This document shows, piece after piece, positions 1 to 64,000 of a stretch of 64,000 bases of DNA. The DNA comes from Octopus sinensis (taxonomy: Eukaryota). The stretch lies in assembly GCF_006345805.1 (NCBI RefSeq), contig NC_043009.1:65906001-65970000 (forward strand). The letters run 5' to 3'. The translations under genes and the position numbers were made by a program. Numbering within the stretch: position 1 is the first letter of the stretch; each line of letters begins with the position of its first letter. Below the pieces are notes generated by a model. That model was not told where the DNA came from and did no database searches. It saw nothing but the letters and a program-made list of their open reading frames with translations.

Positions 1-251
1 CTGACCCAAGCGGTTTTATACGAGTACCAGTGTGTGCATAGGTGTGTGTGTGTGTGTTTGTATATACACAGTCAAAAGTGATTAAGCTTACTACGAACGC
101 AACTCTGTAAGCTGTTGCTGATGCCACACACATCCAAAACTCCAACATTATATTATTGCAAAGATACAAATTTGGAAAGCCCAGATCGAAAGGAATGGCT
201 CAACCATGCAGCCACATTGAAAAACAAAAAACAAAAATAAAATGAGCATTA

Positions 252-643
252 TCTTTTAATCTTTAACTTGCTCCAGTCTTTAGACTGCGTCCATGCTGGA
301 GCACAGCCTTAAAGAAATTTTAGTTGATTGAATGAACCCAATTGCTTACTTTTAAATCTGTTGCTTATTTTATCAGTTTCCTTTTGCCAAATTGCTAAGG
401 CATGGAGATGTAAACACACCAATGCCAGTTGTCAAGCAGTGGGGTGGAGGGCAAACAGACAGACAGACACCCCTTCCCACATATGGACAACGGGCTTCTT
501 TCAGTTTCCTTGTGTCAAACCCACTCACAAGAATTTGGTTGGCTCAAGGCTACAGTAGAAGACACTTGCCCAAGATGCCATGCAGTGGGACTGAACCCAG
601 AACCATGTGGTTGGGGAGCAAGCTTCTTATCACACAGCCATGC
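252..643 (-). mobile_element. tRNA-derived CORE-type SINE (family S1, Octopus OR-like)
   Basis: Head gctgtgtgataagaagc..gggttcagtcccactg, CORE-like cttgggcaagtgtcttctact, tail gactgaaacaagtaaaaga. Family name recalled, not searched. Confidence 0.8.
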
Positions 644-856
644 TTGCACCTATTGTGGCAAGGAAACTGAAATGATGTCCTGAAATCTATGCATTTCTAA
701 TAATAATAAAAATAATATTTGCCGGGTCATAGTGCTTGTATTTTAATATAGCATTGTGTAGTTTGAGGGTGACTTTGATATTATTTCTAGCTTCCTCTGA
801 AGGACTGACTTGGTAGGTTCCATAATGAAGATGGTGCTGTTCTAGAAGAGACTTAC

Positions 857-917
857 CTGGTAAATTTGACAGTTTCACTAATGGTTTCATAGATTTGTCA
901 CTTGAAGAAGAATAATT
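857..917 (-). CDS. Avidin-like gene exon D (61 nt, phase 0-1), Ser-rich linker
   Basis: Acceptor ttcattttcttgtag and consensus donor CAG/gtaagt. Open in the phase left by exon C ([20 protein letters not shown]). No homology support, only splice signals and frame. Confidence 0.7.
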
Positions 918-3900
918 CTACAAGAAAATGAAATACACTTTAGTATATGTGTGTATATTTGTGATTATATGTGTGTGTATATGTTGGAGGGGAGTAGTCA
1001 TATGTGTACACAATAAATTTACACACAAATTACATTCGGAATGAGTAAAATAACTTTTAGTGCTAATGGCAATTATTGCCAAGAGGAGCAAGGGAGACAA
1101 CCCAAAAATGTTAATTCAAAAAAACCAATATGCAGTAAGAGTAAATTGAATTTTTGTCAGTCATTTTACTTAATTGTTAAATGAGTGAAAGATTGTCTCT
1201 CAAAAGACTAAAGACTAATGCATGAAGAAAACTGTGTTGAATCCTTTAGGATTTAAACCGGTCATGTCCTGCTCAAATATTCTTGCTGTTTTATGTTCAA
1301 AATGGCCAGATCCAGCGTGTCACACTTACCCTACAATGACATTCTAAAAATAAACAATTGAAATCTAAAAGCTATGAGATAATGGTAAAATTAATTCAAA
1401 ACTATGAGAATAAATAAACGTTACATTTGACGACAACCTGACTGTTATGGAGGTAAACCACAAGTGAAAAATATCTCACTCGTCAAAGGAACGTTCTATG
1501 AAAGTCAAACAAGTGCAGTACATGAAGCAGTGACATGGTAGCCATGAAAGCAGAGGACATATTTGTTCCAGCTCTCTGCTGTCTAGGTTCAAACCCAGCT
1601 AAGGCCAACTGTGTACTTTCAGCATTTTGGGGCCAACGAGATAAAGAACCAGAACAGGGTGAGAGATTGGTAGGGGTTCTTTGGGTGCTAGAGTGAAAAA
1701 AAGAAAAAAAACTAGAACTAATGCTGCAAGACATCTTGTGTAAGTTCTTGGGTGGTAGATTGATGCCATTCCCTGGTTTATTAGCGCCACCTGGTCCTTG
1801 ACTATTTCCAGCAAAGTTTATTATGTTCCAAGTTTCTGATTTGAGGGCAACTTCTTCTCTCTGTCCCACCTATCATGGAGTCTCTAAAAAAATTAAAGAT
1901 CAAGGCTACCACCCTTCCTTACCTAACTAAATGGTTAAAACAAACATAAACACACCTGTTCAAAGGTGATTAGGGCTTGGGTTGCAACAACAGACTCTAT
2001 TTTAAGCACAATTGTGGCAATTATGAGGAGTGGGGTAAGTTAATATCATTAACATCTGGATTTGATTGGCACTTTATTTCACTGACCCCAGAGTGATGAA
2101 AGGGCAAGTTGTCACTTGTGTGATTTGAACTGAGAACATTAGAAAATTCATAATACCACAAGGCATTTGATCTCACTTTCCAAAGATTCTGCCAGTTTAC
2201 TGTCAAATAACAAAAATAATAAAATAATATTCATACTAATACTACAACTCTTTTCTACTCTAGGCCGGTGGGGGGGGAGTCAATTAGATCGACCCCAGTA
2301 TGCAACTGGTGCTTAATTTATCACCCCCAAAAGGATGAAAGGCAAAGTCGACCACAGTGGAATTTGAACTCAGAATGTAAAGACGGACAAAATACAGCTA
2401 AGCATTTCGCCCGGCGTGCTAACGATTCTGCCAGCTTGCTGCCATTCTACTACTACTACTACTACTAATAATAATAATAATAATAATAATAATCCTTTGT
2501 ACTATAGGCATAAGTCCTGGAATTTGGGGGGATGGGGATAGTCGATTACATCAACCCCATTACACAACTGGTACTTATTTTATCAACTTTGAAAGGATGA
2601 CAGGCTAAGTCTACCTTGGAAGAATTTGAACTCAGAGCACAAAGACAGACGAAACACTGCAAAGCATTTCGCCCAGCGTGCTGATGTCTTTGCCAGCTTG
2701 CAGCCTTGGAATACTGTTTTCTACTCTAGGCACAAGGCCCGAAATTTGGGGGAAGGAGGCCGGTTGATTAGATTGACCCCAGTGTGCAACTGGTACTTAA
2801 ATTATCCACCCCAAAAGGATGAAAGGCAAAGTCGACCTCGGCGGAATTTGAACTCAGAACATAAAGACAGACGAAATACATATTTCTTTACTACCCACAA
2901 GGGGCTAAACACAGAGAGGACAAACAAGGACAGACAAATGGATTAAGTCGATTACATCGACCCCAGTGCATAACTGGTACTTAATTTATCAACCCCGAAA
3001 GGATGAAAGGCAAAGTCGACCTCGGCGGAATTTGAACTCAGTACGTAACAGCAGACGTAATCCTGCTAAGCATTTCGCCCGGCGTGCTAACGTTTCTGCC
3101 AGCTCGCCACCTTTATATAATAACAACAACAACACCAGTAATATATGTATGTCGGCTCCATAAAATGATTATACAAAAAAGAAGGAAATAAAGAGGATGA
3201 AAAGACAGTTGTTTATACATACTGATGGTCGTTCCGGGACGTGTGTATCTTTTTCTTTTCGAGGACCAGGTTTCTGTTCATAACGTGTGAAAATGTCACG
3301 GCCTATTCTGTTTGATTTCCATTTATCATCACAGCTACTTGCCTGAGAGTGTAAGAGCCAGGTGGTCAAAAGTTTCTCGTGCCCTCCGAGGCACACGACA
3401 CACTGACCTGCAACACAAAAGAGAATCCAGGCACATGAGTATAGAAGGACAGATATAAATACATACATCTATATGTGTGCATACACACAAACATATATAT
3501 CACATATACATACATACATATATAAACATTCGTGTATATATATATATAAACATACACACAAAAAATATACACATATCATCATCGTTTAACGTCCGTTCTC
3601 CATGCTAGCATATATATACGAATATAAATATATACATATGTACATACACATATACACACACGTATATACATATGCACACATATGTACATACATGTGTACA
3701 CATATATATATATATACATTTTAAATGATGATGATGATTATATATATATATACATATGTACATACATATATATACATCCTATATTGTACATAAATGTAGA
3801 TATATATATATTATATACACACACAGATATGTACATGCATATACATACACATTATACATATATACACATATATATTTTTCATGGTTTCATTTAGACATAG

Positions 3901-5447
3901 CAATATTAATAAGAAGCTGCTAGAACTCATCTGCTCCAGAATAAAGCAAGAGGCAAATACAGAGCATTATGGGAAATAATTGACGAACAACAACAAGAGA
4001 ACAATAATCAAGTGATCGACTTCATAAGCTTACTGCTGTTTCTGCTATGACACACAACCACTCTGCTCTGAGAATTCACTGTACCTTAAAGCAGAAACAA
4101 CTATAAGCCAATGATTATATAATTCCTGTTTTCTTGCCTTTCAACCAATATATCATCACCATCATGATCACCACCACCACCACCACCATCATCATCATCG
4201 TCATCATCTAACGACCATTTTCCATGCTGATATGGGTTGGACTGTTTGACAGAAGCTGGCAAGTCAGAAAGCTGCACTAAAGTCCAGTTTGTCTAACTTG
4301 GTACAGTTTCTATAACGGGACTGAACCTGGAACCATGTGGTTGGTAAGCAAAGCTACTTACCACACCCCACAACTCTCATATTGGATATTCCCAAACACC
4401 CCCAGGGTGCACCCAAGCTATTTCCCTGTTCACCATCCAAAACAAGCAAAATGTTTCCAAGAAGTGTTCATAGAAGCTGAAGAAGTCAAGTTGGCCAAGG
4501 CTGTGAGGACGTAGAATGGATGGATACCTGTGTAAAAGGTGCAGCTACTGCCGCTGCGTCTGTTCCTATGCAGAACCACTAGGATACCATTCAATTGGTC
4601 AGAAAGGATACAAAGCAGCCCAGGTCAATTCAGGCGAAACGAAAGACAGGATGACCTTGTACACGCCAACGAATGTTTCTACCATACTTGCAGATCAGGT
4701 TTTTACGAAGTCATTGAAATACACACAAACGTGTGCGTTAATTAAGGTGTTATTTGTTAAATATGGAAATTAATTTTTATTTAATTAATAAAAACAAAGG
4801 AAAAGAACGATAAAGGTTGAGAGAGATTTAGTTTAGATATTGTATAAAAGATTTAGGAAGACGGAAAATGGGAGAGAGAGAGAGAGAGAGAGGATGAGGG
4901 GGAGATCTGGATGTAAGGGAGGCAACTGGGATTTGACAAATTTTTACAGATTTTATGCCTATGGCTTACACACACGCATTTATGCAAAGATGAACGTTTA
5001 GTCGGCAAAATGTTATAACAGTGATTGAAGGACCAAGAGATTCGTTTATAGAACTTATCAAACCTAAATTTGTAACTTTTTAATTAAATATACATACATT
5101 TATATATACATATATATATATATGTATAGAAGAATACAGTACATTTAAATACATAATTGCAACTATTAGTGGCTTGGAGTTTTAACTGCTCTTTCTAGTG
5201 AGTCAGATAGCCTATTTTTTGGTTATCTCTTATATGTTTGAATGTACAGTGTATTCTTCTATGAATAATGAATAGTCTATTGACTAAATTTTTCCATCTC
5301 GCTAGACCACTGGTAACTAAGAATTTTTCTATGAATATTCTTGCTACCCTAAGATTTTTAATTATATATATATATATGACTAGAAATATTTTTTGCTTCT
5401 TTTCATGGAGACAAAAGGGTTTATAGGACTGCAAAAAAGAAGTTTTT

Positions 5448-5498
<51 letters not shown>

Positions 5499-8115
5499 TC
5501 CAGTAGTTGAGAGTTCTGTTTATCCTATTTGTTCCACCAAATCTATACACATGTATTTACAAGTTCTCTTAAAATATAGTCAAAGAGTTTATGATCCGAT
5601 ACTCTTAGAACCGAAACAGAATTCAATCCTTGGAACTCAACTAAAAGTCTACAATATATTCTACAAGTTTTTTTTTTTTGGGGGGGGGGGTTATATTTAT
5701 TTTCTAAATTATTAGAACTCTTCTTACAAGGAAGGATCTGTTTTCTAAGAATGGAATAAAATGCCACTGCTTAAAATTGGATAACAACAATAGGTGTTAT
5801 GTATTGAACTTTAGAAAAATCTTGCATATTTTTATTGTTCTACTTATTGTATTGGCAAAGAGTGAGTACACCAATCACTTTGTTTGAAAACATTCTAGCT
5901 TTCCCAGGTTGTTAATTATACATTTACTAACAAAGACTAGTTCACTATTATTGGTATAGTTTTGAAATTATAATTACAGTCAAGAAGCTGCCGTTTTCAA
6001 AGCAGATGTCCATAAATACTCTTCTTTTCAGTGACCTTGAAAGAGATGATCATAATTGCTGGACAGCTGACCTCTGTGGCTATGGTCTTTCTTTCTGTCC
6101 CAAATAACAATGTCAGGCTTGTTATGTTTGCACTTGATAGAAGTTTTGATAGCAATGTTCTGTCAACACAGCTTCTGCTTTTATGCAAGTATTTGACAGC
6201 AGAAGTTGTCATGCAAGCACATAAATATGCAGGATACGTACATACGGATGCACACACATACATGCATATATACATATGCATACACACACATATATACATA
6301 CACATACAATCACATACATACATACATGCATGCATATATAGGCACACACACACACACACATACTGACCCACACACATGCGCACAAACAAACAAAAAAAAG
6401 AAAAAAGGGAACGCAGCTCTTTTTCCAATACCTTCATGACAAAAGACACCTATTAATTGATGATAAATTAAAGAAACTGAAAACGTAGTTTCCAAGCTAT
6501 CATTTTAAAATGTTTCCCCAGGTGTGAATATAATCCACGGCAATTTCCATCAAGTGTAAAAGAAGGTAAAACCTGGAACTCCATCAGTTCTGATAACAAG
6601 GGTTCCAGTTGATCCCATCAACAGAACAGCCTGCTTGTGAAATTAAGGCACAAGTGGCTGAGTACTCCACAGACACTTGTGTACTCTTAATGTAGTTGTC
6701 GGAGAGATTCAGCCTGACACAGAATGTGACAAGGCTGGCCCCTTTCAAATACAGTTCGTTTTTGCCAGCCGAGTGGACTGGGACAATATAAAGTGAAGCA
6801 TCTTGCTCAAGGACGCAATGCACAACTGGGAATTGAACTCATGGCCTCGAGACCATGAGCTGAATTCCTGAACCACTGAGCCATGTGCCTTCAAATTGGT
6901 GTCTGGAGAGAGTTCTTGTATGATGGCGTAGTTTTGTTGGTCTCAAGGGTTAGTCTTTGTCTGGATGTGAATATATTTAGAAAGATGTCAAGCATCGCAG
7001 AAACTGGGACAACAATTGCTCTTCGTAAGATGCCTGTTACCAAAGCTGTTTAGCAGTGAAGGGTTTGGATCATTCTTGTACCTTTTAACCACTTCATAGA
7101 GTCACTTGAAGAATCTTCATAGAACCTTTTCATAACACTGGAATACATCTCAGTTTAACCCTTTCGTTACTGTATTTCTGTTGAGATGCTCCGTATTTCT
7201 TTCAATTACTTTAAATATAACAAAGAATTTAGTAAAATAACTTAGTTATAATTAAGCTAGTGTTAGGAACAGAAATTGTGACTAAGGTTTGGTGGAAGAT
7301 TCTAATTCAGAACTTATGAACACAAGACATTTGTACTACAGAGCCAGCAGAGGTTTCAGTCGGGTTGGTAACGAAAGGGTTAAATACAAAGACCACATGA
7401 GATGAGAAGAAATACTGACATCCTCTGAGATATAAGAGAGCTCACAAATGTGACAAAACCATAGGCATCACTGTTAGTGGAATTGCTGCTATCAATGACA
7501 ACCATTATTGTATAAGTGATTTCACAGGCAGTAAAAAAAATTCTTCATTTTTTAAAATCCAGTTTGAATGCAGACAAATTGGTGAGTAAAAGGTGTTTCT
7601 CTCAATTGCGAAAGAAGAAAAAAATAATCAAAATACTGATAGAGAGTTGGAATATGATAAAGGAAAATGTTGAGCAAGTTTGTTGTTCACAATACCACCA
7701 TCCTACGTGCATGTGTGTATGATGCATACATTAGCAGGAAAACCTGTGCAAAGGAGACCCAAGTTTTAAAGCTTTCAATATACACCCACATCACCATCAT
7801 CATCATCGTTTTTAACATCCGCTTTCCCATGCTTCCATCTGTTGGACAGAATTTATTGAGGTGGATTACTTTCTACAGGTGGATGCCCTTCCTGATGCCA
7901 ACCCTCACCTGTTTCCAAGTTAAGTACTGTCCCCCACCCACACCCCAGGCCAGACATGCCTTTAGAAGAGATTGGAGATGAAGGCCACCACTTACAACTT
8001 GCTTACAACTATGATATGATGTTAAACCAAGGAGACAGATACATACATATTATGTATGTGCATGTGTTTGTGTTTGTATATATATACATATGTGTGTGTG
8101 TGTGTGTGCGTATAC

Positions 8116-8195
<80 letters not shown>

Positions 8196-10302
8196 CACAC
8201 TCTAAAGCAGAGTCGTGTCAGCTAATATACATGAAAAGATGTACAAGTAATATAAAATGAGAACAAAGATGGATGGAAGGACAAATAAACAACGTTTTCT
8301 TTTTGATACATCCCCTAAAACATCCCCCAGCACACCCCCAAATTAGCAGTATTTAGAATCTTATACAGGTTTACCTGGGTACCCCTACTACCTACCCATA
8401 GAGCAAACTTTACATAAGAGTTGGTGAGTTTTATCTCCAGCATACAACATACACACAAAAGCATTCACTGAGAAACCAATGTTCATTTTTATTTCCATAT
8501 ATTCTTTGCGTCGCAATTTAAATTGCATAAATAAATTCCCCATTCAATGCTAGAATAATGCAAAAAACGGTGGCATTTCATTGAGGAATTTATAAGTCAT
8601 TAATAGGAGACTGTGTAAAGCTTAGACATCTAAACTGACAGAAGAGGTCATTATATGTATACAGCACATATCTCTCTTTCACTGTTGCTCTCTTTTATCT
8701 CCAATTCACTAGCCTTTCCTTTCTATCTGGAATACCCTTGTAATCTGCTCTACAACAAGACACCTATCACTGCTGCTCTAGACCCTTAATTTCTCAACTG
8801 GCACGAAGCCACCCCCACCCTCATTACTACTCTCCCACTTCCAAGTTGAGACGCTTACATCTTTTTGACCTGCAATATACTTGGCAACCCTGTTGATGAT
8901 GGTGCCACATAAAAAGCACTCAGGATACTCTGTAATGGGGCTGGAGTTAGCAAGGGCATCCATCTACAGAAACACTAGACCAAAACAAACAATGGGGCCT
9001 GGTGCAAGGCCTTGGCTTTACCAGCTCCAATTACACCATGCCAACATTGAAATGAGGTGAGCATGTGTGTGTGTGTGTGTACAGTTTGGTGTATAAATTC
9101 TTATTTATAGTCTCAGAATAGGGATAGAGTGAATCATCAGCTGTGTGTATATAGGCTTTGCTTCTGTGTGCACATGTGTACCTATGTCTGTGCGTTTGTG
9201 TGTACACATGTGTGTGCAAGTTTGCTTTTGTGTTTAAACCATGGGTGCATGTGTGTGTGTATTGATCTGAGCCAATCAAATAAAAATCATCAGAGTCGGA
9301 GTGAAGTAATGACAAGAGAAATATTACCAATAACTGTGCAGCCAGCGGGACACACATAAATATGGAAACAGAAGCATAAACACACACACATCTTGGTTCC
9401 ATTACATATCACAACCTCTAAATGGTAAGTTTCAAGTCTGAACCAATATCAAGCTATTCCAACATCAGAGCAAACTTTATGATTTTCTCTTCCATCTTGT
9501 AGTGCTCCACCACCCTCAAGAAACCAGGTTGGTTTCTGAGACTTGAGCTGCCAGCCATCCCACAGAATCCCACAGAATGCCTGGCTCTGGCTGATTCGGC
9601 ACCATAGACTTGTTTGTTCGTGTAAAACTGTGAACAGCTTTGAAGACCAGAAGTGTTCTTATCATTGGTGCCAAACTCCCTGTCTGCTGCAGCTTCTAAT
9701 GCTGACGTTGTCATCAAAATGACAGACAAGATTCTATGGAGTGCTGACCTCTACACAATAGAGAAGAAATTGAAGCCAATTTTCTCACAAACCATATTGT
9801 ACCATTTATTAAGAAAAGAACTGAGAGAAAACGAAGTTGAACTGGAGTAGTAATGATAATCTTTCTTCACTTTCTCTCTCTCTCTCTCTCTCTCTCTTTG
9901 GAATAGACATAAAGAGCAAGTGTGTGTATGTGACACACATATGAAGTTAGACATAGCAAAAAAAGAGATGGTGATGACAGCAGTAGTATGTTTGTGAGAA
10001 ATCAAACAGTTTGTTTTTTCTCCTTCAGTCACTTTAATCTTTTTATATCTTCTTTGTCTCCCTCTTACAGGAGGGAGCAGCGTAAGACAGAGAATGAGAG
10101 ACACAAATGAATGGAGGACAGATAAAGAGAGAAGAATGATGAAAACTCAATAATACATTCATTCACATAATTTGTGAGTACGAGACGTTTTGGCACAGCT
10201 GTTTCGGCACAGCTGATTCATTGGCAGAAGTTTTAATGGCCCTCACTTTCTCTCACCTTCTCTCTCTCTCTTTCTCTTTCCTCTCTCTCTTTCTCCCACT
10301 CT

Positions 10303-10337
<35 letters not shown>

Positions 10338-13300
10338 GCATATTTCTCATTATGTGTATGGGGAGAGGGAAACAGTTGAAGTCAATTGTGTAAATAAATT
10401 GTAATGTCCCACTCTCTCACACTCTCTCTGTATATATATTCCTGCAGGCATGTACACAGGCATGCATGCATGTGAGTGTGTGTGTGTATGTGTGTGTATA
10501 TGTTTACCTCCAGTGCCAAAAAAATTCTGTTGCCAAAATAGATCCAAAGTCCAGTCAACCATACTAAATTGTCAGAATCCAAACAACCACGCCACTTGTC
10601 TCATTCCAATAACTTCTTTCCAAGTTCTTGCTGTTAATGTAATTCACATCAGATTCAAAATGACTCAAAATGCCTCCCTTCTTTTTTGTTACCTACCAAT
10701 GACTATTCAAAAGGATTACAGTACAGTTCTATATTTAAGAGATGAGGAATTATGTACATTATTTACATTCGCCGGATATTTGTCCTCATCTTGTTTGTTG
10801 TTAACACAGTGTTTCAGCTGATATACCCTCCAGCCTTCATCAGGTGTCTTGAGGAAATTTCGAACATGGGTTCTCATTCCTAAGGTATTTTTTTGATATT
10901 ATTATTATTATTATTCAGGTCATTGCTTGGAATCAAACTCGAAATCTTGGGGTTAGTAGCCTGTGCTTGTAGTTGTTAAGAGTACAGGCTACTAACTCCA
11001 AGATTCCAAGTTCGATTCCAGGCAGAGACTTGAATAATAATAATAATAATAATGATAATAATAATAATAATAATAACATCAAAAAATAACTTAGGAATGA
11101 GAATCCAGGTTTGTAATTTCCCCAAGACACCTGATGAAGGCTGGAGGGTATATCAGCCGAAACATTGTGTTAACAAGAAAGAAGATGGGGACAAATATCA
11201 GTCAATTGTAAATAATGTAGGATTACAGTAGTTTCACATTAAGAAAAACAGCTGAAAAAAATAAGGGGTTTTTCACTTCAAACATTTTAGTTAAACCAGT
11301 AACATCTTAATAATAAGAAAAAAAGTCATCATACTCTGTTCCCAACCTGCGGTCTGTGGACCCCTGGTGGTCCCCTAAGGTAGTACAGGGGGTCCATAGA
11401 CTAAATTCAAAATTTCCTATGTAAGTAGTTTGCTTACCAACCACATGGTTCTGGGTTCAGTCCCACAACAAAACATGTTCTGATGCAACGCTTGTGCCTA
11501 AATTCCAAACCCTATATGTGTATTGAAGGAGGGCAAGAACCAGTGGTCTATCCATTTCCATAGATCTGTTGCTATATGTATAGATATTCTTTCTACTCTA
11601 GGTTTGGAATTTTGCAAGAAGGGGTTAGCTAATTACATCAAACCCAGAGCCCCATGATAAACAAAGTTATCCTGGTGGAATTTGAACTCAAAACATTGAA
11701 GAAGGAATCTCTCATAAGAGTGTCAGGTAGATCTCACCTTCAGAATCTCCTGTCTTTTACACTTCAATTAGTCCATTGTCAGGAATCATTATTATCATAC
11801 AAAATATTGTCTGAATTTTATTCATTAAAGAATGACTTGTTAATCAGTTAATTAGTGAACTGTTAAAAAAACATATTACACACGTCTGTTTAGAGGTATT
11901 GTCATCAAGACATTGAGGTGTTTTAGTACAATGATAAACGAGTTTCCGTTTACCTATACAGGTGTATCAACCTAGACACATTCATATGCTGGGTGTCTGT
12001 CTGTGTGTGTGTGTGTGTGTGTGTGTATAACAGGTACAGTCTCTTCAATAAGGTTAAAACTGTAACAAAGAAACTAGACCATCTTCAACAGATTCACCTT
12101 TTTAATTATTTCTTATTGAATGTGATGGAATTCCAAGCAATAAACTACGAACGTATTCTTTATTCTTGCTTGTTCTTGTGACAGTGAAAACTTTTATTTA
12201 TTTATTTTTCATAACTTTTTTTTTATTAAACCATTCTCTTCAATAATTTAATGGAACGAAACTGCCATATTCATCTGTAAAAAAAAACCCCGCAAAACAA
12301 AATAAACAATGAAAACTACTTCTACTCACAGTAATACAATTTGGCAGAACATTTTGGATTTTTGCACTATTTCTTTTTTATTTTTATTTTTCTAAAGCAA
12401 TTCAATTCACCAAAGTTGTCTAATTCAAGGGAACAAAACCAACATATTCTAGGAATTGTTTAAGTATTTTCTATTCCTCCTACCAATTTAAAGAACAACA
12501 TTCAATAACATGTTGTTGTTTTTTATTTTTGGTTTTTGCAATTAACTCCACTTTAATACAATTGGAAGAACAGGCCCCATTATATTCATCAACAATTGTT
12601 TTAAAATTCCTTCCACTCTCTCGCAAAACTGCTGCAAATAAACCAGCAGAATCATCAAATTTTTCTTCTTTTTTACAAAGAAATATACCAGCATAATGAG
12701 GAGAATGATTAAATCCCTGTTAATTATATTTACGAATCATTTAAAATTAAAACCATTTTTTGCACCTTAATGGGAGAGTTCACCGAAATGAAATGGCAAT
12801 AAGTTCAAATTCCATAAAGTACACTTCACTATTCACCGTTGCAAGGTCTTTAAAATAAATACCAATAACTACAGATGCCAGCATGCTAATGCTAAAAACA
12901 ACAACAACAGAGTGGAGGTGCAATGGCCCAGTGGTTAGGGCAGCGGACTCGCAGTCGTAAAAACACGATTTTGATTCCCAGACTGGGCATTGTGAGTGTT
13001 TATTGAGCAAAAACACCTAAGCTCCATGAGGCTCCAGCAGTGGTGGTCGTGATCCCTGCTGTACTCTTTCACCACAACTTTTCTCTCACTCTTTATTCCT
13101 ACATCTGTCACAAAGTACCACCACCATGGTGTAACCCACTATCGTGTGGTAAACTTTCATACCCTAGTCTAGATTGCGAATCCTCTGTACCCCACGATGA
13201 TTCATCTCTCCACCCGTTAAAAGCCACCGCTTACGGAATGATGATAACAACGTAGCTTTCGCACCCGTGCAACTGCCAGTCTATCGTGTGAGGCGGGTGG

Positions 13301-14604
13301 ATCTTCAAGTTGCCCACATGCATTCTTAGTAGCTTAGAGTAGGCTCGAATTAGAGATCATTCTTTGTGGCTAATGGCATGAGTCCTGATTTTTTTGGTGA
13401 AGAAGAAGAAGACAACAACAACGGAGGAGTGAACCAAAGCAAACATTGAGGGGTTGATGGTTGTGGAGAGGGGTTGATGGTCGTGGAGAGGGGTTGAAGG
13501 CCTGACTGATAAGTCGGTGGCTTGGTTGAGGGGTTGCTTTGTGTGAATGGGTAAGTAAATGGAAACTAATCGACAAATACCTGATAACACCTTGGGATCT
13601 TGATGTCTGTACCTCTAAACACACAGATTTTATCTTTCCCTCATTTCAGGCTTTAGACTGTGGCCATACTGGGGCATGGCCTCGAATCTTTTAGTCAAAT
13701 GAGTTGACCCCTAGTACCTAAACCTGGCACTTATTGTATTGGTCTCTTTTTGCTGAAATGCTAAGTTGTAGGGACATAAACACACCAACACCGGTTGTAA
13801 CGCAATAGCAGAGGACAAACACAGACACAAAGGCACGCACACACATAGATATGTAAATACGTATAGAATGGGCTTCTTTAAGTTTCTGTCAACCAAATCC
13901 ATTCACAAGGTTTGGGTTGACCCGAAGCTATATTAGATGACACTAGACCAAGACGCCACGCAGTGGGACTGAACCCAGAACTATGTGGTTGGGAAGCTAG
14001 TTTCTTACCACACAGCCACACCTTCATCTATGTTCGTCATTATTTTAACAGCACTCTAATTAACAGATAAATATGTTATTCTTAAAACCAGACGTTTCAT
14101 AATTGAAATTGACAGTTTGGTTGCAGGTTCCTTGACAAGTTTATTCTTTGTTTTACAAGTTTGATGGTTTGGTTGAAGATTTGGCTTGACAGGTTAATGA
14201 TTTCATTAAGGACCTAGATAGCTTGGTTGAGGGGTTTAATTGGAAGATTACTTGATTGGTTGTGGAGTTGATGATTTCGTGGTCGAGTTGATGGTTTGAT
14301 AGCTGGATGATAGATTAGTTGATGGGTTGATCATTTCAGAGAAATCCTAATGATTTGGATGCAGACTTGATGGCTAAGCTTGAAGTTTGGTGGTTCAGTT
14401 GAAAGGTTGATGGTTTGGTCGAGAGGCTGGTGGTTTTTGTACCTCAAGATGGTTCAGCTCCACCCATTACAAACCGCATGGTTCCGGGTTCAGTTCCACT
14501 GTGTGGCACCTTGGGCAAGTGTCTTCTACTATAGCCTCGGGCCAACCAAAGCCTTGCGAGTGGATTTGGTAAGAGGAAACTGTAAAAAGCCTATTGTATA
14601 TATG

Positions 14605-14644
<40 letters not shown>

Positions 14645-17292
14645 TATATGTATGTATGTATGTATGTGTGTGTATATGTTTGTGTGTCTGTGTTTATCCC
14701 CCCCAACATCGCTTGACAACCGATGTTGGTGTGTTTACGTCCCCATAACTTACCAGTTTGGCAAAAGAGACCGATAGAGTAAGTAATAGGCTTACAAAGA
14801 ATAAGTCCTGGGTTCAATTTGCTCGACTAAAGGCGGTGCTCCAGCATGGCTACAGTCAAATGACTGAAACAAGTAAAAGAGTTAACGAATATATGTATGT
14901 ATGTATGTATGTATGTGTATGCATACATACTCACACCATCATCACCAGCCACATCAATCAAACTTTATACCACATGGCGCCTCTTCCACTTCCACTCTTA
15001 AACCAATGTTACTACCAGTGCCACTATCCCTCCCTCACATGCCATCCATGGCCACCACCACCATACACCCACCACATCTCTGTCACTAACAACACTTTTC
15101 TTTTGATCTCTGCAGTGATTATAGTGATTATGGTGCAGAAATGCACTTTAAAATTTTAATAACAATATCCAGAGCTTTGATCATAATATGAGGATAACTC
15201 TTAATTCATTTTAAATAAAGAGATTGGGACCAGCAATTTTGATAACAATAACAGGTTAATGAAATTATAAGCAGCTTCTAGTTCACACACACACAGATTC
15301 ATGGTATGTTTGCAAGAGTAATTCTCATTTAATTATCAAAGATACAAAATGAATGTCAGAAGAAAATATGAAAACTTGGTTAAAATTGGGATCTACAAAA
15401 ATTTTACCACAAGGTAAAATAAATATTTGAGATGCTTTGCCCAAAACGCAAAGAGTAGAAGCTACTTGCAGGATGTTTTGCAAATTCTTTTAAATCCTAT
15501 TTCTTTACTACCCACAAGGGGCTAAACACAGGGATGACAAACAAGGACAGACAAATGGATTAAGTCGATTACATCGATCCCAGTGCATAACTGGTACTTA
15601 TTTAATCCACCCCGAAAGGATGAAAGGCAAAGTCGACCTCAGCGGAATTTGAACTCAAAACGTAAAGACAGACAAAATATCTATTTCTTTACTACCCACA
15701 AGGGGCTAAACACAGAGAGGATGAACAAGGCGAGACAAATGGATTAAATTGATTATATCGACCCCAGTGCATAACTGGTACTTATTTAATCAACTCCGAA
15801 AGGATGAAAGGCAAAGTCGACCTCAGCGGAATTTTAACTCAGAACATAACGGCAGATGAAAAACCACTAAGCATTTTGCCCGGCATGCTAACGTTTTTCT
15901 GCCAGCTGGCCGCCTTCTTTTAAATCCATTGCAATGTTGATAAGCAGGGATCTCAGGGTCACAAGCATTTCGCCCCTTACCCTGTACACTTTGTGTGGTG
16001 TTAGTGGTGTTAAGGGCTGTGATGGAGCTATGTGGTGTTGGTGGAGGGGATTGCAGATGAGGTGGACAGAAGTAAGGACTGCAGGGGCCTGTGACACAGG
16101 CACAGGGCATGCATGGGCAAGAAGCACGTGTGGTCAGTTCAAGCAGAGACAGCAGCGAGACAAGACGTGTTGAATTCATGAGAGTGACCGCTGATTCCGC
16201 CGAGGTCAACAGGTAAGGCCTTTCGTATTTCTTTCTCCTGTTTGCTTCTTTTTCTGAATTAGTCTTTCCCTGCAGAAGAGTTCCATTTATGGTCTCTGGT
16301 CAACCACAGCCAACTTGACCTCGCTTCAGCTGCTGTGCTTATCTCCTTGGCGCCTTTCTTCAGTTGTTTGGCTTCCAGACCAATCTTCTGCAGGAATAGC
16401 ATAACAATTTCATAAAACTAAAATAAATCTTTATATTCTAGAGCAAGGCACTAGAGATTGGTACTAGGGTAAAATAGAATGGAAATAAACTATGATTTAA
16501 GTGTGTCTAATGAGTAAATATAATTAAGAGCGGTAGAAATATTGTTGTTAACAAGAGAGGTAAGCAAGGGAGATAACACCTTATTACATGGATTTAACAG
16601 TTTAATTTCCGATGTTAAATTTTAAGTTTTGAAGTGAAATATTAAAGCAAATATTTTCAGTTTTTGTTGCTAGAATGTTTTTTTTTTAGCTGTTCTTCAT
16701 TCATTTAATCAAAGTTATGGCTTTTAATAACTATTAGATCTTTCCAGATATGACTGTCTTGCTGATTGCATCATTATGACAACTCATTCAAAGATGAGAA
16801 AATTAACTCAAACACAAATTTCACTATAAAATAAAATGACAGAAAAAGTTAATTTTTTCATTTCATTTCCTCCCAAAAATAAATGTGGAATTTTGTTAAT
16901 ATTTGATAGTGGTTGTTCTCCATGAACACATATTTCATAAGTGTTCTGGTGAGCATGCTAACAGACTAACAAAACCAATTCCTCTATAAATGACCCTTTA
17001 ACCTTTTAGTATTTGAACCAGCAATATAAGGCCCAAATATTGTAGGGAGTTTCAATTCTCAGACTAGCAACACATTTTGTTCTTGATCAAAACACTTCAT
17101 TTCATGTTGCCCCAGTCCACTCAGCTGTCAATGTCTAACCCTGTGTTGGAATAGCTTTCCAATCAGGGGAAATGTTGGCCTGCTCGCCTAGTCAGTAGGA
17201 TGGCATCATTCTAAAGCTAAAATGCATTGTGACCAGCAATGTATAACAACATCTGATAGTCAGGTTAATCATGTGATTATATAATATATATA

Positions 17293-17333
<41 letters not shown>

Positions 17334-18880
17334 TATAGAGTCACCCCATATATATATATATATATTGGGTTACTCCATAAATAATGCAGTTTTTTTTTCA
17401 ATTGCATGAACTTAAAATCAGAGGTGGATGGGATAAACTACCTGCATCAACTTGCTATAAAAACAGGTAATAATTTTACCTTGCTCTTATTCTTAGTGCA
17501 AGTTTTGAAGAGTACAGTTCAATTTTAACAGTTATGTTTTCAAAGCTATAATAGAAGGCAACAACGGAACGGTAAATGGGAGGAATATTAATGAAGTATA
17601 TGGGGATCGGACAATAAGCGTAAGCCAGTGTGAATGGTGGTTCCAGAAATTCCAAGCTGGAAACTACAGCTTTGATGGTAAACAGAAACTAAAAGAAGCC
17701 TGACATGTATATACATGCATACACAAACGATGTGAGTGTGTCCATGTGTGTGTGTCCATGTGTGTGTGTGTGTCCATGTGTGTGTGTGTGTGTGCATGCA
17801 TGCTTGTGTCTCCTTCTCTTGAGACTCTACAAAAGCCATATATAGTCATATACAAGGTCATACATTTCCAGTCTTCTGAAGGAAACATGTCTGGCCACCA
17901 GAAATATTACCTTGCTTGGAAAGAAGCAAAAAGGGTTAGCTACAGAAAGGGCATCTGGCTGAAGAAACACTACCTCAATCAACTCCATCTGACCCATGCC
18001 AGCATGAGAATGTGGATGTTAAAACGACCATGATGTTGATGCAATATACACCTTTTCTTTCACCACCACCCCACTCTCCAATTCTTCATTGGCATACCTG
18101 CCTACCATTCATCCATTCCTTTCTTAAAACTTCTTCCATCCCCATCTCATTCTAGCCACTATCACCAAGTCTGATCGACTTTCTTCATTCAACAAACCTC
18201 CTTCATAACGATCTGCCTTCACGCTTTTCCATTTCCATGCTTCCAGTTCACCGTTCTTCCAACTGCAGCACCCTTCCTACACATACAAATTCACTTAAAT
18301 TTAGATGCCACATTAGTTAATAATCTTCCTACACAACTACATTCCAATGAACCCACCCAGCAAATATTGCACATTTAATGGAGATCACTCCACCACCACC
18401 ACCACCACCTTCCTACACTCTCCATCAACAACTTCCTCCTCCTCCTCTGCATCTCACCACATGCTTTACTACTTAACATCAATGCTAATGTCTTACCAAT
18501 ATTCATCTTCGTATCATTCATTTCCATACATTACTTCCACAAAGGACTGAAGGCTACGGGAAATACATCTGTAGGAGGAGGAGGTGGAGGAGGAGGAGGA
18601 AGAGGACGTACTGCATTATACACGTTATGTATGTGTGTGTGTAGTGTCTGCATGTGTGTGTGTACATATACACATTCTTTTATTCTTTTACTTGTTTCAG
18701 TCATTTGACTGTGGCCATGCTGGAGCACCGCTTTTAGTCGAGCAAATCAATCCCAGGATTTATTCTTTCTAAGCCTAGTACATGTTCTATCAACCCCTTT
18801 TTCCGAACCGCTAAGTTACAGGGATGTAAACACACCAACATCAGTTGTCAAGCGATGTTGGGGGGACAAACACAGACACA

Positions 18881-18936
<56 letters not shown>

Positions 18937-19298
18937 CATATATATGAAAGGCTTCTTTCAGTTTCTGTCAAACAAATCCACTCATAAGACTTTGGTCAAT
19001 TACTATATATAACTTCTTCACAAAAAAAAAACAAACAATTATACACACAAACACACATACATAAATGCATGCACACACACACTATAAAGTTTCACTTATT
19101 TAATTTAAGGAATTGACAGAAAAAAACCTCAATTCAAATTAGTAACACTACAAGACAAAGTTCCCTCTAGGGTAGATCAAAATTAAAAAATTCTGAGCTC
19201 AGTAATTAACTGAGCACAGTAATTAACTGAGCACAGTAATTAACTGAGCACAGTAATTAACTTGAATAATATTAATGAATACAAATAATGAGAAAACA

Positions 19299-19344
<46 letters not shown>

Positions 19345-20747
19345 ATATATATAGTGGAGCGCTAAGAGCACCATCTGAGCATGATCATTGCCAGAGCAAC
19401 AAATTGGCTTCCGTGTCGGTGGCACGTAAAAAGCACCATTCAAGCGTGATCATTACCTGCATCGCCTTACAGGCACCTGTGCTGGTGGCACGTATAAGCA
19501 CCCACTACATTCTTGGAGTGGTTGGCATTAGGAAGGGCATCCAGTTGTAGAAACTCTGCCAGATCAGATTGGAGCCTGGTGCAGCCATCTGGTTCGCCAG
19601 ACCTCAGTCAAAACGTTCAACCCATGGAAAGTGGATGTTAAACGATGATGATGATATATATATATATATGAGTACTAGAAGCTAAGCCCAAGTTTCATCC
19701 GGTCGGTTTGGATGATGTAGTTGTAAAACCTGCTCTGTGTGAGCATTCGACTTGTTTGGGAATGCTTACATTAAAAGACAATTTTAGAATTACTTTTTAT
19801 CTGTCAAAACACTAAAAATAACTGACCAACAAAAAAAGAAAATCCAACCAAGATTCAACCAAATCAAAAAATAAACCCAAATACTAAGCGAACAAAGATG
19901 AACCATCCCACTTCCATAGTGCACGCATATGCACACACATTCATATACCCTCCCCCTTTTACATACACACACATATATTCATACAGAGTTGAAATGCTGT
20001 TTGATTTATTTTTTCAGCGTACAATTTTCATCCTCCCACAACCAAGTATGACATCACCCCTTCCTTTCTCATTCATCAACACAAGAGTATTATCATACTA
20101 GATTATCCCAGTAACCATGGGAGCTATGAAAATAAAATACAAAGCCTAGCAACACCACATCTGCGTAATTTTTCTTGCAATTCCACCCAGCCGTTTGACC
20201 GTGAATCCCAAGGTCAAATTTATATGCATAGACAAATCTTTATTAGAACAAGAAGAAAGATATATTTTTTTTGTCAACATGTAAATACTGAACAGTATCT
20301 ATAACAGACAATTTCTCTGCTCTTAAAAGGATTTTATGCTTTATGTATACTCTTTTACTTGTTTCAGTCATTTGGCTGTGGCCATGTTGGAGCACTGCCT
20401 TTAGTCAAGCAAACTGACCCCAGGACTTATTCTTTGTAGATTGAGTATTTATTCTACCGGTCTCTTTTGTCGAACCACTAAGCAACAGGGACATAAACAC
20501 ACCAACATCAGTTGTCAAGTGATGTTGGGGGGACAAGCACAGACACACAAACACACAAACACACACACACACATATGTATATACATATATATGACAGGCT
20601 TCTTTCAGTTTCTGTCTACCAAATCCACCCACAAGACCTTGGTTGGCCCAAGGCTATAGTAGAAGACACTTGCCCAAGGTGCCACACAGTGGGACTGAAC
20701 CCGGAACCATGTGGTTGGTAAGCAAGCTATTTACCACAGCCACTCAA

Positions 20748-20791
<44 letters not shown>

Positions 20792-22106
20792 TTGGTCTTC
20801 ATATATATACATTTGTTCTATGTGAACAATGTAGTAAAGTTTTCCCTGAAGAACTGTTGTGGATCTGCACACAACTGCATTATATACACCCACTGCAGAG
20901 AATGCAAATAACCACAAAACACACAGGCAGGGACAAATAGTATAAACGGTATGTTGTATTTCTCCTGCTTGGTTCTATTTTGACTCTGGATACCAAAACC
21001 AGTAAATACCATTAAGTACAGTTGTAACCACACTACTTAACTGCAAACAGAATGGATGGCGATTATCTGTGTAGAGCTCCAAACACCACAGTCACACAAG
21101 GCATATACACAGACACACACACACATACACACACACACACACATATATATATACAACATGTATAACATACACATACACAGCAACTGTACTGAATGAACAA
21201 AAGCCAATACACTGCAAGAGAAATGGTCGGCGGTATTGATGTCCAGTAGAAAAGATTTCTCCTTACACAAATGTCCATTTCATATTTCATATTTTACGAG
21301 ATCAATGAAATAAATGGTATTGGAGAAAATACAGGCCTCGCTATCTTTGATTAAAATATCCTTTGAAGGTTGTAGCCATGTTGTGCCATGGTCCGACGAA
21401 TAACTAAAGGAAAATTAGTTTACCTGTCCAAATTGTAGTTGACCGGCCATGACTCCAAACCACTGAAAATCCAAAAGCTGCACCTGGACTTTTAGGAGCG
21501 GTACCTGCAAACAATAAGAAAAAAAAAACCATGATTGGATAGTGACCTAATAAACATATATTGTAACTAAATGTAAAATGGAATTGTCAAGATTTGTAGA
21601 TAGATTCATCGCAAAGAAAATATTAATAACAATAATAATTAATTAATTTTACATATACATACATATTTATATATACATAGACAAACTACATGAAATCTTG
21701 TGTAGCTCTGCATTGGCAAGTCTTGAAAAAAAATTATAGAAAGAAGTGAAAAGAGTGAAGTTGTCGTGAGGAGTGGAATATCCATTGTTGCAGCCAGTTT
21801 TACAAGCTGAGAGGATGTAGACTCTGTTTGTCCTTCTTCAACTTCTCTTTTTCTCTACCTCCTGACGAAGGATTACATCCGAAACATTGGATATTCCACC
21901 CTTTACAGCAACTTCACTGAATCCCTTTCACTTTTATATATACATATATATCATCATCATCATCATTTAATGTCTGCTTTCCATGCTGGCATGGGTTGGA
22001 CGATTTGACTGAGGTCTGGCGAACCAGACTCCAATCTGATCGGGCAGAGTTTCTACAGCTGGATGCCCTTCTTAATGCCAACCACTCCAAGAGTGTAGTG
22101 GGTGCT

Positions 22107-22142
<36 letters not shown>

Positions 22143-24283
22143 TATATATATATGTGTGTATATATAAACATGCATAAGTGAACAAACGAAAGAGAGTAGC
22201 GCTCAACATGTTTGGTTGGTGTCAACATATATTTTCAAATTTAGTTTAACCCAGCTCCACATGACTTAACGTTTTATGGGTGCCTAAGACATGACCATCT
22301 CATCCTGTGAGGTGAATGTAATTAGGAACTTCCATTAAGATGGACAGGTCTCACACACCCATGAAACTTCAAATCGTGTAGAGCTGAGTCAAACTGTTAT
22401 GAAGTGTGTGTGTGTGTGTGTGTGCATGCGTGTGTGTGTGTGCGTGCGTGTATGTGTGTGTGTGGTTTGTGTTTCTGTATATGAAAGAGCAAAACAGCCA
22501 AGGAGGGCAGACAGAGAAAAAGAGAGGTACTTATTATGCATTGCTTAATGCATTCTATAATAGAAGGAAGGAAAAAAATGAAAAACAGAGATGAGAGAAT
22601 GAGATTAATTAGAGAAAGAAAAATGAAGAAGTGTGGAGAGAAGGAATGGAAGAAGAAAGGAAGGAGAAAAGAAGGATTAAAATGAACAAGAAAAAAGCAG
22701 AAATGAACTTTTAATATTAATCCTCCATTCCTTCTGCAAGTAAAGAATCAAAAGAATTATAAATAATGGGATTTGAGGAATGGTTTAGTTCTGTTTTTGT
22801 TTTTTTTTTACTTGACAATGGCGACAGAGAAAGGAGAAGAATGGAATCTTGCAGGAAGTTTTGATTGAAATCGGAAGAAACTTTCCTTGCATTTCAACAG
22901 CTACAAAGATTCTTGTTTCCAGCCTCACACTCTCTCTCTGCTATCACCATTAACGAACACAACAGAACCTTAATCAATGATGATCTTAGTTTGTTCTGGA
23001 GCTGTTCTGAGACAAATCCCAACAACAACAAATACAAAATAGCACCCTTTACACCCTCATAAGTTGCTGGCAGCAGCCACAGACCACAGACACAATGAAA
23101 TATTTGAAATGGAAATGAAAAAAAAAACTCCTGGATATGCTGGAGACATTGATTGTTACTGCAGCAAAATCTAATTCAACAGAAATCCTACCTACCATTA
23201 CATGTAGGATCCCCTGCAAACACCCAGACACGTCTATAACAGTCCATATAACCACCGGTCACTATATGGTCACTTAACTTGCTCCAACACACAGACACCT
23301 GATTACTTCTATATGTACCTGAACAAGTATGAAGACCCACACACACAGAAGTAACAAAAATATTATTATCGCACAAGGCTAGGATTTTTTTTTTCAGTAT
23401 AATCAGGAAGAGAAGGGTAACACCCATGATACATGATGAAAATATCTTTTCAAAGCCTCCAAGACTTGTAGGAAGAAAGGAACAATTTATTCTTTACTTA
23501 ACCAATTTCTTTACAAAACGTGTACCAGGTGTATCTGTCATAGTACCAACCCTAGTAGGGTCACCTAGTAACCCTAACCCCTTCACAACATGGGAGGTGC
23601 AATATTGAGGGGAGTGGCACTGTGCCAGGTGTAGAGAGGCAACAGTAGGAAAGAGGGCCAGATGTCTCATTGTAGAAGAGGTACATGGGTACCCCATCAG
23701 GAAAGAGAGAAAGGATGATGAAGAGGTACCCTCAAAGTACAAGAGGGTGGATAAAGAGAACAGGAGCAGAGAAGTGAGGAAGGCTGAGAGGGTATGTTTG
23801 GGATAAGGTGAAGCGTGGGTCAGACAGATGTACAGGGACAGAGACAAAGATCACAATATTTATATTTATACAGTTGTTGCCAAAAGTTTGGAACACAGGT
23901 CTGAAAATTAGAACTGTTACATCAAATGCCCAAATATATATATAATATAACCACCACCAACATAACCACCACCACCACCACCACCACTACCACCCTCACT
24001 ACCATCAGCACCATCACCATAACCATGATCACTGCACCCAGCACCAAAACCACTGCTGCAACAGCAAACACAATTACTACAAGACCTGCAACTACTACCC
24101 CCACCACAGTTACAAGTACCACAGTAACCACAACCACTTGCTGTAACAAGACCCACTGTCACTACTACCATAGCAATCACTACCACCACCTGAACTACTA
24201 CCACTACAACTACTACTACTACTACAACCACTACTACTACTACCACCACCACCATTACTACTACTACTACCACCACCACCACC

Positions 24284-24324
<41 letters not shown>

Positions 24325-27300
24325 CACCACCACCACCACTACCTGTAGTACCAGCATCATACCTATGAAAAAACTGCTACCATCCCCCCCCTCCAACCAC
24401 AACCATTATAATCCTATACCAAATCTGGAAACTTGTGGTTAATTAATTTAATTCCACATTGAAAAGACAATTAACCAGATAGGATTAAGGTTTCTGCTAA
24501 TCCTGACAACAACAACAACAACAACAACAACAACGGTAATACAAGGAGAATCACAGGAACAGCAACAGTAAAATAATAAGAACAGTTATAACAAAAGTAA
24601 ACACAACAACAACAACAGCAGTAGCAGCAGCAGACTTAATAATGGTTCATTCTTCTATAGGTACAAGGCTTGGAATTTTGGCAGTCAGGTAGGTTGTTTA
24701 CATCGACCCCAGTGCATAACTGGTACTTATTTTATCAACCCCGAAAGGATGAAAGGCAATGTCAACCCCAGCAAAATAATAATAACAATAATAATAATAA
24801 TGATCTTTTTATTAGTCACAAGGGTTTACATTAAGAAAAATGTTATGGACAGTACAGGACAAAACAAAGAATGTGTGTGAGTGTGTGTAGTTGTGAGGGT
24901 TTTGCATGTAAACAAGACCAACAAAATTATCAAAAACAGAAAGAAATCAATCAGTAATGTGTATTCCTCAATAGGGAGGAGACGTTTGAGGGCTGCTATG
25001 GAAAAACCCCATATAAAAACCATGGATACCCTGAGTTTTGGGACAGGTGTCTCTTTCCCTTTCTGTTTTTTCCAACTACAGGCATATGCTCAGGGTAGGC
25101 CCGTTCACTCGCACCATTCTTGCCACTTTCATCCACCTTTCAGCAAACTGGCCAGAAAACAACACTTCCCCCTCGACCCTTATTTTCCTTTTCAAGTTCA
25201 TCAAGGGATTGGCCAAAGAGAAAAGCGTTTTTCTTCAGCCCCCTTCAATTTCATCCTCAATACAACCTCTTTCGCCATGACCACCAGGCATATAAAAACA
25301 GGCATTCCTTCCCGATTAAAGGAAGGTGGTGGAACGATCTTCACGATGGATTCAGTTGACAGCCGGACCCATCCCATAAGTGACAGCAAATGTTTGACAT
25401 AAACCCATTAGTCAGCAATGCTCGGGCACTGGACGAGTGCATTGCATCCTGTGTGCATCTGAAACATGCTCAGTTGACAGCACTTCTGTGCCTGTAAAGT
25501 TTATCTCGAACAGGTAAAGCTCCCTTGTAACACTGCCAGGCCAGAGATTTTTGGAAATTATCCATTGATCCCGGCCTGGAAGTTCTCCAGAAAGAGTGAC
25601 TAGCTGATCTTCAATGCCTAAGGTCTCCCCATGAACATGATCGCACTTTTCCTCCACTAATCCTCTATAAAAGCTGAAGTGAACATTCCACCTATTGCAC
25701 TGTCTGATTAGATGAGGGCTGAGAGCGCTTGAAGTCATTCCACTTTCCAAATGTTACCCTTCGGTCTCTATTTTACCCAGGGCTGCAGCTCCATTAAAGA
25801 GACAAGCTGTGGAAATACATGTCTGCCCAAGTCAATTATATGAGAGGGTGTCGACAGTTGATACTAGACCAGTACTTTATTCTAATGACCCCGCCAAAAG
25901 GGTAAAAGACAAAAATTGATCTTAGCAGGATTTGAACTCAGTACGTGAAGAACCAGAAGAATTAACAACAACCGTAATAGCAGCACTAACAACAGAAATA
26001 GCAGCAGCACCCCACCAATATCACCACCATCACAAAGAACAAGAGCCACAGAACTACAACAACAAGAACAACAACATTGACAGCATGTTACAACAACAAC
26101 AACAAGAAGCACAGACAGCAACCACAAGAACACTGTCATTAGCAAGATTAACAATATTAACCATGAAACAACACAAAAACAACAACAGCAACAACAACAA
26201 CAATTAAAACTATCACTAACACCACCACCACCACCATAATCAATAACATCAGCAACAAGAGGGAACATTGTATGGAGATTAAGGGTAAAAAGCCATGGAT
26301 TATCTTCAGTTTCAGTTCTGCTCTACCCCTCCACTTCTCTTTCACCCACTTACCTCCCCTACTTACTACTAAAACTACTACTACTACTACTACTGACATT
26401 ACAATTGTTGTTACTACTACTACCACTGCTACTACTATTGTTTCAATTGCAACAACATCTGTTGAAGTCATAGGCTGCACCTTGTGCACTTTTCAACAAA
26501 GCGAATGGCTTCTGCGAGTGTTCAGTGGTAATTAGATGGTGGGAGGTAAAGCAGCCGGATGGTGAAGGAGGGCTGCAGAGGTTCAATTTGTGATACAGGC
26601 ATAGCTATGGGTGTTGTTGTTTGACATCCCATCAAGTTAGCTTCTTAGCGAGTATACTTATCATCAAAGACATTCCATCCAATCATGGCCATTCCACGTT
26701 TTTGTATATTAAATAGATGCAGGTATAGCTGCGTGGTTAAGAAGCTGGCTTCTCAAACGATGTGGTCTAGGGTTCAGGCCCACTGCATGGCACCTTGGGA
26801 AAGTGTCTTCTACTATAGCCCTGATCAACCAAAGCCTTGAGGATGGATTGGAGTTGGTAGACGGAAAATTGAAAGCCCATCATCATCACATCTGAGTGAA
26901 CCATATAGAATCCTTCTCACCAACACAAAATGTTGTTGTAGCAAATCGTCCAGTTAACATGAGGTACTCAATCAGATGGACTTTCAATGGGTTGGTTCCA
27001 TCCAAACATTGGTTTCTATTTTCAACACAAAGCCAGCAGTTTCAAAGGAGGAGGTAGGTCAATTACATTGACCCCACAGTAACTAACTGATACTTATTCC
27101 ATCAGTCCCAAATAAGATGAAAGGTAAAATCATTCTTGGCAGAATTTGAACTCAGAACAGTAAGATGGCAGAAAATGTTGTTAAGAATTTTACCTGTGTG
27201 TTACCGATTCTGCCAGCTTGCTGCCTTAAGTCCATCCAAATACTAAAGACAGATATCCAAAGTTAATTGTATTTATTGTATGATTTGACAATAGGGGCCC

Positions 27301-30300
27301 ACCTAGCATGGCTGTGATGTCTATCCTGACATATGTCAGAACATAACTTTGTGATTTTAATGTCGTTTTCCACTTAGTTCTTATTCGGGATTTCCTAATT
27401 TGCGATTAGTGCTTGTTAAAGCTGAAACAGTGATTAAATATATCCCACCTCACCTCCACTCCACACTTTGTATTATTAAGAGGCTTTCATTAGCTTTCTT
27501 GATCCATACTTAAATGACAAGATTTCAAATAAACTACAAGATTTCAATGCACAATGTGTGTGTGTGTGAGAGAGAGAAAGAGAGAGAGAGAGAGCTACCA
27601 TATATCAGTAATGAGAAAGCAACAAAGTGAAAAGAACTCAATACATGGTGTAGTGTTGAGATACTTTCTTTTTGTTAACAGTGACTCTAATTCCATTGTA
27701 AATTTTACTTGAAGCTTCTCAGCAACAATTATTCTTCAGATGGCATTTTCATGATGCCTCGTTGAATGTCAGGGAAAGAAAATATACATATAATCACATG
27801 CTTGCATAACTGACCAGACTATCAGACATTGTTATACATCGCTGGTCACAATGCACTTTGCACTGTTTTAACTTTTGAATGACGCCGCCCCACTGGCTAC
27901 TTGAGCAGGCCACCATTTGCCTTGATCAGACAAGGATATTCTATCACGGGGTTATCCATTTACAGCTGAGTGGACTGAGGCAACACAAAATGAAATATTT
28001 TGCTCAACAACCAAACCACCTGCTCAGAAGGACAATCCTTTCTGTCAGATTTTTTGTAAGTTTTAACCATTAACTTTTTTGATAGGCGGCAAGCTGGGAG
28101 AAACATTAGCACACTGGACGAAATGCTTAGCAGTATTTGATCTGTCTCTATGTTATAGGTGTAGGAGTGGCTGTGTGGTAAGTAGCTTGCTTACCAACCA
28201 CATGCTTCCAGGTTCAGTCCCACTGCGTGGAATCTTGGGCAAGTGTCTTCTACTATAGTCTCGGGCCAACCAAAGCCTTGTGAGTGAATTTGGTAGACAG
28301 AAACTGAAAGAAGCCAGTCGTATATATATATATATATATAATATATATATATGTATATATATACATATATATACACAGGTGCAGGAGTGGCTGTGTGGTA
28401 AGAAGCTTGCTTACCAACAACATGGTTTCAGGTTCAGTTCCACTGTGTAGCACCTTGGGCAAGTGTCTTCTACTATAGCCTTGGGCCAACTAAAGCCTTG
28501 TGAGTGGACTTGGAAGATGGAAACTGAGAGAAGCCCATCGTATATATATATATGTATGTATGTATGCATCTGCATAAGTTTGCGTATGTGTGTCCCAACA
28601 TCGCTTGACAATCGATGCTAGTGTAGACCGATAGAATAAGTACTAGGCTTACAAAGAATAGGTCCTGGGGTCGATTTGCTTGACTAAAGCTGGTGCTCCA
28701 GCATGGCTGCAGTCAAAATGACTGAAACGAATAAAAGAATAAGATAACCAATCACACCAAAACCAGACTCACTTTAATTCCAACCATTTTTCCTTAAAGA
28801 CTGGAACTGCTAAAAGATCCCATAACCACAGATTCACAGATTTGTGTGAATTTGGTCTAATTAAAATTTTAATTAATATTTTAATGAACAACTGCACTGC
28901 CACAGAAACGTATTCTTGTGTGTGTGTGTGTTTAATATGAACAAAAAAAAATATGTAAAATACAGAGGGCTGATTGGCTTGACCCCAGTACATTACTGTA
29001 ATGTCACCAATGTTGGTTTCAAATTTTGGCACAGGCCAGCAATCTTGGGGGAGGGGGTAAGTCGGTTACATTGACCCAGTGTTTGACTGGTACTTATTTT
29101 ATCAACTCCGAAAGGATGAAAGTCAGCCTCCAAAATCGAAGCGAAATATCAGCACTATGGTGTAGTTCTGGCTACTAGTAGTAGCAGCAGTAGTAGTACT
29201 AGTAATGTTAGTAGTAGTAGTAACATCAGCGACAGTAGGAAGAAGAAGAAATAGAGAAGGAGGCCAAAGAGTGTGAGAGGACCACGAAGAGGAAGTAAAA
29301 AGTGCCAACCAAAGTTAACAACATTAGCAACAGAGCCTCCGCCTCCCCCTCCTCCTTGTCCCCCTCCCACCCACCTCACTCTGGCCCCCAAGTCCCTGTC
29401 CACAAAGCCATTCAGTGGAAACACCCCCCCCCCACCACCACTCATTCATTACTGCAATCTTTCTTCTGAACCCAAGGAGCCGATATCAAATGATATTAAT
29501 TTTAAAAACAAAAAAAAACCGAGCAAATAACCCCCCCTCACCACCCCTCCACCATAAACAAACTGAATAAATAAATAAATAAATAAATAAATAAATACAA
29601 AGACAGCAAATGGAAATAAAAAGAAAAAAAAAAGATTGAAAAAGAAAAGACAAAGAAACTGCGAAAGATATTTTTTTTGGTATTTTAAATTCAGAAAAAG
29701 TTTTCTTTTTTTTTTAATTTGAATAAATATAAAGAATATAAAAAAAAATTATAAAAAAAAATTATAAAAAAAAAATATACCCCCTTCCCTCCACCCCTTG
29801 CTATCCATTTTTTTGCAGTGATACATCATATCATTGCAGGAAGGGGAGGCACGGGGGGGGCACTTCCCCCCCTCCCCTTAATTTTTATTCCAGTTATCAG
29901 TCTGATTCCATGTATTGATTAAGCCGACTGTCCAATTATAGAATTTTATTTCTAGAACTTGCCATTCAAATTAGCTTTAAATTTATTATTTTGCTGTTAT
30001 TAATTATACTGTTGTTGTTGTAGTGGTGGTGGTGTTGGCGTTTGTTTTGTTTTTGCTTTTCGTTGTTTTATATTTACATTGATGATTTCTGTTTTTTTTT
30101 CTTTTTTTTAATGAAACCAAACCAAATCAAAGAAATTTGAGAACATTTATGAAAATCTTATCTAAAACAGAACAGTAGGAGATAATATTAATTATAATGG
30201 TGTCATTATATAATCTTCAGCACAGTTGTTGCTGTCTGCACTAAGGATTAATAACAATAATAATAATAATCCTTTCTAATACAGGTACAGGACCTGAAAT

Positions 30301-31289
30301 GTGAGGGTGGATTACATCAACTCCAGTGCTCAACTAGTCCTTATTTTGTCAACCCTGAAGGGATGCAAAGAAAACTTAACTTCAGTAGCATTTGAACTCG
30401 GAATGTAAAGCCAGAAAAAATTTTGCTAACCAACCACATGGTTCCGGGTTCAGTCCCACTGCGTGGCATCTTGGGCAAGTGTCTTCTGCTATAGCCCCGG
30501 GCCGACCAATGCCTTGTGAGTGGATTTGGTAGATGGAAACTGAAAGAAGCCTGTCGTATATATGTATATATATATATGTATGTGTGTTTGTGTTTGTCCC
30601 CCAGCATTGCTTGACAACCGATGCTGGTGTGTTTACGTCCCCGTCACTTAGCGGTTCAGCAAAAGAGACCGATAGAATAAGTACTGGGCTTACAAAGAAT
30701 AAGTCCCGGGGTCAATTTGCTCGACTAAAGGCGGTGCTCCAGCATGGCTGCAGTCAAATGACTGAAACAAGTAAAAGAGTAAAAGAGTACTATGTTAACA
30801 ATTCTGCAGTTTGTTGCAATAATAACAATAATGCTTTCTACTGAAGGCACAAAGCCTGAAATGTTGTAAGAAGGGACTAGATGATCACATCAACCCCAGT
30901 GTTTTACTGGTACTTAATCTATCAACCCTGAATGGTTGAAAGGCAGAGCCAACCTTGGCAGAATTTGAACTTAGAAAGATGTAAAGACAAATGAAATACC
31001 ATTAAGAATTTTGCCTGGCATAGGCAAAGTGGACCTCGTTGGAATTTGAACTCAGAATGTAAAGACAGTTACTAAGTATTTCACCTGGCATGTGAAAGTA
31101 TGTGGAACAAATAGGGGCTGCAATAAGGGTAGAGCACTTGCAGAAAACAGCACTGCTTGGAACCACTCGAATACGCCAAGAGGTGCTCGAAAAATAAGAG
31201 GTGTTACTTTAGTTCACAGGTAGTGAACAGCTGACACCGTAGTACATCTCCAGCATTAGAAGCTGTGCAAAAGCAACAATAATAATAGA

Positions 31290-31327
<38 letters not shown>

Positions 31328-31513
31328 TGGAATACTGGAGCTGCTGTCAGGCTCGAAGTAATCCAAAAGACAGCGCTGTTAGTTACAGCTCACATTCTAA
31401 GGTGAGTATTGTCTCTTTGAGTCACAGGAGAAGGCACTCCTTGAAACCTTTGGTGATTTGTTATTGCCTGCTTTCAAGTAAAGATCAACCACAAATAGAA
31501 CAGTGAGAATCAC

Positions 31514-31572
<59 letters not shown>

Positions 31573-32787
31573 TAAGGAGTGGCTGTGTGGTAAGTAGTTT
31601 GCTTACCAACCACATGGTTCCAGGTTCAGTCCCACTGCGTGGCATCTTGGGCAAGTGTCTTCTGCTATAGCCCTGGGCCAACCAATGCCTTGTGAGTGGA
31701 TTTGGTAGACGGAAACTGAAAGAAGCCTGTCGTATATATGTATATATATGTATGTGTGTCTGTGTGTGTGTGTTTGTGTGTCTGTGTTTGTCCCCCTAGC
31801 ATTGCTTGACAACTGATGCTGGTGTGTTTACGTCCCCGTCACTTAGCGGTTCGGCAAAAGAGACCGATAGAATAAGTACTGGGCTTACAAAGAATAAGTC
31901 CCGGGGTTGATTTGCTCGACTAAAGGCGGTGCTCCAGCATGGCCGCAGTCAAATGACTGAAACAAGTCAAAGAGTCAAAGAGTCATAATACAAAAAACCA
32001 AAAGAAAACAGCATCCCTTGCATACAGTAATAAAGAGATGGACTTTAAAACGGTAAAACGAAAAACGTCAGAAATATATTTGAAAGCAAAGGCATTTAGA
32101 CTCTAGAGACTGACACTGAGACCAAGATGGAACTAGAACAAGAAGAATAAGTTTGGCAACAAAAGAAGAAGAAGAAGCTTTAGACTAAAACAAAAGAGAA
32201 ATATCAAATAGAATAAAGCCAGGATGTGAAATTGAATAAATAAATTAGAAAATTTAAAAGTATGAATTGATCAAAACAAGATAGCCGCAGGCTGAAGCGA
32301 GGAAAATATACAAGTTAGGTGGATGTAGATCAGGAGTAGTAGGGAGAGGAGGGGCGTGAATAGAGGTGGGAGTAGGGCCATGTACTTTAGTTCTGTGTGT
32401 GTGTTTGTATACATACGTGTGTGTGTGTGTGTGTGTATGCATATGTATACATAAACATACACATTTTTTTTCTTCAAGCGGACACGACCAAGATGTGTAT
32501 CATCAAGCCATGCCAAGAATCTTTGTTCCCTGTTAGCTTTGGCTTATCCTCAGCTTCATGTTGCATAGAGCTGCCAAATGTGACCGCGTGTGTATCGTTG
32601 GCGATTTTTTTTCCTCCGTCTTCCCTTCCTTGGATCTTTCCTTTTCCTATGTTTCTGACGAAGAGCTCCGCTCGAAACATTGAATCCTCCTTCTTTCTTT
32701 CCTTTCCTGAGCGTCCAATAACACTATACTTGTTCCACGTCCTCGTGTTGTTGTGTTTTCTCTTTGTGCTTTCATGTTTGGATTAAC

Positions 32788-32818
<31 letters not shown>

Positions 32819-34404
32819 ATATAAATATATCATCACCATCATCATTTAGTGTCCATCTTCCAGGCTGGCATCAGTTAGATGATTTGACTGGGACAGGTAT
32901 ACCAGAAAGCTGTACCAACTTCCAATCAGATTTGGCTTGGTTTCCACAGCTGGATGGCCCACCTCACACCAACCCCACCTTTTACGCGTCACCGCCACTG
33001 GCCACAACTACAATCTCTCCACAGTTAGAAATCAACGCTTCTTTATGCAGCTGTCCTTGCCTATATGGAAGCTGTCCTCATATATACACAAGAACATCCT
33101 ATTACTATCATACCATCCTGCATTCTTCTTTTATTATTCTTCCTCTTCTCCTTCATCTTCTTCCTCTCCACCACCTCCTTCCGTACTTTACTACAACTGC
33201 TGTTTAGAATAACACCTATGCAAATATTATAAGCAATACATTCAAAAGAGACATCTCAATAATTCAATCACTTCTACCATCCACAACATGTCACTTTAAG
33301 GGCACTTGACCATTTAACATCCTAGTACTATCATGGCACTCCCACATTCTTCTCCTCCTCCTCCTTCTTCTTCCTTACCAAGAATTCACAACGACCTCAA
33401 ACCCCCAAGAGCAAACAAGAGAGATAGAGACAAGGAGAAACAAGGAAAATGCCCCTAGTATTTGAATGCTATGCAAATATTCTTTTAAAAAAACTTTTCT
33501 TTTAATTTTTCCATACTTACTGTTGAAAAAGTCTCAATGACCAAAACCGGTACTGAAATGTTTTTTATAAAATTGTTTTAGCATTTTCTACCTTGAGTTT
33601 TGTTTTCCACATATATAGAGGTACACAAGTAGCAGTGTGATTAAGAAGATTGCTTCCTGACCCCTTGAATACTGCAATAAATATGTTTTTTCATGATGTA
33701 TTTACATTAGGTATGATACACAAATGACTGTTTTAATCTAATACTGCTTCTATACATTGCTTCATATAATGGAATTATATTCAGCTGGGAAGCTAATTGC
33801 AACGTCAGTGACTTTTAAGCCATTATTTTCCCATATCAACATGTGATTGACAGGTGATTGACAGTGAGTACATGTTACTGACCAAAGCCTAATAAGGCAG
33901 AATAGTGCCTTGTTGGGGTCATCAGTGGCTGCTGAATGATTTTTGTCTACCACTGATACATTTTTGCATTTTTAAACAGAGTATGTCCATAAGAAATATT
34001 ATCTTTGGATGAATATGGCACTTAATTTTCTTTTTCTTTTTAATATATTTACAATACAGAACCAGTTAAATATATACAGTTTGATTTTAAGCAATACCAT
34101 TGCTTAATTGTTCCCTTAAACATGGACAGCACAGATGAGATTTCCCAATACTGCTAGAGACCTACATGCTTCCATACAGATGTGGCAACGATGGGAAGCG
34201 TTTTGCAGCAGGTGTTCTGAGAGTCACCATCCATGTCGATGTGCTTTTATTCCATTATGAAACTTTGCGTTGACTATTTAGGCTTTTTCCCCTACAACCA
34301 GCCATGATAGGGATGTTAAAAATCAAATGATACTGGCGCTTGAAGCTTTTTCAAGTGTGCAAAAGCTTAGCACAAGGCCAATTCCACTCTCTAAACAACT
34401 AGTG

Positions 34405-34442
<38 letters not shown>

Positions 34443-34619
34443 CACATACATTGGCGTTAGGAAGGGCATCCAGCCGTAGAAACACTGCCAGATCTGACTG
34501 GGCCTGACGAAGCCTTCCAGCTTCACAGACCCCAGTTGACCCGTCCAACCCATGCTAGCATGGAAAGCGGACGCTAAACGATGATGATGATGATGATGAT
34601 GATACATATATACACATAC

Positions 34620-34682
<63 letters not shown>

Positions 34683-36244
34683 TATACACACACACATATA
34701 CACACACACATATATACATGTATATGTATATATATAGTATTTCACAGAAGTATGTACACACCTAAAAAATTTCAGTAAATTGCTATTACTCTGATAATAT
34801 TGAAGGAAATCAAACGAAATTTATACTGACTAAAATATATTACTCATGCAAACATTATACAAATTTGGAACACAAAACAATAAATATTTTCAAAGATATG
34901 AATGAAATATTAATTTTCAAACATTACAAAAATATGTACACCCTTATGGAAATTTGCTATATTCAATATTCTATCCACTTTTTTTACTAAATTCAGATAT
35001 TGCTGATAATTTCAGTTCTAATAAATTATTCCTCCTGTCATTTTTGCACCGGTCATTGTTATTGCATCTGCAGGAATTCTTATTTGTGTACCGTGGTAAA
35101 AAATCTTCATTGTGATTAAAATGGCACCAAAAGGAAAAGAATTGTCTGAAGTTTTGAAGGAGATTATTTTTAATTTGCACAGGAATGGTTTAGGATACAA
35201 GGTAATTAGCAAACGAATACATGTTAGCGTAAACACCGTTGCCAAAGTAATTCAGAAGTACAAAGCTACCGGACAGCTAAGCAATAGACATCATCCAGGT
35301 CATTCTATTTTAACTGCACATGATATTCGTCACATCCAATGTTGCATGATGGATAACAGGTGTTGTACCACTTCATCTTTGGCCCAAGAAGCGTCTTCAG
35401 TTAGTGGAAAGAATATATTCACCAAAACAGTTCACCGAAGTTTGAACTAGTGTGGTCTTCATGGACACATTCCTCGCAGGAAGCCTCTTTTTTGATTAGA
35501 CAAATACTCTGCTCAGATGGTATCTGAAGTATAGTTATATTTTACCCTGATGAAGCAACACTAGTAATTAACACCAAAATGCACATCAAGATGCTTAATT
35601 TGCAGTGTGCACTGGCTTGCAGAAGAATCACTTGTAGGTGCTGACATCAGCAATTTTGATTTCACTTGCCTCAACAGATCTTCGCAAGCAAAGATTATTG
35701 TCCAACGAATGAAGGGTACTCATAAATGGGCTGGTTATACACCACTAGGCACTTGGCTTGTCGGGTCTTCTAAAATACAGCATATCTCCAAAGGTCTCGG
35801 TCACTAGTCATTGCCTTGGTGAGATCTAATGTTCGAAGGTAGTGCTTCACCACCTCATCCCAGGTCTTCCTGGGTCTACTTCTCCCACAGGTTCCCTCAA
35901 CTGTTAGGGTGTGACACTTTTTCACACAACTGTCCTCATCCATTTGCAACACATGACCATACCAGCGCAGTCGTCTCTCTTGCACACCACATCTGATGCT
36001 TCTTAAGTCCAACTTTTTTTTCAGGGCACTTGCACTCTGTCATGTATGCACACTGACATTACACATCCAGTGGAGCAAATTGGCTTCATTCCTTGCAAGT
36101 TTATGCATGTCCTCAGCAGTCACAGCCCATGTTTCACTGCCATGTAGCATGGCTGTTTGTACACATGCACCATACAGTCTACTTTTACTCTGAGTGAGAG
36201 GCCCTTTGTCACCAGCAGAGGTAGGAGCTCTCTGAACTTTGCCC

Positions 36245-36285
<41 letters not shown>

Positions 36286-36793
36286 CACAAGTGTGTGTGG
36301 GTGTGTGCAATGAAGACTAACAATGCAAACAGTATTAACACTAAATGGCAATCTTTATATCCTATTGCTGGAATGCTGAACACTTTGGTTTTCATCTTCC
36401 TAGAGAACCTCTCATATGGACGGCACACAATGCTGAGAATGAACATATATCATTAGCAGACAAGAATCATTTGGTATGGGTGCCAGAAAGGAAAGATCAT
36501 GTGATTTCAGCGTACTGTGCTTCGTCAGTGACAGGTTCCCAATCGACACATACCAGCCAACTCTCACTGTCAATCATAAACTCTTTTACTCTTTTACTTG
36601 TTTCAGTCATTTGACTGTGGCCATGCTGGAGCACCGCCTTTAGTTGAGCAAATCGACCCCAGGGCTTATTCTTTGTAAGCCTAGTACTTATTTTATCAGT
36701 CTCTCTTGCCGAACTGCTAAATGACGGGGACGTAAACACACCAGTATCGGCTGTCAAGCGATGTTGGAGGGACAAACACAGACACAAACATAT

Positions 36794-36836
<43 letters not shown>

Positions 36837-39800
36837 ATATATATATAATATATATATATATGCACGATGGGCTTCTTTCATTTTTCCACTATCAAATCCA
36901 CTCACAAGGCTTTGGTCAGCCAGAGGTTATAGCAGAAGACACTTGGCCAAGGTGCCATGCAGTTGGACTGAATCCAGAACCATGAGGTTCGTAAGCAAGC
37001 TACTTACCATACAGTCACTCCTATGCCTATATAGAATAACAGTGACTTTTCACTAATTGGTGTCAAAAATAACCTTCAGGTTTATCAAAAATTGAATGTT
37101 CGCAACCGAAGCAGTATTAATACTGAATCTCTGAGGAAGCAGAGTATTCTACATATTATTAGTAGAACATAAGCAAGTGAAAGGAAATGCCTTACCCGAG
37201 GATGGAACCCACAATCTTAAGATCATTAGCTGAACACCTTAACCACTAGGCTACACAAACAGCTATTTTAATCTTGTTATTACAATAATGACAACATGTG
37301 TCTTCACTAAATAAATGCATAACTTAGCAAACCCAGTATTTTAAGACATCACCTTTGTCTTCCAAATAACCTTTGTATATTGTTTGTTTATTTTTCTGTT
37401 AAAGTTTCACACTTGAATCAAACGGATGCCAGCAACAGATTCCGTTCAATTTGAGGGAATTTCAACACAAGTGGCAGAAGAAGCGAGTTTAAAATGCCAC
37501 ATGTTGGATAAAGTCAGATATTTCAATTTGTGGTTGTGATAGCAACTCTGACAGAAATATTGTCTGTGAAAATGAATTCATTCCAGAAACACAATGCAGT
37601 GGAAATCAAAATATATTTCTCCTTGAAATGTTTTTGCGTTCCGTACTGAAATTGTGTCGGGTTCAAAAGTGATACAACCGTTTGCAGTTCTGAGCAGATG
37701 TTGCAATGCAATTTATGACGGACTATTCATCCCCAAAAAATAAATAACAAAGAAGATGAATTACTGGCATAAAGGAAACATTACTGCTGTGTATGTTTGT
37801 GTATTTATCTGTGTGTCAATTGATTGCATTTTGTAGTTTTCTTCAAACAATTTGATAAATTCCAGTATTTTCTGCCATATTGCTTTTAAAATGTACCTGT
37901 TTTTGTTGTACAGAAATTCAATTGAAACTGCGTACAATTCAGGTTATATCTCAGCTGAATATTGTACAATAACTCGCTTTCATATGGTTACGTTTAAACC
38001 AAATTTAGATAATTTTATGTTTCTCTCAGTTTATTTCTATTTACCTGTAATTAGAGTAAATTTGAGACAAAATTTCTACCTGAGATTTTTGTAAGAACCC
38101 TTTGTTAAATCATGTTCCTAACATCATTTTCATACACCAATAACCAAAAATGTTTGAGTTGCTTTACAAAATTAGTTGAAATTTGTAATTATTTTACAAT
38201 TTAGTTAAAACGTTCATGGGATCTGCTTTATCTACAAATATCTAACAAAATACCTGAGCTTTGTTAGTAGGGTCAGTGAGATGAATGGACATATTTTCAG
38301 TTTTAGAGATTTTATGACTGTGCTTTTTTTTTTATATATATATTTCTTTTACAGCATCAGGCTGATCATTGTCTTGCAAGTGAATTTGGTAGAGAGAAAC
38401 TATGAGGAAGCACATCAAATGTGTGTGTGTGCCTGCATGTGGTGTGTACCTGTGTGCATGTGGTGGGGAGAGGTGTGTGTGTGTGGTGATGGGGGAGGCA
38501 TGTGTGTGTTTGCCTCCTCCCACCAAGCACTGCTTGATGACCAGAGTAGATTCATGTCTGCCTGCCCATAACTTAGCAGTTTGGCAAAAAGAGATTGATA
38601 GAATAAGTAGCAAACTTTGAAGTCAGTACCGAGGTTGATTCGTTCAACAAAAACCTCTCAAGGCAGAGTCCCAGCATGGCCACAGACCAATGCGCGAAAC
38701 AAGTAAAAGTTTTAAAAGACAAAGTGAATGCTAACACTGGAACGTGACCAAGGAACCCAAAGACCATCAGTTCAATACCCAGTTGAGTCGGCCAGTAGCA
38801 AAACCAAGAGCATCATTATTAACTCTCTTTTAGTTCTACAAGACATTCAACATGAAGAATTCATGTTGCAGCAGCAATCGTTCTCCATCAGGCCAAATAT
38901 AAAAATGCTTTCAGACTAACAGACTCAACCAGACAACACCAAACATCATAATCTTCAACTTTGGTTATAAATAATATTACACTTATCTCTTTCTCTTCTA
39001 CAGACATTGTATTCTAACTAATGGTTCCGCATATATTTATTTATTCCTATCAAATGTTTCTTCTTTGTATCTCATTTTTTTTTTGTTTTGTTTTGTTTTT
39101 TTATTGCATATTTATAATATGTTTGTACTGATTGAAATATATATTTACAAGGTCACAATAACAGCCTGACCTAACAGAACAGATTCTATCATCCAAGAAG
39201 TCTCTCTTATTCTCCATCAGTTAAACAGATCTGGAGTGTCGCAAGTTGAAAGCTGACTTCAATGATATTAATGTCATGAAAAAAAGCACCCAGCACACAA
39301 CGTAAAGTGGATGGCATTAGAAAGGGCCTCCAGCCATAGAAAGCATGACAGAACAGGCACTGGAGTGTGACTACAGTCTGCCGTCTCATAAGATCCTGTC
39401 CAACCTTTCAAGCTATACCATTATAAAAATACATCATCATCACCCTTCGACCTACCTATGGTTGGTCGGAACTCCATTGATAATCCCTTTCCACACTACA
39501 CGGTTCTGTAAAAATACACAAACTGAGACCAGATTTAAAAATTAGGTTTATTGTCTTCAGTATTAACAGGACCTTCTAGAAAATCCCTTGGCTTCTATCT
39601 AATATATGCAAGCCACTACTTGAAACCCTTCAAGGATATGTTGAAAAGTCCATCAAAGGCATAAACAAACTGAGAGATCTTAGAACAAATAACAACCCTT
39701 TTAGTTTAGACGCTGTTTTCCTACACACCTCTGTCCCTACAATCCCTTATTAACTATCAACTTACTAACTGAACACATTGCCCCCTCTCATAATCCTAAC

Positions 39801-41021
39801 AGCTGTTGGCCCACAGCACCAAATATCCACAAACTGTTAATGGCTATAATGGACAGACAACACCATCGTCCAGTTCAAGAGGTCCATTTACAAACAAATC
39901 TCTGAACTGCCAAACTTGTTGAACTTGTCAGGCCAACTGGCCAACACTTATATGGACCAGTTAGAATCCAGGACACTCAACAAGGGTCACTCCAGTGCCA
40001 GTTTTGGCAAGTATGTGGATGACATTCTCATGCTAATATCATCTCATGTGGAAGCTGTAAAAATACACAAAGTCATCATCATCATCGTTTAATATCCGTT
40101 TTCCATGCTACCATGGGTTGGACGGTTCAACCGGGGTCTGGGAAGCCAGGAGGCTGCACCAGGCTCCAGTCTGATCTGGCAGTGCTTCTACAGCTGGATG
40201 CCCTTCCTAATGCCAACCACTCCGTGAGTGTAGTGAGTGCTTTTTACGTGCCACCGGCACAGGAGGCAGCGGAGGCAGGCAAACAGCCATGATTGGTCAG
40301 GTGGCACTGGCATCAGTCACATTTGGTTGGTGCTTTTTACGTGCCACTGGCACGGGTATCATAACTACATGTTCAACAGTATTGATGAACATACAAAATT
40401 TGAAGTTGAGCATCCTAGTAACACTGGTTACTTATTCCTGCTTGGTTTGTGATCCATAAGGAAGGATTGAATATACAACAACCACACATTGGACTTTCGA
40501 TGAGGAGAGGAGCGTTAACAGAAAGCAGGCCCAAATAAAACAACACATTGCCTAGTTGCCAAATCAAAGATGAAAATATATGATAAAGTACCATCAGACA
40601 AGTACTTATGCAGATTAAAGGACACCTCTACACCAATGCTTCTTCTGTCAAAGGGAAAAACATACAGACATGCCATACCCAAGACATCCAGGTTTCCACT
40701 TATGCTGAAGAGAAAATCTTTAGTAACTTCAGGATAAAAGAAACTATTCTGATTACCAACCACAGCCCACATATTAATAACACATCTAAATTACATGTAA
40801 CTAATTAGATACTATAGCAATGCCAAAAAACTTTCTCACACACATACACACACGACAGAACAAAGAAGTCACCTTTGCTCCAAAGATTTCCTAAAATACG
40901 GGTTCCAACCCTGAGACACTGGTATAACTGGCAAAAGAACAAAACATCGACCTGTATTATTCATTTTTTGTTTTGGCTTGAAAAATACACACACGCACAC
41001 ACACACATATATACATGCATG

Positions 41022-41058
<37 letters not shown>

Positions 41059-41168
41059 ACATGGGCGCACACACATAGATATATATATAAACACACATAT
41101 ATACATACCTGCGTGTGTGTATATATATATATACACACACATACATACATACACATGTGCATGTGTGC

Positions 41169-41203
<35 letters not shown>

Positions 41204-41206
41204 TAT

Positions 41207-41243
<37 letters not shown>

Positions 41244-44200
41244 CGTGTATGTATAGGTGTTTACATACATGCATATTTGTGTATATACGTTTTAATGTTA
41301 GTATGTAGACATGTATATATTGATTTATTCATGCAAACACACACCACACACACACATATATAATTACATATACATACTCATGTGTGTGTGTGTGTACATA
41401 CTCATGTGTGTGTGTGTACATACAAACATGCATACACACACACACACATACATACACACACGTACACTCACTTATAAATAGGCTGAAACACACAACAGAA
41501 TGTATCAATGGATTCACCTCATACATACATATGTATAGATGTTTACATGCACACACATGCATACACACACACACACACACACACAAACTCATTCTTCATT
41601 CCATCTCAAGTCACAGAAGCAGTAAATATACTGTTCGGTGCAATTACCTTAGAATTAATGAAAGCCAACAGCTTCCACCTATATTTGACCTGGTTACATT
41701 GCAGATCTTTGCCATACCTGTTACTAATCCACCATTAACCTCTTACAAAATTCCAGAACATTCCTTCTCAATTTCTTCTTAACAATCCATATCCCCACCC
41801 CCACCCCCTTAACCCCCACCCTTCCGCCACCCCAAATCCACCCACCTACTTTTAACATTCCTACTGCCACCGTTGTTAAGGTGTTTTTACACGGCAGTAC
41901 TTAATTGTTATCAAATTAACAAAGAATCTTATGGAAATCAGTTCCAAATATCTGATTCTTCTTTCCGCAACAACTCATTAACAACCCATCATTTCTTTAG
42001 AAGATATTCCGAAGTTGTAATATAGATAAAGGGGAAACAAGAGAAATTCCTGGTTTTTCTTTTGTTTTTTTGTTTTTGTTTCGATAGTCTTTGATGTAAC
42101 AACCAAACCATAAAGAAGGTTGAACTCAGAGCTGTTATTGTTATTAAAATATATGTGTGCATTTATATATATCATCATCATCATCATCATCGTCGTTTAA
42201 CGTCCGTTCTCCATGCTAGCATGGGTTGGACGGTTCGACCGGGGTTCTGGGAAGCCAGAAGGCTGCACCAGGCTCCAGTCTAATTTGGCAATGTTTCTAC
42301 AGCTGGATGCCCTTCCTAACGCCAACCACTCCGTGAGTGTAGTGGGTGCTTTTTACGTGCCACCTGCACAGGTGCCAGGCGGGGCTGGCAACGGCCACGG
42401 TCATTGGTGTATTTTATGTGCCACCGGCACGGAAGCCAGTCGAGGCGGTGCTGGCATCGGCCACGAGTCGGATAGTGCTTTTTACGTACCACCAGACCAG
42501 GGATCCTGGCTGGTTCAATTCGATTTCGATTTCGCTTGCCCCAACATGTCTTCACAAGCAAAGGGGGTTGGCAAGGGTGCCTGTCGTACGGTCGCATTGG
42601 AGTATTTTACGTGTCACGGCCACGAGTCGGATAGTGCTTTTTACGTACCACCAGACCAGGGATCCTGGCTGGTTCAATTCGATTTCGATTTCGCTTGCCC
42701 CAACATGTCTTCACAAGCAAAGGGGGTTGGCATGGGTGCCTGTCGTACGGTCGCATTGGAGTATTTTACGTGCCACGGCCCCGAGTCGGATAGTGCTTTT
42801 TACGTACCACCAGGCCAGAGATCCTGGCTGGTTCAATTCGGTTTCGATTTCGATTTCGATTTCGCTTGCCCCAACATGTCTTCGCAAGCATGGGGGGTTG
42901 GGATGGGTGTCTGTCGTCGGATGAGGTTCTATATCGACTTCGCTTGCCTCAACCGGTCTTTGTGTCCAAGGGAGGAAAGGCATTCATAAGTGGGCTGGGC
43001 TCACTTGTCCTGCCTGGTCTTCTCACGTACAGAATATTTCCAAAGGTCTCGGTCTCTGGTCATTTCCTCAGTGAGGCCTAAAGTTCGAAGGTCGTGCTTC
43101 ACCACCTCGTCCCAGGTTTTCCTGGGTCTACCTCTTCCACGGGTTCCCTCAACTGCTAGGGATTGGCACTTTCTCACACACCTATCTTCATCCATTCTCG
43201 CCACATGACCATACCAGCGCAATCGTCTCTCTTGCACACCACAACTGATGCTTCTTAGGTACAACATTTCTCTCAAGGTGCTAACGCTCTGTCGAGTATG
43301 TACACTGACATTACACACCATCGGAGCATACTGGCTTCATTCCTCACGAGCTTACGCATGTCCTCAGCAGTCACAGCCCATGTTTCGCTGCCATGTAGCA
43401 TGGCTGTTCGTACACACGCATCATACAGTCTGCCTTTTACTCTGAGCGAGAGGCCTTTAGTCACCAGCAGAGGTAAGAGCTCCCTAAACTTTGCCCAGGC
43501 TATTCTTATTCTAGCAGTTACACTTTCAGCGCACCCACCCCCACTACTGACTTGGTCACCTAGATAACGGAAGCTATCAACTACTTCTAGTTTTTCCCCC
43601 TGGAAAGTGACGGAAGTTGTTTTCTGCAGATTTTCGGAGGTTAATGCTCCCGAGCATCTGCCACATACAAAAACTATCTTCCCAGTTAGCCTACCTTTGA
43701 CATTGCTGCACCTCTTATGTGTCCATAGCTTACACTGGGTACATCTTATAGAGTTTCTACCTACACCTTTTCTACAGATCGAGCAGGGCCATCTTCCTGA
43801 AGATATTTGTGGATTGTCTACCTTTCTACTTATTAGTACTTTGGTTTTAGCTAGGTTGACTCTAAGGCCCCTTGATTCTAAACCCTCCTTCCACACCTGG
43901 AACTTCTCCTCCAGTTCTGATAGTGACTCAGCAATAAGAGCAAGGTCGTCAGCGTAGAGGAGCTCCCAGGGACAGCCTGTCTTGAATTCCTCCGTAATTG
44001 CCTGGAGTACTATGATAAATAGGAGGGGGCTGAGTACTGAACCCTGGTGGACCCCAACCTCTACTTTGAATTCTTCTGTGTACATGTTGCCAACCCTAAC
44101 CTTACTTACGGCATCTCTGTACATGGCTTGCACAGTCCTCACCAGCCATTCATCTATCCCTAGTTTCCTCATTGACCACCAGATAAGGGATCGGGGGACC

Positions 44201-45719
44201 CTATCAAAAGCTTTCTCCATGTCAACGAAAGCCAGGTACAGGGGCTTATCTTTGGCTAGGTATTTCTCCTGCAGCTGCCTTACCAGGAATATAGCATCAG
44301 TGGTACTTTTTCCTGGCACGAACCCAAACTGCATCTCATCTAAACTAACTCTCTCTCTAATTAGTTGGGCTATGACCCTCTCCGTAACCTTCATTACTTG
44401 ATCCAACAGCTTGATACCTCTGTAATTATTTGTATCTAGGGCATCACCTTTACCTTTGTAGCAGTTGACTAGTATGCTGCTGCACCAGTCATTGGGTATG
44501 ACTCCTTCGTGTATCACCTGGTTGACTATACGGGTGACTAGGTTATAGCCGACACTGCCAGATATTTTGAGCATCTCTGCAGTAATTCCTGATGGGCCTG
44601 GGGCTTTCCCTGTCTTCATGCTTCTAATTGCCTTAGCTACCACGGAACTATCAACTCGGATAGCTGGTCCCTCTGTAGGGTCAACATTCGGCAGACTCTC
44701 TTTATCCCATTCATTTTCCTCATTCAGTAACCTTTCATAGTGGCGTCTCCAAGCTTCTCTCTTTGCATCCTCATTTAGCGCAAGTGAACCATCCTCCATG
44801 CGAACACATTTCTCTCCTACCACATCACGATTCTCTCTCACACACTGTCTTGCAACACGAAATACCTCAAGTCTTTCATCCTCACGGCGCAGGACATTGG
44901 CAATTTTCTCTTATCTGCTTCCCCTCTGGCTAGATAGACCTGTCTCCTAGCTTCCCTTCTGGCAGTCTGATACCCTTCCCTGCTACCACCGTTCTTCCAG
45001 GCCTTCCAAGCCTGTTTCTTTTGTCTAATAGCCCTGTCAACAATATTGTTCCACCACCACGTTATTTTGGGTCTTAAGGGGACTTTGCACCAGCCACAGA
45101 TCTGGTCAGCGGCTTTCAGCAGGTTGTCCCTCAGAAACGTCCAGTTGTCTTCTACCCCATGTGTAGCTATACCCCCTTCCACTTCGTCAAAGGCTTCAAG
45201 TAACATATCTCTAAATCTCTGTCCATTCGCAGGGGCTTTAAGCTTCCAGACCCTTCTTCTCCATGTTGGTCGTCTTCTAGTCACCCTCTTAGTCCTGATC
45301 CTAAAGTCACTAACTACCAGTCTATGTTGTGGGGTGCATTCTTCGCCTGGGAAGGTTTTGGCATTTTTAAGCAGCCATCTTTCCCTTTTTCTGGCAAGGA
45401 TGTAGTCGATTTGGCTAGTATGCCGGCCCGATCGGTAGGTGACCAGGTGGCTTGTTGGTTTCCTGAAGTTAGTGTTGCAGACCATAAGACTATTCGCATC
45501 GCAGAACTCCAGCAGCCTGGTTCCCTCCTCGTTGCGGGAACCATAACCGTAGCCTCCATGTACGCCATGGAAGCCCCCAGCATGTCGTCCAACATGCCCA
45601 TTGAAATCACCAGCCACAAAGAGAAGGTCCCTGTCGTTCGTCGATGAGGTGGTCTGCAGTAGGGTGTCATAGAAACTGTCTTTCTGTCCATCGGGTAGCC
45701 CTGGCTGAGGGGCATAGGC

Positions 45720-45755
<36 letters not shown>

Positions 45756-48700
45756 AGAGTTTATGGAAAAAACAAAAGACGAAGACAGGTGGTGTACAAA
45801 ACAAACAGATGTATTAGTATAACGCTCAGGAATAGAAAAAGTCTTTTATGTTTCGAGCCTACGCTCTTCTACAGAAAGGGACACAGAAAAAACAAGGAGA
45901 GAAAAAAATGTGTGTAGTGGCTAATGATCTCTATCATCATCATCATCATCATCATCGTTTAGCGTCCGTTTTCCATGCTAGCATGGGTTGGACGGTTCTA
46001 CTGGGGTCTGTGAAGCCAGAAGGCTTCATTCGGCCCAGTCAAATCTGGCAGTGTTTCTACCATTGAAATCTCAATGTTGTGATCATCATCAACATTTAAC
46101 GTCCGCTTTCCATGCTAGCATGGGTTGGACGATTTTGACTGAGGGCTGGCAAACCAGATGGCTGCACCAGGCTCCAATCTTGATCTGGCAGAGTTTCTAC
46201 AGCTGGATGCCCTTCCTAACGCCAACCACTCCGTGAGTGTAGTGGGTGCTTTTTACGTGCCACCCGCACAGGTGCCAGACAGAGCTAGCAAACGGCCACG
46301 AACGGATGGTGCTTTTTATGTGCCACCGGCACGAGGGCCAGGTGAGGCTGGCAATGGACACGAAACGGGGCGGTGCTGGCAACGGTCGCGAAACGGAAGG
46401 TTCTCTTACATGCCACCAGCACTGGTAACACATCTGCAATTTCCATTGATCGATTTCCATTCTGATCCTCACTTGCCTCAACGGGTCTTCACAAGTAGAG
46501 TTTCGACATGCCACCGGCACTGGTAACACATCTGCAATTTCCATTGATCGATTTCGATTCTGATCCTCACTTGCCTCAACAGGTCTTCACAAGTAGAGTT
46601 TTGTGTCCCAAGAAGGGAAGGTATGCATACGTAGGCTGGCTCCATCCTATGTAGAAGGCCACGGGTTATGGACTCACTTGTCCTGCCGGGTCTTCTCGTG
46701 CACAGCACACTTCCAGAGGACTCGGTCTCTAGTCATTTCCTCAGTGAGACCTAAAGTTCGAAGGTCGTGCTTCACCACCTCGTCCCAGGTTTTCCTGTGT
46801 CTGCCTCTTCCACAGGTTCCCTCAACCGCTAGGGTGTGGCACTTTTTCACACAACTATCTTCATCCATTCTCGCCACATGACCATACCAGCGCAAACGTC
46901 TCTCTTGCACACCACAACTGATGCTTCTTAGGTCCAGCTTTTCTCTGAAGGTACTTACACTCTGCCGAGTATGAGTACTGACATTACACATCCATCGGAG
47001 CATACTGGCTTCATTTCTTGCGAGCTTACGCATATCCTCAGCAGTCACGGCCCATGTTTCACTGCCATGTAGCATGGCTGTTCGTACACACGCATCATAC
47101 AGTCTGCCTTTCACTCTGTGCGAGAGGCCTTTTGTCACCAGCAGAGGTAAGAGCTCTCTGAACTTTGCCCAAGCTAATCTTACTCTAGCAGTTACACTTT
47201 CAGCACACCCGCCCCCGCTGCTGACTTGGTCACCTAGGTAACGGAAACTATCGACTATTTCTAGTTTTTCTCCCTGGAAAGTGACGGAAGTTGATCTCAG
47301 AGCATTTTCAGTGTTTATTGTTCCTGAGCATCTGCCACATACAAAAACCATCTTCCTAGTTAGCCTTCCTTTGACATTGCTGCACCTCTTATGTGTCCAT
47401 AGCTTACACTTGGTGCATCTTATAGAGTTTCTACCTACACCTTTTCTACAGATCGAGCAGGGCCATCTACCTGAAGGCGTTTGCGATTTGTCTACCTTCC
47501 TACTGATTACGACTTTGGTTTTAGCTAGATTGACTCTGAGGCCCTTCGATTCTAATCCTTGTTTCCACACCTGAAACTTTTCCTCCAGTTCTGATAGCGA
47601 CTCAGCAATTAGAGCAAGGTCATCAGCATAGAGGAGCTCCCAAGGGCATCCTGTCTTGAATTCCTCCGTTATTGCCTGGAGGACTATGATAAATAGGAGG
47701 GGGGTTGAGGACTGAGCCTTGGTGGACCCCTACCTCTACCCGGAATTTTTTACTGTACTCGTTTCCAACCCTCACCCTACTAGCAGCGTCCCTATACATG
47801 GCCCGCACAGCTCTCACTAACCATTCATCTATCCCTAGTTTCCTCATTGCCCATCAGATAAGGGATCGGGGGACCCTGTCGAAGGCTTTCTCCATGTCAA
47901 CAAAAGCCAGGTACAGGGGCTTATCTTTGGCTAGGTATTTCTCCTGCAGCTGCCTTACCAGGAATATAGCATCAGTAGTACTTTTCCCTGGCACAAACCC
48001 AAACTGCATCTCATCTAAACTAACTCTCTCTCTAATTAGTTGGGCTATGACCCTCTCCATAACCTTCATCACCTGATCCAACAGCTTGATACCTCTGTAG
48101 TTATTTGTATCTAGGGCGTCACCTTTACCTTTGTAGCAGTTGACTATTATGCTGCTACACCAGTCATTGGGTATGACTCCTTTGTGTATCACCTGATTAA
48201 CTATACGGGTGACTAGGCTATAGCCGACGCTATATTCATATTAGAGGGAAACCACTATGTGGACACCCTTTTGTTAGAAATAGATCCACATAGTGGTTTC
48301 CCTCTAATATGTATATAATACAATTTTACTGAACCTTCAGTTTTTTTATATGCTAGACCACTGGTGTGAAATCGATGTTTATTAAATTAATATCTAATTT
48401 CTCACCCTCATTTTAAATATATATATATATATATACACTCTTTACTCTTTTACTTGTTTCAGTCATTTGACTGCAGCCATGCTGGAGCACCACCTTTAGA
48501 TGAGCGAATCGACCCCAGGAAAGGCAAAGTCGACATCAATGGAATTTGAACTCAGAACGTAATTGCAGACTAAATACTGCCAAGCATTTTGCCCGGCGTG
48601 TTAACGATTCTGCCAGCTCACCACATTTATATATGTGTGTGTGTGTGTGTGTGTATATATGCATGCATGTATATATGTATGTATGCATGCATGTATATAT

Positions 48701-51700
48701 GTATGTATGCATGTATGTATATATGTATGTATGCATGCATGCATGCATGCATGTATGTATGTATGTATGTATGTATGTATGTATGTATGCATGCATGCAT
48801 GCATGTTTGTATGTGTGTATATATGTTCTCTACTGCTAATTATTTGAAATCTTCATACAAGGAAAGATCTTGCTTCTAACAAAGATACCAAACTGCATTT
48901 TCGTACTGGAGGTAACAAAAGCCATGTCATGTTGAACTTCGGAATAGTCTTGAAGATTTTTACAGTTCCACTTACAAATTGTATTTGTAATGGGCAAGGT
49001 AGCTGCTTTAATTCCTTCTCTGAAAAGCCTGAACTTTTACAAACTGATACTTAGGTGTTTACTAAAAAAACCAACTGCACCAAGTATTACTGGTATAAAT
49101 GTGAATTTACAATCCAGATTAGAAGCCGAGAGTGTAGTGGGTGCTTTTACATGCCACCGGCACAGGGGCCAGTCAGGTGGTACTGGCAACAGCCACGCTC
49201 AAATGGTGCTTTTACGTGCCACCTGCACGGGGGCCAGTCCAGTGGCACTGGCAATGACCTCGCAAGCTCCCATACTATTTCCTCTTTCTCTTTGGTTCTT
49301 CAAGTGATATTCACATCAATATTCTTGCCTCTCCCAAACGACTATATCCACCTTGTTATGTTTGCTCTTAGTGCAATGGGAATCTTCCCTCGACATTGAT
49401 GTTTATGCATACATGCACTAATAGGGTGTTTCTCATTTATTCCAGGACAGTCTCCCCGCCCCCCCCCCGCCTGCCAATGGCACTGCATATCGTCTTAGCG
49501 ATGGCATCATGTCACATAGGGTGGTAGTACTTTGATGACATTTATGGGCAGCTGCTGATCATCCCATGTGATGTCTTCCACAGATGTCTTCATCAGTTGC
49601 ATCGTCTGGCACCAGGTGCTTCATTACCTATTTTGTTGATTAGGAATTTTGCAGCAATCTCCAGCTCTTCGATTGCAAATGCACAGCGTTTCAAGTGTAA
49701 TACGATGTAGTGGTCGTGAGTCCAAGAGAGGCTGCATTTCATGTTGATATTAGTATCGTCTTTGAGGAACATTACCAAAGCATCGTCTTTTTTCTGAGAT
49801 GCTGATCATTTCACATCCAGCTCTTCTTTGAGGTATGTGAGCCTGACTGTTTTAGGTTTGTATCAGAATTCATTAGAAAGAGATTGCTTCCTAATAAGTT
49901 CACTGCCGACATGCAGGGTGCCATTATTTTTACTTTCCAGCACTAAGTCTGTGTATTTTTTTTTCTGATGTTGTTTAGCAGATGCTGTCTGAGAGATGCA
50001 ACAGGATATCTGAAGGCTGCCACTGGCATGGATGCCAGTCATGCGGTGCTGTCATTGAATTTGATTTCGATTTCACTTGCCTCAAAAGGTCTTCACAAGC
50101 AGAGTTTAGTGTCCAATGAAGGAAAGGTATGCATAAGTGGGCTGGTTACACCCCTACCATAGGCCATGGGTTATGGTCTCACTTGGCTTGCCAGGTCTTC
50201 TCAAGCACAGCATATTTCCAAAGGTCTCGGTCACTAGCCATTGCCTTGGTGAGGCCTAATGTTCGAAGGTCGTGCATCACCACCTCATCCCAGGTCTTCC
50301 TGGGTCTACCTCTTCCACAGGTTCCCTCAACCTCGAGGGTGTGACGCTTCTTCACACAGCTATCCTCATCAGAAAGCGATAATGGATTTAATGCCAAAAT
50401 AAACAGAAGTAGTGAAAGACTACTATCTCCTTAGAATATTCCCACTGAAATATTTATATCATCAAAGATGATCTTTCCACTCTCAGTTGTGTGAGGATTG
50501 TTCCTCAAGTCTTTGTGAGCCTCTCAATGGCAGCAATTAAGATCGCAGGTATCTTTGCGATATGTAAACATTTCAGCAGCCATTTGTAGGGAACAGAACT
50601 GAATGCTTTCTGCTAAAGTCTCAGTCACAAGGTTACGGCAGTGTTTCTTTTCGTCACACACTGCAGCTTTGTTTATCAAAAGCTTTTTGACCTATCCCCA
50701 CATCGACTTCTTTCCACCAGCCTGCTCATTGGTCACTATGTTCTTGGACTCACAATGATGCTGGAGGAATTGGTTGAGGTAGCTTGTGTACAGCAATGTT
50801 TCTACTAACTCAGTGGTTTCATTCTTTGTTACAAGATTCATCCATGCTACAAGAACCCAGTTTGGTATGTCAAGCTAATCTTCTGTAATTCTTTTGAAGA
50901 TACACATTAACCCTTTCGTTAACAATCTGGCTGAAACCGGCTCTGGCTCTTTAGTATAAATGTCTTGTTTCCATAAGTTTTGAATTCAAATCTTCCATCA
51001 AACCTGAGTCACAATTTATGTTCCTAACACTAGCTGAATGATAACCAAGTTATTTTACTAAATTCTTTGTTGTATTTAAAATAATTGGAAGAAACACAGA
51101 GCATCTCAACAGAAATACAGTAATGAAAGGGTTAAAGACTTTCTGTGGCAAGTTAGCCTCATGTATCAGTATCCACCCATTATGTCTCTTCCAGCTGCCT
51201 TCCTATTATGGTAAAACTTTCAGAGCTGACAGTCTACATTTTACCATTCATCATCATCATCATCATCATTTAATGTCCGCTTTCCATGCTAGCATGGGTT
51301 GGACGATTTTAACTGAGGTCTGGCGAACCAGATGGCTGCACCAGGTTCCAATCTTGATCTGGCAAAGTTTCTACAGGTGGATGCCCTTCCTAACAACCAC
51401 TCCGAGAGTGTAGTGGGTGCTTTTTACGTGCCACTTGCACGGAGGCCAGTCAGGCATTGCTGGCAATGACCTTGCTTGAATCTTTTTGCACAGGGGCCAG
51501 TAAGGCGACGCTGGTAACGATCATGTACAAATGGTGCCCTCTGGCAACAATCATGCTCGGATGGTGCTCTTGGCACCCTACTACTTGATCAATTACCACA
51601 ACGCATTTGGGTTGAAGTCCCTCTTTTCATCTTCCACATTACACTCTAGAATGATTCAAAATCTTCTTGAAAAGGGGTTTTCATCAGAGTATAATAAGGC

Positions 51701-52989
51701 TTTCTTTTCTCATCTCATTCAGTATAAGTCACAAACAAACATGTGATTGATACTGGTTTGCTCAGATATTTTTCTACAATAATGAAGTTTTTTACTCAGT
51801 ATCATGAATTCAAACTTTTAAGTAATTACATTTTTCTCAAGAATTACTGCAGAGGTTTGTTATTTTTGGCACAAAATATAATTGCTAAGGTGCCAACTCA
51901 TTATTCTCTTTACATTTTATTATCATCCGATATGGCAGCACTGATTGTCGATGTTTTCTTTAAGTCTCACTTTTTATCTGGGTTGCTCCCATTTAGTAAT
52001 TTCTTTAGCATGTGCACAGCAGGTTTCTCATGGGCATTCTGTAAGAATAATTAGCAGTTGTGTACAGGAATGTATTAATTGTCCAGTAATTAAAATCACA
52101 TGACTCATCAACAATAACTTTCAATATGAGAGTAGTTAACTGTTTCTTTAAACACATTAAGGAAGGCCTGTCGCTTGACGACAGCTCACAGACACTGGAA
52201 AAATTTTCCACAAAATGTTGTTTCAGAATGATTTTAAGCTGAATATGTAAAGGTGTAGGCATGACTGTGTGGTAAGAAGTTTGCTTCCTAACCACATGGG
52301 TCCAGGTTCAGTCCCACTGCATGGCACCTTAGACAAGTGTCTTCTACTGTAGCTTTGGGCTGACCAAAGCCTTGTGGGTGGATTCGGTAGATGGGAACTG
52401 AAAGAAGCTCACTGTGTGTGTGTGTGTGTGTGTCTTTGCGCCGGTGTTTGTCACCCACCACTGCTTGATAACTGATATTGGTGTGATTACATCCCTGTAA
52501 CTTAGCAGTTCAACAAAAGAAACTGACAGAATTAAGTACCAGCTTTGAAAGAAAAAAGGTACAGGAGTCAATTCAGTTGACTAAAAATTCTTCAAGGCGG
52601 TGCTCCAGCATGGCCACAGTCTAATGACTGAAACAAGTAAAAGATAAAAGACAAGATATTCCACAGCCATTTCTGCTGAAATGGTCACACATGGAGACAC
52701 TTAGGAGTTTAGTGATGGTCACAGCAGTTTGCTTACATTATTTTTGATCTCTCAAGACAGCGAGCTGGCAGAAACATTAACACGCTGGCTGAAATGCTTA
52801 GCAGTATTTCATCTGTCTTTACGTTCCGAGTTCAAATTCTGCCAAGGTCGACTTTGCCTTTCTCAGTGCTTTGAGTTAACTGACTAGCATCATGAGAGTT
52901 GGAATAACAACAGCTGCCTGTGATGGCTATATGTGTGTATGCACACATGATGCATATGTGTATGTATGTATGATATATAGCCATGTATG

Positions 52990-53023
<34 letters not shown>

Positions 53024-53654
53024 ATGTGTGTGTAGATATATGTTATCATCATAACTATTTAACATCTTTCCATGCTGGCATACACCTGGGTCAGGTGGGA
53101 CAGGACAAGGAGACATGACACGTGTTGCAACAAGAAAAAACAGGACATCAACAGATTGAAATGAAGGCCAGATCAGAGAATGTTCCAAGGCAACCAAGTG
53201 ACACCTGCAAAAGGCATCCAGGTGTCATTCAATCATCTTGATGTTAAACAGGGCAACAAATTGGTTTATTGCACAGGAGTAAGCAAAGAGTATTTGGAAG
53301 ACTTCCAGAGATTCTGTTTATCTAATTTCACACGCAGACCGATCAACTTAGGGCTATGGCACACAGGCATTAGGATTGAACTTGGAACCTGAGGAGTGCA
53401 AATCAAAATTATTAAAGCAAACGGCTCTACCTGTTTCCCATGACAGATAATACAATAAAGTGCACTCAACCCCCTTATATCTTCTTAAATTCAAGAAATA
53501 CTATAAACACATCCAATAGTCGTTAATATATAATTTAAGCAGCTCAATCTTTTAAACACACAAACACACACACAAACATACATGCATATTTACACATATA
53601 TATAAATACATACACACACATACACATATATATATGTATTTACATGTATGTATG

Positions 53655-53687
<33 letters not shown>

Positions 53688-53712
53688 GTATGTATTTACA
53701 GGTATGCATGTA

Positions 53713-53758
<46 letters not shown>

Positions 53759-54223
53759 ACTATATATATACACATACATACATGTAAATACATACATAGG
53801 CATACATAAATACATATATATATATGTGTGTGTCTGTGTATGTATATAAATACATACAGTCATACATACATACAAATATATAAATACATATATTTATATA
53901 TATGTATTTATATACCATCTATATATAAAACGTTAGACATAAATGAATATATTTATATCTGAAATATATTATTCTGACTTTAAGAGGCCTGGTTTTTCAA
54001 CATATCCAATAATATTACCTATTTCTTTAAATTCTACCATTCCAATATCTGATTCTCAGTCAGTCCGTATTCTGTGTACCATTTCATTTCAAACACGCAA
54101 TTACGTAACATTTAGCTTATCTATAACTTATTACACACATGGGAAATTATATAAAGATCTGGTAATCTAATAATATTACAGCTAGACAATCGTGACGAAA
54201 ATATATATATAATGGATACAAAA

Positions 54224-54287
<64 letters not shown>

Positions 54288-54685
54288 CCTTATATAGATG
54301 CAGCAAAACTTAAGTGCAAACATACATGTGTGTATATATATATAGAGTGTATATATATTTATATATATATACACACGTGTAAGTGTGCAGAAACGCCAAA
54401 CACATGCATATGTAAAGAAACACTTCAGAAATCGTAAGCTTTTGTATAAAAATTCCAGCCATAGCATGGGAGGAAATTAAATATATCGATATAAATTCGA
54501 TATAATTACCCAATTAGCTAAAAAGAGAATAACTATACATATTGAATTAATCTCATGGTAATATCGCATAGTGGTGTTTTCAAGTAGTGTAGAGCCAAGT
54601 TCATCCACAACGAAAACTAGTAATTATTTAAATAGCTACTTATAATATTAATTTTATTGATTATTATTATTGTTATTAATGTTAA

Positions 54686-54716
<31 letters not shown>

Positions 54717-56025
54717 GTTGTTTCTGTTATTGTTTCACAAAGAAGATACAGCTACATACAAAATCATTGCAAAATAGGTAACTTAGAAGTGTCAGGGGAG
54801 TATTTAAAGATCAATAAAAATTTTTTTTTAATTATTAAATAAAGGGAAAGCAAAAATATTTTGAATTTTCAAAAAATCGTAAAATATGTAGCTATTATCT
54901 TTCACTCGTTTCGGTCATTAGACTGTGGCCATGCTGGGGCCACAGACTTATGAAGAATTTTAGTTGACCGAATCAATACTAGTATTTATTCCGTTTTTTA
55001 AAATTTCTGATATTTATTTTATCAATCTTTTCTGCCGAACCACTAAGTCTCAGAGTCATAAACACACAAACAGTGGAGTGGTGGGGGAGAAACACACACA
55101 CACACCATCATCATCATCATCATCATTTACTGTTCATTTTCCATGCTGGCATGGGTTAGGCAGTTTGACTGGAGTGGTAAGCCAGGGAGCTGCCCCAGGC
55201 TCCAGTCTGTTTTGGCTTGGCCTCTCCAGCTGGATAAGTCTTCCAGAGTGTAATGAGTGTCTTTTACATGTCACACACAGAGGCTTCATTCAGTTTCCAT
55301 CTCCTAAATCCACACAGATTTGGTCAGCCTGAGGGTGTAGTAGAAGATACTGGCCCAAAGAACCACGCAAAGAGACTGAACCCAGAACCATGTGGTTGGG
55401 AAGCAGCCACATGTATACAAATAGAATAAAAGCAACCATCTTATATCAGTTCTATATCTAAAAGATGAGGAATTATGTACATTATTTACATTTGACGGAT
55501 ATTTGTCCTCATCTTGTTTGTTGTTAACGAATTTCTGCCAAGACACCTGATGAAGGCTGGAAGGTACATCAGCCGAAACGTTGTGTTAACAACAAACAAG
55601 ATGAGGAAAAATATCCGTCAAATGTAAATAATGTAAATAACAGAACCATCTAGTGAAGGAAGATAAAGATGTTTTTGGGGAGGTCTTGGTGGATTTTCTT
55701 TAAAAAAAGTCTTTGTTGAAGAGAAAGAAAAAAAGAAAATGGATTGGGGTAGAATAATAAGAGAGGGTCATTATGAAGGGACTCTATTATGAAGTTAATC
55801 ACACACACAAAGTAGTCCATCACTTTGTTCATACCTTGGCGTATTAATACATTGTCACGTCAGCCACAAAAAAAGACAACAAAAAAAACAGAACATACAA
55901 TGAATTTATAATGAGGCATTTGTATATTTTAATGTGTATGCAACAAAAGGGAAAGTGTAACTAGGCTACACAAGAATTTATATATGCATGCACAGATCTA
56001 TATATATACAAGCATATATATATAC

Positions 56026-56081
<56 letters not shown>

Positions 56082-57746
56082 CAAGATCAAAAATCAAATG
56101 GAAATTGTTGTTGTGATACCTGTGCCGGTGGCACGCAAAAAGCACCATCCGAACGTGGCCGATGTCAGCGCCGCCTTGACTGGCTTCCATGCCAGTGGCA
56201 CATAAAAAACACCAACCGATCGTGGCTGTTGCCAGCCTCTCCCTAGCGCCTGTGCCGGTGGCACATAAAAAGCACCCACTACACTCACGGAGTGGTTGGC
56301 GTTAGGAAGGGCATCCAGCCGTAAAAACACTGCCAGATCAGACTGGAGCCGGGTGCAGCCTCCTGGCTTCCCAGACCCCGGTCGAACCGCCCAACCCATA
56401 CTAGCATGGAGAACGGACGTTAAACGATGATGATGATGGTGATGATATACAAGCATATCCACGTGTATGTGTAGCTTACCTTTTCTCTCTCTCTCCCTAA
56501 TATATATTTACATACACAGATAACAATATATATGAGTGTATGTGAGTGAGTGAACATGTGTGTGTGTGTGAGTGAGTGTGTGTGTATGCATATTTATATA
56601 CATACGTGCTTTATCTTTCCCTTTTACACAGACACACACACATTTAAACTGATCCACTACTCAATTCCTTTCTGTGCATCTACATACATCAACACACATA
56701 TACACTCACTGACACATCCAGTGAACACCCAGGTACATTTTCACCTCCCTCACCACACACACATGTATATATCACCTGATAGGTGTAGAAAAGGAAGCTG
56801 GTGAGATGAACTAACGACCTCCATGCCAATAAATCTTTATTGGATCTTACAAGAATCTGACCAATTCTTGGGCATAGCATGATAAAGAAGTAAGAATTAC
56901 ATCCATTTCACTGCTGTACACACACACACACATATATAATGCTTTTTCCCCGCCACTCATTAGAATTCCTGCCACTTCCGCCACCATCTTAACCATCTTT
57001 GAAAACTGGTGGACATCAGGCATCAGTTTTAGCAACCAGGAATATTCATGGAACTAAAATGTTTTATAAAATCTTACTGTTTGAAGCAAGGCTTCCCAAC
57101 CAAGTTCAAACGCTAGCTAGAACGGTAAAGGGTTCCGGTAGTCTGACTTTGGCAAATGGACAGGATTCAAATAAATACAAAGAATCAATTCTCTCTCTCT
57201 CTCTCTCTCTCTCTCTTTCATGGATAGACAGAAATAAGAATATATTACAATTTAAGCTCTCATCACCTGGCATAAAGCCACCTCCGTCAACACTACACCC
57301 ACCTCTTCAGTTGGGAGATCTTGTGAGTCACTCAGTGACTTCACCAGGGCCAATGTCCCATAAAAAAAGCACACAGTACTCTCTATAAAGTGGATGACAC
57401 GCTGTTCAACCCATGCCAGCACATACAGACAGACAGACAGGCAGATAGACAGACAGGTAGCTAGACAGACAGACAGGTAGATAGACAGACAGGTAGATAG
57501 ACAGACAAACAGACAGGTAGATAGACAGACAAACAGACAGGTAGATAGACAAACAGGCAGACAGGTAGATAGACAGACAGGCAGACAAGTAGATAGACAG
57601 ACAGGCAGACAAGTAGATAGACAGACAGACAAACAGATAGACAGACAGATAAAGAGATAGATAGACAGACACACAGACAGACAGACAGATAAAGATATAG
57701 ATAGACAGATAGACAGACAGATAGATAGATAGATAGACAAAGAGAC

Positions 57747-57783
<37 letters not shown>

Positions 57784-59292
57784 TACATGTGTGTGTGTGT
57801 GTTTATATATTTATATATGTGTGTATGCATTTAAAGAGATTTGTTGTGTAAGTCTGGAACAATGCAAGAAGGTGCCAAAGAAGACCTACACAGCAAATCT
57901 CTTTAAAGTTCCACCATCCAATACTTCACCCCCAAACTACCTCATTTGATGATATAACTAGGGAGACACATATACAGACAGGTATACAGACAGGTATGCA
58001 GACCAAACACACAGACAGACAGATCCATAAAGAGCTGGTAAGACAAACAGACAGATTGTTAAACGGACTGGTAGACATTTTATTTTGGGTGTTCTCAGTT
58101 ATTGCGGTACATAGCTTGTGTATGTATAAACACGGTGGAACAATGTTAGACAATGACAGAGGCAATGTTTGTAGCTAAAGCTGTCTTCCAGAACAAACCT
58201 ATTTTTTCTCTAAAGACATAAAAAAAAGAGAAAATAACTTTGACACTCTCGTAACTTAAAAATAGCAGAAAATGGAAAGAGTGAAATTTAGAAACAAGCT
58301 GGGAAATTTTCTAAAAAAATATCTGAAAAAAAAAAAGGAAGAAAATAGGAAGTAGATGAAATGCAAACAATGGTGTAGATGTGGTGCTATGGCTGAGAAT
58401 ATTGCTTTGGAGAATATTGGTGGTCTTGAGTTCAAGCCCACTGCACAGCACTTTGGGCAAATAGCTTTTAGTGTAGCTCCAGGCTGACCAAAGCCATGTA
58501 AATGGATTCAGTAGATGGAAGCTGAAAGAAGTGAGTTGTGTGTGTGTGAATATATATATATATTGGGTCATCCCATAAATAATGCAGTTTTTTCATGCTT
58601 CATTTTTCAAAGTGTACTCTCCTTAATTTTCTACAATGCTCTCCTATCTATCTGGTAGACTTGCATGGCCCCTCTGCCAAAATTCACTTGTCCGTGATGA
58701 AAAATACTCTCCACTAATGTTCTGACCTCATCTATGGAATTCATATTTTTTTCCATCCAAAAGATTTTGAAAACTGCAGAATAAATGATAATCAGATGGA
58801 GCAATGTCTGGTGAGTATGGTGGGTGGGGCATCATTTCCCATTCAAACTGCTCCAGCCTTTGGAATGTCATCCTCGCTGTATGTGGCCAAGCATTATCCT
58901 GATGGATGAACACTTTTCATCTTGAAACCAAAGATGGTCATTTTTCTTCTAGCACTGACTTAAGCCACTCAAGCTGCTCGCAGTAGATCTCCTTTGTTAT
59001 TGTTTGGTTTGGGTTTTAAAAGTTAAAAATGAACTAAACCTTTCGTATCCCACAAAATAGATAGCAACATATATTAAAGGATTAATATATTTACCATAAT
59101 TGCCAGGGTTTGACTTTAAAACAAGAACAGCAGTGTGATAAGAAGTTGGCTTCCCAACCACAGGATTCTGGGTTCAATCCTTAGTGTGTGACACCTTCAG
59201 TAAATGTCTTTTACTACAGCCTTGGATCAACCAAAGACTTGTGAGTGAATCTGGACGATGGAAACTAAAAGAAACACACATGCACGTATGTG

Positions 59293-59329
<37 letters not shown>

Positions 59330-61287
59330 CATCATCATCATTTAACATCCACTTTTCCACGCTTGCATGGCTCAAGCCTAATTAGTGGAGGTAGAATTTC
59401 TACTGCCAGGTGCCTTTCCCGGTGCCCACCACACCTTTTTCTAAGCTTAGTAATATTTTCCCCAAGGCCAAACATATACATACACAGGTGTGCTTGTGCC
59501 TCCTTGTCTCGACATCACAAGGCAGCTGTAAATGATTGTCCCTGTCATACATGCAGTGTCATTCATTTCCAATCTTCCACTAAAACATGTCTGGCCATGG
59601 GATAAATATTACCTTGCTTGAAAACAGATAAGGATTGGCGACAGGAAGAGCACCTGGCTGCAGTTAATGATGTTAATGATGCTGACTGTATGCTTATGTA
59701 GTGAATTATTGAATAGATGGTCACAAGTTCAAATCCATCAATGCCTGTGATGATGTATGCTTCGTTATCCAAATAATGAAAATATTTGCATTCTGTTTCA
59801 AGAAATTCACATGTGTCCCTGTGTTAAAGAATGATGTGTGGTTAGGAAATTTATGCTGTAACCATGTGGCTTTGGGGTCGGTCACCATGTGGCTTTGGAT
59901 TCAGCACCATGTGGCTATGGGTTCAGTCACCATGTGGCTTTGGGATTTACCACCCTGTGGCTTTAGGGTTGACCACCATGTGGCTTTGAGATTGACCACC
60001 ATGTGATTTTGGGTTCTGTTACCATGTGGCTTTGGGTTCAGCCAGCATGTGGCTTTGAATTCAGTAACCATGTGAATTTGGGTTCAGTCACCATGTGGCT
60101 TTGGGTTCAGTCACCATGGGTAACTTGAGTAAGTGGTTTTTACTATGGTACTCGACCAACCAAAGCTTCAGGAGTGACTTTCATAACTGAAAGAAAGAGG
60201 GAAACTAAAAGATGCCCTCTCTCTCTCTCTCTCCCTCACTTTCTCTTGCTTGTATTTCATTTCTTGTCTGCCATCAAAATAGCATTAATATTCATAAAAC
60301 ACGAGACTTCCGCAGCTCCAACTAATAATAATAACAATAAAAGCTTCAAACTTTGGCAGAATTTGAACTCAGAACTTAAAGACAGATGAAATGCTGCCAA
60401 GAAGCATTTTGCCCATGTTGCATTTTCCAACAATCTAATGATTCTTGCCAATCACTCACCATGCAAAGAGTCAAAAGAAAAACTTCTAAGTATTTGTGTG
60501 AAAGCCCCAACAATTCTACCGAGAGCAATAATTAAAAAGTTCGGCACAGGATCAGCTGATCTTGAGGGAAGGAAGAAGTTGATTACATTAATCCAATGGC
60601 TTAAGTGGTACTTACTTTATCGACCCCAAAAAGGATGAAAGGCAAAGTTGACCTCAGTGGAATTTGAACTCAGAACGTTAAGACAGACAAAATGCCATTC
60701 AGCATTTTGCTCAGCATGCCTATATCTCCACCAGCTGCTCACCACCTTTCAATGATTCTGGCACAGGTTCAACAGTTTTAGAGGGGAGGGGGAAGCCGAT
60801 TACAACAGTGCTTGGTTGGTACCTGTTTTATCAACCTCGAAAGCGCAAAAGGCAAAGTTGATCTCTGCAGAATTTGAGCTCAGGATTCTGCTGAGATTTG
60901 AGCTCAAAACAGACAAAATGCCACTAAGCCTTTTGTCCAGCATGCTAACCGTTTTGCCAGCTTGCCATCTTAATTCTGCCAATAACAATAATAATGGCCA
61001 TTAGCAATTATAAAACGTGAGAAAAAAAAAAGGAAACAAAGAGAATATCAAAGAAAGAATAAAACAATAAGGAAAATTAAAAGATAGAATTGTGCTGTAC
61101 TTACCTACTACTATAGAATGGGAATGACCAGCATCACCTATCTCAACTTCCACGCTCGTCCGGTATTCTCCTTCCAAAGTGCCATGTTTATGACCCGATA
61201 ATATTAGTTGAGAACCTAATTGGTTATACCATACTCCTTGTAATGTTGCACAGTTTTCTATTTGCTTGCCATACGCTGAGCATCTGC
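857..61287 (-). CDS. Avidin/streptavidin-family (biotin-binding beta-barrel) protein gene, partial, 4 exons: join(complement 61105-61287, 21424-21504, 3223-3407, 857-917)
   Basis: The exons splice in frame (phases 1/1/0, open ends phase 1) to [170 protein letters not shown]. This is colinear with avidin motifs W-x-N-x-LGS, G-x-Y-x-T, FGF-x-V-x-W, STT-x-x-TGQC, WLL, W and G-x-x-IFTR. All splice sites are GT-AG. Confidence 0.95.
2245..3110 (-). mobile_element. Cluster of four tRNA-derived SINEs (family S2)
   Basis: Head ggcgagctggcagaaacgttagcacgccgggcgaaatgcttag, B-box gagttcaaattcc, conserved body ctttcatcctttcggggttgataaattaagtaccag. Confidence 0.85.
3223..3407 (-). CDS. Avidin-like gene exon C (185 nt, phase 1-0), C-terminal half of the barrel plus start of linker
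   Basis: Acceptor ttctcttttgtgttgcag, donor TCA/gtatgt. Encodes [43 protein letters not shown], compared with avidin GQCFIDRNGKEVLKTMWLLRSSVNDIGDDWKATRVGINIFTRL. Confidence 0.95.
5985..6215 (-). mobile_element. R4/Dong-type LINE, restriction-like endonuclease fragment
   Basis: [15 protein letters not shown], a frameshift, then [23 protein letters not shown]: a PD-(D/E)xK RLE signature. Confidence 0.7.
6590..6895 (-). mobile_element. tRNA-derived SINE (family S4)
   Basis: Head gcacatggctcagtggtt..gagttcaattcc, then gtccttgagcaag..ccagtccactcggctg. Related pieces at about 1980-2190, 17060-17280 and 27780-28030. Confidence 0.7.
7159..7379. mobile_element. piggyBac-type MITE, 221 bp
   Basis: TTAA on both sides, TIR CCCTTTCGTTAC / GTAACGAAAGGG. 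A second copy lies at 50911. Confidence 0.85.
10803..10848 (-). ncRNA. Degenerate hammerhead motif (left arm copy)
   Basis: GACAC-CUGAUGA-AGGCUG...CAGCU-GAAA-CACU-GUGUU; mutated at the stem II base and the cleavage triplet. Confidence 0.55.
11126..11171 (+). ncRNA. Minimal type I hammerhead ribozyme motif
   Basis: GACAC-CUGAUGA-A-GGCUG(loop)CAGCC-GAAA-CAUU-GUGUU. Stem I GACAC/GUGUU, stem II GGCUG/CAGCC, near-absent stem III. Confidence 0.75.
12905..13080 (+). mobile_element. tRNA-derived SINE (family S5)
   Basis: ggaggtgcaatggcccagtggttagggcagcggactcgc (A-box) ... ttgattcccagactgg (B-box). Confidence 0.7.
13630..14022 (-). mobile_element. SINE family S1
   Basis: Same head, CORE-like segment and tail as other S1 copies. 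Confidence 0.8.
14470..14902 (+). mobile_element. SINE family S1 with internal (TA)n(TG)n
   Basis: Full head-to-tail match to other copies. Confidence 0.85.
15495..15915 (-). mobile_element. Tandem dimer of S2 SINE
   Basis: Two head-to-tail units with tail aggggctaaacacag..tatttctttactaccc. Confidence 0.85.
17364..17682 (+). mobile_element. Mariner transposon 5' fragment
   Basis: TIR-like tattgggttactccataaataatgcagtttt after TA. Encodes [32 protein letters not shown] (mariner HTH region). Confidence 0.8.
18680..18998 (-). mobile_element. SINE family S1, 5'-truncated
   Basis: Tail and body match. Confidence 0.8.
19193..19261. repeat. 17-bp tandem repeat x4 (ctgagcacagtaattaa)
   Basis: Seen directly in the sequence. 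Confidence 0.9.
19360..19660 (+). mobile_element. RTE 3'UTR-derived short element with (GAT)n tail
   Basis: gtggcacgtaaaaagcacc..ttaggaagggcatccag..gttaaacgatgatgat matches the LINE 3' end. Similar copies at about 4190, 7790, 21955, 32830, 34450, 40075, 45940, 51255, 55105, 56090 and 63230. Confidence 0.85.
19674..20262. mobile_element. Possible non-autonomous Helitron/Helentron-like element
   Basis: Starts tactagaagctaagccc..ccggtcgg inside a TA tract and ends gacaaatctttattag..agat. Resembles DINE-1/HINE ends from memory only. Confidence 0.3.
20350..20745 (-). mobile_element. SINE family S1
   Basis: Full match. Confidence 0.85.
21424..21504 (-). CDS. Avidin-like gene exon B (81 nt, phase 1-1)
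   Basis: Acceptor ttttcttattgtttgcag, donor CAG/gtaaac. Encodes [27 protein letters not shown], compared with avidin QPTFGFTVNWKFSESTTVFT. Too short to appear in the ORF track. Confidence 0.93.
21750..21935. mobile_element. Degenerate foldback element with hammerhead-like core (21862-21888)
   Basis: Inverted arms gtgaagttg..gtggaatatccattgtt / aacattggatattccac..caacttcac; core CUGACGA-A-GGA(UUACA)UCC-GAAA-CAUU. Confidence 0.55.
23945..24355. repeat. (ACC/ACT)n compound trinucleotide microsatellite
   Basis: Source of the spurious poly-Thr, poly-Val and poly-Tyr/His ORFs. Confidence 0.95.
25020..25800 (-). mobile_element. L1/Tx1-clade LINE 3' ORF2 remnant (C-terminal zinc-finger region)
   Basis: Degenerate ALVQCP...[39 protein letters not shown]...[18 protein letters not shown]-richer than its flanks. 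Confidence 0.6.
27030..27230 (-). mobile_element. SINE family S2
   Basis: Head and body match. Confidence 0.7.
28160..28745 (+). mobile_element. Two adjacent S1 SINEs (5' half, then full copy)
   Basis: Heads ggagtggctgtgtggtaag at about 28165 and 28384. Confidence 0.85.
30270..31095 (-). mobile_element. S2 SINE pieces flanking and interrupted by an S1 SINE
   Basis: gaatttgaactc B-box and ggatgaaaggcaaag body at 30340-30420 and 30835-31095. Confidence 0.7.
30425..30790 (+). mobile_element. SINE family S1
   Basis: Match to other copies; tail (aaagagt)n. Confidence 0.85.
31110..31325 (+). mobile_element. R4/Dong-type LINE 3' end with (TAA)n tail
   Basis: Encodes [19 protein letters not shown] followed by a short UTR and an (AAT)n tract. 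Confidence 0.65.
31340..31572 (+). mobile_element. Second R4/Dong-type LINE 3' end with (TAA)n tail
   Basis: Encodes [20 protein letters not shown] followed by UTR and a long (AAT)n tract. Confidence 0.65.
31575..31985 (+). mobile_element. SINE family S1, young-looking full copy
   Basis: Full head, internal microsatellite and tail. Confidence 0.88.
32651..32685 (+). ncRNA. Hammerhead ribozyme core in a TA-tailed repeat (about 32480-32800)
   Basis: GUUU-CUGACGA-A-GAGC(UCC)GCUC-GAAA-CAUU-GAAU, followed by cctgagcgt and a (TA)n tail. Confidence 0.65.
34736..35492 (+). mobile_element. Tc1-family DNA transposon 5' fragment (left end and paired-type HTH of transposase)
   Basis: Encodes [51 protein letters not shown]...[10 protein letters not shown] with an in-frame stop. 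The repeated agt/aat-atgtacac motif at about 34748 and 34933 suggests an IR-DR type end. Confidence 0.85.
35655..36246 (-). mobile_element. RTE LINE 3' fragment
   Basis: Encodes [26 protein letters not shown] and [12 protein letters not shown], as in the large RTE copies. Confidence 0.9.
36582..37025 (-). mobile_element. SINE family S1
   Basis: Full match. Confidence 0.85.
39500..40800 (+). mobile_element. Degenerate Penelope-like element (RT and end of GIY-YIG region), split by an RTE-tail insertion at about 40075-40360
   Basis: Manual translation gives [57 protein letters not shown], then after the insert [20 protein letters not shown] and [16 protein letters not shown]. Confidence 0.78.
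40985..41585. repeat. Long TA/CA/TG microsatellite field (similar fields at 3470-3880, 8050-8200, 34600-34735, 53570-53930, 54200-54400, 63500-63720)
   Basis: Seen directly. Confidence 0.95.
42172..45720 (-). mobile_element. RTE-clade LINE, 5'-truncated copy 1 (partial APE endonuclease, RT, PHD-like finger, 3'UTR, (GAT)n tail)
   Basis: ORFs 44838-45617 ([22 protein letters not shown]: APE), 43273-44841 ([42 protein letters not shown]) and 43001-43321 ([23 protein letters not shown]). They are joined by frameshifts near 44905 and 43320. Confidence 0.95.
42461..42920. repeat. Three tandem copies of a 159-bp unit inside the RTE 3'UTR
   Basis: Unit ggccacgagtcggatagtgc...gagtattttacgtg(t/c)cac starts at 42461, about 42620 and about 42779. 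It explains the repeated peptide in ORF 42213-42989. Confidence 0.9.
45750..45932 (-). mobile_element. Penelope-type TA-tailed repeat with variant hammerhead-like core (45843-45878)
   Basis: CUUU-CUGUAGA-A-GAGC(GUAG)GCUC-GAAA-CAUA-AAAG, then cctgagcgt and (TA)n. Related to the 32651 element. Confidence 0.55.
46078..48228 (-). mobile_element. RTE-clade LINE, 5'-truncated copy 2 (RT to 3' tail)
   Basis: ORFs 47854-48192, 47623-47847 and 46674-47570 closely match copy 1. Same 3'UTR and GAT tail. Truncated in the pre-RT region. Confidence 0.95.
48237..48311. repeat. Perfect 27-bp inverted repeat with 21-nt spacer
   Basis: catattagagggaaaccactatgtgga ... tccacatagtggtttccctctaatatg, just beyond the 5' truncation of RTE copy 2. 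Confidence 0.9.
48620..48820. repeat. (TG)n/(TATG)n/(CATG)n compound microsatellite
   Basis: Seen directly. Confidence 0.95.
49590..49860 (-). mobile_element. Degenerate non-LTR retrotransposon pre-RT fragment
   Basis: Encodes [20 protein letters not shown], similar to the conserved KAPG.D region. Confidence 0.45.
50010..50372 (-). mobile_element. RTE LINE short 3' fragment
   Basis: Encodes [31 protein letters not shown] followed by RTE 3'UTR. Confidence 0.88.
50400..50870 (-). mobile_element. Degenerate R4/Dong-type RT fragment
   Basis: Encodes PNWVL...[24 protein letters not shown] and [18 protein letters not shown]. Confidence 0.6.
50911..51131. mobile_element. piggyBac-type MITE, 221 bp, inverted relative to the 7159 copy
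   Basis: TTAA flanks, TIR CCCTTTCGTTA / TAATGAAAGGG. Internal sequence is the diverged reverse complement of 7159-7379. Confidence 0.85.
52255..52652 (+). mobile_element. SINE family S1
   Basis: Full match. Confidence 0.82.
55447..55634. mobile_element. Second, shorter foldback copy of the same hammerhead element
   Basis: About 55-bp inverted arms (tacattatttacatttgacggatattt...gttgttaac and its reverse complement) flanking the hammerhead. Confidence 0.8.
55542..55587 (+). ncRNA. Intact minimal type I hammerhead ribozyme motif
   Basis: GACAC-CUGAUGA-A-GGCUG(GAAGGUACAU)CAGCC-GAAA-CG-UU/GUGUU. The palindromic AACGUU stem III is typical of dimer-forming PLE hammerheads. Confidence 0.8.
56090..56445 (+). 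mobile_element. RTE 3'UTR-derived element with (GAT)n tail
   Basis: Long match to the reverse complement of 42180-42460. Confidence 0.88.
57420..57790. repeat. (AGAC/AGAT)n compound tetranucleotide repeat
   Basis: Seen directly; includes a higher-order 20-bp unit (agacagacaggtagatagac-like). Confidence 0.95.
58561..59040 (-). mobile_element. Mariner transposon 3' fragment
   Basis: Encodes [10 protein letters not shown]...[16 protein letters not shown] (mariner catalytic motifs). Matching TIR tattgggtcatcccataaataatgcag at 58561. Confidence 0.9.
59855..60120 (+). repeat. Minisatellite of about 22-23 bp (accatgtggctttgggttcagtc) inside a SINE
   Basis: About 11 degenerate units, flanked by the SINE head upstream and the CORE-like segment downstream. 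Confidence 0.85.
60345..60965 (-). mobile_element. Cluster of three S2 SINE copies
   Basis: Three gaatttgaactcag B-box segments with body sequence. Confidence 0.75.
61105..61287 (-). CDS. Avidin-like gene exon A (183 nt, phase 1-1), N-terminal half of the barrel
   Basis: Acceptor tttcccttgatttcag, donor TAG/gtaagt. Encodes [34 protein letters not shown]; WYNQLGS is identical to the streptavidin motif. Confidence 0.95.
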
Positions 61288-61350
61288 CTGAAATCAAGGG
61301 AAACACAGATAAAGCTTGTAAAATATATATGTATATGTGTGTGTGTATAT

Positions 61351-61389
<39 letters not shown>

Positions 61390-61450
61390 TAAAAACAGTA
61401 AAATAACAAAAGAAAGAAAGAGACCTCAATATTATGTAAATAGAGGAATT

Positions 61451-61636
61451 TATCTGTAAAATAATATGTGACAATCATTCGGTAGCCAAGATAAAACTCT
61501 GAGTTTCGGATGCCGAGGTGGAAATTCACACCACCATCTAACTGAAGAGATGGTGGTGTGGATTTCCATCTAGGCATCCGAAACTCAGAGTTTTATCTTG
61601 GCTACCGAATGATTGTCACATATTATTTTACAGATA
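61451..61636. repeat. Near-perfect 186-bp hairpin (89-bp arms, 8-nt loop, 3 mismatches)
   Basis: 61451-61539 pairs with 61548-61636; loop aactgaag. Confidence 0.95.
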
Positions 61637-62299
61637 TATATATATATATATATATATATATGGTGGGAGGTGTACAATCATGATATTAAATATGTATCTC
61701 TTTGTGTGATTTAGAGACATATGGAGGTGTAAACATACATAAATGAGTGTGTATATAACAAAGTGAACATGAATGGAGAAAATCACATCTTCAGTTGATG
61801 ATTGTACCATACTTTACCAATGATCGTTTCTAATGTAGCAGCATATTTAGAAATAGGAAACGGTAAAAATATCAGTCAAACCAATATATCCAAAAGTTTA
61901 TGTTTACACAATGTTATCGAGGTAACCCAAAACTGGCTAAAAACAAAGTGAACTGAAATAATGTCTATAATACATAGAAAAAGAACATTAAGAAGAAATA
62001 GAATATTCTAAGAAAAGCCAGTTTGGTATTTAAACTTATGATGATGTTGTAGGTAATGAAAGAATAAAAAATAAGCATAGAACTTCTATGTCACAACATT
62101 TAGTTATCTAGCTATTCATGTATGCTAAAAGAATTTCAAAATATTATGCTTATTAGATTATAGGAAAGGCTGTTGTGATTAAGATGTTATTTACTATTGA
62201 AATATTTAGATGCTTTTCTATATTTATGGGAACTTTTCAATGTAAAACTGGTTCTACAATTTAATCATTTTAATTCTGAAGTAATTATATAATAATTTT

Positions 62300-62470
62300 C
62301 TATAGGCAAAGATCACATTTAAAGTTAACAGTATTGTACAATGGAGCATAACTAATAAAGGGCCATTTTATATTGTGGTTAATGTTGCTGTCTTTCAAAT
62401 CCCAAATGCATTTACTAAGATTCCTAAAACTACATTTCCTCCTAAACTTAAGCAAAGAAGAATGGTTATA
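62300..62470 (-). mobile_element. Penelope-like GIY-YIG endonuclease C-terminal fragment
   Basis: Encodes LSKCIWDLKDSNINHNIKWPFISYAPLYNTVNFKCDLCL, resembling the LSK.IW.LK...I.W.I...A..Y....C.LCL motif of PLE endonucleases (recalled). Confidence 0.65.
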
Positions 62471-63561
62471 TTTAACAAGAACGATAACAACAGCAAGCAC
62501 AGCAAATCACCAGCAAGATAAATACTAAATGGATCCTAATAAAAAATTTTCAAATGAATATAGGCCTTACATTTGAATCAAACTACCATATTTGTTGGCA
62601 TACAAGACACTTTTTTAACAAAAAATTCACTTTGGTTCCTCCTACTTACAAAGTTGGGTCTGTATTTCATAATTTAATGCAATGACAACATCTTTTCCTG
62701 AATATGCGCTGCTGAAATTGGGGTATCTTTTGTGCCCTCAAGTATCTTTTGTGCCCTCAAGTTCCTAAAAGAGATTTCCTCGAGAGATGAATAATTGGTT
62801 CCTAAAGTAAGTTCAGATAAGAACTTGAAATGTTTGATTCACTCATACAACCATTTCACAGTGCCAACCTGGGCTGCAAATCCTCTGCGACAACTTTGGG
62901 CCGATAAAAGCTTTGTTTGTGAGTGAATTTTTGGGAAAGAAATTGAAAAGAAACCTGTCGTGTGTGTGTGTTTGTTTCCACTTCTGCTCACTTGTTTCAG
63001 TCACATTGAATGGTGTTATTCTTGACACGTCTACAAATATCTTGTCTGTGGGTTTCATGTCTTTGAGATAATGCCGAATAAAAGATCCTTTATTTGAAAA
63101 CAGGAAAAGATTAACACCAGGAAGATCATCTCACCGTAAAACCAATGGCTTAATAATAATATATTTGTTCAATTCATAGTATCATGGAAAAAAGGCACAA
63201 AAACAAACAAATGAATATGTGTGTATATATCATTATCATCACCATCCTCAATTAACATTTGTTTTCCATGCTGGTATGGGTAGGATGGTCTGACAGACAG
63301 GGAACTGGTGAACTGCAGGGTTGCATGGGGCTTCAATTTCATCTTTGACATGGGTTCTACAGCTGGATGCCCTTCCTAACACCAACCATTCCAAGAGTGT
63401 AACAGGTGCTTTTTATGTGCTACCAGCACAGGTATCACATCTACAATTTCCATTTGATTTTGCTCTCGACGTACTTGACTCAATAGGTCTCCTCAACCCT
63501 ATGATAAACATATATATATATGATCTCAGATCAGGTCACTTGCTATGCAAGTACATCTCCG

Positions 63562-63625
<64 letters not shown>

Positions 63626-64000
63626 GTTATGTGTGTATCTGTATATCTACATGTATGTATATATGTGTATATATTTTTATATATACTGTGTGCATGTCTA
63701 TATGTGTGTGCAACCACATATTTAAATGCTTCCCTCAGTAAAGAAGCACTTTATATAATAGCCCTGATGGAGCTGTAAAATGCCATATTGGAATTCAATT
63801 TGTGTATATTTCTACAGACAATCACACAAATATATTCAGATACATTTTTCCAGCTTACCAGTTCCAGTCAAAGCATCTGACCGATTCCAGCATGGAAAAT
63901 GGATGCTAAATGGTGACAGCGATATTTATTTATACACACATATACATCTATATTCATAGGTTTATACATGTACATCCATACATATTTAAATGTATTTATA

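Follow-up and report, generated by a model that had tools for sequence, protein, structure and literature searches.

The window, as we call the whole 64,000-nucleotide stretch of Octopus sinensis contig NC_043009.1 (positions 65,906,001 to 65,970,000) that was analyzed, contains four exons of an avidin-family gene on its minus strand (Table 1). All four exons, which we name A to D in the order in which they are joined, have a pyrimidine tract and AG in front and GT behind, with the donor hexamers gtaagt, gtaaac, gtatgt, and gtaagt, respectively. The joined exons comprise 510 nt and form one open frame of 169 codons with no stops. The splice signals, together with this open frame, confirm to the base the four in-frame minus-strand exons that a first-pass annotation of the sequence had put forward. 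That annotation had also stated that the ORF track misses exon B. This can be explained by the ORF in which exon B sits, which has just 42 amino acids and would fall under a higher length cut-off.

Exon A encodes strands 1–4 of an avidin barrel and carries C4, N12, S16, Y33, T35, and the L3,4 lid loop (avidin numbering). Strands 5–6, with W70, S75, T77, and W79, are encoded by exon B, while exon C supplies strands 7–8, with C83, W97, W110, D118, and a family-specific cysteine pair (C..C / SSC). The 3′ part of exon C forms the start of an inter-domain linker.

The window does not contain the complete gene: the first exon present, A, opens at an acceptor, and the last, D, closes at a donor. The exon A acceptor is in phase 1, with the first two bases of the exon finishing a Gly codon that starts in an upstream exon, and exon D closes at its GT donor, also in phase 1, with no stop codon. 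In-frame upstream of exon A there is only translated pyrimidine tract, containing no ATG and no signal peptide. Using the orthologous protein of Argonauta hians (described below) as a tblastn query, we found neither a signal-peptide exon in positions 61288-64000 nor the next linker exon in positions 1-856; tblastn also revealed no additional avidin-like coding sequence in the A/B intron. Their Argonauta counterparts are located 30 kb upstream of exon A (signal-peptide exon) and 0.9 kb downstream of exon D (linker exon), such that both would fall outside the window. Judged by these boundaries, the window holds the internal part of a longer gene, which continues past window position 1; by comparison with Argonauta, exon A is exon 2 of this gene.

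Table 1. Exons, introns, and repeats of the window, with the positions of exon counterparts at the Argonauta hians locus (L004)
Feature	Position in window	Strand	Remarks
Exon A	61287-61105 (183 nt)	minus	AG acceptor, GT donor; same boundaries in Argonauta (L004 33148-33330)
Exon B	21504-21424 (81 nt)	minus	AG/GT; Argonauta counterpart L004 47282-47362
Exon C	3407-3223 (185 nt)	minus	AG/GT; Argonauta counterpart L004 51316-51500
Exon D	917-857 (61 nt)	minus	AG/GT; linker exon; donor shared with Argonauta
A/B intron	21505-61104 (39,600 nt)	minus	full of transposon remains and microsatellites
B/C intron	3408-21423 (18,016 nt)	minus	
C/D intron	918-3222 (2,305 nt)	minus	
LINE-type retrotransposon	43273-45617	minus	in A/B intron; 522-aa ORF, RVT_1 E 2.9e-32, weak PHD-finger match
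LINE, second partial copy	46948-48231		90% identical, 1.3 kb away
LINE fragment	36035-36246		
Tc1/Sleeping-Beauty-type transposase remnant	35112-35450	plus	HTH_SB E 1.2e-12; N-terminal helix-turn-helix region only
SINE-like repeat, ~200 nt			at least 15 copies, both orientations, 72-90% identity
SINE-like repeat, examples	19423-19626, 40105-40282, 42213-42420, 46112-46322, 51286-51466, 56199-56407, 63268-63433		
Trinucleotide-type microsatellites	23917-24402, 25882-26489		poly-valine/poly-threonine pseudo-ORFs of 110-160 aa

The window also contains repeats of several kinds (Table 1). Immediately before the 522-aa ORF of the LINE lies a 259-aa ORF with no Pfam match, and tandem SINE-like units at 42213-42989 produce a spurious ORF of 258 aa. 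AC/AT-rich microsatellites occur beside every exon of the avidin gene. An Rfam scan of the window returned zero matches.

We searched 1.84 billion representative proteins exhaustively with HMMER and obtained 562 matches. The top match (E 8e-122) was a 416-residue protein from Argonauta hians (GAB1601759.1; P0004 in our set) that is annotated as "uncharacterized protein LOC115218420 isoform X1." Word-indexed protein searches, which returned only distant proteins, mainly from metagenomes and Logan, missed this orthologue. To call the gene cryptic, as had been done on first reading, overstates the case, as the orthologue is already annotated in GenBank, although as an uncharacterized protein. The number LOC115218420 presumably belongs to the range of the Octopus sinensis RefSeq annotation; in that case, the octopus annotation includes the gene as well. 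The peptide encoded in the window aligns with Argonauta residues 28-196 colinearly and without gaps, with 149 of 169 residues identical (88%); within exon D, identity is 17/20 residues.

Comparison of the DNA at the two loci revealed that the Argonauta gene, which consists of ~10 exons across 54 kb, has AG and GT at identical codon positions for all four exons that match the window. Similarity between the window and the Argonauta locus was confined to these exons and ended within ~10 nt of each boundary. Over the 510 nt, the sequences are 85.7% identical (dN 0.081, dS 0.523), and the window introns (39.6, 18.0, and 2.3 kb) are 3- to 4-fold longer than those of Argonauta. Since splice positions are shared, similarity is confined to exons, and dN/dS is 0.154, we conclude from the comparison that the four exons are real and part of a gene under purifying selection. 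Support for the junctions consists of the splice signals and of a gene model from another species. By the same comparison, the window gene is the orthologue of the LOC115218420 locus, and the window carries exons 2-5 of about 10. Other isoforms may exist besides the isoform X1 annotated in Argonauta.

We considered one other way in which the transcript could end. Read-through of the exon C donor (positions 3169-3222, minus strand) would add a hydrophobic tail followed by a stop, giving an anchored protein with one barrel that ends at 3169. This tail resembles the hydrophobic C-termini of homologues. However, exon D is kept in Argonauta and the DNA similarity ends 8 nt past the exon C donor, and we therefore rejected this form. 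The tail, which is not conserved in Argonauta, is probably a chance occurrence. No conservation in Argonauta was detected past either the exon C or the exon D donor.

The spliced peptide matched the Pfam Avidin family (PF01382) with an E of 1.1e-34 and 119.7 bits, the curated gathering cut-off of this family being 24 bits. The match, a check that the first-pass annotation had itself proposed, covers the whole profile (positions 2-116 of 116), and this end-to-end alignment bears out the earlier claim that the four exons build one full avidin barrel. In a PDB sequence search against solved structures, avidin, xenavidin, zebavidin, and BBP-A scored ~1e-18 to 5e-20, while streptavidins scored ~1e-13. 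We modeled the barrel of the window with AlphaFold from a 24-sequence alignment and obtained eight strands (pLDDT 77, pTM 0.76), with low confidence in the L3,4 lid loop (residues 47-54). Foldseek placed zebavidin (4bj8) closest to this model (TM 0.86-0.88, rmsd 2.0 A); next in order were xenavidin, avidin, BBP-A, and streptavidin.

We aligned the peptide with chicken avidin and core streptavidin using MAFFT. At avidin positions 12, 16, 33, 35, 70, 75, 77, 97, and 110 the barrel has N, S, Y, T, W, S, T, W, and W. Positions 79 and 118 are W and D, the streptavidin states, in agreement with the F79W and N118D changes noted on first reading. The alignment shows retention of both the residues predicted to bind the ureido and thiophene rings of biotin (N12, S16, Y33, T35, and D118) and the tryptophan box (W70, W79, W97, and W110). 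The nine residues listed in the earlier statement are present, but its claim of a complete set of ligand residues holds for the ring-binding and hydrophobic-box sites only. At the contacts with the carboxylate tail, T38E, T40E, S73G, and F72H depart from avidin, with S75 retained. E38 is nearly invariant throughout the invertebrate relatives, where it lies inside the motif EYRTAVE. In avidin, several of the carboxylate-tail contacts are made by the backbone, and streptavidin differs at these sites as well. The changed tail contacts may give the barrel an affinity or ligand preference different from that of avidin, and the acidic lid could alter affinity or favor biotin amides.

Comparison with vertebrate avidins (chicken avidin, AVR, BBP-A, xenavidin, and zebavidin) places the barrel in the same Pfam family, with a common eight-stranded fold and 35-38% identity. 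The C4-C83 disulfide pair of avidin is retained in the window barrel, which likewise has the ring-binding residues and tryptophan box of the vertebrate proteins. The window barrel differs from the vertebrate avidins in its L3,4 lid loop and carboxylate contacts and in an extra conserved cysteine pair (GQCxxC ... SxC). This second pair, the SxC part of which lies just ahead of W110, is conserved among the invertebrate relatives. Identity to streptavidin, with which W79 and D118 are shared, is ~31%; streptavidin has no disulfides.

Because selection has preserved the ring-binding residues and the tryptophan box, unlike in fibropellins, the barrel likely binds biotin. Fibropellins are invertebrate extracellular chains in which an avidin-type barrel, related to ours in sequence, forms one part; our P0050 is Lytechinus pictus fibropellin-3. 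By analogy, the window barrel could be a structural or oligomerization module that binds no biotin and assembles a cell-surface or matrix complex, as in the sea urchin proteins. Avidin-like domains that do not bind biotin exist (Yanai 2005, as cited in PMC10336842), T38, T40, S73, and F72 are replaced in our barrel, and some barrel-1 copies in other phyla, for example those of Actinia and Ridgeia, have lost W70 or W110. However, three fibropellin-type sequences (P0050, P0057, and P0059) have D16, R/Q70, and K/H/R110, while the window domain retains S16, W70, and W110, and the pocket residues are under purifying selection. Moreover, fibropellin-type proteins combine EGF repeats with the avidin-like barrel, whereas neither EGF nor CUB domains occur in the Argonauta protein; the ORFs of the window likewise yielded no EGF-like coding sequence. 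We therefore regard a non-binding module as unlikely, although it is the alternative that survives best, and retain biotin binding as the preferred reading.

The Argonauta protein contains far more than the barrel encoded in the window. Following its signal peptide (residues 1-27) and barrel 1 are a linker of ~80 residues, barrel 2, and a hydrophobic C-terminus. Pfam detected two Avidin domains in the 416 residues and nothing else. Barrel 2 has the avidin states throughout (N12, S16, Y33, T35, W70, S75, T77, F79, W97, W110, and N118). The C-terminus (...SASSYHGASIISPVLFILLLVAL) has a mean Kyte-Doolittle hydropathy of 3.0 over 13 residues and is followed by one residue. Counting Argonauta, nine homologues of the tandem-avidin type have a hydrophobic stretch as their very C-terminus, beyond which no charged residue follows. 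The tandem protein of Owenia instead has a transmembrane helix and a charged cytoplasmic tail of ~40 residues. Since the tails occur in tandem proteins and are absent from the single-barrel relatives in hemichordates and echinoderms, membrane attachment, as predicted from sequence, goes with the two-barrel form. The Argonauta tail resembles a GPI-attachment signal, a reading that applies simple hydropathy rules to the orthologue and homologues, and points to a cell-surface tether rather than to free secretion. For the octopus gene itself, we infer the signal peptide, second barrel, and tail from this 88%-identical orthologue.

These data bear on the proposal, made in the first-pass annotation, of a self-contained small secreted avidin, that is, a freely secreted protein with a single barrel that acts as a soluble biotin scavenger in eggs, mucus, or venom. 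The four exons hold the whole barrel, the verified eukaryotic avidins are all secreted and soluble (PMC8033661), single-domain secreted relatives occur in hemichordates and echinoderms, and the isoform X1 name allows for shorter isoforms. In addition, a GPI-anchored form can be shed, which would yield a soluble product. As described above, however, exon A lacks both a start and a signal peptide, a conserved donor rather than a stop closes exon D, and the read-through of the exon C and exon D donors is unconserved. As the orthologue continues with another barrel and a hydrophobic tail, the proposal is not supported in this form, and we consider a free single-barrel product improbable, slightly more so than a barrel that binds no biotin. 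A membrane-tethered protein with two barrels remains the reading that we favor.

An AlphaFold model of the full-length Argonauta protein suggests how the two barrels might be arranged. The model, built from a shallow alignment of 30 sequences, has a pLDDT of 72.7 and a pTM of 0.64, with low confidence in the linker and tail region. Its best PDB matches were the engineered single-chain dimeric streptavidins 6s50 and 6s4q (E 5e-19, rmsd 7-8 A), onto both barrels of which the model superposed with a target-normalized TM of 0.77-0.79. Matches to single barrels gave E ~1e-9, and the TM to the circularly permuted dual-chain avidin 2c4i was 0.44. Since superposition of only one barrel would give a target-normalized TM near 0.45, well below the observed values, the two barrels are modeled roughly as a streptavidin subunit pair. 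We treat this packing of the orthologue as a lead. While 6s4q, 6s50, and 2c4i are artificial fusions, the orthologue is a natural protein whose gene has introns, whose linker is far longer, and which ends in a membrane tail. In the model, then, the tandem gene looks like a natural counterpart of the engineered single-chain dimers.

Could the exons be remnants of a pseudogene in decay, or ORF fragments that line up by chance? The introns are indeed very long and transposon-filled, yet the 510 nt contain no stop or frameshift, the Pfam E is of the order of 1e-34, the splice positions are identical to those of Argonauta, and dN/dS is 0.15, making this very improbable. That the gene is of bacterial streptavidin type, acquired by horizontal transfer or present as contamination, might be suggested by the streptavidin states W79 and D118, but is effectively refuted by spliceosomal introns of 2-40 kb and is further opposed by the better scores of animal avidins over streptavidins, the animal-type C4-C83 cysteine pair, and homologues of the same architecture across animal phyla.

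Relatives with two barrels were found in the cuttlefish Acanthosepion pharaonis, whose protein model is partial, in two annelids (Owenia fusiformis and Ridgeia piscesae), and in the sea anemone Actinia tenebrosa, all annotated as uncharacterized proteins. W70 or W110 is lost from the barrel-1 copies of Actinia and Ridgeia. Several metagenome or Logan contigs also encode the two-barrel layout. One of these, a eukaryotic contig from an ENA metagenome assembly (L001), contains a two-barrel homologue at 6097-6330 and about 10070-10873 with a single intron, located at the site of the window A/B intron (..LLG|TAPYDY.., G|TAP). This homologue adjoins a 7tm_1 receptor gene and an ASTER-domain gene.

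The invertebrate deuterostome avidins, comprising the sea urchin "strongavidin," lancelet avidin, and avidin-like database entries, are single-barrel proteins with no hydrophobic tail, and none is molluscan. The closest single-domain relatives of the window barrel are from Ptychodera (P0014), Glandiceps ("avidin-like," P0018), and Antedon ("avidin-related protein 4/5-like," P0027). These single-domain deuterostome proteins share the EYRTAVE motif and the extra cysteine pair with the window barrel.

In a neighbor-joining tree, the barrel-2 copies grouped together in 104/200 bootstraps, and the window barrel fell with the barrel-1 copies, a grouping recovered in 14/200 bootstraps. Support for these groups is weak because single-domain forms nest among them. 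Our data suggest, mainly through shared motifs, that the tandem duplication took place before the cnidarian-bilaterian split.

At the Argonauta locus, barrel 2 (L004 54488-57208) shares with barrel 1 an intron position at G|QC. Barrel 2 also has an intron of its own within strand 3 (..KGE|YRT..) and is without the G|TAP intron. An old duplication within the gene, with introns gained or lost later, would fit this pattern.

A second avidin-domain gene lies on the chromosome-scale contig of the Argonauta orthologue (BAAFZT010000020.1). Its 536-aa product (GAB1601784.1, P0021; "LOC115218491") has two avidin barrels, each of which follows ~160 residues with no Pfam match. Judged by this second gene, octopods seem to carry two or more genes of the avidin family.

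The eukaryotic avidins known so far are secreted, and many eukaryotic genome sequences are still unexamined (PMC8033661). In open-access papers and bioRxiv, we found no paper characterizing a mollusc or cephalopod avidin, a natural tandem or membrane-anchored avidin, or LOC115218420, in keeping with the earlier remark that no characterized cephalopod avidin is known; where "avidin" appears in mollusc papers in these sources, it is the reagent. We know of no characterized eukaryotic avidin that is anything other than a soluble, single-barrel, secreted protein. The gene is an uncharacterized variant of the well-known avidin family rather than a new kind of protein, and its family would be evident from any domain scan of the orthologue that is already annotated.

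A model that accommodates these data, and that we consider probable, is that the window contains exons 2-5 of a gene for a membrane-tethered avidin of the secretory pathway, a natural "single-chain dimer" that most likely binds biotin. The product would enter the secretory pathway via its signal peptide, as do the vertebrate avidins, which differ from the orthologue in being soluble and having one barrel per chain rather than two barrels and a membrane-anchor-like tail. Each barrel would bind one biotin, and the two barrels of one chain would pack like an avidin subunit pair. Two chains may form the usual assembly of four barrels, in which W110 of the neighboring barrel would close each pocket. 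The C-terminal tail would hold this unit on the outside of the cell membrane, and the unit might also be shed from there. The physiological role could be to withhold biotin from microbes, to capture it for the animal's own cells, or both.

A wider idea, which we offer tentatively and regard as doubtful, is that membrane-tethered natural single-chain dimers are an old animal family, present in sea anemones, annelids, and cephalopods, whose barrels were duplicated before these phyla split. The ancestral function would then have been biotin capture at the cell surface, much as the GPI-anchored folate receptor captures its vitamin, and the soluble egg avidins of vertebrates would be a later antimicrobial offshoot.

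If the recombinant protein proves not to bind biotin, the gene would represent another fibropellin-like reuse of the barrel as an assembly module. If instead the octopus gene encodes a conserved, membrane-tied avidin with two barrels and an intact pocket, the characterized avidins would extend to molluscs, and engineers, who had to construct their single-chain dimers, would gain a natural template in the tandem protein. Avidin is among the most used proteins in biotechnology, and its biological role is still debated. A tethered binder would offer a new angle on the purpose of avidins, as it would suit the capture of a vitamin, or nutritional immunity on a local scale, better than the bulk sequestration of biotin in egg white.
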